This document shows positions 1-64,000 of a stretch of 64,000 bases of DNA, piece after piece (position 1 is the stretch's first letter; every line of letters starts with the position of its first letter). The stretch comes from an uncultured Nitrososphaeraceae archaeon (lineage in GTDB: Archaea > Thermoproteota > Nitrososphaeria > Nitrososphaerales > Nitrososphaeraceae). The notes under the pieces are model-generated. The model was not told where the DNA came from. It searched no databases and saw nothing but the letters and a program-made list of their open reading frames with translations. The translations under genes and the position numbers were made by a program. The stretch is taken from contig CAVSMN010000016.1 in the NCBI GenBank assembly GCA_963729045.1, forward strand, positions 1-64,000, given 5' to 3'.

Positions 1-116
1 AAACATGGCAAGCAGTTCCTCAGTCAGTCATAAGAAATATTATTACCGACATAAGGAAAAGAAAGGGCATTAATCCAGAACCTCCTTCACCTGATGAATT
101 CATAGATAAAGATTAA
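1..116 (+). CDS. fusA: Translation elongation factor EF-2, C-terminal end (partial)
   Basis: Manual translation from base 3: TWQAVPQSVIRNIITDIRKRKGINPEPPSPDEFIDKD*; IRKRKG..PEPP is the typical archaeal EF-2 C-terminus. Confidence 0.85.
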   Translation, partial: TWQAVPQSVIRNIITDIRKRKGINPEPPSPDEFIDKD

Positions 117-166
117 TAGTCAAACTAAGGAATTCATACCCTATTTTTCTTTAGGATTTAAATCAA

Positions 167-1128
167 TCATTTTATTTGACAAGATTTAAGATAAGTTTTT
201 CGAAGCATATTCATCATAAAAAATAGAGATCCAAATAGCATTGGTATACTTATAACCACGAACAGAATCTGATAGAAGTTTAATGAAGATAAAAGCACCA
301 TGGAACTAAATCCCACTAGGGAGTAAAACAAACTACCCATGCATGTCGGACACCCTACAAATAATCCAGTAGAGATTCCTACAGCACCAAATAGGTTTCT
401 TTTTGACATTTTAACCGTTCGATTTTTTGATAAAATGAATATGTTTAGGGTAACATTCAACCCAACTAAAATAGATAGTGTTATCCCAATTATTAAGTTC
501 AGAGGTATTATTAGAATAGATAGGCTTTCACTTAATTGCAGAATCAGCATTGGCAGATATCCAATATAATTGCAGCAAATAATGAGTTTGTAAGTGGGGT
601 AATCAATGCTACTAACGAAGTCCTCATTTAGACTTTCTGTTTCCGAAGCATTTTGGTGATGATTGGTTGTATGAGACCCGTTTAATTCATGTGGTAAATG
701 ATCAGATGGGGGAATGGGGTAAATTGAAAATACGGTATTTTCATCAACGAAATAAATAAAGATATTTGAAAGAAACCCAAAGAATACAAAATAAACCAGA
801 CTAGAAATTAGAAAAATGAGTTTGTAGTTTGTTGATTTGAAAGGAGATTGCAAGTGGTACAGCAAATTCTGAGGATTGTTTTCAATTTTTGATTTTGAAA
901 AATAATACTTGTGAATACTCAAATAAAAAAGAAAAAGACAAGCTAAATAACCTATCAGGTACCTGATGCAGCAAGTGAGTATAATGAATCAGACAAAAAA
1001 ACTTCTACGCCTGGGGAAGTAATGCGGGAATAAGAGTAAAGAATAATGAATAAAACTGTACCAATCAATGATGGAATTGCTATTCCGTTTTTATACTTTG
1101 AATAATTCTGGTACTTATTCAATTTCAT
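167..1128 (-). CDS. Multi-pass membrane protein with CPTC motif (frameshifted near 960)
   Basis: ORF 167..922 has several TM segments, ICC and GCPTC motifs; a hydrophobic N-terminal part from ATG 1128 (MKLNKYQNYSKYKNGIAIPSLIGTVLFIILY...) lies in another frame. Confidence 0.6.
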
Positions 1129-1551
1129 ATTAATTTCATTGCAAGTTTAAAATAAGCGTTTCAGAATGTACCAGCCAAAACAGGCTTGACTTGAAAAAAC
1201 TACAAATCTTCCCAATATTTGACATATTAGTAGTTTACAAATCTAACACCACGCCTAACCCGCAAAAAAGGCGTTGAAAATGATTTTTTGGCCAGCCCTC
1301 TTTCTCTCTAGTTTTGATTTGACAACCTAAATATAACAGCGAACAAATTTTTTAGAATTGTGAAATTAAATTATCTTGATTTTGATCAAATGCCATTTTT
1401 AACCCCGTCAAATCATATCTTTGATCTTTGCTTTTTTGCTAAATCGAGGATTTGTATGTATGTTTCATTAAAAAAAAATACATTTGATAAACTAGTTACG
1501 AATTTTGAAATAGGAGCAGCAAAATCGTTTAAATGAGGATAAGGAAGAGAA

Positions 1552-4500
1552 ATGGACGTCAATATCTGGAATTCGATTGAAAACAAATGGTTACAAATTT
1601 GGGAGCAAAATGCAATAAATACATCGGATCCTATTTCGGGCCAAAAGAAATTTTTCATTACAGTTGCCTATCCATACCCAAACTCACCACAGCATATTGG
1701 ACACGGAAGAACCTACACTATAGCAGATGTACATGCCAGATACAAGATGCTAAGGGGTTATAACGTACTCTTTCCTATGGCTTTTCATTATACAGGTACC
1801 CCAATTCTAGGGATGGCAAGGAGGGTACAAGCAGGTGATAAAGAAATCATAGAAAATTTCAGAAAAATATACAATATCAGTGACGAAGATATACTTACCT
1901 TTAAGGAGCCTCTTCAAATAGCCAAATATTTTCATAACGAGATTAAGGCCGGAATGAAAGAGATGGGGTATTCAATTGATTGGAGACGGGAATTTACAAC
2001 CATTGATCCTATATATAAGAAACTAATATCTTGGCAATTTGAAACTCTTCATAAACTCGGGGTGATCGAACAAGGGTCTCATCCAGTTGGTTGGTGTCCT
2101 TATGACTCAAACCCAGTTAGCCAGCATGATACTTTGGGTGACATTGAGCCATCATTTACGGAGTATTCCCTGATCAAATTCAAGCTTAAAAATGAGAATA
2201 TATTCATACCTGTAGCTACATTAAGACCAGAAACTATTTTTGGAGTGACTAATCTTTGGATAAATCCAAACGAAGAGTATGCTGTCGTACTTGTTAACGA
2301 AACTGAAGATTGGATATTAAGCAGATCCGCCGCAAAGAAATTAGAGTATCTGAATTATTCAATTAAAGTAACCAGGACACTTTTAGGCAAAGAATTGATT
2401 GGCTCGTTGGTTGAATCTCCACTAACGACCCGATTTATTCCAATTTTGCCCGCTAAATTTGTTACTTTAGAAGAAGGCAGTGGAATCGTAATGTCGGTTC
2501 CTGCTCACGCCCCATTTGATATGCAAGCCCTCTTGGATTTTACAAAACAATCTTCAGATTACCCCGCCGTATTGAGTCCAGACACGATTGTTCCTATCGT
2601 AATTATAAATTCTAAAATTCAAGAACAGTATGATCAAATACCAGACAATGTTGGTAGTGAAACTGCTACTAATACAAAAGGACGTTCTATTAAGGATACA
2701 GAAAGAGAATATAAGGGAAATGAGGTGATTCCATCAAGGGTTTTCCTAACAAAATACAATATATCTCACCAAAATGATCCTAATTTAGAGAATGCAACAT
2801 CTGAATTATACTCTACAGAATTCTATAGCGGGAAAATGAACGAAGGGACTTTTGAATATTCTGGAATGCCGGTTTCAAAGGCTAAAGATTTAGTCAAAGA
2901 CCGGTTAATTGCTTTAGGGGAGTCTGTTCCGTTTTTCGAAATGACTAACAAACCAGTTTACTGTAGATGCGGGACTCTATGTTTTGTCAAATTATTGAAT
3001 AACCAATGGTTTTTGAATTATGGTAATCCTGAATGGAAAACTTTGGCTTTTGAATGTTTAAACAGAATGGAAATAATACCCCATGAAATAATTAAAGAAT
3101 TTAAGAACGTATTTGATTGGCTTAAGGTTAGAGCTTGTGCGAGAAAAACTGGGTTAGGTACACCATTACCATGGGACAAAGACTGGATCATCGAGAGTTT
3201 GTCTGATTCTGTTATCTACATGGTATATTATATCATTTCTAAATATGTAAATTTGCACCATTTGGAAAAATATTCCAATTTTGTAGATAATGCATTTTTT
3301 GATTATGTTCTTTTGGGTGTCAAGTCTGGTCATTTCCTTGCGCTTGACGAAAATGATAATTTCTCAGACGATCTGGATTTCTATCCCGATTGATCCTAAT
3401 TTGGATAAATCGATCTTCACTGAGTTTTTACTTCAATCAAAACAAATTCGTGAAGAATTCAAATATTATTATCCTTTGGATTCTAGACACTCAGGGAGAG
3501 ACTTGGTACCAAATCACCTGTCCTTTTTTATATTTAATCACTCAATAATTTTTCCAAAATCTTTATGGCCTAGGCAAATAGTAGTCAACGGGTCTGTTTT
3601 AATGGACGGAAAGAAAATGTCAAAATCCATGGGAAATATAATACCATTGAGAAGTACTATAAAGCAGTTTAACGCAGATTCCATAAGAGTGGCCATGTTA
3701 GTTTTGGGAGAATTATTGCAAGATGTTGATTTTTCCTTTTCAACTCTTAAGGGTATATATTCGAGACTAAACGAAATTTATGAATTTGGTAAAGACTTTA
3801 TAACAAAACAAAAGACTGCTACAAACCCAAATGGTAAAGACGAAAACTTTTCTGACCTCTTTATTGATTTAGAATGGGAGGATAAATGGTTACTTCAACG
3901 TGTAAACTCTACCATCAAAGATATTACTAATTCATTTGAAGAAATGCGAATAAGAGATGCTCTAAATACAGTACTATATTTGATGGATAAAGATTTTGAA
4001 TGGTACAAGAAAAGAAAGGAATCCAGATCTGATCGCGTGTCTAAAAATAATACGGATATTTTTGTCATTTCATACTTTTTTAGAGCAAGAATCAAAATGC
4101 TGGCACCTTTTTGTCCATTTCTTGCGGAGGAGATGTGGGAATTTTTAGAACCACAAAAAGGATCCATTTTTCAGAATAGTTGGCCCAGTGTAAAAAGTGA
4201 ATTTGTTAATCCAGTTACAGATGAAAACGAATTAGAGATTTCAAATATCCTTGATGATTTGCATAAAATCTTGAAGGTGACAAGAAATGCACAACTAAAA
4301 AATATCCATATATATTTATCATCAACTGACAAAAAAATCCTCTATGATAAAGTTTTAAATCTGGTGACAAACGCTAAAACTAAGAATTTTGGACTTGTTA
4401 TGAAATCATTGCTTTCGGATTCTTCAATCTCTGCTGAACATAAGAATTTAGTGAAACGCAATCCGGATTTCATTAAGAAAATAAATGAGGATATTTTATC

Positions 4501-4711
4501 TCTATCCCCTTTAGCACAAGAAAGAAGGATAAACATAGGTTTGTTTGATGAATACAGCGCGTTGATGGATGGAATTGGATTGCTATCCTCTGAATTTGGC
4601 ATCCAGGAAACTTGTATCAAGGTATACTACGAAGATGACTCCAAAATACATGACCCCAAAGATAAAGCAAAGTTCTCCAGACCCTTTAAGCCAGCAATAT
4701 ATCTTGAATGA
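1552..4711 (+). CDS. leuS: Leucine--tRNA ligase, archaeal type (frameshift near 3370-3390)
   Basis: PYPNSPQHIGH (HIGH) and TLRPET editing-domain motif in 1552..3393; KMSKS and C-terminal PFKPAIYLE in 3290..4711. Confidence 0.95.
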
Positions 4712-4851
4712 TAAATTTAACCTAATGTTTGGACTCATTACGTTCGGGCCTCCAATATGGTCCTCCAGACTAAGCATCTGATATTCCCAGATAGAATTAA
4801 TCTATTTTTTTTGGAGATGAACTGTTGAAATACCAATTTTCATACTACCAA

Positions 4852-5352
4852 TCACTTTAAGAATTTGAAAGTATCGAGTATCGTATCAAATGTTTCCTGG
4901 CTTTCTTTAGATTCAAATTGTTCGACTGTATTTTGAAAAGCCAAAAGAAATCCTTGACCATCATGAGAAACAAGGAAGCGTTTAATTTTGATATTTCCAG
5001 ATTCAGAGGGATAAATACTGGTTGTGTATGCGGTCTTATTACCATTTATCTCATACGGCTGGGTTCCTACTTCCTCAATTAAAATTTCTATATCCCCAAG
5101 TGATGATTTCAACCCCTTTTCTAAACCAAAAATTCTCAGCCCAACGTTTGCCTCAGTTGACAATTTGATTAGATTAAATTGCAAATCTTTATTTCTTAAA
5201 TTAATGCTATAGTTAGCCTCACCGTCTGAGGGATCATCCTGAGGTAAAAGGGACGAGTTGTAAAAAAATGAGATCCCCATGTTTTTACTATAAAATCTTT
5301 TGAATAAAATGTCATCCATTATTTTTCTAGATGACAAATAACTAGCATTCAT
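4852..5352 (-). CDS. Hypothetical protein, PsbP/Mog1-like fold suspected
   Basis: 166-aa ORF ending FDTILDTFKFLK, like PsbP-related C-termini. Confidence 0.5.
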   Translation of the reverse strand: MNASYLSSRKIMDDILFKRFYSKNMGISFFYNSSLLPQDDPSDGEANYSINLRNKDLQFNLIKLSTEANVGLRIFGLEKGLKSSLGDIEILIEEVGTQPYEINGNKTAYTTSIYPSESGNIKIKRFLVSHDGQGFLLAFQNTVEQFESKESQETFDTILDTFKFLK

Positions 5353-5399
5353 TGTTTTTAAAATCTACTGTTAATTTTCAATTTAGATTCTGATGACTA

Positions 5400-5633
5400 C
5401 TATCGTGGATTAGTAGCTTTTCGTTTCTGTAGTCTATCCAGATAGTAGTAAGACACAAAATATAAGAAGAATCCACTAACGACCACTATAAAACCATAAA
5501 TAGAAACTGATTCTCTGTCAGACAAACTTCCAAACCCCACAAGAATTGCTCCAAGGATCATTAATGCGATGCCAACCCTTAATGGACCCGGCATTTTCCT
5601 TTTTTTTGGTTTGGGCGCCCTATTTGCAACCAT
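5400..5633 (-). CDS. Small two-TM membrane protein
   Basis: 77-aa ORF, basic N-terminus plus two hydrophobic helices. Confidence 0.65.
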   Translation of the reverse strand: MVANRAPKPKKRKMPGPLRVGIALMILGAILVGFGSLSDRESVSIYGFIVVVSGFFLYFVSYYYLDRLQKRKATNPR

Positions 5634-5733
5634 CTAATACATTACTTACCTGGGATCTTCTTTTTAATCATATCCATTTGCATTCCAACTAATGAAATCA
5701 ATTTATTTGTCATTAATGGTACAGTCTGATATT

Positions 5734-6765
5734 ATGAAGATCGCTGTAGTTGGGATAGGTGTTGCAGGTGCATATTTAATGAATCAACTTAGTGATCTGC
5801 ACGATATACATGTGCAGGGTTTTGAAAGAATGCCTGAAAAGGAGCATGATGCCGTGTGTGCTTGGGCTACGTGCGATAATGTAATGAGAGATTACGCCAA
5901 AATATGTGGTCTAAACTTTGACAATTATGTTTTGCATGATGGAAAAAAGATGAGGGTAGACATTGGGGAAGGGATAAACTCTGGTAATACAATTGACATT
6001 AATTTAAAAGGTATGATAAGCTATGATAAGTTAAAACTAATCCAAGATATGATAAGTGGTACCGATATTGTGTTTGAAAAAGTACCAAATAAGAAAAATC
6101 TTGAACAAGATTTTGACCTGATTATTGATTCCACCGGATTTCACAGACATTATTTACCCAAGTTAAGCGATGAACTGTGGATACCATGTATTCAATATAA
6201 AGTAAAATATGATCAAGTACCTTTCGATGATTTTTATTTAAAGGCCTTTCCGTTGTTATCAGGCTATTTTTGGTACTTTCCCTTGGGCAATGGATATGCA
6301 CATATAGGCTCAGGAGACTTTAGAAGAAAACAAACTCATGTTTTTATGGACTCATTTATGAAAAAATATCCATGCCAAGTAATCAAAAAGGTAGGTAGAC
6401 CAGTTAGGATTACACCTCCCTCAAAGTGCCTTCCATTTGATGATGGAAATAAGACAATTGGAGTGGGAGAATCAATAGGTACGGTGTATGCTCTTTTAGG
6501 TGAAGGTATCATCCCATCTACCATTTGTGCTCAACTCTTCGTTGACAATTTATACGACAAAGAGAGATACTTTTCACAAGTGTTGTCAACATTCAAAATT
6601 TATACTAGTGTATATAACTTTATAAAAAAGCGAATATCTCAAAATTTTAACATTCTAAAGGATTTTGTTGAATTAATCAAAATTTACAAGTACATGAAAA
6701 AAAGTGAGGATCGGTTTGGAATGGAAATAAATATGCTAAATCTCTTTAAACTTACAAAAATCTAA
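5734..6765 (+). CDS. Geranylgeranyl reductase-family FAD oxidoreductase
   Basis: MKIAVVGIGVAG Rossmann start, YFWYFP (YxWxFP) and GEGI motifs; ORF track starts at 5692. Confidence 0.8.
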   Translation: MKIAVVGIGVAGAYLMNQLSDLHDIHVQGFERMPEKEHDAVCAWATCDNVMRDYAKICGLNFDNYVLHDGKKMRVDIGEGINSGNTIDINLKGMISYDKLKLIQDMISGTDIVFEKVPNKKNLEQDFDLIIDSTGFHRHYLPKLSDELWIPCIQYKVKYDQVPFDDFYLKAFPLLSGYFWYFPLGNGYAHIGSGDFRRKQTHVFMDSFMKKYPCQVIKKVGRPVRITPPSKCLPFDDGNKTIGVGESIGTVYALLGEGIIPSTICAQLFVDNLYDKERYFSQVLSTFKIYTSVYNFIKKRISQNFNILKDFVELIKIYKYMKKSEDRFGMEINMLNLFKLTKI

Positions 6766-6830
6766 TAATATGCTTAATTTTGTTTAAACCGCTCACTGGT
6801 AATCGTTTTACAAATTCCTAAACCTAACCT

Positions 6831-7289
6831 TTATGATTTCATCTTGTGCTGCAATGAGATTAAAGTAACTACTAATATCCCAAATAACGCGATTCCGGTT
6901 GAAAGATGACTTGCAACTACAATAGGTTGCAATTTTGTTGCAATTACTGCCCATCCAAGAATTATTTGTGAAACAAGGAGAGTTGATGCTATGGAAAGTT
7001 TTATGCTTAAATTCCTGTTTCTAATCTTGATGAATGAAAATGCAGTAAATGAAAATAATGACAGGGCTAGAATTAGTCCTAAAAATCGATGAAAGTGTTC
7101 ATAAAAGTATTCCTTTGGAGGAAATCCAAAGCCGTTTGGACATAGAGGCCATGTCTTACAAGAGTATCCCTGATGAATTGATGAAAGATAAACACCTACA
7201 ATCATTATAGAAAAGGTTAAACTCAGAATTATGAAAGTAACTACAAATAGTGATTTGCTTGGAAAGCCATCCTGGCCTTTGCTCATCAA
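6831..7289 (-). CDS. ctaA: Heme A synthase, half-size COX15/CtaA family
   Basis: CKTWPLC loop, EHFHR motif, later conserved His, four TM helices. Confidence 0.8.
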   Translation of the reverse strand: MMSKGQDGFPSKSLFVVTFIILSLTFSIMIVGVYLSSIHQGYSCKTWPLCPNGFGFPPKEYFYEHFHRFLGLILALSLFSFTAFSFIKIRNRNLSIKLSIASTLLVSQIILGWAVIATKLQPIVVASHLSTGIALFGILVVTLISLQHKMKS

Positions 7290-7386
7290 ATTAAATAAAT
7301 ATTCATTTTTCTATCGTATTTTTAAATGTTTATAGCGGTCTAAAATTTATTAGAGTCCCTAAATTCAAAATAGTGATCTCAAATCT

Positions 7387-8108
7387 ATGAAATCTATAAA
7401 AATTTCTTGGCACTTCATTATCATTTCACCATTACTAATTATTTATTTCATGCTATTTGTCTCGCAGTCAGGTGAACCTACTAGCATACAAGCATTTAAT
7501 GGGACACTTTACAGTAAATCTCGAGGTTTTCTTGAAAATAATAAATTACCTGACACTACCCAAAATAATAATTTCAGCACATTAATTTTTTCAAATCCAT
7601 TCTATTTATCAAATGATACTTTAATGCTAGGCAAAATCCCACTAGAAAATCAGACACAATAAATAGGGAGGCTCAATTTTTTGTTGAAAGAGGAATAATC
7701 AATACTTCAATGGTAACGTACAATGTGGGGTATTATATCAAGGATTCCGAAAATGAATGGGTCTAATTCTGATTCTATACCATTGAGCATCGACCTCAAG
7801 ACCGAAACAGGACCAAATTATGCCAAAGGATCTGGTATTTTCCTGACCGAGAATGGGGGCATTATTGAATGGGATGCATTCGACCAAATTATCAACAAGT
7901 CAGATGATAAGGTTCCTTACACAGGGATGATTTTTTTTCTCCTACTGTTAACAAGAATGATGAATTATCTTTACTCAAAAATCGACTGGGATTGTATGAA
8001 TTTTCAATCGATTATGACACTACCACTCTCTTCTTTCTACATATACTACTAATTCTGATACTAGCACCCATAGAACGATATGGTTCTGGCCCAATACCCA
8101 CTAATTAG
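7387..8108 (+). CDS. Secreted hypothetical protein, broken into fragments by frameshifts
   Basis: Signal-peptide ORF 7387..7662 followed by co-oriented fragment 7723..8052 and coding-like tail; end approximate. Confidence 0.4.
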
Positions 8109-8166
8109 TATCAAGATTTGAGTTGATAAAAACTATCTTCAAAGTACTGATAAAGGGAAAATCTAT

Positions 8167-8824
8167 ATGATAGTCAAAAAGAGAAAAAGAAAGACAAAGC
8201 CTAAAAAGTCAAAGAGACTCCGAAAAAAATCGAATATCTCCTTGAATTCGTTACCAACCATGGATGGCATATTATTTGAAGAACAAGTAGAAAAATGTTC
8301 CTTTAGTTGTACCGAATAAAAATAAAGAGGAATCCAAAAAAATCCTGAGATTAATAGTTTATATAAATGAATTCGATAGAATAAACAAAGAAGGCAAACA
8401 AAAATGCAGAAATAACGACTGTGAAAATTTGGTTTGTAAACCATTTAGAAAATATTGTTCGAGAAAATGCAGCGTGGAATTTACGAGATGGTATAATAAG
8501 AATTTTTATTGGCGTAATATTCGAAATAGCATTTTGAAGAGGGATGATTATACTTGCCAGATTTGTAGATTAAAATTGAATAAAAAGAAAAGACACAATA
8601 AGAAAATTGGGAATTGGCTTGAGTGTGACCATATCATACCTAAATCCTACTACACTTTTTTAGGATATAATTTTGACACATTAGAAAATAAAATTAAGAC
8701 AGTATTGGAATTTCTACATAATGATAATAATCTAAGGACTTTGTGTTATAAATGTCATAAAAAAGTAACACTAAATAACCTCAAGACAAAGTCATTACTT
8801 ATTGATATAAACGATGATGATTGA
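8167..8824 (+). CDS. HNH endonuclease with N-terminal Cys-rich zinc finger (one frameshift near 8295)
   Basis: RDDYTCQIC...ECDHIIP...NLRTLCYKCHKK in 8429..8824; same frame extends upstream through CRNNDC...YCSRKC; basic N-terminus from ATG 8167 in another frame. Confidence 0.8.
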
Positions 8825-9093
8825 TAGAACATAATCAGGGCTGTAGTTATTAAATGATGGTTTGATCTAACATTTTCTGTAACTAGATTGAAGAATAACA
8901 TTTAGAATAATACTGACAAAGTATAATGAGCCAGCAGGACGGGCCCGGAGATTTATTGAATTATCTTGCATTTATTAAAGAGATCTATATGATCTATATT
9001 CTTTATGATTATCATCTAAATGTTATATTAGATTTTACGCGAATAATTACATAAAGAAATTTATAGTATATATCATTAATAGGTTTAACAAAT

Positions 9094-10338
9094 TTGAATA
9101 ACATCTTGGCAGACCAAACTCTAGGGTTAAAAAAGAGAATTCAAGATGACCTTCGACGTCTGGACGAAATCTACAGGGTTGGGGTTGAAATTGAAATTTG
9201 TTTACTTGATGACAAATCACTGCCCGTGAACGCACATGCTTTGATTAAGGAATTAAGTACCAAGTATGACATAGATTTTGAATATGGCAAGTGTCAATTT
9301 GAAGTTAAAACTGACCCAATTTCAATGCACAGTTTGTCAATGGTGAATGTTTTTTTCGAAGAATTCATAGATTATCTGGGTGTCGCAATTAAGAAAGTCT
9401 ACAAGAATAGGAATGTAATCCCAGTTTTTCTTGGAGGAAATCCTTCTCCTGAGATATTCAAAAAGAAGTTGATAACAAGAAAAGAGCGTTATCTGAATAT
9501 CTATGAATGGCAAAAAAAGTTTCCAAAAATCGAAATTGATGGTCAGCAGTTCAAGGCATGTGACATTGCCACTGCGATACAGGGATTTCACCTTCATTTA
9601 CAAGGTCTAAATCCTGTTTATACTACATACATGTTCAATTATATTTTAAATTTATTACCTTCAGCAATATTGCTAGGTTCAAATAGTAGATTATTTGCGG
9701 GCAAACTATTTTCACTTTATGAACCACGTGTTTATTTATATGATCATTCAGAACAACAAAATTCTGGGTTTCCGGCCATTGCAAAATATTTAGACCGAAT
9801 TGAAGATTATGTAGACTACATTGCCTCCAGACCAGGTTCTGATAGTACTAATGATTATTTTGGTCTTGAAAAAGATAGACACGATGATCTTAGGATAAGG
9901 TTGAATTCCCCTTATTACAGGGTTGAAACAAGAATAATGTCTGTTCAACCAACCCCAAAGGAAATTGTGGCGATGATAGAGTTTTTTATCGGGTTTTTGT
10001 ATCGCTCTATTCTGGAGGGAAAACCTTTACGACCATTATCATCTATCCGAGAAGAAAGGCTAGCCGTGATCCGTACTGGGTACAATTCTAAAACTCATTT
10101 CAATATTTCAGAAACTGCAAAGACTCAATTGCATGTGGCCAAACAAGGATTGAAAGATTTAGGGCTTGGACCTGAATTTATTGGTATACTTGAAAATAGA
10201 CTAGAAAACAAGACCTCTCCTGGAGAATACGTTACCAGATTATGGGATTCTAATTTTAATGGGAATGTTTATCAAACAGTATCCGAAATCATTCAACATG
10301 TTTGGGATAAAACAAAGAATAATTCCCCTTTACTTTAG
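9094..10338 (+). CDS. Glutamate--cysteine ligase family 2 (GCS2/YbdK-like) carboxylate-amine ligase
   Basis: VGVEIEICL, QFEVKT, GFHLHL, DLRIR and RVETRIM motifs. Confidence 0.8.
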   Translation: MNNILADQTLGLKKRIQDDLRRLDEIYRVGVEIEICLLDDKSLPVNAHALIKELSTKYDIDFEYGKCQFEVKTDPISMHSLSMVNVFFEEFIDYLGVAIKKVYKNRNVIPVFLGGNPSPEIFKKKLITRKERYLNIYEWQKKFPKIEIDGQQFKACDIATAIQGFHLHLQGLNPVYTTYMFNYILNLLPSAILLGSNSRLFAGKLFSLYEPRVYLYDHSEQQNSGFPAIAKYLDRIEDYVDYIASRPGSDSTNDYFGLEKDRHDDLRIRLNSPYYRVETRIMSVQPTPKEIVAMIEFFIGFLYRSILEGKPLRPLSSIREERLAVIRTGYNSKTHFNISETAKTQLHVAKQGLKDLGLGPEFIGILENRLENKTSPGEYVTRLWDSNFNGNVYQTVSEIIQHVWDKTKNNSPLL

Positions 10339-10517
10339 AACTTTTCTACAATATTTGTTATATTCATATTTTCTATCTTTTTGTTCAGTTAAATTTTCCT
10401 CTAATTCATTTAACAAAATTTTAATAGATAATAATGTGTGTTAAATGAGTCAGCCGGGATATGGGAACAAGGAAGGTTTTTTAATTATTGTGGTTTATTG
10501 GGAGACAGATGAATTAG

Positions 10518-11924
10518 TTGGATAATGTATTACTCCCTGCTTCTTTGACCGATGATCAAATGAATGATCTAATATCCGACTTGCAAATATTGATAAGGCA
10601 GCCTAGCATTTCTGCAACAAATCAGGGTCTGGAGGAGTGTTCGATCCTTTTGTCAAATATGATGAAAAATGCTGGAATTAAAACAGACCTTTTATTCTTG
10701 GATTTAGAAGAACAAATAGAAAGTAGAACTATCAGCCGAATACCTCCGATAGTTTATGGTGAGGTTAAATCAAAATCTAATCCCAGCGGAAAGACAATTT
10801 TATTTTATAATCATTATGATGTTCAACCAGTGGATCCAATAGAAAAGTGGAACGAGGATCCTTTTAGTGGGAAAGTAATAGGCAATCACATATACGGTCG
10901 AGGATCCTCTGATGATAAAGGCGAACTAATTACTAGAATAAAGGCCGTAGAATATTTTTTGCAAGAGACAGGAGACGTTCCTTGCAACATTAAATTCCTA
11001 ATAGAAGGTGAGGAGGAAATTGGAAGTCCAAATTTGATAAATTATGTTCAAAGGTACAAGGAAGAATTCAAATCCGATTTGGTAATCTGGGAAAGCGGTT
11101 ATGTTGATAAGGACGACAGAGCAATAATTTCATTGGGTCAAAAAGGCATCCTGAATGTAGAAATTAAAGTACATGGACCTAGCCGGGACGTTCATTCAAG
11201 TTTAGCAGTTGCAATTGAGAGCCCTGCTTGGAGATTAGTTCATTTATTGTCTTTGTTATATAACCCCAATGACGGAAAAATTCTAATTAAAGGATGGTAT
11301 GACGAGGTAACGTCTCTAAGTGAAAAGGAATTACAATTAATTGCCAATGAACCTTTCAATGAGGAAGCATTCAAAAAGGAATACGGAATATCATGTTTCA
11401 TAAAGGGACAATCTTCTTACGAGATAAAGAAAGCCCTCGCCACAGAACCTTCCTGTAACATTTCAGGACTGGTTACAGGCTATACCAATAAAGGAGTAAA
11501 AACAATACTTCCCTCGACCGCTACCGTCAAGATGGATTTCAGATTAGTCCCAAATATGGATCCGAAATTACAATTCAATAAATTGGTAAAATACTTGAGA
11601 TCAAAAGGATATTCAGAAAAAGATGTAACTATACACTATCTAAGCGGTGAGCCGGCATTTAGAACACCATTAAATAATGAATTTGTAAAATTAATTGTAG
11701 ATTCCGCATCAAAGATATTTAATGGCGTCGTTTTAAATGTCTCCTCGTCAGGCACTGGGCCCATGTATGTTTTTAAAGATATCCTAAACGTAGATTCAAT
11801 TTGCATTGGAAGTACTATTTTACCAAACAAAATGCATTCACCAAATGAATTCACTAATCTTGACCTCTTAAAAAAAGGCACGAGGTGCTTTATTGAAATC
11901 ATAAAGAATTTTTCAAGGAGTTAA
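10518..11924 (+). CDS. M20/M25/M40 family metallopeptidase
   Basis: YNHYDVQP, GRGSSDDKG, EGEEEIGS and HSPNE motifs. Confidence 0.92.
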   Translation: MDNVLLPASLTDDQMNDLISDLQILIRQPSISATNQGLEECSILLSNMMKNAGIKTDLLFLDLEEQIESRTISRIPPIVYGEVKSKSNPSGKTILFYNHYDVQPVDPIEKWNEDPFSGKVIGNHIYGRGSSDDKGELITRIKAVEYFLQETGDVPCNIKFLIEGEEEIGSPNLINYVQRYKEEFKSDLVIWESGYVDKDDRAIISLGQKGILNVEIKVHGPSRDVHSSLAVAIESPAWRLVHLLSLLYNPNDGKILIKGWYDEVTSLSEKELQLIANEPFNEEAFKKEYGISCFIKGQSSYEIKKALATEPSCNISGLVTGYTNKGVKTILPSTATVKMDFRLVPNMDPKLQFNKLVKYLRSKGYSEKDVTIHYLSGEPAFRTPLNNEFVKLIVDSASKIFNGVVLNVSSSGTGPMYVFKDILNVDSICIGSTILPNKMHSPNEFTNLDLLKKGTRCFIEIIKNFSRS

Positions 11925-12080
11925 ACTTTTGTAGAAGGCAAGAAACATTTTGTCAATCTCCTTAAATCTATAATTATTTCCAGACTAGTAGATTCAATCA
12001 CACAATCGATTTCGATATTTTTACTTTCTAATAGAAATTATCAAATAAAAGGATAAATACAAAAGAAATATAGAAATTTT

Positions 12081-12579
12081 GTGCAAAATTTAGTTATTTT
12101 CGTTATAGGACTAGGTTTACTTTCAGCAATATGTGTTCCAAACGCGTTTGCAGTATTTCATAGAGAGGACTTTATTATTACCGATATTGGCGTCAATAAT
12201 GGAGTCCCATTCATGGAATTACAGGGTCAGCCTGGTAGGTCATTTTCAGTAGATGGTGGAGATGAGAGTTACTATGCATATACTTTTGTAACCAATAATG
12301 GCATCTTTGCAGCATCGGTCGCTTTGGATGAAGATGGGAACAAACCGTATTATAGCGCTGATCATTTTGATATCAAAAAATTCCAAATAGGCGAATGCGT
12401 CAATCACAAGACCGCTACCGGCGAGCCAAAATTCAGTGGTAAAATAGCCGAGTACGTTCCAAAGGAAACCGTTATTTCAAATGTATCAAAAGCATACACT
12501 TTACAAATTATTAGCTGATGACCCCGACGATGATTGCGAGACCGGAGAACATATTCATAAGATATTTTCAAGCAAGTGA
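12081..12579 (+). CDS. Secreted hypothetical protein (frameshift near 12512)
   Basis: Signal peptide ending AFA; ORF 12081..12518 continues in a shifted frame ADDPDDDCETGEHIHKIFSSK*. Confidence 0.6.
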
Positions 12580-12743
12580 CAGGAGAGCCTGTTTTTCCTT
12601 TAAGTAGGGTACAAGCCAGAACTTAATCTATTATCTTTTTTAACCATGCTTGAATCAAGAACTACATAATACAAGTTAGAAGTTACAAGTTACAGCTCCA
12701 TGGTACAGCAGCAAGATTTGATCCCGCTGTATAAAAAAATATC

Positions 12744-13046
12744 TTAAGATTTTGGTTTGTAAGGTTCTAACTTCCTAGTAATCTTGTTTATAACATATTT
12801 TTCCGGATCATAATCATATTTTTTCCCTAATTCTTCCAAATAATTCTGAACATCATGCCAAGCTTGGCGTTTTTTGCTGATGAGGTCTGATGCAGAAGAT
12901 TCTGGACTTGAATCAGTTAAAAGTCCTTGTTCATTTGCGGAGGTTAAATCCAGAGCTGTTTGATACAACTTTGAAATCTTTTCAATTTCAAATTCCGAAA
13001 ATGTCACAGCATCTCTGTTTGATTCATTATTGTCAGGATCGGACAT
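12744..13046 (-). CDS. Hypothetical protein
   Basis: 100-aa ORF with protein-like composition. Confidence 0.6.
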   Translation of the reverse strand: MSDPDNNESNRDAVTFSEFEIEKISKLYQTALDLTSANEQGLLTDSSPESSASDLISKKRQAWHDVQNYLEELGKKYDYDPEKYVINKITRKLEPYKPKS

Positions 13047-13280
13047 TCTTATCCTTCTATCAAGATCTTATCATCCTAATAATATAATGTCTGTGATTGG
13101 GAGAGACGAGGCGAGATTAATCAAATTATAGCCTTGGAAATGAAAAAAATAAATTCAAAAGCCTAGAGTTGATTTGTTTCAAAAAATTTCTATTTGTTTT
13201 TAAACAAACATCTAAGAAAAAAATAATTAAAAATAATTAAAAAAATACGTCATGGTTGTAGATTTACTGAAATTGATTTC

Positions 13281-13928
13281 CTACCAGCCTGATCCCTGAG
13301 CGCCTTCACCAGCATGCATTCCTTCCATACCCATGCCATATTCACCATATCCTTCACCATTCATTCCTTCCATACCCATGCCATATTCACCATGCATTCC
13401 TTTCATTTTCTTGTCTTCATGACCTTGAGAGTGCATCATTTTCATCCATTCCATCATAGAAAGAGGCTTTGTTTGTAAAACTAATCCAGTTCCTGGGTCA
13501 ACTAACACTTTAGTAAATTTCATGTCTGGGGAGCCTAGAACTACTGAAATTACAAGGAATCCATCTTTCTCCTCACCATTGGCTGACATTGCAAAAGAAC
13601 CATTACCCACTGATTGTTCGGCAGTGGAGATAGCCTGTGGTAATGTTACATTAAATTTATCTCCAATAGCTTGAAACATTGTTTGCATCATGTTCAATGT
13701 TCCGTTGATTTTTTCATACTTTTCATGTCCTTTCATCATCATTGGGTTGGCATAATTATCTTTCTTCATCATCATATCGTCTCCACCAGTCATATTTGTT
13801 GAGCTGGTACTACCTGTTGAATTAGTTTGGGCTAGGGCAGTATTTGAATTCATCAATGGTAGAAATCCAATTGTCGCTGCCAATAATCCTGCTAGAAACA
13901 CAAAGTTCAATGAATTTTTTGTATTCAT
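13281..13928 (-). CDS. Secreted Met/His-rich protein with PepSY-like domain
   Basis: Signal peptide (ALA), VTLPQAISTAE...VLVDPGTGLVL PepSY pattern, Met/His-rich flanks, GEYGMGMEGM twice. Confidence 0.75.
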   Translation of the reverse strand: MNTKNSLNFVFLAGLLAATIGFLPLMNSNTALAQTNSTGSTSSTNMTGGDDMMMKKDNYANPMMMKGHEKYEKINGTLNMMQTMFQAIGDKFNVTLPQAISTAEQSVGNGSFAMSANGEEKDGFLVISVVLGSPDMKFTKVLVDPGTGLVLQTKPLSMMEWMKMMHSQGHEDKKMKGMHGEYGMGMEGMNGEGYGEYGMGMEGMHAGEGAQGSGW

Positions 13929-14555
13929 TGTAGTTTAATGAAATTCAAAATATAAAAGTATATACTATATTATTTCAATAGAAAATTATTACTTGTTTTC
14001 TGTAGTAAAGGAGCGCCATTCCATTTCTTTCACTAAGGTTTATCCTCTTAATGCATGCAATTCAAATCAAAATAACTAAGGGTGTATTAATGATTGATTT
14101 TGTACAAAAAGGGTTAAGCTTTTAATTGTTATAGTTACCTTAAATGTAATAGTTCCTTCTATTTGAAATGCTCAATTAGGAAGAGTCCATAGTACTCTAC
14201 CCCTCCTTCCCAGCGATATTGCCAACTTAAAATATTCAATCAGGTCATGAAAAGACAAACTAATTTTCAATTTCAGTATTAGAAAGACAAATGTTTCTTT
14301 ATTAGAGTATTTTGGTTATTATATTAGTGACCGGTTGGTAGGTCTGATATCTCTTTTCCTCCTTATGCATCATCAGAATTATTTGAACTAGCGTGGACTA
14401 ATAATTCCAGGGAATGTTGCATTAAGGACTATCTAAATGGGCTTTAATCATATAGAGTAAACTTTTAAAGTACATTGGGCCGTAGTAGAAGTTACCCTCT
14501 CGAAAAAAGAAGTAAAAGATGTCGAACCAGAGGATTTCTATACACAGATAAAAAA

Positions 14556-16460
14556 TCAATGCTTTTTTATTTTCGAAATTTCTAAAAATAGATAAATTAC
14601 TGCAATTATTTCAAACCTACCTATAATCATGTTAATGATTAGTAACACTTTTGAAAACAGATCTGCATTGATGTTTGTTATCCCAGCTGTTAATCCTGTA
14701 GTGGTTAAAGCTGATACTGATTCAAATAGAGAATCTAAAAAATTTTTTTCTGTAAGAAATGATAAAAGCGTACCAGTAAAAAAAGACATAAAGATAAAAA
14801 GGAATATAACGAGGATTGCTTCGTTAAACGTTTTTTCTTCCTTGTGAATTTCGGATTTTCTTTCATAGCCGTGATATGCGTTGTCATACCTAGAAGAAAC
14901 TGCTGAAATTGATCTCGTTGTAACATCTGCAGAAAATTTCTTCCTTGTCAATTTCTGAACTATTTGTAGTATTCTTCCAACTTTAATCCCACCCGCAGTT
15001 GAGAAAGCTGTTCCTCCAATTAGCATCATAATTATTAATAAAATCTTGCCGTCATCAGATAAAAGTGTGATATCTATGAATTGAAAGCCTGTGGTTGTTG
15101 CAGCACTTACAGTGTGAAAAATCCCAGTTACGATATTTGCAGTGGGATAAGACATGAAAAGAAGATATGTGAAAATGGGAATAGCAGTAAACATAATTCC
15201 AAAATATAAGATTACTTCTGGACGCATCTTTGTAGTATGCATTTCCTTACTAAAAACAGCATAATGAAAAGCAAATGGAAGTGCAGAGATTATCATGCCA
15301 GCCATTATCACAAATAATTCCAAAAAGTTTTCAGAAATTAAGGATGTAGAAGAAGGCACGAAACCTCCACCCGTTACCGCGCTAAATATTAGCGAAATAT
15401 TAGATATAATATTATGGTTTCCAGAAATATATAATAAAATAGATAGGGAAACAGTGTAGATACTAAAAATAACTCCAATCGTAAGTATCAATTGTTTTAA
15501 CCTCAGACTTCCCCCACCTAACATTCCTTTCATATGAGCCAACTTTCTTTCGGGATAGAAGAATGTGATTACCAAATATACGAAGCTTAAACCACCTATC
15601 CACTGGGTAAACGCTCTATAAAAATCAAAACTCTCTGGGAGATCTTCGGGATAAACTAGCATGGATAACCCAGTAGTTGTAAAACCTGATGCACTTTCAA
15701 AGAAACTGTTTACTACTAGAGTTACCGGGTCTATTCCCTCACCGAATGGATTTACATACATGTATGGGATACTTCCAAAAAAACTTAGTAATACAAAACT
15801 AAAGACCATCAGAATTGACGCCTGTCTGAGGTTCATTGGCGTCTTTTCTCCATAGGCATTCAGGATGAATCCAGTAATAGACATTGTGGTAATTCCAAGG
15901 AAAATTCCAGTTGCAGAAACCACTTCACCCAACGCTGTGGCTAAGATGGCTGGAGCAACAAAAAGTAAGCCTGAAAATTGAAGTATGAATCCAAGATTTC
16001 CCCAAATGGGTTTGTATCTTTCCCTAATTACCACTCTATAGCTCCTAAATTGCCGTTCTAAGACGGAAGTTCTAATGGCATTTGCCAATCCTTCTTGGGT
16101 TACCATACCCAAAATATGCACATTATCGGTTACAGGAATTCTCTTGATAAGATTTAGTCTCATTAGTTCTAAGGCTTGTCTTACATTTGCCTTTGCAGAG
16201 ATAGTAATGAGGGGGGATGACATTATTGATTTGATGGGGACTTGGTCAGAATCTTCTCCTCTCATGACAATTTTATCTAAAATATCACTATCAGTTATAA
16301 TCCCTACATATTCTTCTTTTTTGTTCGTTACAATAATGGTTTCAGCCTTTTTTCCATGCATTAATTTAACAGCGTTTGCTGCGTCTGTATCTTCATCTAA
16401 GATAATATAATTATGGTGTGCGTACGTTAATACAGGACGGTTGAGAGGGTCTGTGTCCAT
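14556..16460 (-). CDS. trkH: CBS-pair domain fused to TrkH-family K+ uptake channel
   Basis: N-terminal CBS pair (VGIITDSDI, LGMVTQ); pore motifs SGFTTTGLS, TTTGF, STAGGIKV, SALTTTGL, GRFEI. Confidence 0.88.
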   Translation of the reverse strand: MDTDPLNRPVLTYAHHNYIILDEDTDAANAVKLMHGKKAETIIVTNKKEEYVGIITDSDILDKIVMRGEDSDQVPIKSIMSSPLITISAKANVRQALELMRLNLIKRIPVTDNVHILGMVTQEGLANAIRTSVLERQFRSYRVVIRERYKPIWGNLGFILQFSGLLFVAPAILATALGEVVSATGIFLGITTMSITGFILNAYGEKTPMNLRQASILMVFSFVLLSFFGSIPYMYVNPFGEGIDPVTLVVNSFFESASGFTTTGLSMLVYPEDLPESFDFYRAFTQWIGGLSFVYLVITFFYPERKLAHMKGMLGGGSLRLKQLILTIGVIFSIYTVSLSILLYISGNHNIISNISLIFSAVTGGGFVPSSTSLISENFLELFVIMAGMIISALPFAFHYAVFSKEMHTTKMRPEVILYFGIMFTAIPIFTYLLFMSYPTANIVTGIFHTVSAATTTGFQFIDITLLSDDGKILLIIMMLIGGTAFSTAGGIKVGRILQIVQKLTRKKFSADVTTRSISAVSSRYDNAYHGYERKSEIHKEEKTFNEAILVIFLFIFMSFFTGTLLSFLTEKNFLDSLFESVSALTTTGLTAGITNINADLFSKVLLIINMIIGRFEIIAVIYLFLEISKIKKH

Positions 16461-16803
16461 TATTTCTTCAGAATTCAGTTAAGATGGTATGACAAATCAT
16501 TTTAAACTTTTCTATGCATCTAACTTTAAAAACCATAATAATAGCAAAATTTTCATTATCATTGTCAACTTTTTGTGAATCTAAATTTGTCTCAAAGTAT
16601 TAGAAAATCGGCTAGAAGGATAAATTAATCACGAATGTATATAAATTCCCTATGCCGCTATCTACTCTCTGGATATATTTACTTTTTTAGAATCTTAATT
16701 TGTTAGACGTATCTTTAATTGTAAGCAATGGATACCTAAATCAGCCCAAAATAATCAAAGATACATTTGAACGAAGCTAGATTAATAAATAAAAAAGGTC
16801 TAA

Positions 16804-17256
16804 TTATGGAATTAATAATGTCACCGTTTCTGGAGTATTGGCGGCGCTGTTAGACCCAGATGCTCTTTTTATTTCATCATCTCCGTAAACTACTTCTGCA
16901 GTAAAGCCTTTTCCGACTGGCACTTCAGCAGAACTGAATTCAAAAGTGTATGAGCTTGTTTGTAACCCTGGAAAGATCAAACCAGACATAGTTTGAGGAT
17001 TGCGTGAACCATCTATAGCAACATGTATAGCACCATGTTCGTCCAAATTGCCAGTATTTTGGACTTGAACTATTATCCTAAACTGACCACTTTGTGCGCT
17101 TTGGGCATTGACGTCCTTAAGACCCCAAAAAATGGCAACTGATCCAATTAAGATTAATAAAGCGCATGCATATAATGATCTAATCCTTATGCTTTTGTTT
17201 GTGTTTCTATCTGAAGGAGATCGCCTAAGAGCTGTTCCATCAAAACATAATTTCAT
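16804..17256 (-). CDS. Membrane-anchored or secreted hypothetical protein
   Basis: 150-aa ORF with one hydrophobic segment and a beta-rich domain. Confidence 0.6.
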   Translation of the reverse strand: MKLCFDGTALRRSPSDRNTNKSIRIRSLYACALLILIGSVAIFWGLKDVNAQSAQSGQFRIIVQVQNTGNLDEHGAIHVAIDGSRNPQTMSGLIFPGLQTSSYTFEFSSAEVPVGKGFTAEVVYGDDEIKRASGSNSAANTPETVTLLIP

Positions 17257-17489
17257 TACTATATTAAAGTGAAATTATTAATTAAATTTTTTTAATGATT
17301 ATGCTAGAATATAATTCTGAAAGACTATTGGATAAGTTATTCTGCTAGTCTGTCTCAAGCGAAAATTGTAAATCTTTTAGTTGGTATCATTTTATTGATT
17401 GGATGTATTGATGTCAACCCTTAGCAAACATGGTCGTTACATTATATCCAGCATTGAAGTTCCGGGAACTTGAAAAAATGATTATAATC

Positions 17490-17925
17490 GTCAATCAGGC
17501 TTATCATCATAAATGGGAGGCCAATTCAAGGAGTAGGACAATAGCAAGCACACCCATTTGACTAAACTGGGAAATTATGCAGCAAAATGCAAATCATCTT
17601 CACTCCTCTTTAATTTGCCATTGTTGGATCTCAAGTCGATCTCATGATGACAAATCAAAAAGCAAACGTTTTTGGCAATATGTTAATATTTATAGCAATA
17701 TCTACTAAGATTGTCCGATGTGGATTATCATCTATGATTTTTCTTAAAAACAAATCTAAAGCCCAGATAGTTACAGCGGGGGATGATTATCAGAGGTGAA
17801 GTTGGGTTAGCATTTGCAAGTGTTGAGGTGACAAAGAGCAGACAGTTCAAATATTTACAATTTAATGATTATCAGAGTGGAGTTTACTACTATTGTAACT
17901 CCATTTTGAATAATGAAATCTTAAA
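17490..17925 (+). pseudogene. Decayed C-terminal remnant of a CPA2 (NapA/KefB-like) cation:proton antiporter
   Basis: Manual translation across stops and shifts: FAIVGSQVDL...IAISTKIVRCGLSSMIF...AGMIIRGEVGLAFASV...TTIVTPF; boundaries approximate. Confidence 0.7.
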
Positions 17926-18114
17926 ATCCAATTCAGCGCTCATCTAAGAGCTATAGCACCCATGAACCTGTTAAACAGATGTTTTTTCGTGTCAATTAGG
18001 CTAGGAGTCTGTCTGCTTGAGGGAATACCAAAATTGGTTTGAAGAAGATGTAGAAGTGATATTATTATTCATCAAATCGGAGGACTTTACTAATACTCAA
18101 AACTAAATTCGATA

Positions 18115-18864
18115 CTATTTCTTTTCTTTTCTTACGTTTATCAAATTATGCTTTTCAAGGAATTGGCTTATGCTTTCGTTTTCTTCTTCATTTGATTGCG
18201 TTTCATCCTTATTCAGATCATTAAGTGTCTGAATCATTTTTTTTAAATCATTAATGTTGATAACAACTCCATAGTAGTCGCGTACTCTTTCAATAGTAGT
18301 TTCATAGTGTTTTTTTGATCCAGAAGCTGTTGCATCAGATACCAATATGACGTCATATCCTAAATTAAAAGCATCTCTTAAGGATGTCTCAACACAAATC
18401 GAGGTATCTATACCACAGAAAATTAAAGTATTTACGTGGATACTTTGCAGCCACACCCTTAATTCTGTATCCTGAAATGCTGAATCGCGTCGCTTGAGGA
18501 TGACATGATCTTCAGGGGTAGGTTTTATTTCATCAATAATGTGTGCATCCCAAGTATCTCTCATGCAAATTGGTATCTTTTTGTTTTGAAGTCTTTCCTC
18601 CCTTGCTCTGGGAAGAATATTGTGAATGTGGAGTAGTAAATCAATTCCGCTTGGTTCTCTAATTGCTTCGGTATAAAAGATTGGTATTTTTTCATTTCTG
18701 CAAAAACTAATCAACCTTTTAATATTTGGAATAACTTGTTGGTAATTTTCGATATTCATGCCAAGTTTATCGTAGGATCCATCTTTGCTAACGAACCCAT
18801 TTTGCATGTCCACTATTACCAATCCTAAACTGATAAGGTTACTACCATACTGTATTTGAAGCAT
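18115..18864 (-). CDS. Isochorismatase-family cysteine hydrolase (RutB-like)
   Basis: IVDMQNGF, KRRDSAF and GIDTSICVETSLRDA give the Asp-Lys-Cys triad. Confidence 0.88.
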   Translation of the reverse strand: MLQIQYGSNLISLGLVIVDMQNGFVSKDGSYDKLGMNIENYQQVIPNIKRLISFCRNEKIPIFYTEAIREPSGIDLLLHIHNILPRAREERLQNKKIPICMRDTWDAHIIDEIKPTPEDHVILKRRDSAFQDTELRVWLQSIHVNTLIFCGIDTSICVETSLRDAFNLGYDVILVSDATASGSKKHYETTIERVRDYYGVVININDLKKMIQTLNDLNKDETQSNEEENESISQFLEKHNLINVRKEKK

Positions 18865-19170
18865 TAGACTTAGACTATTTTACCTTATTAAAATTGTTTT
18901 TTCGATTTTCTTTAATTCAACGCAGGATTGGAGAATAGGGAATTAATCAGCATCCATAGGGGTACAATAGATCTTTAAAATCGTATTGAGTCTGAGTATA
19001 AGTCTAGAAGAGGATGTGATAAATATGATTTGAATACTTTTCAAGCATTATAACGTCCGGTAATCCCTGCCTCTTTAGAACTAATTTGAATTATTAAAAG
19101 AGTTCTCTGATCCTCTCTTGGCGTGCAAAAGTTTTCAATAGCCTTAATTCTAGAAAATTAGATAATCATC

Positions 19171-19674
19171 TTACTTTATTATAGTGACTGAGCATTTAGA
19201 ATTCTTTACGATTGAAGTTGCTATGTTACCGATTAATAGATTTTCAAAGGATCTACCTCTAAAGCCAATTACAATATGGTTTACCCCTTCGCTTTCTGCA
19301 AATTCGGTCATTGCCCGATCTGGGGATGATTTTGTATCGTAAAATTTTGTTTTCAAGTTTATTCCTTCTTCTTTTGCCTTTTTTGATATATCTAATAATA
19401 ATCTCTTTGATTTTCGAATTTCTTTTTCAATAGAGATAGTATTGTAATCTTCTCCCTTTTTTTCAAGTATCTTGTACATATCTGGAATATTAAATGCAGT
19501 AAATGCTATAATTTGAGAATTGTATTTACACGCCAAGTCCTTTGAGAATTCTAGGGCCTTTAGTGAAAACTCAGATCCGTCAATCCCAACCAAAATTTTA
19601 GAAATATTGAGAACTTTATTCACATTTTCTCTTATGCAAAATTTTTTATAAAGTTTCAATTGTGTTGCAAGCAA
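19171..19674 (-). CDS. Universal stress protein (UspA family)
   Basis: KILVGIDGSEFS...IVIGFRG...LIGNIATSIVKNSKCSVTIIK; real start may be downstream. Confidence 0.88.
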   Translation of the reverse strand: MLATQLKLYKKFCIRENVNKVLNISKILVGIDGSEFSLKALEFSKDLACKYNSQIIAFTAFNIPDMYKILEKKGEDYNTISIEKEIRKSKRLLLDISKKAKEEGINLKTKFYDTKSSPDRAMTEFAESEGVNHIVIGFRGRSFENLLIGNIATSIVKNSKCSVTIIK

Positions 19675-19871
19675 GCAAGTAAGGTAAGAGGTGATCTACC
19701 TCTATTCTTGTTTAGTTTAATTTTATGAGGCATATTTCTTGATTTAACATTTTGTTGAATTTATCTTAATTATTGGAATTGAGAAACCTAATTCAAATGC
19801 ACAATTTAATATTGGATTGGGATACTTTTTATGTAAAAACTTAATTATGTTATGATCTATGTATTTTTTTA

Positions 19872-20618
19872 ATGCACTTTTTATATAGTTTGGCCGGAAC
19901 TAAATATAGCATAATTTCCTGCATAACACTTTCAATAGTTTTAATGCTTGCATCGTCAAATCCAGCGTTTTCAACCGTGTCTTCTACTGACGAAAATACT
20001 TCCATAACTTTGTCGGGAACAAACTCTACAAACTCTTCTCTTTTATCTTCATCTATTCTGACAAATACATCAACCCTTGACCTTAATCTTAATCTCTCTA
20101 ATTCTACTTTGGGATTAATTAATAACACTCCGTTGAGTGAGCAATTTGCCACTATGGATAATTTAACCAATGTAACTGGGACTAATGGGTCAATTGTAAA
20201 CGATACACAGTTGACAGGGACAGAAAATGTAACTCTTGTTGCTAATTTTTCATCTAAACCAGTGGGACTTGAAACAGATTACTTGATTGTTGGCAAACCA
20301 TTGGTATTGGTAAACGGCGTTCCATTAACATATGAATTTTTAAATGATACTAGTGATGAAATCACTATTACTGATATTCTTATATCTATGAGAGCTACGG
20401 TTAAATTAGACAATTCAACCACTAGCGCTCTACCTGTATACATAAAAGTATTCTCAAATCCAGTAAATACAACTCAGAACGCAGACGGATCTAAAACCAT
20501 TATTAACAGTCCAAATTTAGTAGAAAATATTGAGATTGGTGGTGTAATATTTTCGGATACGTCAACTAGTGTAAAACTATATCCAAATGGCACAGGCTCA
20601 CTGAGAGCAAATAATTAG
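19872..20618 (+). CDS. Secreted Ser/Thr/Asn-rich surface protein
   Basis: Signal peptide and many NxS/T sequons. Confidence 0.65.
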   Translation: MHFLYSLAGTKYSIISCITLSIVLMLASSNPAFSTVSSTDENTSITLSGTNSTNSSLLSSSILTNTSTLDLNLNLSNSTLGLINNTPLSEQFATMDNLTNVTGTNGSIVNDTQLTGTENVTLVANFSSKPVGLETDYLIVGKPLVLVNGVPLTYEFLNDTSDEITITDILISMRATVKLDNSTTSALPVYIKVFSNPVNTTQNADGSKTIINSPNLVENIEIGGVIFSDTSTSVKLYPNGTGSLRANN

Positions 20619-21096
20619 AGTAATGACCTTTGATAAAGAGTTAGCGATATTGAGATTCATTTTTTCTAAAAGTGTTTTTTAGCCGAGGGTATGATATTAG
20701 GATCATTATTATTTTTTGATTTCTCAATTGTCTAACTTTTGTTGTCCATATCCCAGTTCTATTCCTCTTTTAGAGATAGATAAGTTTTTACAGATTGTAC
20801 TATAGCAGGGAAATAAAAAGTTTGGTATTCCATGTAATTCATTTAAGAATGCAAAGGTCAATTTTAGTAAAGTCATTCATTTATTACAGACAAAAATAAA
20901 TTTCATCAGAATGCGGCTTTAAAAGGCATTTTTTGAAGTATGTTAACTTTGGTATTTGTAATAAATGATTAACATAATTGCAATATGACTATGATATGTA
21001 TGAAATAGAATCGTTTAGCAATATTTCATGTCCATCCAAACATGCTAATATCTTACAAAAAAATTTTATAATACTATTTTATTAAAGAATGATATT

Positions 21097-21119
21097 TAGT
21101 AAGATTATTTCAGAATCTG
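21097..21119 (+). promoter_or_regulatory. Conserved 23-bp upstream element TAGTAAGATTATTTCAGAATCTG, copy 1
   Basis: Identical at 25334..25356 and on the minus strand at 36755..36777; each ends 41 nt before a paralog start codon, just upstream of a TTATA(C/T)AA box. Confidence 0.7.
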
Positions 21120-21159
21120 ATTTAACAATCCAATTATACAATACGATACTTTATCTTGC

Positions 21160-21445
21160 ATGAATAAAAAAATTCAATTGTCAATCTTGTCAATCTTTAT
21201 TGCAGCAGCCTTAATTGGCTCAGTTGCAACCTATGGTGATAACATGGCCTTTGCAGGTGGAGATAATCATCATGGTGACAAAAACAAGAAAAAATCAAAT
21301 GAAGCAATCCAAGATCTAGAACAATTTTCAGGAACTGGTCAAGATTCATCAATGTGGTTCTGGTAACGATACAACTGCATCATGTAACAACGTAGCCTTC
21401 TCATTTAACTTAAATGATGGCAACAACGCATTAGGTCAAGAGTAA
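21160..21445 (+). CDS. Small secreted Q/N-ladder Cx9C protein, copy A (one extra base near 21352)
   Basis: ORF 21160..21366 continues in a shifted frame CGSGNDTTASCNNVAFSFNLNDGNNALGQE*; near-identical to 25397..25682. Confidence 0.8.
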
Positions 21446-21901
21446 AAGACCTACTTTTTTTCTTACAAAAATTATTATATCTAAAAAAACTCTAAATTCT
21501 TTATATATCTTTTTTCTTAATTCCAAAAATGGTTTGATCTACAGTGAAATACTGGTATGAAATTAAGGATTAATAAACAATGTGATAGTCGATTATGATA
21601 CAATTTTCCCAATTTCTTATAGGATTATCACCTAATTAATTAATCACAATACTGACTAAATCTTATACTATCTTATTTTGCCATAGTAATTATAGAGGGA
21701 TACCGACCTAGGCTTTTTAACGGACAAATTAATCATGATTTTTTCCTAGCTAACATGCAATCAATATTCTAAATTTTTTATACTAGGTGAAGTCATCTTT
21801 CAAAAAATAAAATAAGTTTGAATCTTTTAATTAAAAAAATAGTTTGTTTGAAGACTAATATCTAGATTATCAATCAATACTTGGCCATGTATTTTTGTTA
21901 C

Positions 21902-24900
21902 TTAGTTGCCGAATAAATTCTTCATACTATCTGTAAATCCAGGGAATCCATCAGAAAAAAGGCCACCACCACTGCTGATATTTGTGCTGTTCAGACTTTT
22001 AGATTTGGAAGCTGGAGGTGTGCTATCTTTACTTGAGGCTGGAGGTGTGCTATCTTTACTTGAGGCTGGAGGTGTGCTATCTTTACTTGAGGCTGGAGGT
22101 GTGCTATCTTCAGCTGAATTGTCAGATTCAGTTTCAGGCTCAGGCTCAGGCGGAAGATCAATTGCGTTTACTGTTATTGCTACAGTGGCTGTATTGCTGT
22201 CAACTGTTCCATCATTGGCCTTGAAGGTAAAACTATCCTGTCCTGTAAATCCGGCATTAGATGTATAGACTAGGCTACCTGTGTCTTCGTCAAGGTCTGT
22301 GATGGTGCCTGATTTTGGTTGTGAAACTATAGCATATGTCAAAGCATTGCCACCTGGGTCTGTAGCCGTGAGAGTTATCTCTGTTGGATCAGCCGTATTT
22401 GCAGTTACCTGCTGATCATCGGCTACTGGTGGATCAATGGTCTGCGCTTACTGTTATTGCTACAGTGGCTGTATTACTATCAACTGTTCCATCATTGGCC
22501 TTGAAGGTAAAACTATCCTTTCCTGTAAATCCGGCATTAGATGTATAGACTAGGCTACCTGTGTCTTCGTCAAGGTCTGTGATGGTGCCTGATTTTGGTT
22601 GTGAAACTATAGCATATGTCAAAGCATTGCCACCTGGGTCTGTAGCCGTGAGAGTTATCTCTGTTGGATCAGCCGTATTTGCAGTTACCTGCTGATCATC
22701 GGCTACTGGTGGATCAATGGTCGCGCTTACTGTTATTGCTACAGTGGCTGTATTACTGTCAACTGTTCCATCATTGGCCTTGAAGGTAAAACTATCCCGT
22801 CCTGTAAATCCGGCATTAGATGTATAGACTAGGCTACCTGTGTCTTCGTCAAGGTCTGTGATGGTGCCTGATTTTGGTTGTGAAACTATAGCATATGTCA
22901 AAGCATTGCCACCTGGGTCTGTAGCCGTGAGAGTTATCTCTGTTGGATCAGCCGTATTTGCAGTTACCTGCTGATCATCGGCTACTGGTGGATCAATGGT
23001 CGCGCTTACTGTTATTGCTACAGTGGCTGTATTGCTGTCAACTGTTCCATCATTGGCCTTGAAGGTAAAACTATCCTGTCCTGTAAATCCGGCATCAGAT
23101 GTATAGACTAGGCTACCTGTGTCTTCGTCAAGGTCTGTGATGGTGCCTGATTTTGGTTGTGAAACTATAGCATATGTCAAAGCATTGCCACCTGGGTCTG
23201 TAGCCGTGAGAGTTATCTCTGTTGGATCAGCCGTATTTGCAGTTACCTGCTGATCATCGGCTACTGGTGGATCAATGGTCGCGCTTACTGTTATTGCTAC
23301 AGTGGCTGTATTACTGTCAACTGTTCCATCATTGGCCTTGAAGGTAAAACTATCCCGTCCTGTAAATCCGGCATTAGATGTATAGACTAGGCTACCTGTG
23401 TCTTCGTCAAGGTCTGTGATGGTGCCTGATTTTGGTTGTGAAACTATAGCATATGTCAAAGCATTGCCACCTGGGTCTGTAGCCGTGAGAGTTATCTCTG
23501 TTGGATCAGCCGTATTTGCAGTTACCTGCTGATCATCGGCTACTGGTGGATCAATGGTCGCGCTTACTGTTATTGCTACAGTGGCTGTATTACTGTCAAC
23601 TGTTCCATCATTGGCCTTGAAGGTAAAACTATCCTGTCCTGTAAATCCGGCATTAGATGTATAGACTAGGCTACCTGTGTCTTCGTCAAGGTCTGTGATG
23701 GTGCCTGATTTTGGTTGTGAAACTATAGCATATGTCAAAGCATTGCCACCTGGGTCTGTAGCCGTGAGAGTTATCTCTGTTGGATCAGCCGTATTTGCAG
23801 TTACCTGCTGATCATCGGCTACTGGTGGATCGTTGACTGGCTGCAAATTTTGAACTATCACTTTAATGGTTTTTTCGGAGAATAAATCATTTTTGTCAGT
23901 TATCTTTACTTTGAAAAACATGACTTGATTTGAAGTTCCTCCAAGAATTGGAGCATTAAATGATGCCTTTGACTTATAAATGTCCAACAAATCTACCTTC
24001 ATACCTGCAATTTGACTCCATTCATACTCTAGACTTTTCCCATCTTTTGAATCAAAACTACCCGATGCGTCCAATATCACACCATTAACTCCTTCATCGA
24101 CGGTGATCTCATTTTCTAAACTCACTACGGGTGGGTTACAGCCTGTTCTGTCCCTAATTGACGTGAATGAATTATCGACAAAATTAGTAACGTCTTGATT
24201 AAATAAATCTAACACGGAAGCTTTTGAAAAACTATAACTAAACGAATCTAGATATTCGCAAATTAGATGATCATAGCTCCCATCATCTTGAACATTACCA
24301 ATTGCATTGTTCAATGAATCTGATAATTCTTCTTGTAAGTTAGGAGGCATAATTATTGTAGATACAAAATCACGAAGATTTACAATGGCATCCTCAAGGG
24401 ATATGATTGTCCATGAAAAGAATTGGGGGTTTGGATCTTTGTTGTTTGAGGTATCTACTGCCCTGACTTGAAATGAATGATCTCCTGTTTCAAGGTTCAT
24501 GTAATAACATCCAGATTTATTATTTCCCTGGTAATCTATCGTACTTGGACGCCAATTCCCGTCATCTAGTTTACATTCAAAGCCTTTGACACCTACTAGA
24601 TCAGAACCTGAAAATGCAAATCCAATGTCATCAGAATTTGTAAAATCGTTGTTAACTAAAATGCCCATCCAACCTGTTTTAACAACTCCAAGCTCAGTTG
24701 TGGGAGGGGTGGTATCTCGTACTAATACCTCAAATGAGGCCCTTGCATCATTTCCTGCTTCATCCACAGTGGTGCAATCTACCGTTGAAGTTCCTAAGGC
24801 AAACATGCTTCCGCTTTGTGGTGTACAGCCAACATCTAGAGGAGTCCCGGTAGCATTTGTTGCTGAGACGGTATAGGAAACAACGGAACCTTGTGGTCCT

Positions 24901-25088
24901 GTTGCTTCCGCGATTACTGGACTAGATGGAACATTGATTATTGGATCCTTATCATCATCATTCCCAGAGCCATTATTTTGCGCGTATACGTTAGACCAGG
25001 ATGAATAATTAATGTATACGGTCGCTGATAATATTAATACAAACACAAGTATGAAATTCTTGTTCAATATTAAATCAAAAAAGGGCAA
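21902..25088 (-). CDS. Large secreted adhesin-like protein: HYR-like, PKD/REJ-like and six tandem Ig-like (Big_9/cadherin-like) repeats (extra base near 22443)
   Basis: Signal peptide; EATGPQGSVVSY...SGSMFALGTSTVDC (HYR-like); LDASGSFD...YEWSQIAG (PKD-like); 93-aa repeats with FTGxDSFTFKANDG; ORFs 22434..25088 and 21902..22342 join if one base is removed. Confidence 0.85.
22011..22110 (-). repeat. 27-bp coding tandem repeat, about 3.7 copies (KDSTPPASS linker)
   Basis: gctggaggtgtgctatctttacttgag at 22011, 22038, 22065 and partial at 22092. Confidence 0.95.
22166..23831 (-). repeat. 279-bp coding tandem repeat, six near-identical copies
   Basis: Unit PPVADDQQVTANTADP...TATVAITVSATID recurs every 279 nt (280 at the frameshift). 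Confidence 0.95.
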
Positions 25089-25333
25089 CTATTTAAGTCA
25101 TATCATGATAACAACAACTTCTGAGGAAAAAAAGATATTAATTTTTTCACCGTGACTTAATTGCTATAGTTTTTCGCAATTTCAAAATACCATTTTTAGT
25201 CATTATTTGTCTGTCTGAATCTGTATCAATAAATTTGAGTTTGGAGATTGGGAATCATTGGTATCTAGAACAATAAATCAACTAGCAAAATGTGGATGAA
25301 TCTTAACGAGATTTATTATTAAAGAATGATATT

Positions 25334-25356
25334 TAGTAAGATTATTTCAGAATCTG
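25334..25356 (+). promoter_or_regulatory. Conserved 23-bp upstream element, copy 2
   Basis: Exact match to 21097..21119, ends 41 nt before ATG 25397. Confidence 0.7.
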
Positions 25357-25396
25357 ATTTAACAATCCAATTATATAATACGATACTTTATCTTGC

Positions 25397-25682
25397 ATGA
25401 ATAAAAAAATTCAATTGTCAATCTTGTCAATCTTTATTGCAGCAGCCCTTAATTGGCTCAGTAGCAACCTATGGTGATAACATGGCCTTTGCAGGTGGAG
25501 ATAATCACGATGGTGACAAAAAGAAGAAAAAATCTAATGAAGCATTACAAGGAATAGGTCAAGATACAGAAACACTCCAAGCATCAAGCTGTGGTTCTGG
25601 TAACGATACAACTGCATCATGCAACAACGTAGCCTTGTCATTTAACTTAAATGATGGCAACAACGCATTAGGTCAACAATAA
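25397..25682 (+). CDS. Small secreted Q/N-ladder Cx9C protein, copy B (extra C near 25447)
   Basis: ATG 25397 MNKKIQLSILSIFIAAA then gcagcccttaatt versus gcagccttaatt in copy A; continues as ORF 25437..25682. Confidence 0.8.
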
Positions 25683-25862
25683 GACCTCTTTTTGTTTTTA
25701 AAAATCTGACTTTTAGTAAATATCTTCCATATTCTAATATCTCTAATTATACTATAATTTTTCTATAATATTCGGTTTTCGTAGATTTGAAAAAAGAATT
25801 TGTTACTCTGATAATGAATCTTTACGAATTACATATCTTGGTTATGCTATTTAGTTAAATTA

Positions 25863-25970
25863 AATTCCTCATTAGTAATTTTATCTATCATAAAACTATA
25901 CCAGAAGTTAATATACTATCTATAAACTAATTCCTCATTAGTAATTTTATCTATCATAAAACTATACCAG
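25863..25970. repeat. Perfect 42-bp direct repeat, two copies, 24-nt spacer
   Basis: aattcctcattagtaattttatctatcataaaactataccag at 25863..25904 and 25929..25970. Confidence 0.9.
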
Positions 25971-26068
25971 TATTTGATATTTGTCGAGTGTTGTATAATC
26001 AAGATCTGAAACTAAGAGAAGATAAAATTTTCAATATTTCATAAATGATCTACCATCGATACTAATAT

Positions 26069-26868
26069 GTGAATAGCAAAAGCCGTCAACATGCTAAATC
26101 ATACATCCTTACTTTAATGGTACTTTTGAGTATTTTTAGCACAAGTGTATATTCAAAGCGTTGACGCATTTAGTATAGGTTTACCTGATATTCCTTTTCT
26201 TAATTTTAATTTTGACAATAATTCTCCTAAAGAAGATAGTTCATCCATTTTTGATTTGGGTGCAATCACAAATAATATTCCAAAATCCCATTCCGACGAA
26301 GATGACGGGAAGGATAATTCAGAATCTGATTATAGGGCGTTCTTATAGCAGCAATAGCAATGGACAGTCCAATGATGAGACTACTCAACCTAGTTCTGCA
26401 TCTCTTCCATTTCCAGCAAATATGATGAACTCAGTTTATAGTAACGAAAATGAGAATACAAATGATATCAACAAAACGCCTTTAAAACTCCAAGATACTT
26501 TACCATTAGTTGGTGATTATTCTGACGTTCCATCTACCTTTCTCTCAGATACAATGACTTTTGATGATGATGTAATCCCAGGGCAATATATTGTTGTATT
26601 TAAAGACGATGATACAACTGTCTCTGACTTTTTTTCAATGCTATCAAGTAAAATTGACACACAGAACATCGAAGTGCTACAAGTCTATGAGAATGTGCTA
26701 AACGGATTGACAATTCGAGCCCCAAATGATAAAGTTGTCGAAACCATAGAGCAACTTCCGATTGTTGACTATGTAGAAAAGGATATGATGGCTCAGGCTT
26801 TTGCACAAACTTTACCAAGTGCGGTTCTAGAGGTCCTATCATTGGACACCAAAACTACAAAATCCTAA
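26069..26868 (+). pseudogene. Secreted protein ending in a subtilisin propeptide (inhibitor I9) domain; truncated S8 protease, frameshifted
   Basis: IPGQYIVVFKDD...VYENVLNGLTI...IVDYVEKDMMAQAFAQTLP followed by an early stop; signal peptide from GTG 26069 in another frame. Confidence 0.7.
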
Positions 26869-27248
26869 CTAATTTTGACAACTATAGGTTAGTTCTAGAC
26901 ATAATTGCATATTGCAGATATTTACTTAATTTATGAATTACCAACAAATGCTGCTTCAGCTGACAGATTTTTTTTGCTGTAATTGATAGCCATTCGATCC
27001 TTTACTTGAACTATCCTTTAGCAGGCTTTTAACTACTGGTAGTGTAGTGTCAACTGATAGGGATTCTAATCTATCCATTCTTGCGATGGAATTGGACATG
27101 GGTACTGTGCATGTGATGAAAGTGAACTTTAAGATCCACTTTTTTTGTGAAAAATAACTTCTCTTGTATCACCCGATACATTCTGTTATAAAACGATTGG
27201 CAATTACAAAAAAATTAAAGTTCTGAAGGCACAGCAGAATTCAAACAA

Positions 27249-27552
27249 TCAGGGGCAGCTTTGTATGCAGGCTTGTCCTGGTGGGCATGGAGGCATATCG
27301 CAATCTACCGTATTGTCTTGATTGTCATCTGTACCTGTATCTGAGGAATTCTCTGTGGATTCATTTTGAGCCTGTCCTACATCCAACCATATCTTTCAAG
27401 TCAAATGGCATTAGTTGGTCTTTGGCACTAACGATGGATGCTGAGACGGTAAGAAAGTTGTTTTCGAAGTAAGATGCAAGAAAAGTTGACAAAACTAGGA
27501 TGCCGAATATTGATAGAGTTAATATCTTGTGCAATAATGAATGTATTATCAA
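27249..27552 (-). CDS. Small secreted protein with C-terminal CDMPPCPPGQACIQSCP motif (frameshift near 27385)
   Basis: ORF 27361..27552 signal peptide; shifted frame reads DVGQAQNESTENSSDTGTDDNQDNTVDCDMPPCPPGQACIQSCP*. Confidence 0.7.
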
Positions 27553-27624
27553 ATGGTATAAAAAATTTTGATCCTTGACTACCGTTATATACTAAGTTGA
27601 ACTTTTTTCAACGGTGCAAATTGT

Positions 27625-27891
27625 ATGAACATAATCAAAACAGAAACACCGTTTTTAGTTGAAGCCAAATCGACTGGTGGTAATAACAGAAAAAACAGAA
27701 ATATTACTTACCACTTTATAGAATCCGCTCATACATTATGCTTGAATAAGGAAGAACTACTGCAAGCACAGCTTAAGGCCTGTCAAAGACTATTAAAACT
27801 TCCATATGAAAAAGAGGATGACAAGGACATTATTGAAAATGAGATAATAAAATTAAGTCAGGTTTTGAATGTAATTCGCAATTATCACTGA
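27625..27891 (+). CDS. Hypothetical protein
   Basis: 88-aa ORF, helical composition. Confidence 0.55.
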   Translation: MNIIKTETPFLVEAKSTGGNNRKNRNITYHFIESAHTLCLNKEELLQAQLKACQRLLKLPYEKEDDKDIIENEIIKLSQVLNVIRNYH

Positions 27892-28092
27892 GAGCAAATC
27901 GCTGAGAACAAACGTCACGATGAATAAACCTGACAAATATTTGTGATGTGGGTGAGATTTAGTCTTTCTTTATCCCTTTAGCATTCTTTTCTCGAGTTGC
28001 ATTTTGAGATTATGATGTTATTCTATGAATAATAGAAATATGACAACAGTATTTAATTTGAACCTTAGATTTCTGGATACGTTTTTTTATTT

Positions 28093-28512
28093 TCATAATG
28101 TCCATGGTTTTAGATTCTTTAAGAGATCATTCGGAATTGATTCACTCCATGTCTTTAAAAATTCCAAGTCTTTTTTCTTATCTCTAAGTTCGTCTGGTAG
28201 AATTATTGGGATCTCTTCGGTTATGGGATAAAATCTAAGACATGACCTACAAAGCAACAGGCCCTCCTCAACAATCTCAGTGGCCCCTTTATTCATATCT
28301 GAAGCAGAATTACTTGTTGGACTTGTACTTGCATCGTTCATTTTTCTACCATTTTCATTCTCACTTGTTAAGGGATTTTTAGTATCTTGACCCTCGTTAT
28401 TTGAGATTGTATTAACACTAGCAAATATTGCTTTAGCCTTAAACTGAAATAGCTCGAGACTAGATACCTTGTCAAATGGACATACAAGAATATCTAAGAG
28501 TTTTTTATTCAT
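28093..28512 (-). CDS. trm112: Trm112-family methyltransferase activator
   Basis: LLDILVCPFDK...EGLLLCRSCLRFYPITEEIPIILPD with a low-complexity insertion. Confidence 0.88.
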   Translation of the reverse strand: MNKKLLDILVCPFDKVSSLELFQFKAKAIFASVNTISNNEGQDTKNPLTSENENGRKMNDASTSPTSNSASDMNKGATEIVEEGLLLCRSCLRFYPITEEIPIILPDELRDKKKDLEFLKTWSESIPNDLLKNLKPWTL

Positions 28513-29070
28513 GATTATTCACAATGGGAAACAATATAATTTAATTATTTAATATTTGATCACATCCTTTTTTCAACTAGGAAGTTGGAACGATTATCTT
28601 TAATGTATGGTAGGCTGTGGTATTTGCTCCCGATTTACAAAACATTCTACGGTCGTTTTTTAACATGTATTTTTGCCTGTAAGCATTGTTATGCCTATTT
28701 GATAAACAATTCATTCTACGTATAAACAGAACATCTTGAGTCGTCACCTAACCTATCGATATGAAAGATCCAAAAAAGAATCAATAGCATAGACTCTGAG
28801 TGTTGGGATAAATCTACTATTTATTTTTTAATGGTATATCTAAGAGAATCGGGTTATTTTCTCCTTTTTTCAAATCTATGGATTTTTTCAATAATGGGGA
28901 GTTGCATAGTAATTTATTTTGTTGATAGTTATCGGCTTTTCAAATATTCCCGTGTTACCTCGCGGACTAAAACCGGCGGATAATAGAAATGAAATATTAT
29001 TTTGGCCCGAATTCTCCAATATCCAGGTCATTACCCAAGTTTGATCCGACCAAAGAGAATAACGCGTTGC

Positions 29071-29844
29071 TTATTGGGTTTGGTTACCTATGTAAAATAT
29101 CACAGGCAGGGTTACAGTTATCTTGTTTTTTTGAGGGATTATCTGAGTGGAAGGTGACGGCATTTTTTCGGCAGCGTCTCCAGCATAATTGTCGTAGAAA
29201 TAGACTGGTGGGGTATATCCTCCTTCAGAACTTGTATCAATTTTTTTCACTCCTGCGATTGTAAAGTTGCCTTCCGTACCCAAAATTTCGGCTTTTTGTT
29301 TGGCATTTCTAAAAGCATCTTTTAATAATTCCATACTATTCTCATCCAATGTTTTCTTTGAAATTACAAAGTCAATGTTTTCAACCCTATTTGCACCATT
29401 ATTAACGGCTAGATCAATGAATTTGGAGATATTTGCATTTGCTGAGGTTTTTAGTTCTATTTTATTAAGAGCAGTATAGGATATTATTCTGTCATAATTG
29501 CTGTTTTCATAGTCGTAATTAGGTGTTATCTGGTAGTTTGATGTAGTAATGTTTTCATCTGAAAGCCCGGCTTGCTTTAGGACATTTATTATCGTATTCA
29601 TCTTGTCAGCATTATTTTTTCTAGCTGTATTGGGATTTGCATTAGTATTTTCGACTGCCAAAGATATTCTAGACTCATCTGAAGGAATTTCTTTTTCTGC
29701 GCTTCCAGTTGTTGAAATTGTAGGTTTTTCTTCGGGAATTACAAAACTCTGAGCATCAACGATAGAGATATTTGAAGTCATCACAGAAATCGGAAGTATA
29801 ATAATCAGCGTTAGAATCGGGTATAATTTTTTATTAAAATCCAT
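29071..29844 (-). CDS. SIMPL (DUF541/BP26) domain protein
   Basis: TISTTGSAEKEIPSD, ITTSNYQITPNYDY, GANRVENIDF, AFRNAKQKAE. Confidence 0.88.
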   Translation of the reverse strand: MDFNKKLYPILTLIIILPISVMTSNISIVDAQSFVIPEEKPTISTTGSAEKEIPSDESRISLAVENTNANPNTARKNNADKMNTIINVLKQAGLSDENITTSNYQITPNYDYENSNYDRIISYTALNKIELKTSANANISKFIDLAVNNGANRVENIDFVISKKTLDENSMELLKDAFRNAKQKAEILGTEGNFTIAGVKKIDTSSEGGYTPPVYFYDNYAGDAAEKMPSPSTQIIPQKNKITVTLPVIFYIGNQTQ

Positions 29845-29957
29845 AAAAAAAATTGTGATATTATTCTTATTTAAGATTTATTATTAATATCAATTTATTA
29901 GAAGATTTTTGAATCATTTGTTAAAAAGTTATATTCCCACAACTTTTAGATAAAAAA

Positions 29958-30347
29958 GTGGAAAAAATAAACCAAAAGCTTCCTAGAGGAATTTTGATAA
30001 TCACTATACTTACGATAATTAGTGGTGTATTGCTTGTAATGATGTCCGTTTATGCATTTAATCTGTTAATGCCGCTAGGCGGAATTTATCTTATGGGACC
30101 CACATTTTTGTTAATTTTGGGAGCAGCATCATTATTAACTGCCTATGGATTGTATATGCGGAAGAACTGGTCATGGAAACTACTGCTGGTATTGTCAGGA
30201 TTTGGTGCTGCTGGGTATTTACTAAATGTTGTAAATGGACAGTTCGTTTCCATTTTTGGAGTACTGTATAACGCTATCATCATTTATTATATGTACAGAC
30301 CTCATGTAAGAAGGTATTATGGAATAAGATCTAAAGGGAAAAGATAA
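29958..30347 (+). CDS. Four-TM membrane protein
   Basis: 129 aa, PRGILII...IIYYMYRPHVRRYY pattern. Confidence 0.7.
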   Translation: MEKINQKLPRGILIITILTIISGVLLVMMSVYAFNLLMPLGGIYLMGPTFLLILGAASLLTAYGLYMRKNWSWKLLLVLSGFGAAGYLLNVVNGQFVSIFGVLYNAIIIYYMYRPHVRRYYGIRSKGKR

Positions 30348-30542
30348 TTCTTTCTTCCAATTGTGCTCAATATTAGACCTTTGAATCAAATCTGGCTTAT
30401 TTTCATTAACTAACTGTACGAAATGCGTTCTTATGTGAGAGGACTAGTTCATAGTTTCAATGCCAAAATTAATATACCCGGTTGAGGAATAGTCGGAATA
30501 TGATTCAGGGATTTTCATAGAGACTACATTAAATACATTGAT

Positions 30543-31613
30543 TCAAAATTTATTTATTATTGACTTCAGTCCCTCGAAAGACTCGGCCGTTTTTATCGCT
30601 TTTTCAATTTCTTTTAGAGTAAAAATATGAGTTATCAATTCCTTCAATCTTATTTCATTGCTACTTACAAGACTCATTGCCTCTCGCAAGTTCTCTGGAT
30701 TTGAACTAAAACTACCATAAATTGATATCTGTTCATAGTGTATAATGTTGGGATCGATACTAATTAATTTGGTCGTCCCTTTGTCATCTATCTTTTTTAT
30801 ACCTGAAAAAATCATAATTTTCCCATTCTTATTGACTAATTTTAAAGCGAGATTTATTGAGTTTGGATTATTGTTAGAAATAAAAACTAAATTTGGAGAT
30901 CTGTGTCCATTCATTTCCTTTAATGAGGCCAAATCGTGATCTAAATAATTATCCTTGATTTGTATGATTTTATCAGCTCCAATCCTTCTTGCCGATTCTA
31001 ATCTATGATTAATTTTACCAATTATGGTTATTTTTGATTTGGGGAATATTTTCTTTAACAACATTAATTGCATGAGTCCAATGGGACCATCACCAATAAT
31101 TATGATGGACTCAAAGTCCAAATTTTTTATCTGATTAATGCCATTTATACAACAAGCCAGAGGTTCAATCAATGAAGCCTCCTCATTAGATATTTCTTCA
31201 GGTACTGGTACTATTCCTCCGATTTCAAATATTTTAGTTGGAACTTTAATATATTCAGCAAATCCGCCATTAATAGTAGAGCCAATTTCCTTTAAGTTTG
31301 AACATAAGTTATATTTCCTATTCTTACAAAACCAGCATTCAAAACATGGGACTATTGGATAAATGGATACTCTGGAATTGGACTTGATAGTAAAATTTTT
31401 TCCTCTATAATCAGAAAGAGTCTCAGCACAAATCTCGTGACCTAAAATAACAGGAGGAGTTACCTTAAAACTTCCATTTCTGAATGTCCTAACATCATAG
31501 CTACAAACTGAACATGTTAGAATCTTTAAAATTATTTCGTCCTGAGATTTCGTATTTATATCTATATTTTCAATTTTTATATCATTAGGTCCATAGTAAA
31601 GTGCGGCATTCAT
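30543..31613 (-). CDS. Zn-dependent polyol/cyclitol dehydrogenase (MDR family)
   Basis: CSYD, LGHE, CxxCxxC-x7-C, EPLACC and GDGPIG motifs. Confidence 0.88.
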   Translation of the reverse strand: MNAALYYGPNDIKIENIDINTKSQDEIILKILTCSVCSYDVRTFRNGSFKVTPPVILGHEICAETLSDYRGKNFTIKSNSRVSIYPIVPCFECWFCKNRKYNLCSNLKEIGSTINGGFAEYIKVPTKIFEIGGIVPVPEEISNEEASLIEPLACCINGINQIKNLDFESIIIIGDGPIGLMQLMLLKKIFPKSKITIIGKINHRLESARRIGADKIIQIKDNYLDHDLASLKEMNGHRSPNLVFISNNNPNSINLALKLVNKNGKIMIFSGIKKIDDKGTTKLISIDPNIIHYEQISIYGSFSSNPENLREAMSLVSSNEIRLKELITHIFTLKEIEKAIKTAESFEGLKSIINKF

Positions 31614-31682
31614 TGGTAGATCAATTTTTTATATCTACTCGTGTCATTATTGTATATATATTTAATTTGGAACTAATATAGA

Positions 31683-32492
31683 ATGGCGCGATTTTTCGAC
31701 CCACATATTCATATGTATTCAAGGACGACTGATGACTATGAGAAAATGTCAACTGCCGGTATCGAGGTTATAGTTCAGCCGTCATTTTGGCTAGGAGCAC
31801 CCCGCACAAGTGTTGGTACTTTTGTAGATTATTGGGAGCACATGATCACCTTTGAAACGAAAAGGGCCAAAGAGCATGGCATAGAACACTTCACCTGTAT
31901 TTCAGTTAATCCAAAAGAATCGGTAGAAAGACCTTTAGCAATAGACGCATATAATGCTATGATAGAGGGGGAATTCCTAAAAAGAGAACGAGTAGTTGCT
32001 CTTGGTGAGATTGGATACAACCTTATCAACATCCTTGAGGAGGAAATTTTTGTGAAGCAATTGGAAGCCTGTAGAAATGAAAGTATGCTTACTATGATAC
32101 ACCTGCCACATCAAAATAAGGCTGAAGGTATGAGAAAAATGAAGAGAATATTTGAGAATGGAAATTATGATTTTGATAAGATACTGATTGATCACAATAC
32201 CGAAGAGACAATTAAGATGACTTTAGACATGGGTGCTTGGGCTGGCCTATCAGTTTATCCGGTTTCGAAGCTATCTCCAGATCGGGTCATCGGTATAGTA
32301 AATAAAAACGGAAGCGAGCGCATAATGGTTAATAGCGCAGCAGATTGGGGAATATCTGATCCACTAAGTGTACCCATGACAGCAAGAGAAATGAGAAAAA
32401 ATAAATGTTCTTCACTAGATATTGAAAGAGTTACATTCCTAAATGCATATGAATTCTATAAACAATCAGAAAAATTTACATGGAGACCCTAA
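31683..32492 (+). CDS. TatD-family hydrolase, EboB-like
   Basis: DPHIHMYSRTTDDYE, QPSFWLGAPRTSVGTF, VNPKE and NSAADWGISDPLSVP match EboB-type TatD signatures as I recall them. Confidence 0.85.
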   Translation: MARFFDPHIHMYSRTTDDYEKMSTAGIEVIVQPSFWLGAPRTSVGTFVDYWEHMITFETKRAKEHGIEHFTCISVNPKESVERPLAIDAYNAMIEGEFLKRERVVALGEIGYNLINILEEEIFVKQLEACRNESMLTMIHLPHQNKAEGMRKMKRIFENGNYDFDKILIDHNTEETIKMTLDMGAWAGLSVYPVSKLSPDRVIGIVNKNGSERIMVNSAADWGISDPLSVPMTAREMRKNKCSSLDIERVTFLNAYEFYKQSEKFTWRP

Positions 32493-32783
32493 CGACATTA
32501 GTCTCTAGATGTGTTTATGTAATAAAATGGCGATCTTGATCATCCCTCAATTTTATAAAGTGAAATCAACTTTAACTCATGAATAAAAATAAAAAAACCA
32601 CGATCTTTTTACCAAATCCAAGATAGATCGACCGTCTAATTTTTACTTGATTGTACAATTAGTATTATAAATATGGAGAACATTTTGAATAACCCAACTA
32701 AAATATAATTGATTTAATACATTTGAATTTATTTTATCCTGAATAAGAACGTTTTTATAATTCGAATAGTCTACATGTAGCTT

Positions 32784-33744
32784 TTGGATCAATTCAACGA
32801 GTTCTTGTTACTGGTGGGGCAGGATTTATCGTAGTCATAATGTTGATGAATTACTAAAGAGAGGATTTGAAACATTTATAATTGATAATTTTTCTAGAGG
32901 TAAATTGGATAATTTAAAACATAATCTTTCAAACCCAAAGTTGCATATTTTACGTGGAGATATTTCCCAAATTCATGATATTTTGAAAGATTTAAAGGAT
33001 TTAGATATCGTATTTCATGAAGCTGTAATAACAAGTGTCACAGAATCAGTCAGAAATCCTGAAAATGTATTTGATTCAAACGTAGCATCCACCATGAAGG
33101 TAATTGATTTCTGTGTGAATTATGGTGTAAAAAAGATTTTTTTTGCATCATCCTCAGCTGTCTATGGGGATCTACCCAACGATGTATTAAGGGTAGATTT
33201 AGCGTGCAAACCAACCTCTCCATATGGGGCTTCAAAGTTATCCGTGGAAAACTATCTTCATGGTTATTGGAAAACTTATGGGCTAAAATGCGTCTCATTA
33301 CGATATTTCAATGTATATGGTTCTAGACAAAGTAATATTGAGTATAGCGGAGTATTAACGATTTTTATTGGTAGGTTGATAAACAATCTAGCCCCTATTA
33401 TTTATGGCGATGGGTCCCAGACTAGGGATTTTGTAAATATTAAAGACATAGTATATGCCAATATGCTCTCTATGGAGTCTAACAACGCTGTGGGTGATAT
33501 TTTTAATATCGGAACCGGAGTTCCTACCTCAATTTTAGATCTAGTTCAGATTGCAAAGAACACAATCGGCAAGAAAGAAATTTATCCAAAGTACACTGAC
33601 GCTCGGGCGGGAGATATTCTTAAAAGTCTTTCGGATATATCTAAAGCCCGAAACTTGTTAGGATACTATCCAAGAATAGATCTCCGAGATGGACTTGAAA
33701 GTTTTGTGAGATCTTATTTATCTTCATCGCTCATCCATGTTTAA
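32784..33744 (+). CDS. NAD-dependent nucleotide-sugar epimerase/dehydratase (5' frameshifts)
   Basis: RVLVTGGAGFI upstream of ORF 32905; ASSSAVYG, YGASK, LRYFNVYG, GDGSQTRDF. Confidence 0.88.
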
Positions 33745-34450
33745 ATCATTAGGTTGAACGAATTCATAGCATTTTTAGAACATTCTTATGGGTTTGCAAT
33801 AGATTGCCAAAGAGTATAGGAAAATTTAGAAAGAGTTATCCTGATATTTCTTCTTGGTTGTATTTTTTTATTGAAGTCAATCCTATCAAACAGAGAAATT
33901 TCAACAATACACTATCGCAAAGGAGTCTATGATTTAGCAAATTATTATGTAGAGATACTATTTTTGACTTGTTATTTTTCGAAGGTTCTATATATGATGA
34001 TTTCAATCCCTTAGACAAAAAAATTTGTATACTGTATCACAAAGAATGCAATGTGTATACCTGTATTCGCTTACTTCCAGTTCCTTGCATAAGGTGCATC
34101 AATACAGAAATATTTCAATCCTTTTCACATCTTTACTTTGTAAATAAAGATCATACATTAGAAACACCATGAATTCGCTCACAACAAAAAATCAATATTT
34201 TTAGTCCCTAAATAAAAAAGGCGGAAAGAATTTGCCTTAGATCCCTAATTTTATTCTAATGGCTCATAAATGTTCTGTAACCAAGTAAATGAAATCAAGA
34301 ATCAATAGTGTAGGAACTAAAAAAATATGGGGGTTTCTAAAATCAATTGTGACAATTTTTGTTTGTGGTCCAAAAAAAAGTATACCAGAGTGCGAGCTAG
34401 CCTCAATACCAATAGAAGTTCTTAATATAGTATAATATCATACTATAATA

Positions 34451-34930
34451 ATGTCTGAAGCAAAAAATGTTAATCCACATTATGAAAAAATAGTAGATTG
34501 GCTTAAAAAGGACCCAATTTGTAACGTGGACGAAACATTAGATGATGATAATACGGTATCCATTATTAATACAAGTTATTTCGAAGATTTCAAAATCAGT
34601 GTTTATCTTTATAAAACTGACATGGGGCGAATTGAAATCATATCTAGACCTCGTCTTATAACTGAGGAGGGTAAAATTCTACAAAATAGGGCCAACGATG
34701 TAATTAATGATTTTCAAACACAATTGACGATGGATTTACTGAAGGTGGGTGTATTTTGTTCATTGCAAACAAACAATGAGGGTAATTCCATTGGTCTCAC
34801 TTTGCTGTATCCCTTGTTCTTTGATAACCTGACGCGGGAATTATTTATGCAGGCTGTCCATACCGTAGCTAGAGCATGTTTGATAACGGCTCTAGAATTT
34901 GATAAGTTTGCTCTTGATTATCAAGAGTAG
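34451..34930 (+). CDS. Hypothetical protein (possibly DUF2299/YbjN-like)
   Basis: 159-aa ORF ending LFFDNLTRELFMQAVHTV; family call tentative. Confidence 0.55.
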   Translation: MSEAKNVNPHYEKIVDWLKKDPICNVDETLDDDNTVSIINTSYFEDFKISVYLYKTDMGRIEIISRPRLITEEGKILQNRANDVINDFQTQLTMDLLKVGVFCSLQTNNEGNSIGLTLLYPLFFDNLTRELFMQAVHTVARACLITALEFDKFALDYQE

Positions 34931-35520
34931 CCTCAAAATGTTAAATTGTAGTTATTCTGTTGCCTAAATAATTCATTAATAGGAAAACCTTTTTTTTGAA
35001 TCGCATTGGTCTATCACATAAATCTGATGACATTTGGAAATAAAAGAATCCAAAACTCAGACTTGTTCCGGATTTAATCTTGCTATCTGATGTTTTGCTT
35101 TAATTTGAATTTATTGAATGTTCAAATAAGGAAATAAGGGAAATAAGGACATGGATAGAAACAAGAATTAAAAAAACTTGATTCCCTATTTTTGATAAGT
35201 CTATTGCTTAACAATAGTTACTAATTTATCTACTTAATCACTTCCATTAAAGCCTTCAATAAATTATCTGCTAACAATCAATTCGTATCTATTAGCGATT
35301 TGAATCGTGAGGTTTTTTCGATAAACTAATTTATTTTCGGGCTTAATGACATGGTCAATCCTATTTAGAAGTACATGAGTCAAATTTCAAATTTGTTAGA
35401 AGAATTGTATCTAAGTTTTTTTATGAATTGGCTTGATGTGTTCAGGCATTAAACTAAATATTATATAATATTCCTTAATATAGGATTAATTTTTTTTAAA
35501 AAAAGGAGATGGGGCTAGGC

Positions 35521-36039
35521 TTATCTTTGTGCTAATGCATTATTGCCGGTATTGACCTGGTTTTGGAAATTAAAATTGTTGCCAGAACCGACTGTATTCC
35601 CGCCTGACACAACCTGGCTATTTTGACTGGAGGATTGTGATTGACCTATTCCTTGACTAGCTTTGTTGCCACCCTTTCCATTTCCATCTTGTGCCAATGC
35701 ATTGTTTCCACTGTTCTGTTGGTTTTGGACGTTTATGTTGTTACATGAAGCACTAGTACTGCCGCCGGAAACACATTGAGAATTTTGACTAGAGGATTGT
35801 GATTGACCTATTCCTTGAGAAGCCTTGTTACCATTACCATTGTTGTTATCATTATGGTGCCTAAAGTAATTCTTGCACCAGTTCTTACTATGATCATCTC
35901 TACAGTCTTCCCAATCATTGTACTTTTGCTTCGCTAATACGCTATTTATTCCGGATATAGATGGACCCATAATCATTACTGTCGCAAATACTGCTACAAC
36001 TAATAGTGCAGTTTTTTTTGTATGCTTTGACCTTAACAT
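35521..36039 (-). CDS. Secreted Q/N-ladder protein with two repeat units, copy C
   Basis: Signal peptide, WEDC-x7-C minidomain, then NKASQGIGQSQSSSQNSQ...GNNALAQ twice. Confidence 0.85.
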   Translation of the reverse strand: MLRSKHTKKTALLVVAVFATVMIMGPSISGINSVLAKQKYNDWEDCRDDHSKNWCKNYFRHHNDNNNGNGNKASQGIGQSQSSSQNSQCVSGGSTSASCNNINVQNQQNSGNNALAQDGNGKGGNKASQGIGQSQSSSQNSQVVSGGNTVGSGNNFNFQNQVNTGNNALAQR

Positions 36040-36456
36040 TTTAGTCTTATATTGTATATTATGAAAATATGATATAACAATTTGTTAAGATTATCAGAGT
36101 AATTATTTCTGTTCATTCTATTCATTAATTTGTTATGGAATAGTTTTAGGATTTCTTTATATAGCACTTATAAGACTAAGCAAATGGATTTCCGTGTATT
36201 AGGTAATTAATGAAAAAAGGGATCTTGTAACTCGTAACTAGTTATTCACTAATAAGGGACTGCTCTCAAAGAAATTTACTTTCGGCGGTTGAATTACTGA
36301 TAAACTTGATAGAACACAATCGATCTAATACTATTATTTCAAATATTCTAATTGTATATCCAAGATTTTCTATATTATTGATGATTTTTAATTCTATTAT
36401 AAAATTTTTGGGTTTAAAAAAATAAGATGTGGCAATACTAATTTAAAATAAAAGGT

Positions 36457-36714
36457 TTATTGTTGGCCTGCTGCGTTGTTACCATCTTGTGCGTTTATAG
36501 ATAAGCCTACATTGTTACATGATGCAAGCGTATTGTTGTCTGTTGCACATTCTGAAAATTGACCTGTCTCTGATAATTGGCCTAAAAATTGTGCTCCGTC
36601 GTTGCTACTTTTTTTGGTTGCAAATGCCATATTATCTCCAAATGTTACTGTTGAACCCACTAATGCTGCTGCAATAAAGATTGACAAGATCGACAATTGA
36701 ATTTTATTATTCAT
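36457..36714 (-). CDS. Small secreted Q/N-ladder Cx9C protein, copy D (intact)
   Basis: Signal peptide nearly identical to copies A/B; QFLGQLSETGQFSECATDNNTLASCNNVGLSINAQDGNNAAGQQ. Confidence 0.85.
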   Translation of the reverse strand: MNNKIQLSILSIFIAAALVGSTVTFGDNMAFATKKSSNDGAQFLGQLSETGQFSECATDNNTLASCNNVGLSINAQDGNNAAGQQ

Positions 36715-36754
36715 GTGTATATGTTCTTAGTATTGTATAAGTGAATTGTTTAAG

Positions 36755-36777
36755 CAGATTCTGAAATAATCTTACTA
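36755..36777 (-). promoter_or_regulatory. Conserved 23-bp upstream element, copy 3
   Basis: cagattctgaaataatcttacta is the exact reverse complement; 41 nt from the start codon at 36714. Confidence 0.7.
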
Positions 36778-37218
36778 TAATTAATTCCCATATATCAAAT
36801 GTCAACAAGCATGAACAAACTGGTAATATTTTACCTCATCACTTTTTTCTAATTGATGGGAATTACTCGTTGATTTCTCAGATTATATCCATCTTACTCC
36901 TCTAACAGCTTAATCATTTAGATAGAAAAAACAAAATCAAATATCTAATTTTCTTGTGCCTAAATATATTGATGTCGGTTTAGTCAAGTATCCTTACCGT
37001 GATAAAAGCTAAATTTCCAAGAAAGATAATAAGGTTCATTGTAATATCCTACTTTATTTTGTCAAGAGTAGAAAAACCGATTTTAGTACAGTAATAATCA
37101 TTGCGTCGGCACCAGGAGAGGACATGTCTAGACTTTCATCTTGATATGATCAGCAAGTATTATTGGTGGGCTTCAATCCTCTGCTTTGCTATAGATTTTA
37201 GGTTAAGTAGTAATTATT

Positions 37219-37267
37219 TGAACAAATTGAACAAGAATATGAACAAACTGAACAAGAATCTGAATAC
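37219..37267 (+). repeat. TGAACAA boxes in a 21-bp tandem unit
   Basis: TGAACAA at 37219, 37228, 37240, 37249 and TGAATAC at 37261 (spacing 9,12,9,12). Confidence 0.8.
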
Positions 37268-37276
37268 TTTAAATAA

Positions 37277-39116
37277 ATGTCAACTTATATGAGTGGAGAT
37301 TTGAAAGCATCAGAAAAATCCGTTATAGAAGGATATCTGAATGGAAATTCCTATGAAAAAATATCGAAACAGAATCAAATTTCAAAGGGAACCGTGTTTA
37401 ACATTATTAAAGGGTGGAAGGACCGGATTGCTGTCCCAGATATTGATTCTATAAGAGAATTCTCTGTCTTCGTAAACAAATCAGGGTTGACCCTAGATCA
37501 ATGTGTTCAAGGGGTTAGATTTATCAAAATCTTGTCTAAGCTTCGGAATCTCAGACGAATTAGATATTGGTCAGGCGCTTTATTCTGATGATAATACTCA
37601 TTTTAAATATACCCACCTGGAAGAGAATACAGGAATTACGGATGATGAAAGTGCTGGAAAAAAATCTGGTAGAGATGCCGCAACCCGCAGAGACAGTTTT
37701 TATCACTTTGTAGGTAATCTTTATGATAATTGTAAAATTCATCATATAGATCCCGCTATCATAGTAAGATGGATGGATGACTTGTTAGAATTTGGCTTTT
37801 CTACCTTCAATTCCAATACAATTGAATCGAATGCTGGCGGTACACCTATCGATGACGCAACAAATTTTCCAAAAAATAGTATCGTAAGGATCAAAAGAAA
37901 CCAAATATCCTTAATTTCTAAAATTGACAATTATCTTGAAAAGGAGAAGCTAGAATTTCAAAGACTGCAACAAGCCAGGATCAAACTTTCGAGAGATATC
38001 AAAAGGGCAATTCAACACAAGAACACTATTGTCTCTAACCTAGAAAAAACTATGATAAAAGAGCGAAATATCATGAAGTATTATTCATGGTATAAGTCCC
38101 TTATGCAAGAACTAGAATATGAATACGGTATAGATATCGGAGAGGAATTCGGCTCCTTTGCAAGGGCAATTGTAGATTTCAAGGCTTATAACTACAATGT
38201 GCTCGATATTATCAAAGATTATAAACAGATCGAATCATTGAGAGAAGAGAAAGAGAAAGTTCAAAGTATAATTGATTTAATTACACACAAAAGAGATATC
38301 CTACTCGAAGAAATTGACTCTCTACAGGAAAACCTTAGCTATTCAACCCAGTCCTTGAATACCTATAAGGAATTACTTGAGAGAGGGCTTGGACTTAAGG
38401 AACTCAAACAGCTATTAAACACATTAATAGAAATCTCTAGAGCTAACAAAATAGCTGACTGGGAAGCATTGCCCAGATTTCTCAACGATGTGGAAAAACA
38501 ATACGATAATAAACTAGGATTTGAAAGCACATTAAATAATCTTAAGGCAAAAATGGAGAAACTTCAGGCTGAAGTTCCAGAATATAAATGGTATTTAAAA
38601 TTACAGGGGGTTGTAAGCCCAACCATTATCCATCTTAACAGATGTGGTGTAACAAACGAAGACATTCTTAACATAAATAGTTTGGTGCTATCTTTCAAGA
38701 ATTCCAATTTTATTGATGATCTTGCACTTAGGGAGAATGGTAACGGTGTAATTAAAAATGGTACTCTTAATAGGAACGAATACTGGCAACGATTTATAGA
38801 AAAATTAAAGAGTTTAAAAAATATTCATTTGGCGATTAATCAGAGTACGTCCATTTCTAATAATCTAAAAATACAAATCGAAAGATTAAAGGTAAAAAAG
38901 CAGGAGTTGGAAAAAAATTATTCCGACGCAGTAACAAATCTGAATCACATTCTTATACAAACGTCTTTTTCAATTGAAGTAACCAGACATCTCCAACAAG
39001 AAATAAATAAAAAATTGTTGACTGCTGCGGGACTGAATCCAATAATGTTTAATGTACTAATAATAAGAAACAAAGATGAGGAAAACAATAAAAAGGAAAA
39101 CAACGGTGACGAGTAA
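37277..39116 (+). CDS. N-terminal HTH plus long coiled-coil protein (frameshift near 37540)
   Basis: YLNGNSYEKISKQNQISKGTVFNIIKGW HTH in 37277..37588; heptad-rich 37503..39116. Confidence 0.75.
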
Positions 39117-39789
39117 AGGTTATTTGAATTAATTTTGAGGTTTGTATTATTTTTGATAATTATCGAAGAGAAAGGATGATGACCTGGCTATCACTTACGA
39201 AATAATGAATCACTAAAAATTCTCTTAATATCGTCAATTTTGATGTAATTCGCGATTCTCTTTAGGAAGTTTTTGCAAAAAATAAAAAGTTGTGAATATG
39301 ATTAGTTCGACTACAATATTAGAGGGGAGGGGATATTACCGAATCACTAAAACAGGGAAGAATTTTGGTTAGTATTTTTCCTCTTCCTGCATATATTGCA
39401 ATATTTTATCTGCGGTTTGCAAATCGTGTCTTTTGCTACGGACGGGGTTTAAACCCTGTCTTTCAATACTTGAGTTTTTTTGTAATGACTTTTCTTCACC
39501 TCCTACTGTACCAAACTTGATTTTTTTTCTTTGCTTTTTCATGCTCGTTTTAGTCCAATAAACTATAAAACTGGTTACTTTTTTACCAAATTAAACAATA
39601 AGGATTTGATAGGGCAGGGAATAAAGGTATAATATAGATAAATCCTCAATTTTATCGATTTAATTAACCTTTCAAGTCTTCATATGGCGTCTCATCTCCA
39701 CCAATTTGTTCAAATTCTTAATTTGACGTGGCCCTTCCTAAAACGGAAAAAAATAAATTATTTCAATAATCAAAATATGAAGATGAAAT

Positions 39790-39936
39790 TTAAGAAACTC
39801 CACTAGGCTGTTTATGTTCTGAATGTTCAAGCTTTATGTGCTCTTCTTTCTCATCCTTGTTTCTAAATGTAATTCCGCAAAGGTGGCATGTATTATCAGA
39901 AGACGGTTTGTTAGCTGGTTCGCCAGTTGTCCCCAT
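39790..39936 (-). CDS. 48-aa C2H2 zinc-finger microprotein (not in ORF track)
   Basis: MGTTGEPANKPSSDNTCHLCGITFRNKDEKEEHIKLEHSEHKQPSGVS*: CxxC-x3-F-x8-H-x4-H. Confidence 0.8.
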   Translation of the reverse strand: MGTTGEPANKPSSDNTCHLCGITFRNKDEKEEHIKLEHSEHKQPSGVS

Positions 39937-40409
39937 ATTAACAACTATACAGCATTTGTAAATATAAGCATTAAATTGGTTGATTAAGAAGAGCTGTCCA
40001 GCAGCCGAACAATTATAATTTGATACTATTGATGGGTTAATATTTTTCTAGATTTTTATGTTTTTGAGTAAAACCCTCCTTCAATAAGCAAAAATTTATT
40101 ATTTGATCTTAACAATTTTACTACTATTTTCATTTTGAAATTGTTTGATTGGATACCATTTCTTCATAGAAAAAATGGCTATGACGTTATGACCAATATC
40201 GTTGAAATCATTTCAGTTTTCTTGCGAATAACTCAATACTGCAGGTTGACTCCAGATATGCAGTCTTTCACTATCATACAATCTTTCCTTTATCATATTT
40301 CCATTCTTCCCAATCTCACGCAAGAATACAATTATTAATTTTTTTAATCCAATTAGCGTAAATACTAGATATATTTAGTTTTATATTAGACAAGGTAGGA
40401 AAATGAAAA

Positions 40410-41009
40410 ATGGAAGGGATCGATGATAAAAATAATAGTGATTCTAATTTGGACCCTAAAGATGATACTGAGATAACTAAAAAATACTTAATAGAAATTG
40501 TTGGGAAATTTAAAAATATTTCTACCATAGAACTTCCAAATTATGAAGAGGCCTTAGAATTATTTAATCAGAGGTCAAAGGAAGGGAAAAATCTAATACT
40601 TTATGAGATACACAGATCAAAAATTGATGGATCGATGGTTAAAAAGGTTCCAGTGCTTAATACATCCAAGCATGCAGAGAGAATGCGAGTTCTCCAAGAG
40701 GAATTAAAGGATTCTACTCCCGCCAATAATGGGACAGTTAATGCTCCAGCTTCTACGCCATCCTCTCCGGACCAGAAAAGTAAAATGACACTTGGAACAA
40801 TGAAATTTAAGATAATAATTCTAGCTGCTGTAGTAGCTGGTTTTATACTGACACTATTTATGTTAAATATCATTGCAAGTGGAGGTAGTGGAAGTATGTC
40901 TGCCCATTCGATCGGATTTGATGCTATCCAGAACTACGTTCAAACTGCATCAAATGTTAATTACAATTACAATCATCAGGATTTAGTTTCGATCTATTTT
41001 CTTCCCTAA
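40410..41009 (+). CDS. Single-pass membrane protein
   Basis: 199-aa ORF with one TM helix near the C-terminus. Confidence 0.65.
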   Translation: MEGIDDKNNSDSNLDPKDDTEITKKYLIEIVGKFKNISTIELPNYEEALELFNQRSKEGKNLILYEIHRSKIDGSMVKKVPVLNTSKHAERMRVLQEELKDSTPANNGTVNAPASTPSSPDQKSKMTLGTMKFKIIILAAVVAGFILTLFMLNIIASGGSGSMSAHSIGFDAIQNYVQTASNVNYNYNHQDLVSIYFLP

Positions 41010-41460
41010 TATCAAATTTCTATTAGCTCTTAATTCCTTTAATACAAATTTTATCAGAATCTATTTGTTTAAATTTTAAGCCTTAGAACCAAACTATGTT
41101 GTTCTTGCAAAACTACTGCATCTCAATTTTGTTAATGAGGTTCTTAGTCTAAAAGAAAAATCAACTCAGTTCTGTCGAGACTTATTCACCATTCTACCGT
41201 TTTTCTAATCCCTAGGATGAAAAAAACATCTTTCTCATGTGCCTCATAACAACCATTTTCAAATATCTATTCGAAAACACCACCCCCAAATGCATCAGAT
41301 TTTCGACAATATGCAAAGACATCAAATGATGAAATTTAGAATGTTAGTGCAAAATCTCCTAATACATTTAAATAATCCATTTCATCGAAAATTTGATCAT
41401 ATGGATAATAATTGTCTTTTATTCCCAATTATATAATAATATATCTAACAGTAAATCCTT

Positions 41461-42645
41461 GTGAATATTCTGATATCGTTGTTACTTCTATTCTCCGTAG
41501 TAGGTGGAAGCTTGATTTTATTTGATTATGATGATATTTTTGCACAAAGCACTGATTTCCAATTACCGTCTTTATCCTTTAGCACTCCCTATTCAGACAT
41601 GCCATCAAACTTGGAAGGCTCGCTTTCAGAACTCGGTGATATAGATGAAGTGGATTCTCAAGTGAAAGAAATAATAAAACCAGCATTTCAGAATCCGTTA
41701 GAAAATTCTGCTACTAAAGAAAAGGATGATATTTCGTCTGTCATTGATTCCAAAGGTAGTGGGATTGGAGAAGAAAGTGCTTCTACTACCAGTAGTAGTG
41801 ATGGTAATGTATATGTGGTAGACTATGCTAATATTCGAGTTCAGAAATTCAATAATCAAGGTGACTATATCTCTAAATGGGGTACCAAAGGCCAGGCGGA
41901 TGGTCAATTTGGAGTGCCTCATGGAGTAGATGTTGACAAAGAAAGGAATGTTTACATCGTCGATATGGATAACAATAACGTTCAAAAGTTTGATAGCGAA
42001 GGTAACTTCCTCTATAAATGGGGCTCCAGGGGTACTGGGGATGGCCAATTCATGCATCCTCATACCATCAAATTGGATTCAGCTGGCAACTCCTACGTAA
42101 GTGATATGGCAAACTTTAATATTCAAAAGTTTGATAGCGAAGGTAACTTCCTCTATAAATGGGGCTCCAGGGGTACTGGGGATGGCCAATTCAATGCCCC
42201 TGAAGGAGTTGCTATGGATTCTTTGGATAACATATATGTTACAGATACTGATAATAATAACGTTCAAAAGTTTGATAGCAAAGGTAACTTTATCTCTAAA
42301 TGGGGAACCACAGGTGAAAATGAAGGCCAATTCAAGAAGCCTGCTGGCCTGGATATAGATAAAAATGATAATATTTATGTAGTAGATGCTGGCAATAGTC
42401 GAATCCAAAAATTTGATAGCAATGGTGAATTCTTGACAACATGGGGATCAAAAGGACCAGGAAACGGACAACTAGCTAGCCCCCATGATGTGGCGGTAGA
42501 TTCTGAAGGAATCGTTTACGTAGTTGAGCAGCTAAACTTTAGAGTTCAAAAATTTGATAGCAATGGTGAATTCTTGACAACATGGGGATCCGAAGGAAGC
42601 AATGACGATCAATTTCTTGATCCTCACAGTATTGTGGTATCATAA
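41461..42645 (+). CDS. Secreted NHL-repeat beta-propeller protein
   Basis: 47-aa repeats YVxDxxNxRIQKFDSxGxFxxxWGxxGxxDGQFxxPxG; two repeats share an identical DNA stretch 141 nt apart. Confidence 0.92.
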   Translation: MNILISLLLLFSVVGGSLILFDYDDIFAQSTDFQLPSLSFSTPYSDMPSNLEGSLSELGDIDEVDSQVKEIIKPAFQNPLENSATKEKDDISSVIDSKGSGIGEESASTTSSSDGNVYVVDYANIRVQKFNNQGDYISKWGTKGQADGQFGVPHGVDVDKERNVYIVDMDNNNVQKFDSEGNFLYKWGSRGTGDGQFMHPHTIKLDSAGNSYVSDMANFNIQKFDSEGNFLYKWGSRGTGDGQFNAPEGVAMDSLDNIYVTDTDNNNVQKFDSKGNFISKWGTTGENEGQFKKPAGLDIDKNDNIYVVDAGNSRIQKFDSNGEFLTTWGSKGPGNGQLASPHDVAVDSEGIVYVVEQLNFRVQKFDSNGEFLTTWGSEGSNDDQFLDPHSIVVS

Positions 42646-42828
42646 TATTTTTCACAAATTTTATTAATTAGACACTGGTTTTATTAACTCTCATTTTATT
42701 TCTATATCTTTTGCAAAATTTGAGATAATCTGCTTTATGCAGGAGCAAATATGGGTCTAAATATTCAAAGATGATACTCTACCTTAATTACTACATAACT
42801 ATTTAAACCAATGAAAATAATTTTTTTT

Positions 42829-43647
42829 GTGAAGTTTGCTTTTAGCACTAACGCCTTTACCAATTATTCATTAACCCAATCAATAGAAGAAATTTCCAAA
42901 ATAGGTTATGATGGTGTCGAGATAATGTGTGACGTTCCTCATGCATATCCCCCAAAATTGAATGAAAATAAAATTAAGGAAATTAGTAATTCGCTAATTC
43001 GTAATAGAATAGAAATTTCCAATCTAAATGCTTTTACTTTATTTGGCTTAGGTGATACATACCATCCTTCTTGGATAGAAAATGCAGAAGATGTCCGAGA
43101 GCTCCGCATCCAACATACTTTAGATTGCATTAATCTAGCTGAAAAACTTGGTGCAAAAAATATTTCTATAGAACCAGGGGGACCAATCGAGGTGCCTACA
43201 AACAGAGATAAGTATTTAGATCTTTTTGCGATGGGAATAAGAGATGTTCTTCCTCATGCGGAAAAAAAACAGATAAAGGTATTAATTGAACCAGAACCTG
43301 AATTATTGATTGAATCTTCGACTGAATTTTTGCATTTTATGAAGGAATTTGATTCTGAATTTTTGAAATTAAATTTTGATATTGGCCATTTTCACTGTGT
43401 TAATGAGGATCCAAGTGCTTTAATTCTCAAATTACAGGCCTATATCGAACATTTTCATATGGCCGACATAAAAAACAGAAAACATTTCCATTTGATCCCT
43501 GGACATGGATCGATTGATTTCAAATCCGTTTTTGCGAAAATGGACGAGATAGGCTATAAAGGATATGTTACTGTCGAACTCTACCCTTATAAGACAAACC
43601 CAATATATGCTGCTGTAGAATCGATAAAGTATATTAATTCAATCTAG
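42829..43647 (+). CDS. Sugar-phosphate isomerase/epimerase, xylose-isomerase-like TIM barrel
   Basis: MKFAFSTNAF start (GTG 42829), IEPEPELL, NFDIGH, HFHMADI, HFHLIPGHG, VELYPY. Confidence 0.88.
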   Translation: MKFAFSTNAFTNYSLTQSIEEISKIGYDGVEIMCDVPHAYPPKLNENKIKEISNSLIRNRIEISNLNAFTLFGLGDTYHPSWIENAEDVRELRIQHTLDCINLAEKLGAKNISIEPGGPIEVPTNRDKYLDLFAMGIRDVLPHAEKKQIKVLIEPEPELLIESSTEFLHFMKEFDSEFLKLNFDIGHFHCVNEDPSALILKLQAYIEHFHMADIKNRKHFHLIPGHGSIDFKSVFAKMDEIGYKGYVTVELYPYKTNPIYAAVESIKYINSI

Positions 43648-43680
43648 GTTATGTAACTTAAAATATTTGGATGAACAATC

Positions 43681-44618
43681 ATGTTTCAAAATCCCTACCT
43701 AAAGCTCCTCCGAATTTCTAATGTTTTCACGGTTCCACCAGACATTATTGTAGGATTTTTAGCAGTATCCATCCAACTTAACTTCTTCGACTGGTCACAG
43801 TATTTCCGATCTCGTAATTTTGATTTTTTCTTCCATTTTTTTATACCTTGGAGGTATGGTCTCAAATGATATATTTGATATCAAAGTGGATAGACTAGAG
43901 AGACCAACTAGACCATTGCCCTCAGGCAGTATAAGAAAAACAAATGCATTACTTCTGACCATCCTCATGTTTAGTTTGGGATTAATCCTTGCGGTCATTT
44001 GTCAATCATTCTGCTCTTGGAATCTCATTGTTACTCATTATAGGTATAATATCCTATAATTATAAAATCAAGAATGGATTTTTCAGACCATATTTGATGG
44101 CAGGAATACGAGCATTGAATGTTATTTATGGCGCCAGTTTTGTATTTGACATATCCAATTATAGCACGGGTCTTAGCTCTTTTCTATTACTTGCTTTGGC
44201 ATCTTGTGTCGTGTATTTTCATATCTTCATCCTGACCTCTCTTAGCAAAAGCGAAACAACCCGAGAATTTTTAAGAGTCAAAAACGTCCTAAATATTCAA
44301 AAAATTCAAATCATATATCTTGTATTTCTGCTTTTCTCTTTATCACTAGCAATAATTTTAATACCCTTTAAATTGGATTTCCTGATTTTCATCCTATTCT
44401 TCTTGTTCTTGATCAATTTACTTTTCAATAGAGCTTCCAAAATGGACAACAGCCAAGGCGAATCAATGATAAGATTCATGGTCAAACATATGCTAATTCT
44501 GCTTATAATTCTGGATTGCGCATTCATAGCTGGTGAAGCTGGTCTACTCAGCGGGTCAATTGTAGCATTACTTACAATTCCGTGCATAGTACTTGGTAAA
44601 TGGATTAGCATGACTTGA
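43681..44618 (+). CDS. UbiA-family prenyltransferase, EboC-like (two frameshifts)
   Basis: YLKLLRISNVFTVPPDI, LYLGGMVSNDIFDIKVDRLERPTRPLPSG, YNYKIK...MAGIRALNV and IILD across three overlapping ORFs. Confidence 0.85.
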
Positions 44619-44698
44619 GCAAGTACATAGATTAGGCTATAATTTCTTTTTTTTCATCCAAAATTACAATCTGACGAGATATAGGCATATCAGTTGAA

Positions 44699-45286
44699 GT
44701 GCTTAATTTACAAATTTTTTTAAATGGGCTTTCACGAAGTGTATTCAACATGAATAGAACTATTAATTTGACTTTACTTGTAACTCTATGCTGTTTTTTA
44801 ACATCAGCTTTTATCTTTAGCTGGCCACCAAATGATCCAAACAGTCATGCTTCTTCTTTCTTACCTGAGAAGAATTCAACATTTTCAAATTCTTCAACAA
44901 GTAGTTTTGAAAGTAATCCAATAACGACAATTATCATTCCAAATGAGGGTTCAAATTTAATTACAAATTCTAATAGTGATAATAATAATGTAACTGGACA
45001 AAGTGCCCACCAAACAAATCCATTGTCCTCTATTAATACCAGCTCAAGTTTAGTGAAAAATCAAAGTGATTTTGCTTCCTCTTCTGATACTTTAAAGAGG
45101 AATGTTAGTAGTGAAGGTACTAATAATGATACCTTATCGGATTCTCAACAAAGAGGCAAATACCTAACTGACAATAACGGAATTCACTATTATAATATCA
45201 ATAATTGTAGTGAGAAGAAAGGATCATCAGGCATCGGGGAAATGTCTGAATGTGAAGATGCTGCAAAGGAAATGAGTGAAGAATAG
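44699..45286 (+). CDS. Secreted Ser/Asn-rich protein with small two-Cys C-terminal domain
   Basis: Hydrophobic N-terminal segment, low-complexity linker, YYNINNC...SECEDA. Confidence 0.6.
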   Translation: MLNLQIFLNGLSRSVFNMNRTINLTLLVTLCCFLTSAFIFSWPPNDPNSHASSFLPEKNSTFSNSSTSSFESNPITTIIIPNEGSNLITNSNSDNNNVTGQSAHQTNPLSSINTSSSLVKNQSDFASSSDTLKRNVSSEGTNNDTLSDSQQRGKYLTDNNGIHYYNINNCSEKKGSSGIGEMSECEDAAKEMSEE

Positions 45287-45466
45287 AAAAAAAATCATTG
45301 GTTTGACTTTAAGGACTAATGATAAATAAAGTACGGTAATTTTATTTATTATTATTTGTTTGCACATCAACTCAATAGAATTCTGGTACGCATTTTTTCA
45401 TAATATATTTCAAAAAAATAAGGTGAAGGTCCGCAAAATACTAATACCAATAGATAAACGAACTTT

Positions 45467-45835
45467 CTATGGTGCTATATTGTCCCTTTTGAGATTACTA
45501 AGTGGGTTTTTTTCTCGTATGGCCAATATTCCTGCAATAACAAATAATGCCAATGCTGGTATTGCGAACCATTGAATAAGTGCGAAAAGCATTACACCAC
45601 ACGCTATCAAGATACCTCCAACAATTTTATTATTTTTAATCTTAAATGCAGCAAGAATAGCTCCTACGTTTATTGCTATTATAGCTATTGCTATTAGTAG
45701 AGCCCAGCCAACAAAAAGGGCCAATATTGGGATTCCAACAAAGCTATTTATCAGAAAATACAAAAAGAGCCCGATAAAGGGAATAATGAGTCCTAAAATA
45801 GCTGTAATAATAGTTAGCTTTTGATAGCCTTTCAT
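45467..45835 (-). CDS. Four-TM membrane protein
   Basis: 122 aa, strongly hydrophobic. Confidence 0.7.
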   Translation of the reverse strand: MKGYQKLTIITAILGLIIPFIGLFLYFLINSFVGIPILALFVGWALLIAIAIIAINVGAILAAFKIKNNKIVGGILIACGVMLFALIQWFAIPALALFVIAGILAIREKNPLSNLKRDNIAP

Positions 45836-46328
45836 ATTTTTGTATATAGAGAATAGTAATTAAGTCATGATCCTATTGCTCTTCCTATTATCTTGGTAAG
45901 TACCCCTGTACAGGACCGTTTTAGTAAATAAAGATTAATTTTAATAATGAATGATGTTGAAAGTTGAAAATTGGGTGACAATTAAAATATCAACCCTTTT
46001 TCCGCCATAATGCCAATCGTGGTGTAATGTGATGCCGACCCTTTCAACAACTTCCAGATTTTCCAGACGTGTATTGGTTTGAAGGTAAGACATTGGGATA
46101 TCAAGCAAGGGATTTGGATGTTGTTTTTGCTTGACAACAATGCTTTATTAGATGCAATATTAGGTGCACCTAACTATAATATAAACAATTTCTTGATTAT
46201 CAAAAGTAATAATATCATCAACAAGAATTAAACCGATTGTATATGTTTCAAGCATAAAAACATGGTTTTATTATTAATATCAATATAATTCACTAGTTTT
46301 AAATAAGAACTTACGATATCTCCTATAT

Positions 46329-46475
46329 ATGGCAAAATGTCCATCTTGTAAGGAATCAATAAATCTAAGCCAACTAATAACAGAGGAATTTGAGGATGGG
46401 GACCTATTATTCAAGTTCTTAGGCTTGAGTTGTCCCAAGTGCGAGATACTTTTAAAAATACAAAAAATTGATTAA
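46329..46475 (+). CDS. 48-aa zinc-ribbon microprotein (not in ORF track)
   Basis: MAKCPSCKESINLSQLITEEFEDGDLLFKFLGLSCPKCEILLKIQKID*, two CPxC knuckles; tttaaata box about 30 nt upstream. Confidence 0.78.
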   Translation: MAKCPSCKESINLSQLITEEFEDGDLLFKFLGLSCPKCEILLKIQKID

Positions 46476-46713
46476 TACACATTTAATAGACAACTAACGA
46501 ATTTTGGATCTGTCTTCGGGTCTTCTTTTTTTAATTAGTCATTCAATTTTCTTTTTTCGATAATATTGGATTAAATGAATTTGTACTTTAGAAATCCATT
46601 ATTTGTTATTCTCTAGAATGACAGCGAGGAAATTATTATTGGACAAGCAAACTAGTGTCCATCTTTTTGTTATTACCTATACAAGCAGAATTTTGTATTG
46701 ATTAATAAATACT

Positions 46714-48171
46714 ATGACCAATATATTTACTTGTTTGACAAACAACACTAGTAAAAATTCAAAATATTTTGTTATTTTAGATATCGTGGGATTAGATGTT
46801 TCTCGTATTGAATCTTCAGCACAAATATATCCTAACATATCCAGTTTGTTTGAGAACGACGGTGAATATGGATACATGAAACCCGTGTTTCCCTCAGTTA
46901 CATGTACCTCACAGGCTAGTATTTTGACAGGAAAATATCCAAAGGAACATGGTATTATTTCAAATGGTTTTTTCGATAGAGAAAACTTCCAGACTTTGTT
47001 CTGGGAGCAATCTACTAATCTGGTTCAATCTGAAAAAATATGGGATACACTAAAAAACAAAAATAACATGCTCAAAACAGCCCTATTATTCTGGCAAAAT
47101 TCTATGTATTCGAACAATGACTATGTTGTCACTCCTCGTCCTATCCATTTAGAAAATGGACAGATGGATATGTGGTGTTATTCTAAACCGGTTAACTATT
47201 ACGAGGAAATAAGCAAAGAAGTTGGCGAATTCAATCTGATGAATTATTGGGGCCCATTTGCATCCATAAAGTCCTCAGAATGGATATCAAAATCTGTTCA
47301 ATACACTATCAAAAACCATCGTCCCAATTTGTTGTATGCATATTTTCCACAACTCGATTATACTGCGCAAAAATTTGGGCATTCTAGTTCCCAAGTAACC
47401 GACGATTTAAAGCAAATCGATATTTATGTTGGTAATATTATAGAAAAGGTCAAGGAAGCAGGTATCTTTGATGAAACTCATTTTCTATTGCTCTCTGAGT
47501 ACGGATTTAACGATGTCAAAGATGCAATACCAATAAATAGAATATTAAGAGAAAAGGGATTGCTTCAGGTGAGAACAATTAATGGAAAAGAGTATATTGA
47601 CTATGAATATAGTGATGCGTTTGCAATGGTAGATCATCAGATAGCACACATTTATATCAACAACAGAAACAATATGAGCAAAGAAAAGATTAAGATTGCT
47701 ATTGAAGGTGTTCCCGGAATCGACAAAGTTTGCGATGAGGAAGAAAAACAAAAACTTCACATAAACCATTCAAGAAGTGGAGAGCTTATTGCCATAGCGG
47801 AAATAGACAAATGGTTTAGTTACTACTGGTGGTACGATGAACAGAAAAATAAGAGCCCAAATTTGGATGAAACTGAAACTGATGATGGCAATGACAATGC
47901 ACCTAGCTTTACTAAAACAGTGGATATTCACAGAAAACCCGGTTATGATCCTCTAGATCTTTTCATAGACCCAAAAAGAAAATGCATCTCCACAGATACC
48001 CGTCTAATAAAGGGTTCCCATGGACGACCATATAATATTGAATCAGGAGAGGGATTATCGGCCTTCCTATCAAACAAAAAGATTGAACACATCAAAAAAG
48101 AGAAGTTTGACGGGTGTCCAGTAATAAATTGCCTGGATATTTTTGATATTGTAAAAAAGAACTTTATTTAA
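46714..48171 (+). CDS. Alkaline phosphatase superfamily nucleotide pyrophosphatase/phosphodiesterase, EboF-like
   Basis: PVFPSVTCTSQASILTG, HGIISNG, VTPRP, SEYG, AFAMVDHQIAHIY, VDIHRKPGYDP, IKGSHGR. Confidence 0.88.
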   Translation: MTNIFTCLTNNTSKNSKYFVILDIVGLDVSRIESSAQIYPNISSLFENDGEYGYMKPVFPSVTCTSQASILTGKYPKEHGIISNGFFDRENFQTLFWEQSTNLVQSEKIWDTLKNKNNMLKTALLFWQNSMYSNNDYVVTPRPIHLENGQMDMWCYSKPVNYYEEISKEVGEFNLMNYWGPFASIKSSEWISKSVQYTIKNHRPNLLYAYFPQLDYTAQKFGHSSSQVTDDLKQIDIYVGNIIEKVKEAGIFDETHFLLLSEYGFNDVKDAIPINRILREKGLLQVRTINGKEYIDYEYSDAFAMVDHQIAHIYINNRNNMSKEKIKIAIEGVPGIDKVCDEEEKQKLHINHSRSGELIAIAEIDKWFSYYWWYDEQKNKSPNLDETETDDGNDNAPSFTKTVDIHRKPGYDPLDLFIDPKRKCISTDTRLIKGSHGRPYNIESGEGLSAFLSNKKIEHIKKEKFDGCPVINCLDIFDIVKKNFI

Positions 48172-48232
48172 GAAGTTAGGAAAATTAGAAAGCATATTAG
48201 CATAAAATAATAGAAAATAAGAATCAAAGGAA

Positions 48233-49069
48233 ATGGCATTTTCATATTCTATTACATTATCTTCATTTCTGAACGTACAAAAAAACGAATTAGAAACTCT
48301 AGAGAACCTTAGCCGACTCGGTTTAACTGAAGTGGAATTGTATGGAGAACCAGATGAGGTAAACTCGGAATCCCTTAAGGATCTTTTGAATTCATTTGAT
48401 ATTAGGGTAATAGGTATCACTGGAATGTGGGGTAGGTCGAGTTTGAATGGATGGAAAAGACGTCTTTTAAGTAACGATAAATCCATACTGAAATATTCTG
48501 AAGATTATGTGTTAAAGTGTATTAAGTTATGTAACTATTTTGGAGGAAAACGAATTAATTTATGTTTGTTTTCAGATCCTATTTATTCTTTTGATGTAAC
48601 CCATAGAAACGTTAATGAAAACAACAAGACTAAAGTGTTAGAAAGTTGTGTGCCATTGTTGAACCGTCTTTTAAAAACTGCAAGAGAAGAAAATGTCTCT
48701 TTGATGGTCGAACCACTAAATCGTTATTCAACACCTTACTGTTGTACTTATTCAGATGTAATCTCGCTGATTGAAAAGTGTGATGAATTAGAACTCATGT
48801 TAGATACCTTTCATATGAATATTGAGGAAGATTCTTTTGAGGATGCGATCTTAAATTCCCACCTTATCCTCTCCCATATGCACTTTGCTGATAACAACAG
48901 GAAGATGCCTGGTTTTGGCCATATCGATTTTAATATGATAGTAAAAACCTTAAAAAAAATTTCATATGATGGCAAAATTAGTTTTGAACCCACAATCTTG
49001 AATAGAAATTATTATTCTGCAGTGAAATTTGGATTAGACCATGTAAAAAAACTTGATTTAAAATATTAA
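48233..49069 (+). CDS. Ketose 3-epimerase-like (DTE/IolO-type) TIM barrel
   Basis: VEPLNRY, LDTFHMNIEE, HFADNNRKMPGFGHIDF, SFE. Confidence 0.85.
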   Translation: MAFSYSITLSSFLNVQKNELETLENLSRLGLTEVELYGEPDEVNSESLKDLLNSFDIRVIGITGMWGRSSLNGWKRRLLSNDKSILKYSEDYVLKCIKLCNYFGGKRINLCLFSDPIYSFDVTHRNVNENNKTKVLESCVPLLNRLLKTAREENVSLMVEPLNRYSTPYCCTYSDVISLIEKCDELELMLDTFHMNIEEDSFEDAILNSHLILSHMHFADNNRKMPGFGHIDFNMIVKTLKKISYDGKISFEPTILNRNYYSAVKFGLDHVKKLDLKY

Positions 49070-49167
49070 ATATATAAAAATTCTGAAATGATGACTACTT
49101 AATATGAAAATATTCCGCAGTATATCAATCTTTATTAATAAAGGCAATAGCATAATTACAGATTATT

Positions 49168-49398
49168 TTGAGTGAAGCCTATGTATTATTGAATGTTAAT
49201 TATAAGAAACAATCCAACGTAATAGATCAAATAAAACAGTTATCTACAGTAAGGGCAGTAAAATCTGTCTATGGAATTTATGATCTAGTGATCATTTTTG
49301 AGTCGGATAATTTGCAACAAGTAAAAAGCGAAATAGATGAAAAGTTACCTCTTATTGAAGGAATAGAGAACATGACCACTTTGATATCTGTTTCATAA
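49168..49398 (+). CDS. Stand-alone Lrp/AsnC ligand-binding domain
   Basis: AYVLLNV...VYGIYDLVI...IENMTTLI. Confidence 0.85.
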   Translation: MSEAYVLLNVNYKKQSNVIDQIKQLSTVRAVKSVYGIYDLVIIFESDNLQQVKSEIDEKLPLIEGIENMTTLISVS

Positions 49399-49445
49399 AA
49401 GAAGACAAGGCTTGTTTTGTTAAAGGTAGAATATTGGAGAAATGA

Positions 49446-50435
49446 TTGAGAATGTCAATTGAAGAGTATGAAGTTATTATAGTAGGAGCAGGGCCCTCAG
49501 GACTTTCAGCGGGCATATTTGTAGCAAGACAGAGGACCAAATGTCTTTTGATTTCAAAGGACTTGGGTGGACAGATGAACCTGATTCCTAAACTTGAGAA
49601 TTATCCCGGAACTATGATGTCAAGCGGACCACTCCTTGCTAAAACATTGGAAAATCAATATTTAACATTTAATGGTGAAATGACTTATGATACTGTAGAA
49701 AAGGTCGATCAAATTGAAGGCAGTACAGACCTGAAGGTAAAAACAGGACGTTCTGAATATCTCACAAAAGCACTAATTCTTGCACCAGGAAAAGTTCCAA
49801 ATAATTTAGGGGTTGAAAATGAAATCCAATTTCAAAACAAAGGCGTTCATTACTGTACAAAATGTGACGCTCCTTTTTATCAAGGCAGAACTACTGCTAC
49901 TGTTGGAGTCGGGGGCTACCTTTTAGAATCTGGCATATTGTTGTCTAGAATGGCATCAAAAGTATACCTTATTTATCGTGGTGGTCAGCTCGGAGGAGAT
50001 AGGGATATGATAGAATCTATTAAAAAGAAAAATAACGTAGAACTCATTCCAAATAGCTCAGTTACCCTAGTTTCAGGTAACAACTCTTTACAGCAAATTC
50101 AAATTAAAGATAATGCGGGTGTAGAGAAAATGATAAACGTTGATGGTTTATTTGTCGAAATGGGATCCAAGATAAATCTAGATTTTGTAAAACATCTTAT
50201 TAAACTTAACACAAAAGGTGAGATCGAGGTTACTGATGGAGGAAAGACCACTCACCCAGCCATTTTTGCGTCAGGCGATGCAACAAACATTCCTTATAAG
50301 CAGATCGTGGCAGCATGCGGTGACGGTGCGTCTGCAGGAATTTCTGCATTTAATTATATTGAGAAATTAAAAGGAAAACCTGGTATCCGTTCTGATTGGA
50401 AGAAAACTATTGGTGATACTGTGTTCCATTATTAG
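49446..50435 (+). CDS. trxB: Thioredoxin reductase family flavoprotein
   Basis: VGAGPSGLSA, GVHYCTKCDAP (CxxC), IFASGD, KQIVAACGDGA. Confidence 0.9.
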   Translation: MRMSIEEYEVIIVGAGPSGLSAGIFVARQRTKCLLISKDLGGQMNLIPKLENYPGTMMSSGPLLAKTLENQYLTFNGEMTYDTVEKVDQIEGSTDLKVKTGRSEYLTKALILAPGKVPNNLGVENEIQFQNKGVHYCTKCDAPFYQGRTTATVGVGGYLLESGILLSRMASKVYLIYRGGQLGGDRDMIESIKKKNNVELIPNSSVTLVSGNNSLQQIQIKDNAGVEKMINVDGLFVEMGSKINLDFVKHLIKLNTKGEIEVTDGGKTTHPAIFASGDATNIPYKQIVAACGDGASAGISAFNYIEKLKGKPGIRSDWKKTIGDTVFHY

Positions 50436-50577
50436 GGATAGATTGTGACGCTCTTTCTTCCTTATTCTCTTTAAATTAAGCACTTGCTAGGGTACTTTAC
50501 TCCATACTTTTATTAAAAAAACAGCATTTTTTATTGGTAATATCTAGACTTTATTAAATCATTATTTACCCCCTGGC

Positions 50578-50814
50578 CTACTTTTGACGATCTTTGTTAT
50601 CTAGATAATTCGTTAGATTCATTGAATAAAATTTTTTCAATGAAGGAATGTTCTTTTCGTATTCATCAAAAACGATAAATAATGTAAATTTGATAAACTC
50701 CTCAATCTCATTTGAGTTTATTGACCCAGATTCAAACAGGTCCTTAATTATCGTTTTCAATTTGGTTAGCTTTTCTTCTTCTATACTAATACTGAAGTTT
50801 GTGTATGTTGTCAC
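50578..50814 (-). CDS. Hypothetical protein
   Basis: 78-aa ORF. Confidence 0.45.
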   Translation of the reverse strand: MTTYTNFSISIEEEKLTKLKTIIKDLFESGSINSNEIEEFIKFTLFIVFDEYEKNIPSLKKFYSMNLTNYLDNKDRQK

Positions 50815-51175
50815 TTGGATTATGTACTTTATTTGGTATTTATCCTAATCTAGGTAAATTTATATAAAGATTTTATTGATGAATCCGTTATAATATTGAA
50901 GTTTCGATTAACAATAAGTTAAAACAGAGCTAATGCTTCTAGAATTTTGGGTATTTGGTCTTGTTTGGACAGAAATGAGATAAGCAATTCTAGGCGGACA
51001 ATGAGAGCTGTATATACCAACATCCCCAATATACCTCAATTCAAATCTGAACAATCGTACAAATATACTACCAAATGGTTGATTTCATAAGAAGAATTAA
51101 TAAATAAATTTAGTTAGCAATTTTTTACTGCTACATTCTTCAAATTTGATATAAATTATAAAAATAAAATCCTTA

Positions 51176-51748
51176 ATGTCTATGACCAGTACTAAAAGTT
51201 TTTCTACAAAAAACGCAGGTGTTCTCGTAGTAGCAGTATTTTCCATAGCAATCTCAATGGGATTAAGTCAGGTGTCCTCAGCAATGGCCCTGGACGAGCT
51301 TTTGGATTGTAAAGGAGTTGCAAATGGATCTAATGATCTTGATACGAAAGATAAAATGTCGTGTGATGAAAATGAAGACAAAGTATCAAAAAATTCGGAT
51401 ATCAAATCTGAAAATGACGATTCTGCATCTTCAAATGATGATGATGATGCTGATCAAAGTAGTGGAATAGAAAGTAAGACTGATAGTGTTCTAACGGCAG
51501 GTCCTGCAGTAGCATCACCAGATGATCACATCATTAAACCAATCAACCTAAATAAGGGCACAGATTCAGACGAGCCACTAAAAACAAACAATGATAAGCA
51601 CAAACAGTCCGCCGAATCTTCACCAAAACAAATATTTCAAGATAAATTGGATTTAAGAGACCAATTTGACAAGAATACAAATACTGGTGTTTCAGAATTA
51701 TACGAATCATTTGATTTACCCTATACCGCAATTTACAAGAACCAGTAA
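51176..51748 (+). CDS. Secreted acidic low-complexity protein
   Basis: Signal peptide (AMA), two Cys, Asp/Ser-rich. Confidence 0.65.
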   Translation: MSMTSTKSFSTKNAGVLVVAVFSIAISMGLSQVSSAMALDELLDCKGVANGSNDLDTKDKMSCDENEDKVSKNSDIKSENDDSASSNDDDDADQSSGIESKTDSVLTAGPAVASPDDHIIKPINLNKGTDSDEPLKTNNDKHKQSAESSPKQIFQDKLDLRDQFDKNTNTGVSELYESFDLPYTAIYKNQ

Positions 51749-51993
51749 ACGCATACTTCACCAAGCCTTTTTTTAAATTTTTTTTATTAATTATTATTAT
51801 CATAATGATTCACTTTAGATAGATTCAGATGTTTAATCTTGAACACATGTTAAATCCAACGGATATCGACATTGATCTAAGAGATAGAAAACATAGATTG
51901 ATTAATGTAATTTTTAGATTATTCCTAGTTCGAAAAAAATAAATGTAATACCTATACCAACCAATAAAATAGTAGTATTTTGAAATGCATCAG

Positions 51994-52611
51994 CTAGACA
52001 GTGTGTATTAAATCTGTAAGATTTCTCTTTGGTTTGGGAAATAGCATTTTCCTTGGATATCCAATGCATAAGATCGAGGAAGGCTCCAAATCAGTACCAA
52101 CCACTTCTTTAAGTAATTGTTCATTAAACATGCCTATCCAAATGGAGCTCAATCCTAAAGCATGAGCAGCTAATTGGGCATAACCAGCTGCAAGGGTAGC
52201 GTCTTGAATGGAAAATTTATGTAATACCTCTGGATGAAAATTTAATTTAATTCGTGAAGGGTTAGAACAAAATACTAAAACCAATGGTGCATTTACATAT
52301 GGCTGGTTATTAGCGGCTTTTATTAGGTTCTGTTTTAGCTGGGTATTCTTGAGATGATAAATTTCAAAACCCTGGAACCCACCCGCAGTGGGTGCTGTGT
52401 CAGCAGCGGCAAAAATGATATCTATTTTCCAACCCTCTATTTCTCTTTCCTCAAATTTCCTCTGTGAGCGCCTATTGAGCATAACATTAAAAATATTACT
52501 ATCCAAGACATCGTCCATTTCAGACTTTTCTTGCGGGGTTGGTTCTTTTGGGTAAACTTTTGGAAGTATATCGGAAGGGAACATACTATCCAAAATTCTA
52601 TTATCTTCCAA
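51994..52611 (-). CDS. Nitroreductase family protein
   Basis: RRSQRKF, APTAGG, QDATLAA...ALGLSSIWIG, CIGYP. Confidence 0.9.
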   Translation of the reverse strand: MEDNRILDSMFPSDILPKVYPKEPTPQEKSEMDDVLDSNIFNVMLNRRSQRKFEEREIEGWKIDIIFAAADTAPTAGGFQGFEIYHLKNTQLKQNLIKAANNQPYVNAPLVLVFCSNPSRIKLNFHPEVLHKFSIQDATLAAGYAQLAAHALGLSSIWIGMFNEQLLKEVVGTDLEPSSILCIGYPRKMLFPKPKRNLTDLIHTV

Positions 52612-52951
52612 TACAAGTAGTAACCAATAGTTATTAAAAAAGATTCTAGATTGAATAAATAAATTCAGTTTTGATATTCGATTTTATTTGTATATTATGA
52701 ATTATGTTTGTACCATTCAAGTTACCTTGGACCAATATGTAACAAAGTTCTATTTAAAAGAAATGATAAAATTTTGCATATAATTTAAATAATCAAATGT
52801 ATGTTAAATAATTACCTTAATTTTGTAATGGTCATTTCTACAAGTAGAAGTTTCTATTTTATTTCCTAAATTAATGGATTTGTGTCAAATTTGGGTTTGA
52901 TTTCCAATTTAATAAACTTTATATTTGTGTCTTATTCTAAATAAGATACAC

Positions 52952-53203
52952 ATGAACACAAAAACAGTTCTAGCATGTAGTGCAGCAGTAATTGCATTTG
53001 CATTAATTGTAGCTCCATTAGCAATATCTCAAGATGCATTAGCAGTGAAGAATAAAGCAAACAAACCATTAAGTAACCAAACAATCTCAATCAACAAAGC
53101 CTATCAATTAGCGGCGGCGGTAATTTCTTATCTGGTAACAACGTAAACTTCCAAGAACCAACAAAACTCGGTAACAACGTCTTAGGCCAAAGTCAGCGAC
53201 TAA
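52952..53203 (+). pseudogene. Degenerate Q/N-ladder protein, copy E (Cys-less type)
   Basis: Signal peptide to QDALAVKNKA, then shifted frame QTIK*PNNLNQQSLSISGGGNFLSGNNVNFQEPTKLGNNVLGQ; TAA falls at a conserved Gln position. Confidence 0.7.
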
Positions 53204-53556
53204 TTTTATTTTTTTATTCTTTTAATGATAATTACCTTTAGACATTTTCTTACCTAATAACTGACTCTCCAATTGAGAAAATTTATAATAAATAAATTAC
53301 GATCCCAGAAAGTCATATATAGAATTTAGAATCAACTAATCGCTGATTTCTTATTTTATACTAGCATGCATTATATAGACAATATATTATCTTTAAAAAA
53401 TCAGCGGAAATCAAAATAAAATTCAGTAACTTATCTGAATATTCCTAAATTGGGCCTGGTTTAATGTATTTATGTAAAGCTCCTCTAAGCTTAATTTTTT
53501 CTGCTTATTTTGTTGACCCGATATTGTTTGGTTTGAAGGATCGTAATTTGTAAGTT

Positions 53557-54171
53557 CTACCTTGGTATGTAACCATGGTATTTTTCTTTGTTCCTATCTT
53601 TAAGATATAAAACAATTCCGACTACAAAACATACTAATCCTGCAATAAACAATATTACTCCCAAAACTAAACCACCAAAACTACTTAGGTCTATTTCACC
53701 ATTCTCCTTTAAAAAGGGTAAATTCCCAAAAAATAGATAAACGGACGCCTTATTGTTTTGATCCATATTGAACACCGAAATATCATACCTCCCAGTTGCA
53801 TTTGGAGTTATGGTTGAAAAATAGGTTTTTTGAAAAGTAGAATTAGATACTATTTTTCCATTTGGATCAGTTACCAATTCATTTAGGACATTCTGATCAT
53901 TGCCCGTAGAATCAATGGTAATAGTAAGCAGCTTGTCCGTAGAATTAATAAAAATACTAGAGTTATAGGCCGTTAAGGGATCAAGTGTTATTTGATTCGT
54001 AGAGAGACTTGGATTATTCTGAACGAACATGCCGCTAAAGGACATCCCCCACATAAAGAACACTATTATTGAAGATAAAAATAGAGCACCACTAATAATT
54101 AAAACCTTAAATCCTCTTTGCATTTGAATTGTATTTCTTTGAATGATCCTTAAATATAATCTGTAGTGCAT
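53557..54171 (-). CDS. Two-TM membrane protein with extracellular beta domain
   Basis: N- and C-terminal TM helices around a GOLD-like segment. Confidence 0.7.
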   Translation of the reverse strand: MHYRLYLRIIQRNTIQMQRGFKVLIISGALFLSSIIVFFMWGMSFSGMFVQNNPSLSTNQITLDPLTAYNSSIFINSTDKLLTITIDSTGNDQNVLNELVTDPNGKIVSNSTFQKTYFSTITPNATGRYDISVFNMDQNNKASVYLFFGNLPFLKENGEIDLSSFGGLVLGVILFIAGLVCFVVGIVLYLKDRNKEKYHGYIPR

Positions 54172-55031
54172 CCCAAATTCAGCTGATTCCTAACAAGAAT
54201 ATATGAAAAAACTAGATCTGAAAAAATCTAGGTAGGCAAATTATCGATCAAAAGGTTAAAAATCTATTCAAATTGTGATATTATAGATTTCAGGTAAATA
54301 CACTCTATATCTCCCTAATATTTAACGGTTAAAAAACATTATACATTAGACGCAAGAAATTATTTATATAATTTCTGCTTTCAAAACATCGCTTAAAAAA
54401 ACGATAGTCCAATTGGATAAATATAAAAGTTATTTTACACTGACTATTTATTATCATACCTTTTAGGGCTGTAATGAATTTAGAAGACTGATCACATTAT
54501 TTCTCCTTAATGCTGGATGGCCTTTGAGGAATTTCGCAATAAATTGCCGAAAAAATGATCAGTGTATTTATACTTTATTAAATATTCTAGAATACAACTG
54601 GTCTCGAATGATCGGCAAACATCAGTAAAAGTGGGGTAGTGCTTTAATCCATAGTCAGCCAACCTCACTTTTACTTTTTAATATGATTGAAATACTATGA
54701 TTAGATTCTAATACAAGAAGTTAGTTTGACTGTAACTCCATCTATAGTTCAAAACCAGACCAAAAGATTGTTATTTAATCAAATTTTTGCTTTTTATCTC
54801 AGCTGTTAAAAGCAAATCCTACTGAAATAAAATACTGTATTTTTTCTTAAATGTTTTCAAGAAAATTGTTATTATTATTTTTCTATATCGCTGCTCCCAT
54901 AACCAGGCAAAAGATTTGTTTTCAAGAAGGGTGTCATATCAGTCCACGAGTATAGTGGAGACATTTAAGAGAGGAGCTATGCCGATTATTTCCAAAGCTA
55001 AATATGTTGGTCTGGCATTTGAAATTAGTCG

Positions 55032-55427
55032 GTGAAAGTATTGATAAAGGATGATAAATTAGACTATAAAGCCATTTATGATTATATCATTGGGCTTGAC
55101 CCAGATATCAGATTTGTAGGATTAATTGATGATATGGGGAGATTGGCATATGGTGGAATGAGACCTGGAAAAATTTCACTGGAATCTGAAACTGAATCTG
55201 TAAAAATATACATGGAATTTGCCTTAATTTCAAAATTACATACTGATTTTGACTCTAAACTAGGGGAAGTAGTCTATTCACTAACAGTCAGAAAAAAAAT
55301 TAAAATGCTTTCTTTCCCAATCGATGGACACATAATTCGACTATCACTTGAGAAAGAGGCAGATCACGAAAAAATAGTTAATGCCGTCCTTGCTTACATT
55401 AGGTCATTTGATAAACCCAGTGTTTAG
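55032..55427 (+). CDS. Roadblock/profilin-like protein typical of Nitrososphaerota
   Basis: DPDIRFVGLIDDMGRLAYGGMRPG...DFDSKLGEV...LSFP pattern. Confidence 0.7.
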   Translation: MKVLIKDDKLDYKAIYDYIIGLDPDIRFVGLIDDMGRLAYGGMRPGKISLESETESVKIYMEFALISKLHTDFDSKLGEVVYSLTVRKKIKMLSFPIDGHIIRLSLEKEADHEKIVNAVLAYIRSFDKPSV

Positions 55428-55823
55428 TTTTTCATCTTGCCCTCATAGCTTTGGATAATCTGTTCTATGGCTTTAATCTCATCTAAGCATTGTTCTTGAA
55501 ACTCGGGGTATAACCCTTCATTTTTTAAAGTTTCCAACCAACTATCCATTTTTTTAAAAAAAGAAATATAGTGTTTCAAGCTCTTTAGCAAAAGATTGAC
55601 TATTTTCTGGTGCATCCAGATTAGAGAAATAATTTAAAATTGTTAATTGAAAATGTAACCTATTTAGTCTCAGTTCAGCGAAGAATTTTCTGTAGTAAAT
55701 AATCCTTTCTTCCTTGGATTCTGAGATGATATTAGAAATGGATGGTAGTATGTTATTTCTCATAATTGGATATAAGAGGCGCACAAAATATATTTTATTA
55801 TCACTTTTACCAAAATTTCTCAT
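55424..55823 (-). CDS. Hypothetical protein (frameshift near 55560)
   Basis: ORFs 55554..55823 and 55424..55615 overlap at an A/T homopolymer tract. Confidence 0.55.
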
Positions 55824-55826
55824 ATT

Positions 55827-57226
55827 CTATTTTTGTTTAGAATTAAAAAAGGAGTTATCCCCTCCTTGTCTATGCTCTGTAAAATATTGACGCAATTGAT
55901 TTATCTTGTACTTTGAAGGCTTGACAAGCCCGCTACTCATACCAAGACCATATCCTAAAAGCCCGCCAACTATTGATATACTCATGATGATAAAGAAGTA
56001 GTCGCCAAATATTTGAGTGTATACTTTGACAACTACGTTCTGGTATACCAAATATCCATAGAGTTCTTCATTTAAAATGTAGGTATTGAGTGGGAAGCAA
56101 ATTGTAAATGAAAAAATCGCTAGGATTAAAGCATATAAAATATACATTTTTGGATTTACATATTTTTTCATCTTGGCCTTTGAATCCCATGAAGCTGGAT
56201 GGTGATGGTGGTGCATTCATTTTGGTAAATGTTTTCCTTACTTGTTTTTTGTTAATTAAATAAATTATCACAAATGGTATTATATTTAATATATAATACG
56301 ATGAATAGCCGAACAAAAATGGATTTGAGATGATCTGAGTTAAAAGCATGATTATTACATAAAAGCTTCCTACCAAAAGGGTCATTTCATCAAAATCTGG
56401 ATAATTTTTCAGTATTCTTATAAAAAAGCTAGAAAGCAAAAATGGGAACCCAAAACTATAGATCAAAAAGGCAATTAGTGGATCTGGGTTGTAATTGTAA
56501 AATTGAGTTTCTGAAAATGGTAGCGAAAAAAAATAGATAAATCCAGACAAAATCACTAAAATAATAGAAAGATTAAGAACGAGTTGAATTTTAAGAAGGG
56601 TGTAGTCCTTTCTTGTCCAGCAGATTGCTTGTATTATCTACTGTGCTTAAATTCTCATAATTATTTTTGTACTTATCCTGATAGTTTACTTCTTCCTCAT
56701 CAACAGATCTGCTCTTGTTTGATCTTTCGGTCTGGAGGAGGATTAAATTAATCAAATTATTTGTGATCCGAAGGTTGCCCAACCCAACCAACAACCATCC
56801 AGTCAATAATATAACATGGGGTGGACTAAGAAGACCATCCAAGCCAAACTTTAGGTGCCACGAGAAATCAAATGGTCCTGCTGCAAGAATTAAAACAGCA
56901 CCCATTAATATTAGGAAATTATCTTTTCTATGCTGATTTTTATTTAAGATGTTTTTTCCAAAATTAATAAAAAATATACTGATTACTATTAATATTCCAG
57001 TATATACCAAGGTGTGTGGATAGGAGAAGAAACTCTCAGGCTGGCTCAAAATATGGAACGTTATATCCCAACTGCCTCCCGAAAATGAGATAATTAGTCC
57101 AATTACGATGATTAAATTTTGATACCTATAAAGGATATCCCTAAAAACCTGAAGTGAAATAATTGACATCGTAAAACTTCCATTCACACAAGAATTTAAT
57201 GTAACCAATCCATTCCATAAGGTCAA
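55827..57226 (-). CDS. Polytopic membrane protein with two DxxxH(x12)H motifs (split into three ORFs)
   Basis: WDITFHILSQPESFFSYPH and FDFSWHLKFGLDGLLSPPH in 56591..57226; TM-rich continuation 56068..56556 and 55827..56216. Confidence 0.7.
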
Positions 57227-58932
57227 GTTCTCTTTTCTATTACTTTTACCACGTTGTCTATTCCCAGGTCTACAATGTAGTTCCCAAGCCTCGGACCCTT
57301 TTCTGCGTTTATTAAAATCATGTATAATAATCTAAAGATCTCTTTTGGTTGAAGATTGTTATTTTTTGCATTGTTAAAAATTATGGTTTGTATGTCTTGG
57401 GCCAAATCGTCGTCTTTAGTTTTAGCATCTTCGCTTCTGTTATTTACGGTTGATGCCAATGCAGATAACTCATTTCCTATTTTAAATATCACTTCTTTCT
57501 GAATACTGCTCATTACAACTTTTTCACCGGCTGTACTACCGTCGTCTTCACCATCACCTTCCGTCAAGCCGTTAAAATCTCCCACCCAATTTATTGCAAG
57601 GGTTATTTTATCAATCAGATCCTTTTTCTTGATGTCTTCTTCCTTTACCAGACGGTATTTCTTTAGCCTATCAAATATGGTTTTTTGTAGCAAGTCTGAT
57701 TCCCGGATTTGGTTCTTAAATAAATTTGCCTGCTGTATTAATATCCTATAAGGTATATGTATGGACGAGGAATCATCAGCAGGTGGATGGAGGTGATTGA
57801 TATATTCGTATACTCCTTTAATTTTCAATCGTTTGCTATCATTTGGTTCAATTATTTTCCCAAAGAAAATATCTTCGAATAAATCGTACTCATCCATGAG
57901 TGCAGGAATATCGTCAATACCAACATGTCTAGTTCCTGAGATTCTTTTGTATAGCAATAATAAAAGTGATTCAGGTGATCCGTATTTTAGCCACATCTGT
58001 GGAGTCAAGACATTTCCAGCGGATTTGCTTATTTTCTTGCCGCCTTTGTCTAAAAACATTTCATACTTTGCATGCAAAGGATGATTAAATTTTAAAACTT
58101 CATCAGATATCCAATCATTTATTTTTACAGAATCCATGATGTCTTTGCCAAAGGCTTCGAATTTAATGTCAAAGGCTTGCCATCTTGCTGCAAATTCAAC
58201 TTTCCAAGCTAATTTTCCATTTCCGCTATCTATTTTGACTTGACCGGTATGCCCACATCCTTGGATTATTTTTTTTCCAATCGTGTTACCGTTACACGAA
58301 TAAGTTACTGCTCTCTCATTTTCTAAATAATCAATGGAGTTGGCAACATAAAGTCTGTTACAATTTTCACAAATGGGAAAGTAAGGAAGAAATTTCAGGT
58401 ATTTTTGTTGGCCAGTAGATTCTGCAATCTTGTCACCAATTAATTTACTATTGGAAAGTATAATGTGAGTTTGCTCTGTTAGTATTCCACTTTTGTAGGT
58501 TTGTGTACCACTCTTAAAGGTGTACTTTATTCCTGCCGAATCTAACCCTTCTAATAATAAACTACTCATATGTTGACCGTATGAATCGTGACAATCACCA
58601 AAGGGATCGGGTATAGTAGATACTGGTTTACAAATGTGATTTTCCAGCCATTCGGGCAGGCCAGCTGGCACCTTTCTTAATCCATCTAAGTCATCTGAAA
58701 AGGCAATTAGTTCTGATGAATAACCGAGATTCTGCAGAGCTAAAGAAATCCCATAAGCTCTCACAGCATCCCCCATGCTACCAATATGGGGAATCCCGGA
58801 TGCTCCTAAACCACTTTCAACCTTGATGTTTTCTGTTGACCTACCGAGTTTTTTTTCTCGTTCGACTATTGTATAAGCAATTTTATCAATCCATGTTCCT
58901 TTTCCAATTATATTTTCAGGAGAACTACTCAT
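57223..58932 (-). CDS. lysS: Lysine--tRNA ligase, class I
   Basis: SGLGASGIPHIG, DDLDGLRKVP, GKLAWKVEFAARW, KISKSAGN, GPRLG. Confidence 0.95.
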   Translation of the reverse strand: MSSSPENIIGKGTWIDKIAYTIVEREKKLGRSTENIKVESGLGASGIPHIGSMGDAVRAYGISLALQNLGYSSELIAFSDDLDGLRKVPAGLPEWLENHICKPVSTIPDPFGDCHDSYGQHMSSLLLEGLDSAGIKYTFKSGTQTYKSGILTEQTHIILSNSKLIGDKIAESTGQQKYLKFLPYFPICENCNRLYVANSIDYLENERAVTYSCNGNTIGKKIIQGCGHTGQVKIDSGNGKLAWKVEFAARWQAFDIKFEAFGKDIMDSVKINDWISDEVLKFNHPLHAKYEMFLDKGGKKISKSAGNVLTPQMWLKYGSPESLLLLLYKRISGTRHVGIDDIPALMDEYDLFEDIFFGKIIEPNDSKRLKIKGVYEYINHLHPPADDSSSIHIPYRILIQQANLFKNQIRESDLLQKTIFDRLKKYRLVKEEDIKKKDLIDKITLAINWVGDFNGLTEGDGEDDGSTAGEKVVMSSIQKEVIFKIGNELSALASTVNNRSEDAKTKDDDLAQDIQTIIFNNAKNNNLQPKEIFRLLYMILINAEKGPRLGNYIVDLGIDNVVKVIEKRT

Positions 58933-58937
58933 ATATC

Positions 58938-60873
58938 CTATAATAATTTTGTAACATACGGACCATTATTAGTATATCCAAATTTCCTATAATAGTCTCG
59001 GGTTCCTACCGCACTTATTACTGAAATTTTTTTCAAACCATATTCTTCTCTGCAGATTCTTTCGGCTTCAGCTAATAAGCCTCGTCCTAGACCCTTGTGT
59101 TGATATTTAACTTGATTATTAGGAGCTAAACCACCATCACCATCACTAGCAGGAGGATTAAACATACTTTGAATTCTATCATTGCTATTATCACCATTCA
59201 TGAACATAATATCAGATTTAGTATTGATAGATACAGGTTGTCTCTTGGCAACTTGTTCGCCCACTTTTGCGACTGTCCCGTAAACATGTAGTTCTCGTAC
59301 AATTGCAGAAGTAAATGATTCGACTTTCAAATCTGTAGTATCGTTGTTACTTGGATCTTGATATAGTGTCTAACTCTGTTTGTAATTCTTTTCTTAGAGG
59401 ATCAGACATCATTCGTAGTCTGAGAAAACCTAAAAGGAGCATCCTATCCTTTAACTCAAAAGATAGGAAAATTTCTTTTCCCCTGGATGCATTATATTCT
59501 GTTCTAAACAACAAGATATCATCATTTGAAAATTCTATCTTCTTTTCATTTAGTCCTATTTCTCTACAACGTATACATTTGCACTTTACTCCTTGCCTTT
59601 TTAATTCTTCTAACACTAATTGCCTAATATTTCCCATTTTAGGACCTGATATGATGTCAGGAGCTTCTATTTCCCTCTGTATCCGCATTATCCTTACCCA
59701 TGGAGGGATAATTTTCTTTATCTCTACCAAAAGTTCTACCAATTCAGTTGTTGAATAACTTTTGTACTTTTGTTCTTTATACAATTTATAGAGTCCGGTG
59801 TTTCGTACTACGAGGGTGGGATAGATTTTTAGCATATCTGGTTTTAGTCTTTCATCCTCAAACAAAATCTTTGAATCATTCAAGTCTTGCTCATAAGAAG
59901 AGCCGGGTAAACCTGGCATCATATGAGCCCCAATTTTATAACCTGAATTCCGCGCCTCATAAAAAGCTCTATAGACATCTTGGATAGTGTGACCTCGATT
60001 AATCAATTTAAAAACGGTATCATTTAGTGATTGGACTCCTAGTTCAATTCTAGTTGTTCCAAGTTCCAGCATCAAATTGATATGATCCATTTTGCAATAG
60101 TCCGGTTTTGTTTCAATGGTGAGTCCAACACACCTTACAAAGGCGGTTTCATTTTGTTCCTTAGCCTTATTAAGTGATAGTAAGAGCGAGTTCGACTTCG
60201 ATCCAAATATTCTATTCTCTAGAGAACTATCTGTCGAAAGGATCATGTTCTCATCCAATTTACTTGAATATTCGAAGGGTGCTTGGATTGGAGAATCTAT
60301 ATCCATATGTTTGATAGAATTAAGAGCATCATAACATCTTTTAATAAAATAAATTTGGTAATCCTTAGGATAAAATGGAAACGTTCCCCCAACTATTACT
60401 AATTCTGCTTTACTAACTTCATGACCGCCTTCCATCAATTGCATTATCTTATAACGAACCTGTTCATAAGAATCATATTTTACTCTTTGAGCAAATTTGG
60501 TAGAAGGTTCAGTACCTATATAACTAAGGGGAGTATCGTATTCCTTCCCACCAGGACAGTATATACATTTCCCGTGAGGACAATCGTAAGGCATTGGCAT
60601 AACTGTGATGACTGCGATTCCTGATTGAGTTTTTACAGGCTTTTTCCTTAAAAGTTTTTTATATTGACTGGTGATAGGGATGTACCGGTTTATTTCAGCA
60701 TATTTTGGGATACTAGGTAATTTGTACTGAGAGGATTTTGATTTTATTAGCTTATTGATCTCACTTAAATTCATTAAATTACTATTATCCTTCCTAGATA
60801 AGATATCATTAGCTATTTCTTTGCATATCTGCTGATATTGGTTAATCATCTTTAGCATTATATCGAGACGCAT
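58938..60873 (-). CDS. elp3: Elp3 tRNA uridine(34) acetyltransferase, radical SAM plus GNAT (frameshift near 59345)
   Basis: [38 protein letters not shown] and QHKGLG in 58938..59330. Confidence 0.93.
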
Positions 60874-61238
60874 TTACAAACAATCTAGCGAATGTCCCTC
60901 TGAAAATCTATCTATTACCTCGACTAAATATCTCTTCCTACTTTTTATGAAAAATTTTCCTTTAATTTGCAAGAAATTATGCTCATACCCTGGAGGAGTG
61001 GCAAGAGAAAATCTAGGTGCAAATTTATTAAAAAAACCAGTATATTTCCTAATTTCTGTCTACTATCTAATCAGGGTCCAAAATCACAGGCTAAAATGGC
61101 AAATTATTTGAAAATCATTTCGATATATTTAATTCTCTAATCAAAATAATGAAACTAGGTTACTATAGAGGTAATACTGTTTATTAATTGTTCAATCTAC
61201 TAGTATTTACTAAGCCGATTTTCAAAATCAAACAAGAT

Positions 61239-62364
61239 TTAACAAATATAATGGGACAATAAATATTTTTTATTTATATTTGGACTGCTATCGTTTCCCT
61301 TATCATTTGATGATTTAATAAATGAATTACCCTTTCCATTTCTCCTAATACTCCCAATTATGCTGGCTTTCATTCTTTCAATATTAATGGTATCAATTAT
61401 TTCATCCGCTGATTCTCTTGCTGCAATAATACAAAATCCTATTCCCATATTAAAGGTCCTATACATTTCCCTTTCTGAAATATTCCCATCCGCCATAATT
61501 TGTTTAAATATCCCATCAATAGCAGGCAAATTATCTAAAGCATAATCAACACGTTTATTCAATCTTTTTAGCTTTGTAAATGCACCTCCTGTGATATGCG
61601 CAAGCCCATGTATTCTTGTTCCAAATTTTTCTACGATTTTTAGGATAACATTTGAATATATAGCAGTAGGTGTTAACAGTTCAGCTCCTATTGATTTATT
61701 AATAAAATCAGGCTTATCGTTAATACTATGCTGTTTTAACAAGACTTCTCTTGCTAGCGTTAATCCATTAGAATGGATTCCAGAACTCTTTATTCCTATT
61801 ATTACGTCACCGGGTCGAATATTGTCCCCGAGTATCATTTTCTTCTTATTTTCTAATATCCCAAGAACCATTCCTGCAAGGTCAAAATTATGGTCTTTTT
61901 TTTGTCCAGTAATAATATCTGCAAGTATAGCTGTTTCCCCTCCAACTATTGCTATTTTTGACATATTAGCTCCCTTGACCAGGCCCTTAGTAATCTCCTT
62001 TAATAAATTATCATTAGTTTTTTCCAGAGCGACATAAGAAAGATATCCTACAGGAGTAGCTCCTAAACAAACGGTGTCATTAACATTCATAGCTATACAG
62101 TCGATACCAATTGTATTGTACTTATTCATGGCTTGAGCCACCAAAATCTTTGATCCCACGCCATCGGTGTGCAATGTCATTATATTTTTATTGAATTCGA
62201 TGAGTCCGGCATAGTGACCAAATCCAGAAATTACTTTACCTTTTTTTGGTAAAAGATGAGGTACTCATAATACTTTTCCCAATAGAATTTTGGATTGACT
62301 TTATTTTGTCAACGTCTATCCCAACATCACTATATTTGACATTGTTCTTGCTTGAGGACTTCAA
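61239..62364 (-). CDS. purM: Phosphoribosylformylglycinamidine cyclo-ligase (frameshift near 62260)
   Basis: YSDVGID upstream (TTG 62364), GFGHYAG, HTDGVGSK, GGETA, SSGIHSNG, HITGG, TFNMGIG. Confidence 0.93.
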
Positions 62365-62435
62365 CGATATGAATTAGAGAAATTTGATGGTCCTTATAAA
62401 TTTAAGAGCATGATATTTTCTAAACGAATTTAATA

Positions 62436-63623
62436 TTATGAAGTTGGTGGATTTTGAGTTTTCCTATTAATAAGACTAACATATTCACAACCCATCGGAC
62501 CACAATATCTACCAACATATACTGCCTTTGGCCTATAAAGAGCTGGCTTTGGAGCAGCCTCAGCAAATTTCTCTTCAATAATATGAGCATTCCATCCCGC
62601 TATTCTTGATATAGCAAATATCGGTGTATTTAGATCAATAGGAATTCCCAAAGTATAGTATAATGAGGCACTATACAAATCAACATTTGGATAAATCAGC
62701 ATTTTCTTTGTCTGATACATGATTCTCTTTGTGACTTCTTCAATTTTTTCGGTTATATCATACCATTTTGAATCTTTTTCTTTGGAAATAGCCCTAGATA
62801 GAGTTGCAAGGACTTCTGACCTTGGATCAGTTGTTCTATACACTGCATGGCCCATCCCCATGACTCTTGCACCTTTTGCGAGCCTTTCTTGGACCCATTT
62901 ATCAACATTATTTACATCGCCAATTTCAAGCAACATCTTCATCACTTGAATATTAGCTCCGCCATGGAGCTCCCCAGACAATGCACCCACCGCACCACCT
63001 ATGCTTGCATATATACTTGCACGCGTTGATGCTATTTCCCGAGCAGCAAAAGTTGAGGCATTAAAACTATGTTCAGCGTGTAATATTAAACTGATATCAA
63101 ATATTTTAGATATTTCATGCTTCGGGTGTTCTCCTCTTAGCATATATAAAAAATTATGTGCATGAGAATTATCATCTAGTGGCTCTACGACATCTTTGTT
63201 ATTTCTGACCCTATCCCATGCAGCAACTATAGTAGGGATCTTTGCGATTAATGATATAGCCCTTTCAATATTTGCATTTTTCCCTTCATCTAGCCTGTTG
63301 CGGTCATAATCCGCCAAGTCTAATATGGAAGATTGTAATACATCCATTGGATGTGCTGTAACAGGTTTATTTTTCATATTCTTGGTAACTGAATCAGGAA
63401 TTCTTCGTGACTCAGTCAATTTTGAGTTGAAATCATCAAGTTCCTCTTTTATAGGTAAATCTCCAAATAGCAAGAGGAACGCTGTTTCTTCATAAGTGGA
63501 ATGATTGGCTAGGTCAAGTATGTCATAACCCCTATAGATTAATTTTCCATTTTCACCATCGATAGAACATATTTTTGTGTCCGCTACTTCGATATTCCTT
63601 AAACCTATATTGCGTGTATCCAA
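62436..63623 (-). CDS. gltA: Citrate synthase
   Basis: LHAEHSFNASTF, LHGGAN, GMGHAVYRTTDPR, YPNVDLY. Confidence 0.95.
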   Translation of the reverse strand: MDTRNIGLRNIEVADTKICSIDGENGKLIYRGYDILDLANHSTYEETAFLLLFGDLPIKEELDDFNSKLTESRRIPDSVTKNMKNKPVTAHPMDVLQSSILDLADYDRNRLDEGKNANIERAISLIAKIPTIVAAWDRVRNNKDVVEPLDDNSHAHNFLYMLRGEHPKHEISKIFDISLILHAEHSFNASTFAAREIASTRASIYASIGGAVGALSGELHGGANIQVMKMLLEIGDVNNVDKWVQERLAKGARVMGMGHAVYRTTDPRSEVLATLSRAISKEKDSKWYDITEKIEEVTKRIMYQTKKMLIYPNVDLYSASLYYTLGIPIDLNTPIFAISRIAGWNAHIIEEKFAEAAPKPALYRPKAVYVGRYCGPMGCEYVSLINRKTQNPPTS

Positions 63624-63761
63624 TGACCTAAATTCTAATATTGATCCTGCATATTAAAATAATTCTATTAATTCAAAGCAGGTTTTTTTCTGATGGAATT
63701 TCATAATTGCTGTATAATCTGAGAATAATAACATGACAAAATTAATATAATATTTATAATA

Positions 63762-64000
63762 ATGACTTCAAATTCGATGAACTTTGAATCAATAAGCCAG
63801 GAAATCATGAATTTCATAAAAAAAGAAACAGAATCTAGAAAATCAAACGGAGTAGTTTTGGGAATCTCTGGAGGTATAGATTCCACAGTGCTTGCATTTT
63901 TAGCAACAAGAGCGATTGGGCCAGAAAATGTAAAGGGATTGATATTACCAGATGAAACTGTAACCCCAGCAAAGGATATCGAAGATGCTATTAGAATATG
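63762..64000 (+). CDS. nadE: NH3-dependent NAD+ synthetase, N-terminal part (partial)
   Basis: Manual translation: ...[34 protein letters not shown]... Confidence 0.88.

Follow-up and report, generated by a model that had tools for sequence, protein, structure and literature searches.

The window analysed here, a stretch of 64,000 nucleotides from an uncultured Nitrososphaeraceae archaeon, holds five genes of one family. Each encodes a hydrophobic signal peptide ending in AxA or xLA, then a Lys-rich stretch and a C-terminal unit of 45 residues rich in Gln, Asn, Ser and Gly. All five were found where the original prediction had located small secreted proteins with such a unit. Genes C and D are intact, A and B each carry a single-base frameshift absent from close relatives, and E is a decayed copy.

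Gene A (21160..21445, forward strand) is a one-unit member, its unit (21323-21439) matching the profile HMM. The reading frame changes at about position 21353: blastx reads 21160-21354 in frame 1 and 21353-21442 in frame 2, and the two pieces are 91-97% and 90-93% identical to intact public proteins of 94 amino acids. Gene B (25397..25682, forward strand; unit 25542-25676), a one-unit paralogue of A, has an extra C at 25449, within the signal peptide, which is absent from contigs of two DNA metagenome runs (X1 and X2). Comparison of repeats in the upstream sequences revealed that the region preceding gene A (21079..21159, forward strand) is duplicated at 99% upstream of gene B (25316-25396), and the sequence upstream of gene D is similar to it; we presume that the duplicated region is a promoter. 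Gene E (52952..53203, forward strand) retains an intact signal peptide and a unit remnant (53080-53190). Compared with an intact paralogue on contig C21 it contains several indels and has lost the first half of the unit, and it is probably a pseudogene.

The two intact genes lie on the reverse strand. Gene C (35521..36039, 172 amino acids) encodes, in this order, a signal peptide, a small helical N-terminal domain with two Cys, unit 1 (35689-35823), which has a Cys pair, and unit 2 (35527-35661), which lacks Cys. Gene D (36457..36714, 85 amino acids) carries a single unit (36463-36597) and yields a mature peptide of about 53 residues, cleaved between AFA and T. Public sequences include 361 homologues of it, with identity reaching 95%. 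Orthologues of C and D share 60-96% identity across many metagenomes, a degree of conservation which suggests purifying selection on both. Their adjacency is kept in only four of nine related loci examined, the four closest, and the idea that the two-unit protein C acts as a nucleator found no support. A 469-nt contig from run X16, an RNA library, lies on gene C (35538-36006), and all bins over C and D are covered by run X15, another RNA library, although contigs from such libraries are no proof of transcription.

Size and distribution of the family

The family had been taken to comprise five members, which understates it tenfold: this genome contains 49 loci with 101 units, exactly five of these loci falling within the window. 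Proteins carry from 1 to 11 units; 40 of the 49 loci encode only a signal peptide with one or two units, and in 38 the protein ends within three residues after the last unit. About a quarter of the family loci in this assembly are frame-broken. A simple hydrophobic-stretch rule finds a signal peptide in 35 of 49 loci, most of the others being frame-broken, and AxA cleavage sites are present in all 22 intact proteins examined. The signals, as read from translations, are of Sec type, with a positive n-region, a hydrophobic h-region and the AxA site, and with neither a lipobox Cys nor a twin-Arg motif. Secretion, also part of the original prediction, is supported.

The 22 mature proteins consist largely of Asn (16.8%), Gly (15.3%), Gln (14.1%) and Ser (13.7%), Pro being absent (0.0%); hydrophobic residues make up just 8-23%, and the mature peptides are polar and for the most part acidic, with a pI of about 4.1. 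Some units are fused to other extracellular domains, for example a beta-propeller with PKD, a NosD-like beta-helix and a domain of about 230 residues without assignment. The last arrangement, the P0400 type, consists of a signal peptide, the unassigned domain and three C-terminal units.

Every one of the 33 genomes from the window's genus (Ca. Nitrosocosmicus, judging by names of homologues) carries the unit. Elsewhere in the taxonomic family it occurs in 4 of 167 genomes, and a survey of the phylum beyond the genus detected it in 0 of 399. Searches of Pfam, NCBIfam and PDB sequences returned no match above cut-offs, and all public homologues are annotated as 'hypothetical'. This is a large, previously undescribed family, almost confined to one genus of soil ammonia-oxidising archaea.

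Below the cut-offs, two sublancin models matched gene C only: TIGR04196 (E 0.012, 16.2 bits against a required 40) and PF19151 (E 2.7, 8.6 bits against 26.9). Both matches fall in low-complexity sequence and so far under the cut-offs that we rejected identity with a sublancin-type glycocin. A broader proposal would be that the one-unit proteins are secreted bioactive peptides, archaeocin-like antimicrobials or signals, with the larger proteins being unrelated repeats. Mature size of about 50 residues and a disulfide would suit such peptides. They are, nevertheless, neither cationic nor amphipathic, the same unit is repeated in tandem as many as 11 times, and no transporter, immunity or modification genes adjoin any of the five window genes. 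We regard this proposal as highly improbable. Secretion, chaperone and assembly genes were likewise absent among the 28 ORFs surrounding the window genes.

The repeat unit

The unit is described by a profile of 45 columns with the consensus AxQGIGQSQSSxQNxQCVSGxxTxxSCNNxNxQxQxNxGNNALAQ. In 42 aligned units, columns Q3, Q7, N29, G39, A42 and Q45 are invariant. Conservation alternates with a period of two, averaging 0.73 in odd columns versus 0.44 in even ones (permutation p about 1e-4), and one face of the unit is formed by conserved polar Gln, Asn and Ser. Such alternation, a conserved polar face and a Pro-free core are features of functional amyloids, and the unit shows all three. Successive units are separated by flexible linkers of 10-19 residues (Gly, Ser, Asn, Asp and Lys).

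As had been claimed from the window alone, the two cysteines are kept or lost together: in all 80 full-length units of the genome both are present or both absent. A regular-expression count over these units gave 42 with both, 33 with neither, one with only the first and four unmatched, and the five exceptions, read individually, all turned out to contain two Cys, including one C-x8-C and one C-x11-C. Among 486 unique units, C17-C27 is the strongest covarying pair (0.47 against 0.21 for the next one), within an analysis confounded by subfamily structure and having many i,i+4 pairs among its top pairs. Mean covariation peaks, at about 2 SD over the remaining antidiagonals, on i+j = 42 and 40, which adjoin the Cys pair (i+j = 44); this is in keeping with pairing of the two strands.

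Structure prediction

In an AlphaFold2 (AF2) model of a seven-unit paralogue (pLDDT 60.5, pTM 0.51), each of the seven units contains one strand of about 20 residues and another of about 18, and the linkers are coil; AF2 could be biased towards solenoids when given Gln/Asn repeats. Gene C was modelled with lower confidence (pLDDT 50.6, pTM 0.20, units below 50). Because conservation has a period of two and the seven-unit model shows these paired strands, the unit reads as a stackable strand-turn-strand element, and the stackable beta-arch foreseen in the original prediction is compatible with the model, whose nearest folds are beta-helices and CsgA.

Comparison of the seven-unit model with 48,161 chains by VIA-align placed beta-helices of the SufB/SufD type on top (PDB 5awf, 5awg, 1vh4, 9h78; Z 14.0-15.0, with 204-219 residues aligned at rmsd 2.9-5.6 A). 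These are two-sided parallel beta-helices of cytoplasmic Fe-S assembly proteins, only 4-9% identical to the model and unlike our family in repeats, composition and secretion; the match shows no more than a shared kind of beta-solenoid geometry. The model also superposes on CsgA, both from Pontibacter (8c50_A; Z 11.5-12.0, rmsd 8.7 A, 166 residues aligned, 18% identity) and from the E. coli fibril (8enq_A; Z 7.7, 111 of 111 aligned), with scores below the caution line of about 13, under which matches between repeats can reflect merely a common arrangement. The remaining VIA-align matches are beta-solenoids, and a second structural comparison gave Z 14.9 for SufD and 12.0 for CsgA; taken over both comparisons, the SufB/SufD-type matches span rmsd 2.8-5.6 A and 203-219 aligned residues. 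Foldseek found nothing in the PDB at E <= 0.001; its best match was CsgA (E 0.22, TM 0.06), followed by FapC (9u4u_A, E 0.86). With modest confidence, we conclude that the multi-unit proteins may fold as a beta-solenoid.

Some beta-helical antifreeze or ice-binding proteins are among the fold matches (3p4g_A, Z 7.5; 5uyt_A, Z 2.5). Together with the extreme hydrophilicity of the Pro-free, Asn/Gln/Ser/Gly-rich mature proteins and with hosts that are soil dwellers according to organism labels of the runs, they would suit beta-helical surface proteins which form no fibres and protect the cell physically, for example by retaining water or resisting desiccation in soil, or by binding ice or minerals. 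We consider such a role improbable: the matches are weak and of a kind that any beta-solenoid might give, profile scans revealed no family of this sort, and one-unit proteins are too short for a stable beta-helix on their own.

A more serious alternative is that the units are independently folded, disulfide-stabilised hairpin modules which, strung on flexible linkers, bind or cross-link an envelope polymer (such as an amino-sugar glycocalyx or EPS) and do not polymerise themselves; multi-unit proteins would then cross-link polysaccharide and fusions would anchor other domains. The beads-on-a-string spacing of units and their position C-terminal to other extracellular domains, as in the P0400 type or behind the beta-propeller and PKD, are roughly as compatible with a module for binding or anchoring as with a fibre subunit. 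The polar Gln/Asn/Ser face could suit glycan binding, and the Nitrosocosmicus wall is proposed, in PMC11559005, to be an amino-sugar-rich glycocalyx. Against this, AF2 stacks the units into one solenoid instead of separate domains, profile scans detected no similarity to known carbohydrate- or wall-binding families, and the predominance of loci whose product is just a signal peptide plus one or two units would be odd for a pure anchor. On balance, we find this alternative unlikely.

Comparison with known fibre systems

In agreement with the original prediction, which claimed no homology to curli, Fap or chaplins, neither profile scans nor hhalign yielded a sequence match to any of them. Curli (CsgA/CsgB, PF07012 Curlin_rpt), encoded by csgBAC-csgDEFG and exported by type VIII secretion in Proteobacteria and Bacteroidota, nevertheless resemble our family in several respects. 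They are secreted, Pro-free and rich in Gln, Asn, Gly, Ser and Ala, and their strand-turn-strand repeats conserve Gln and Asn at fixed positions. Over 10 columns, hhalign aligned Q-x-N-x-G-N-N-A of the unit with Q-x-G-x-G-N-x-A of CsgA R1-R5, at a probability below 1% (P 0.06-0.07). The full pattern S-x5-Q-x-G-x-G-N-x-A-x3-Q occurs five times in E. coli CsgA, and that short stretch is all that the unit shares with it. Curlin_rpt found no match at E <= 10 in the six-frame translated genome (11 candidates scored; the E. coli control was positive), and scanning the proteins C, D and B against Pfam with the same threshold detected neither Curlin_rpt nor chaplin domains. The genome, 87% complete, contains no match to CsgG (PF03783) at E <= 1; CsgE, CsgF and CsgC, checked among the 28 flanking ORFs only, were not found there.

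The architectures differ as well. Curli repeats are contiguous and about 22 residues long, whereas here a 45-residue rung alternates with flexible linkers, about 60% of units have the predicted disulfide staple, and many subunits consist of a single rung. Instead of one operon there are 49 scattered loci, and the host is a single-membrane archaeon.

Chaplins of Streptomyces (PF03777) comprise many small secreted paralogues of about 50 residues when mature, along with longer multi-domain forms, have a conserved Cys pair and build amyloid-like fibres on the cell surface; our family shares these traits, the fibres as a prediction. Chaplins are hydrophobic, unlike the proteins described here, which also have no sortase-type anchor and end right after their last unit. 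FapC of Pseudomonas shares secretion and Gln/Asn-rich repeats with linkers, but neither its sequence nor, significantly, its fold matched, and no fapABCDEF-like genes lie beside the window genes. Among archaea, the sheaths of Methanosaeta (MspA) and Methanospirillum are extracellular cross-beta material that replaces or supplements the S-layer. By description they resemble the structural material predicted here; they belong to different phyla, and we know of no Gln/Asn repeat architecture in them.

Discussion

Our preferred explanation, held tentatively and at slightly less than even chances, is that the family, large and restricted to one genus, supplies structural proteins to the envelope or matrix by way of Sec, and that their strand-turn-strand rungs stack and build curli-like fibres or wall. 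Each unit would form one rung, with strand 1 at about columns 1-18 and strand 2 at about columns 28-45, its conserved Gln, Asn and Ser on one face, and the C17-C27 disulfide, where present, stapling both strands beside the turn. In multi-unit proteins, the rungs would stack as a parallel beta-solenoid. Proteins with one or two units are too short to form a stable solenoid alone; they would need partners to stack on, either one another or multi-unit paralogues. The product could be extracellular fibres or sheets with a curli-like cross-beta structure. A single-membrane archaeon needs Sec export only, which fits the lack of dedicated secretion or chaperone genes near the window genes.

PMC11559005 states that S-layer genes are absent from all Nitrosocosmicus and describes, from cryo-tomography, a lattice-free wall of about 18 nm, along with filaments of about 30 nm that look like hairs and to which it assigns no composition. 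PMC12448741 gives no clear mode of attachment for N. franklandianus aggregates. We infer that the stacked material may help to form both the thick wall without lattice and the hair-like filaments of Ca. Nitrosocosmicus, and may take part in its aggregation; polymerisation, location in the wall and the role in aggregation are all conjectural.

A bolder version, which we consider doubtful, makes this family the main protein material of the Nitrosocosmicus envelope, from which the 18-nm wall and the 30-nm hairs would be built in place of an S-layer. Such a system would represent an independently evolved, chaperone-free archaeal analogue of curli, in which Sec-exported, disulfide-stapled single-rung subunits polymerise on multi-rung paralogues and proteins with other domains plug into the same lattice through their C-terminal units. 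If this is true, the family would have expanded as the S-layer was lost, and this expansion would be the basis on which the genus aggregates and forms biofilms.

The five genes of the window

Five related genes at the predicted places in the window were borne out by ORF lists and three-frame translations. Genes D (36457-36714, minus strand, 85 aa) and C (35521-36039, minus strand, 172 aa) are intact. The other three copies are hidden by frameshifts, as had been proposed: gene A (21160-21445) begins in frame 1 and continues in frame 2 after about 21353, gene B (25397-25682) carries one extra C at 25449, inside the signal peptide, and gene E (52952-53203) has an intact signal peptide followed by the second half only of its unit, in another frame. 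All five encode the same layout, a Lys-containing n-region, a hydrophobic stretch with AxA or xLA at its end, a Lys-rich spacer and the unit, whose end is also the end of the protein (...GNNAxGQQ*).

Genes A and B stem from a recent duplication of some 380 nt (21079-21461 versus 25316-25698), which took in the gene together with about 80 nt of upstream and about 20 nt of downstream sequence; the upstream sequence of D is similar to theirs. The pieces of gene A match intact 94-aa public proteins with 91-97% identity (residues 1-65) and 90-93% identity (residues 65-94), gene B matches intact public proteins of the same 94-aa type with 77-84%, and the frameshifts of both are not conserved in relatives. 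The extra base at 25449 is absent from the single contig that each of two DNA metagenome runs has on gene B (depth 21.2/21.2 in run X1 and 7.91/7.91 in run X2); the X2 contig runs on into the downstream flank of A and is thus probably an orthologue of the A locus. Around 21353 no indel was found among the matches listed between run contigs and the window, so that the reads are uninformative on the frameshift of A. The nearest named loci share only 80-89% DNA identity with A and B, too distant for judging single-base shifts, which are either assembly errors or strain-specific. Gene E can be aligned to an intact paralogue (contig C21, 118341-118619) only by allowing several indels and looks like a pseudogene.

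Between the signal peptide and the units of gene C (residues 37-62, window 35860-35960) lies a conserved small two-Cys domain, KQKYxDWxDCRDDHSKNWCKxYF, modelled by AlphaFold2 as two helices with pLDDT about 80. Two paralogues (C16, 118614-119129; C9, 230832-231854) have a different, acidic two-Cys version, HYGVDxDxCKDxxDYYxDxEEACDKNL.

Size of the family in the genome

The window contains exactly the five members named in the original prediction. The family as a whole is tenfold larger than the five members then assumed. In the genome of origin (2.85 Mb, 22 contigs, 87% complete), tblastn with D gave 67 matches, and an HMM iterated from four window units detected 101 units (E < 1e-3), spread over 60 stop-to-stop ORFs that collapse into 49 loci. 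Most loci are small: 28 have one unit and 12 have two, followed by two loci with three units, three with four, one with six, two with seven and one with eleven. A simple signal-peptide rule is passed by 35 of the 49, most failures being frame-broken or lacking an ATG start; six loci are split into several ORF pieces. In 38 of 49 the last unit is followed by at most three residues before the end of the protein.

Clustering of the loci is moderate: 26 of 49 lie within 10 kb of another one, compared with 13.7 +/- 4.1 for random placement (maximum 27 in 2000 trials). Some two-unit genes are gene-only duplicates of about 520 nt with 99-100% identity. One of them is present in three copies (C13, 41921-42409; C18, 41288-41776 and 53433-53921), whose 99-100% identity spans about 520 nt and takes in gene and promoter only, the flanks being unrelated. 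Duplication of gene-sized pieces in the recent past, or gene conversion among family members, is suggested by this pattern.

Taxonomic range

Names on the closest proteins and loci place the window in the genus Candidatus Nitrosocosmicus. When archaeal genomes were searched with the unit profile (E <= 1e-5), the unit was found in 33 of 33 genomes of this genus, in 3 of 25 genomes of a second genus of the same taxonomic family and in 1 of 4 genomes of a third; it was found in none of 138 genomes from 15 further genera of that taxonomic family and in none of 399 from the rest of the phylum outside the genus. The positive genome of the third genus (G018) has three tandem genes (locus L037, 1477-2874, minus strand) with signal peptides, His-rich spacers and an evidently related, yet divergent unit, ...INQSNxQSxVCxSGGxTxGSCNNxAxNxNxGNAVSANV. 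Units with and without cysteines occur there as in the window's genus, the second unit of the two-unit gene being Cys-less. These genes form a sister family beyond the genus, and the superfamily therefore predates the genus somewhat.

Two public loci carry bacterial titles. In the first, titled Gemmatimonadales MAG (L109), a four-unit gene (4001-4846) lies in an AT-rich stretch that abuts high-GC ORFs from about 5380; we read it as a chimeric contig and not as gene transfer. The second, titled Actinomycetes MAG (L097), has several family genes where its 887-kb contig ends, at 34% GC, and probably is a chimera as well.

Sequence of the unit

The consensus of 42 aligned units is AxQGIGQSQSSxQNxQCVSGxxTxxSCNNxNxQxQxNxGNNALAQ, in which Q3, Q7, N29, G39, A42 and Q45 are invariant. 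The proposal that the two cysteines are kept or lost together holds without exception: columns 17 and 27 are jointly occupied by Cys or jointly devoid of it in 80 of 80 full-length units of the genome. (A regular expression scored 42 units with both, 33 with neither, 1 with the first only and 4 unmatched; on inspection, all five exceptions have two Cys.) In Cys-less units the two cysteines are replaced by Val and Gly. Among 486 unique units (effective number 154), collected in the genome and in public homologues, the same columns covary most strongly by a wide margin, scoring 0.47 versus 0.21 for the next pair.

From end to end of the unit, conservation has a period of 2: odd columns average 0.73 and even ones 0.44 (permutation p about 1e-4), a pattern typical of extended strands in which one face is conserved. 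This face consists of Q3, I5, Q7, Q9, S11, Q13 ... N29, N31, Q33, Q35, N37, G39 and N41. The antidiagonals i+j = 42 and 40, which adjoin the Cys pair at i+j = 44, have the highest mean covariation, about 2 SD above the others; the signal is modest, is confounded by subfamily structure and includes many top pairs of the i,i+4 type. It fits two antiparallel-running strands joined by a turn at 18-26. A duplication of the unit into two half-repeats was sought with hhalign and no significant one was found.

Mature proteins are rich in N (16.8%), G (15.3%), Q (14.1%) and S (13.7%), contain 8-23% hydrophobic residues and no proline, and are mostly acidic (pI about 4.1), a few being basic. Such hydrophilic, secreted proteins might also have a protective or an ice-binding role, and antifreeze proteins do appear among the lower-scoring structural matches described below; we consider such roles improbable. 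That the smallest members are bioactive peptides seems more improbable still.

Search for known relatives

The original prediction claimed no homology to curli, Fap or chaplin families, and rightly so. Pfam and NCBIfam scans of C, D and B gave nothing above threshold, and the unit profile had no match among PDB sequences at E <= 10. The Curlin_rpt profile, positive in the E. coli control, had no match in the genome at E <= 10, and the CsgG profile none at E <= 1. Profile-profile comparison with the five repeats of CsgA (K-12 record) aligned no more than ten columns, Q-x-G-x-G-N-x-A with Q-x-N-x-G-N-N-A of the unit, at a probability under 1% and P 0.06-0.07. In the ESM Atlas we found only unnamed Nitrososphaerota clusters (0.85-0.91) and no usable match among named ones. 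A search of 1.84 billion representative proteins with the unit profile yielded only 298 clusters at E <= 1e-3, of which 114 pass E <= 1e-10, and a cluster has up to nine units; named public homologues are all hypothetical proteins, three of them with an evidently spurious JGI transporter label. The family does not belong to the curli, Fap or chaplin families; it may work like them.

Predicted structure

AlphaFold2 gave a poor model of gene C (42 orthologues; pLDDT 50.6, pTM 0.20), in which only the small N-terminal two-helix, two-Cys domain reaches about 80 and the units are long strands with pLDDT < 50. A seven-unit paralogue (mature, 404 aa, 14-row alignment) was modelled with pLDDT 60.5 and pTM 0.51. 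Each of its seven units forms strands of about 20 and 18 residues with a short turn between them, and the linkers are coil, several with pLDDT < 50.

Foldseek found no significant match of this model in the PDB; the two best rows, neither of them significant, belonged to curli CsgA at E 0.22 and to FapC at E 0.86, and had TM scores near 0.06-0.11. A VIA alignment-based structure search against 48,161 representative chains ranked SufB/SufD-type parallel beta-helices first (Z 14.0-15.0, rmsd 2.9-5.6 A, 204-219 residues aligned), followed by Pontibacter CsgA (8c50_A; Z 11.5, 166 aligned, rmsd 8.7 A, 18% identity), the E. coli CsgA fibril (8enq_A; Z 7.7, 111/111 aligned) and, at lower Z, about 45 other beta-solenoids (TPS domains, autotransporters, tailspikes, pectate lyases, antifreeze proteins). 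A second structural comparison gave SufD Z 14.9 and CsgA Z 12.0. For repeats, Z below about 13 may mean a common arrangement only. We discarded FapC as a fold relative, its sole appearance being the non-significant Foldseek row and the VIA tables lacking it.

With modest confidence, we take a two-sheet parallel beta-solenoid with one unit per rung as a model of the multi-unit proteins, not as a result. It agrees with the independent period-2 and covariation signals. A solenoid with a rise of 4.8 A and a width of about 5-6 nm would suit rungs of 45 residues. Homo-oligomer prediction for four copies of mature D scored 0.02 against a mark of 0.42, which says nothing for or against assembly.

The main rival reading takes the units as independent modules on flexible linkers, which would bind envelope polysaccharide and cross-link or anchor other domains. 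The coil linkers of the seven-unit model may be set beside it, as may fusions of the unit to other domains. One protein type (P0400) has a signal peptide, a domain of about 230 aa of no known family, an acidic linker and three C-terminal units; a beta-propeller and PKD protein ends in a unit-like C-terminus; and in a third fusion a signal peptide and a unit precede a NosD-like beta-helix. On the other side stands the solenoid-like model. We consider this modular reading rather unlikely, yet far from negligible.

Genomic context

Around the window genes lie 28 larger ORFs, housekeeping or surface genes with no relation to the family, including isochorismatase, Usp, Big_9/cadherin-like, SIMPL, ADH, epimerase, NHL propeller, phosphodiesterase and nitroreductase genes, and no transporter, protease, chaperone or sortase-type partner is among them. 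This lack of accessory genes fits a cell with one membrane, in which Sec export is enough. Adjacency of C and D is kept in 4 of 9 orthologous loci reaching far enough upstream, namely the four closest (L039, L041, L042, L047), and not in five more distant ones (L043, L045, L048, L049, L056); we therefore dropped the idea of a conserved pair of nucleator and subunit. Transglutaminase cross-linking of the Lys-rich spacer to Gln found no support either, the genome containing one unlinked PF01841 gene.

A and B flank a large surface-protein gene (22434-25088, minus strand), whose 884-aa product has five Big_9/cadherin-like domains as well as HYR and PKD-like ones. Its region contains six tandem repeats of 279 nt (22164-23859, 93-99% identity), and DNA and RNA-library runs alike have much higher read depth over it, to which the repeats have probably given rise. 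A 146-aa Big_9 fragment ORF beside it (21902-22342, minus strand) may be its broken continuation. Other repeats are a 27-nt tandem repeat at 22008-22115, seen as three overlapping 54-nt copies, and two direct repeats of 52 nt that lie 66 nt apart, a short way downstream of gene B (25863-25980). The NAD-dependent epimerase ORF (32905-33744, plus strand) matches its Pfam profile only from position 42, its N-terminus missing; metagenome contigs show indels at 33814/33816 and, in run X1, a 149-nt skip (33610-33760). This could be another frameshift or assembly problem.

Expression

A 469-nt contig of RNA library X16 lies on 35538-36006, in gene C, with 8 differing letters, and run X15, also of an RNA library, has cover in all three bins across C and D. 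Since RNA libraries can contain DNA, this cover is compatible with transcription, not proof of it, and depth cannot rank the genes. In N. franklandianus, two small unnamed genes, NFRAN_RS13445 and NFRAN_RS13965 (168 and 156 nt), rank 6th and 19th by TPM in biofilm (12,045 and 4,757) and are 6- to 9-fold induced there (PMC12448741, Dataset S3); they are too short to be family members.

Discussion

Candidatus Nitrosocosmicus comprises widespread ammonia oxidisers of soil, wastewater and skin which, according to the available text of three studies, differ from all other ammonia-oxidising archaea in having no S-layer, a thick wall and surface filaments, and form aggregates and biofilms (PMC11559005, PMC12448741, PMC13245735). 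As far as the available text of PMC11559005 goes, S-layer (slp) and anchor (slaB) genes are absent from all five closed genomes, cryo-tomography reveals that the wall, about 18 nm thick, has no lattice and that thin, hair-like filaments of about 30 nm are present, and the composition of both is left undetermined, a glycoprotein or glycolipid glycocalyx being proposed. N. franklandianus is described in the available part of PMC12448741 as forming biofilm fastest, by deposition of preformed aggregates, with no homologues of known adhesion proteins and by a mechanism of attachment that is called unclear; the adhesion genes called absent are evidently of other families than the 884-aa protein. Full-text searches on the Nitrosocosmicus and Thaumarchaeota envelope, amyloid and matrix, like the available passages of the three studies, gave no description of the family.

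The most economical reading is that the family consists of Sec-secreted structural proteins, in which each unit would supply one rung, strand-turn-strand in form, that has a conserved face of Gln/Asn and in many cases a disulfide as staple. Several units in one protein would give a short beta-solenoid. Products of the 40 loci with one or two units cannot make a stable solenoid alone and would need intermolecular stacking, the logic of curli and other functional amyloids, proposed here for one- and two-unit proteins. The original prediction is borne out as an observation and supported in part as an interpretation. Its structural idea fits three lines of evidence that are independent of each other, if soft; fibre formation and a nucleating two-unit protein stay predictions. 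Secreted Gln/Asn-repeat beta-solenoids and functional amyloids are a known kind; an archaeal, disulfide-stapled, largely single-rung candidate is new.

The family is essentially confined to, and expanded in, the sole genus of ammonia oxidisers without an S-layer, and this makes it a candidate for the unexplained wall and filaments. We hold this role of stacking rungs to be tentative, yet a serious possibility. About 50 loci and about 100 units, essentially confined to the genus, provide concrete candidate genes for the Nitrosocosmicus envelope and make the question of its wall composition directly testable. If the units do form cross-beta fibres, they would be a second, independent invention of curli-type architecture and the first in Nitrososphaerota, with single-rung, disulfide-stapled subunits.

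Follow-up and report, generated by a model that had tools for sequence, protein, structure and literature searches.

Do ammonia-oxidizing archaea (AOA) carry a form of the ebo gene cluster and, if so, what might it produce? The question is raised by a window of 64,000 nucleotides (the whole stretch of DNA analysed) from a member of the Nitrososphaeraceae of the genus Ca. Nitrosocosmicus, whose genome is 87% complete in 22 contigs. An ebo-like gene set was confirmed in this window, and every gene named in an earlier note on this DNA was found at the position given there (Table 1).

Table 1. Genes of the ebo-like set and its surroundings in the window.
Gene product	Position	Strand	Basis and remarks
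Zn-dependent MDR dehydrogenase	30543..31613	-	Pfam ADH_N and ADH_zinc_N; divergent from the TatD gene
EboB-type TatD-fold metal hydrolase	31683..32492	+	PF01026, only 33 bits
SDR sugar epimerase	~32723-33744		Frameshifted
Short xylose-isomerase-like TIM barrel (TIM1, "TIMb"), ~275 aa	42829..43647	+	PF01261, 144 bits
EboC-like UbiA-family prenyltransferase	43681..44618	+	Three frames; NF035940 fragments of 73 and 40 bits
EboF-type nucleotide pyrophosphatase/phosphodiesterase (NPP/alkaline phosphatase superfamily)	46714..48171	+	PF01663, 215 bits
Ketose 3-epimerase/IolO-like TIM barrel (TIM2)	48233..49069	+	Directly 3' of the phosphodiesterase gene

The TatD, phosphodiesterase, TIM1 and UbiA genes are shown by sequence comparison to be orthologues of annotated ebo-cluster genes. 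In BLAST comparisons, the window TatD was 45% identical to the TatD of the ebo-type operon of B. cereus, 42% to Aureibacter EboB and 37% to Deinococcus EboB, in each case over the full length, and the motifs common to the alignment with the comparators include DPHxH, SRTTDDY, HTPH, DHN and ADWG.SDPL. The same genome encodes a canonical TatD on contig C15 (PF01026, 153 bits), which was left unmatched by the comparator EboB/TatD queries; these matched only the window gene, whose product is, like EboB, a TatD-fold hydrolase of the ebo subtype. Similarly, the phosphodiesterase was 41% identical to its counterpart in the B. cereus cluster, 37% to Aureibacter EboF and 38% to Deinococcus EboF; it is the sole PF01663 copy in the genome and belongs, as does EboF, to the NPP/alkaline-phosphatase family. 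In the reverse search, the window gene was the best or only match in the genome for each ebo comparator.

The assignment of the UbiA protein was analyzed further, its BLAST identity to the ebo comparators being 30-31%. Among all NCBIfam models, NF035940 (EboC) was the best for the intact UbiA copies of relatives, at 142-173 bits, while the same copies scored 47-75 bits against models of DGGGP synthase. In a six-frame genome search, UbiA reached up to 192.6 bits against NF035940; the equivalog cut-off of this model (250 bits) was reached in none of the 121 genomes of the family, which counts against the ebo reading. The UbiA proteins of the true Deinococcus ebo cluster (107 bits) and of the ebo-type cluster of Natronococcus (197 bits) also fall below this cut-off. 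The 137 nearest near-full-length representatives, drawn from a library of 1.84 billion proteins, had EboC as their top family in 129 cases and the sister family SCO3242 in seven, with a single representative lacking any family and none belonging to another. In a tree for which only the two heme O synthases of this genome served as the outgroup, all of the AOA UbiA copies lay inside the EboC/SCO3242 group, and the branch that sets them apart from the heme O synthases had an SH-aLRT value of 100. The window UbiA retains the motif NDxxDxxxDxxERPxRPL. By best model, neighbours and tree, the protein is placed with EboC rather than with the DGGGP, quinone or heme O prenyltransferases; a grouping with DGGGP or quinone prenyltransferases, which the earlier note had named as fatal to its reading, was not observed.

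TIM1 lies directly 5' of the UbiA gene, the place of EboE in the classical cluster. Its reading frame was listed from 42811; relatives begin at the residue corresponding to the start in Table 1. TIM1 is 48% (B. cereus) and 42% (Natronococcus) identical to the TIM barrel upstream of eboC (BLAST), and it is the sole match in the genome to the EboE model NF035939, at 30 bits versus a cut-off of 250. Profile comparison (hhalign) linked it to EboE with a probability of 96.3% (E 1.5e-9, 148 columns), the match being limited to the central part of EboE. It also matches the NCBIfam models of IolE and IolO, below cut-off. The long EboE itself (~400 aa, NF035939, cut-off 250 bits) was not detected in the genome. 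Among NCBIfam families, TIM2 scored highest against IolO, at 137 bits and below cut-off, followed by psicose 3-epimerase at 118 bits; its closest PDB relatives were TM_0416 and ketose 3-epimerases. It does not correspond to TIMa, the barrel found in the bacterial and haloarchaeal clusters (its identity to TIMa/TIMb is only 21%), nor to EboE, with which it gave no profile match. TIM2 is a family-specific accessory gene of the Nitrososphaeraceae; by coordinates, it adjoins the phosphodiesterase gene in the genomes compared by eye.

The earlier note had reported EboA and the cyclase as absent from the window, and neither was found in the rest of the genome. At 87% completeness, the genome yielded no match at E<=1 to NF035938 (EboA), no PF01761 match for EboD, the DHQ-synthase-like sugar phosphate cyclase, and no tblastn match to Aureibacter EboD. 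The sole inositol-phosphate synthase (MIPS) is a housekeeping enzyme, encoded on contig C7 among genes of CoA biosynthesis, and shares only 23% identity over 185 residues with the cluster-type MIPS of Bacillus and Natronococcus. Likewise, no orthologue of the clustered inositol-3-phosphate synthase or of the paralogous TIMa was found in the genome. The source of the cyclitol is a guess, because the cluster-type MIPS is absent and that on C7 is so distantly related.

Among the known ebo systems, the clusters on plasmid p1 of B. cereus (NZ_CP045607.2) and on a plasmid of Natronococcus sp. CG52 (NZ_CP099392.1) share the order TatD-TIMb-UbiA-phosphodiesterase, in which a short TIM barrel immediately precedes UbiA and the phosphodiesterase is of the NPP type. 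They too lack EboA, EboD and the long EboE, and they give the top identities to the window genes (45% for TatD, 48% for TIM1 and 41% for the phosphodiesterase). On these sequence grounds, the window set is a short-TIM variant of ebo, as on the B. cereus and haloarchaeal plasmids. In contrast to this genome, the plasmid clusters carry their own inositol-3-phosphate synthase and TIMa, while the Nitrososphaeraceae have an extra IolO-like TIM barrel and often a Zn-dehydrogenase. The classical eboABCDEF cluster (Yurchenko et al. 2016, PMC5133447), such as that on Aureibacter plasmid pAT1, contains homologues in EboB (42%), EboC (31%) and EboF (37%), and in the Deinococcus form, eboD-B-E-C-F, the run TatD-EboE-UbiA-phosphodiesterase parallels the archaeal order. 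Unlike the classical form, however, the archaeon lacks EboA, the EboD cyclase and the 400-aa EboE, the latter being replaced by a TIM barrel of 275 aa. The ebo/ino cluster of the Actinomycetota type, which belongs to producers of thallusin and saccharoquinoline (2026 preprint 10.64898/2026.05.21.724671) and was seen in this analysis in Nonomuraea, resembles the archaeal set in its lack of EboD, its inositol-phosphate chemistry and the possession of a short TIM barrel together with a UbiA from the EboC/SCO3242 group. In contrast, it keeps a long EboE and a clustered MIPS, and the identity of its short barrel to TIMa/TIMb is only 26-30%.

Among 121 genomes of Nitrososphaeraceae, TatD was present in 99, the phosphodiesterase in 102, UbiA in 94 and TIM2 in 97. 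TatD, phosphodiesterase and UbiA were all present in 92 of the 121, all absent in 16 and mixed in 13, counts that come from related genomes and are not independent evidence. TIM2, too, is missing from the 16 genomes without the core genes, a group in which 12 genomes reach a completeness of 94% or more and two are closed. In other genera of the Nitrososphaeraceae, the genes form one compact operon, ADH<>TatD-TIM1-UbiA-PDE-TIM2 (PDE, phosphodiesterase), and in two other AOA families the compact operon is TIMa-TatD-TIMb-UbiA-PDE, an order complete in AOA genomes G227 and G021. The core order TatD-TIMb-UbiA-PDE was seen in G043, G033, G035, G042, G067, G227 and G021, with a TIMb of ~275-290 aa. 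Within the Nitrososphaeraceae the genes are often dispersed, and just 6 of the 17 genus representatives showed a five-gene run. In the window they are spread over 18.5 kb, where, of the core order, only TIM1 and UbiA are still adjacent; insertions would here have split the module into three pieces. The grouping of these genes is well beyond chance, as their co-occurrence and the compact operons of relatives indicate. The failure of the genes to co-occur across genomes, the second outcome held to be damaging to the earlier reading of an AOA variant of ebo, was thus not encountered, and that reading is supported by orthology, EboC placement and co-occurrence alike.

The UbiA gene is not a single open frame, a feature missed in the earlier note, as was the frameshift in the SDR epimerase gene. 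When its DNA was aligned with the G002 gene, which is intact and encodes 322 aa, two single-base insertions were located, near 43773 and 43995, and three-frame tblastn recovered pieces at ~43681-43782, 43787-43993 and 43989-44618, with 76-88% amino-acid identity per piece to the closed relative G070. Errors of assembly are most likely the cause, rather than decay of the gene, since frame breaks relative to G070 also occur in 9 of the 39 syntenic window reading frames compared, with four of these 9 running over three frames. A total of 87% completeness in only 22 contigs fits the same explanation, and the coding sequence is well preserved beyond the two insertions. It is rather unlikely, though by no means negligible, that UbiA is a real pseudogene with two frameshifts and the pathway dead in this genome. 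The insertions are independent events within a single gene of 0.94 kb, neither of them in a long homopolymer, and could reflect true decay; moreover, across the 121 genomes, no other mid-contig UbiA has its best match in an open frame shorter than 150 aa, as the window copy does (98 aa). The UbiA of G064 is likewise in two pieces, but these lie at contig ends.

We consider it reasonably probable that the locus represents, in Nitrosocosmicus, a biosynthetic module of the ebo type, with artefactual breaks in UbiA and a product that would be a prenylated, cyclitol-derived compound. The starting material would be a six-carbon cyclitol, most likely an inositol phosphate from the housekeeping MIPS, which is favoured because the genome lacks a dedicated cyclase. 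The Zn-dehydrogenase and the TIM barrels may oxidize the cyclitol and then isomerize or dehydrate it, the phosphodiesterase and the TatD-fold hydrolase may process phosphate or other hydrolysable groups, and the membrane-bound UbiA would attach a prenyl chain. The small molecule so formed would be related to saccharoquinoline and thallusin and probably identical to neither, given the lack of EboA, EboD and the long EboE.

The nature of the product can be weighed against what is reported for bacteria. The preprint of May 2026 (10.64898/2026.05.21.724671) attributes thallusin, a seaweed growth signal and diffusible meroterpenoid, to the classical ebo genes; by its account, eboB, C, E and F are each required for thallusin in Stieleria, and EboC enzymes of three phyla attach farnesyl groups to hydroxylated quinaldic acids. 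Production of thallusin or saccharoquinoline by the archaeon itself, via the bacterial route, would accord with its eboB, eboC and eboF orthologues and an EboE-related TIM barrel in the position of EboE. In the same preprint, Actinomycetota producers are described as lacking eboD and having inositol genes instead, EboA is given as lacking in most Planctomycetota too, and ebo clusters are counted in two archaeal phyla. Such production is nevertheless quite improbable: the long form of EboE, reported there as essential, is missing, the UbiA, on a long branch of the tree, shares only 30-31% identity with EboC, and the genome has neither a dedicated MIPS nor TIMa.

C20 prenyl donors are abundant in archaea and UbiA enzymes are integral membrane proteins, which would suit a prenylated cyclitol bound to the membrane, as a lipid, a carrier or the precursor of a head group, in place of a diffusible meroterpenoid signal; this reading follows the earlier note and the scytonemin-export model of ebo. 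The link drawn by Klicki et al. 2018 (PMC6282210) between ebo and transport of precursors to the periplasm points the same way, as does the account in the preprint that the aspartate-condensing and ring-opening steps of thallusin have no assigned enzyme even in bacteria. The action of EboC on hydroxyquinaldic acids and the argument, also made in the preprint (10.64898/2026.05.21.724671), that the scytonemin effect of ebo is possibly indirect weigh against such a lipid or carrier, which we regard as unlikely. Least probable is a catabolic or compatible-solute pathway for sugars or inositol, with an Iol-like dehydrogenase, epimerase and dehydratase unrelated to ebo chemistry. The dehydrogenase and TIM2 do match Thermotoga-type IolM and IolO best, and TIM1 has its IolE/IolO matches, all below cut-off; however, such a pathway gives no reason for the conserved operon, in which these genes are partnered by a TatD of the EboB type, a phosphodiesterase of the EboF type and a membrane prenyltransferase, and ammonia oxidizers are autotrophs.

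Because four core ebo genes have true relatives in a soil AOA, this group of abundant nitrifiers could produce a related compound, prenylated and derived from a sugar ring. We suggest, very tentatively and as a possibility open to considerable doubt, that soil and some marine AOA employ a reduced form of the ebo module, without a cyclase, for making a thallusin-like meroterpenoid, a prenylated and cyclitol-derived signal to plants, algae or neighbouring microbes, possibly with a prenyl chain of archaeal length. If this were true, abundant nitrifiers would be a previously unrecognised source of cross-kingdom morphogens.

Two further genes had been included in the set by the earlier note. The NDP-sugar epimerase did not hold its place: this SDR protein, whose frameshift falls at its Rossmann motif, is excluded because it is missing from the cluster region of the relative G012. 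The Zn-dehydrogenase, in contrast, probably belongs, as an accessory gene, to the cluster in its Nitrososphaeraceae form. It resembles the scyllo-inosose 3-dehydrogenase IolM (NCBIfam, 110 bits; 129 bits for the G012 copy) as well as threonine and idonate dehydrogenases, all below cut-off, and adjoins the TatD gene in 5 of the 17 genus representatives. In G012, the dehydrogenase-TatD pair is inverted relative to the window.

The genes that the earlier note had read as a dispersed ebo-like set were all confirmed in place by ORF listing and Pfam/NCBIfam scans, and comprise a Zn-dependent dehydrogenase, an EboB-type TatD hydrolase, two TIM barrels (TIM1 and TIM2), an EboC-like UbiA prenyltransferase and an EboF-type phosphodiesterase. 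The SDR sugar epimerase, which had been grouped with them, proved to be missing from the cluster region of the closed Nitrosocosmicus genome G012 and is not counted as a member. A thioredoxin reductase was likewise considered as a member and was rejected as a housekeeping gene. The window corresponds to C16:1-64000.

Positions of the ebo-type genes, intervening genes and other features in the window
Feature	Position	Strand	Basis or remark
Zn-dependent MDR dehydrogenase	30543-31613	-	ORF listing + Pfam/NCBIfam
TatD-like hydrolase	31683-32492	+	ORF listing + Pfam/NCBIfam; divergent from dehydrogenase
SDR sugar epimerase	near 32723-33744		ORF listing + Pfam/NCBIfam
DUF2299 protein	34451-34930		between TatD and TIM1
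Secreted Q/N/S/G-rich repeat protein	35521-36039		between TatD and TIM1
HTH + long coiled-coil pair	37277-39116		overlapping ORFs; between TatD and TIM1
Membrane protein, 199 aa	40410-41009		between TatD and TIM1
NHL-repeat beta-propeller	41461-42645		between TatD and TIM1
TIM1, xylose-isomerase-like TIM barrel	42811/42829-43647	+	ORF listing + Pfam/NCBIfam
UbiA gene	start 43681		ORF listing + Pfam/NCBIfam
Type I phosphodiesterase	46714-48171	+	ORF listing + Pfam/NCBIfam
TIM2, second TIM barrel	48233-49069	+	nearest IolO + ketose 3-epimerases
Thioredoxin reductase	49446-50435		
Surface-type protein	22434-25088	-	
Frame-split examples (window 9000-64000)	12081-12576, 26069-26847, 27252-27732, 32723-33639, 55866-57169, 58947-60883, 61305-62364		

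Comparator clusters were reached by tblastn of a plasmid collection, with the intact UbiA of the relative G002 as query. The Aureibacter plasmid pAT1 carries a classical eboABCDEF operon, while the order of the genes is TIM-TatD-TIM-eboC-phosphodiesterase-inositol-3-phosphate synthase on a Bacillus cereus plasmid, TatD-TIM-UbiA-TIM-MIPS-phosphodiesterase on a Natronococcus plasmid (MIPS, inositol-phosphate synthase), EboD-x-TatD-EboE-UbiA-phosphodiesterase in Deinococcus and MIPS-UbiA-short TIM-TatD-EboE-phosphodiesterase in Nonomuraea. By BLASTP, the window TatD is 45% identical to its B. cereus counterpart, 42% to Aureibacter EboB, 36% to that of Natronococcus and 37% to that of Deinococcus; the corresponding values for the phosphodiesterase are 41%, 37% (EboF), 37% and 38%, and those for UbiA (the intact G002 copy) are 30%, 31%, 31% and 29%. 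TIM1 shares 48% and 42% identity with the TIM barrels upstream of eboC in B. cereus and of UbiA in Natronococcus, respectively.

In the reverse search of the whole genome, the window gene was the best or sole match of each comparator, and no match was obtained for EboA, EboD, the long EboE or the cluster-type MIPS. Genome-wide family searches likewise detected neither EboA, noted earlier as not visible in the window, nor a DHQ-synthase-like cyclase. The only MIPS, located on contig C7 among CoA-biosynthesis genes, is 23% identical to cluster MIPS over 185 residues. Family searches revealed a single PF01663 gene and two TatD genes, a canonical one on contig C15 (153 bits) and the divergent window copy. 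The closest solved structures, i.e., the uncharacterised Archaeoglobus AF_1765 (PDB 3guw; the only solved relative of the TatD), MJ1311 for TIM1, TM_0416 and ketose 3-epimerases for TIM2, and NPPs for the phosphodiesterase, are of no functional help. A PQQ-dependent sugar dehydrogenase was observed near the short-TIM clusters of B. cereus (locus L043, 3344-4765) and Natronococcus (locus L044, 14893-16471), and no homologue of it was found in this archaeal genome.

TIM1 corresponds to TIMb, the barrel upstream of UbiA in the short-TIM clusters, and was the only match of the EboE model in the genome (30 bits). A profile of six TIMb proteins matched the EboE profile over 148 central columns (probability 96.3%, E 1.5e-9), and EboE of Deinococcus lies between TatD and UbiA, in the place held by TIMb in the Bacillus, haloarchaeal and AOA (ammonia-oxidizing archaea) operons. 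Since both the profile match and the slot agree, TIM1 is the positional equivalent and a distant relative of EboE, rather than EboE itself. The second barrel of these clusters, TIMa, is a clear paralogue of TIMb (41% identity). TIM2 was examined as a candidate TIMa or EboE and rejected, as it is only 21% identical to the second TIM barrel and has no specific relation to EboE.

The UbiA might instead have been a DGGGP synthase or a quinone prenyltransferase. Among 18,950 NCBIfam models, however, EboC (NF035940) was the top model for the intact UbiA proteins of the relatives (142-173 bits when proteins were scanned, and as much as 192.6 bits in a six-frame genome search), followed by the SCO3242 family; DGGGP synthase models gave 47-75 bits, the comparison with DGGGP synthase being one of HMM scores. 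None of the intact AOA relatives reached the 250-bit EboC cut-off, which is narrow: the UbiA proteins of the Deinococcus ebo, Natronococcus and B. cereus short-TIM clusters score 107, 197 and 326 bits. A profile of eight Nitrosocosmicus UbiA proteins, searched against 1.84 billion representatives, retrieved 158 proteins at E<=1e-30, and from the best 150 of these 13 fragments were removed. The top family of the remaining 137 was EboC in 129 cases and SCO3242 in seven, with no family at 1e-35 in one; eight scored above the EboC threshold, and no UbiA family besides these two reached 1e-35. The first Asp-rich motif, NDxxDxxxDxxERPxRPL, is retained, and the remaining conservation pattern agrees with that of EboC proteins.

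A search with NF009521 in three genomes (G000, G012 and G043) detected no clear DGGGP synthase, the top matches being heme O synthases, and the two heme O synthases of the genome therefore served as the sole outgroups of a quick maximum-likelihood tree of 66 rows with long branches. In this tree, the 64 EboC, SCO3242 and AOA rows were split from the outgroups (SH-aLRT 100), all eight AOA rows fell within one 31-row group (SH-aLRT 89, not starred), and five Nitrosocosmicus rows formed a long-branched clade (SH-aLRT 100). When the Nitrosocosmicus UbiA alignment was compared with genome contigs, the hits were 20 loci from Nitrososphaeraceae and a single one from Lentisphaeria. The Lentisphaeria protein (locus L041, 9809-10888), which scores 131 bits with SCO3242 and 124 bits with EboC, was rejected as a comparator, as its gene adjoins dnaN/recF and ebo genes are absent nearby. 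Elsewhere, a weak UbiA-like ORF (PF01040, 19.6 bits) at G000:C19:24380-24808 (L080 1483-2187, minus strand) adjoins a UbiE/MenG-type methyltransferase gene.

The UbiA gene of the window is spread over three reading frames, which could reflect either decay or errors of assembly. Alignment with the intact G002 gene (322 aa) reveals single-base insertions at two places, columns 93 and 315 (~43773 and ~43995), together with a 33-nt in-frame length difference within a stretch that is variable among relatives. The window was also compared with the syntenic segment of G070, a closed genome from the same genus. Of the window ORFs, 39 have a syntenic counterpart there, and 9 of these occupy two or more frames (three frames in four cases); one of the nine is a repeat protein, in which the repeats may cause the split, and the 30 ORFs without a split include one spurious antisense frame. 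With about one-fifth of the genes broken, in a 2.85-Mb genome (~33% G+C) that comprises 22 contigs and is only 87% complete, the pattern has the signature of indel error, and the UbiA breaks are therefore quite probably assembly artefacts rather than decay. In the SDR epimerase, a frameshift falls inside the GxxGxxG motif. In the closed genome G043, TIM2, the last gene of the compact operon, consists of two overlapping ORFs (locus L045, 6327-7207), a possible frameshift or pseudogene.

Co-occurrence was followed in an even sample of 121 Nitrososphaeraceae genomes from 18 genera, in which TatD was detected in 99, the phosphodiesterase in 102, UbiA (EboC model, E<=1e-15) in 94 and TIM2 in 97. 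TatD, phosphodiesterase and UbiA were found together in 92 genomes, were jointly absent in 16 and were mixed in 13 (90, 16 and 12 of 118 when three genomes flagged as unpublished, G062, G102 and G122, are left out), numbers that describe a pattern among related, non-independent genomes rather than a statistic. All 16 negative genomes also lack TIM2; completeness is 94% or higher in 12 of them, and two (G104 and G129) are closed. Most (10 of 13) of the mixed genomes are at most 90% complete.

In terms of gene order, the closed genome G043 carries the dehydrogenase divergent from a TatD-TIM1-UbiA-phosphodiesterase-TIM2 run, all within 6 kb. This five-gene run is unbroken in 6 of 17 genus representatives, and the dehydrogenase adjoins TatD in 5 of 17; the other representatives carry the set in at least two separate loci. 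It extends over 14 kb in G012 and over 18.5 kb in the window, where most of the intervening genes are common to G070. The module is fragmented in Nitrosocosmicus. In genus g29 (G068, locus L046, 6773-11156), TatD-TIM1-phosphodiesterase-TIM2 shows a 500-bp gap at the expected place of UbiA, and an EboC-like UbiA lies on a different contig (G068:C16:62784-63680).

At the level of the order (151 genomes sampled), an EboB-type TatD (~50% identity) was present in 4 of the 127 genomes outside the family. Two of these four, G227 (closed, 1.6 Mb) and G021, have the order TIMa-TatD-TIMb-UbiA-phosphodiesterase, which is that of the B. cereus operon minus MIPS. Sampling of the phylum (201 genomes) gave 15 TatD matches outside AOA. 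At 29-35% identity these were rejected as EboB, and we regard them as belonging to a more remote TatD-like family related to AF_1765. All but one of them, which is from family f56, derive from another Thermoproteota family (f27, genomes G262-G432), in which 14 of 17 genomes carry such a gene; a wider archaeal family of the TatD subtype of the window may exist.

Orthology, a gene order common to ebo clusters and co-occurrence are evident at the level of sequence, and the set is a real, conserved and reduced ebo-type module. In a May 2026 preprint (10.64898/2026.05.21.724671), ebo genes are linked to thallusin, a morphogen of green seaweeds that is active at picomolar levels: ebo presence tracks thallusin production across 35 strains, thallusin formation in Stieleria depends on each of eboB, C, E and F, aspartate is built into the product, hydroxylated quinaldic acids are farnesylated by EboC from three phyla, and inositol genes stand in for EboD in Actinomycetota. 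In the archaeon, the dehydrogenase and the TIM barrels would oxidise and rearrange a cyclitol, probably supplied by the housekeeping MIPS; the NPP phosphodiesterase and the TatD-fold hydrolase would process it, and the UbiA would prenylate it in the membrane. As the UbiA is divergent and the set has no EboA, EboD or long EboE, a related product would be expected, rather than thallusin itself.

The ebo genes have represented an orphan pathway for a decade, and a February 2026 review (PMC12904256) still calls the product unknown. The main text of the May 2026 preprint gives a count of "two archaeal phyla" with ebo clusters, which are neither named nor described there. Full-text searches of the literature yielded no paper describing these genes in AOA and none joining TatD, UbiA, inositol-1-phosphate synthase and archaea; of three hits for eboC with Nitroso* organisms, the two listed are unrelated. 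Nor are the genes mentioned in two recent papers on AOA genomes and transcriptomes (PMC11559005 and PMC12448741). An orthologous but reduced set is carried by most of the sampled Nitrososphaeraceae (92 of 121) and by a small number of AOA from other families. The Nitrososphaeraceae form is family-specific, with the IolO-like TIM barrel and the dehydrogenase added and TIMa absent. The module provides a testable candidate for secondary metabolism in nitrifiers that are usually viewed as metabolically minimal, and cultured strains with the cluster (G043) and without it (the closed G104 and G129) appear to exist inside one genus. The reduced set, which lacks EboA, EboD and the long EboE, also helps to narrow down the pathway's minimal chemistry.

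An Rfam scan of the whole window detected no RNA family and no rRNA. Most of the genes between TatD and the TIM1-UbiA pair (34451-42645) recur in G070, where their order is kept. The sole G+C-rich stretch of the window (44.6% versus ~33%) encodes a large surface-type protein, in which a unit of ~95 aa (DPPVADDQQVTANTADPTEITLTATDPGGNALTY...) is repeated five times in tandem with near-identical sequence; the G070 orthologue of this protein has 1240 aa.
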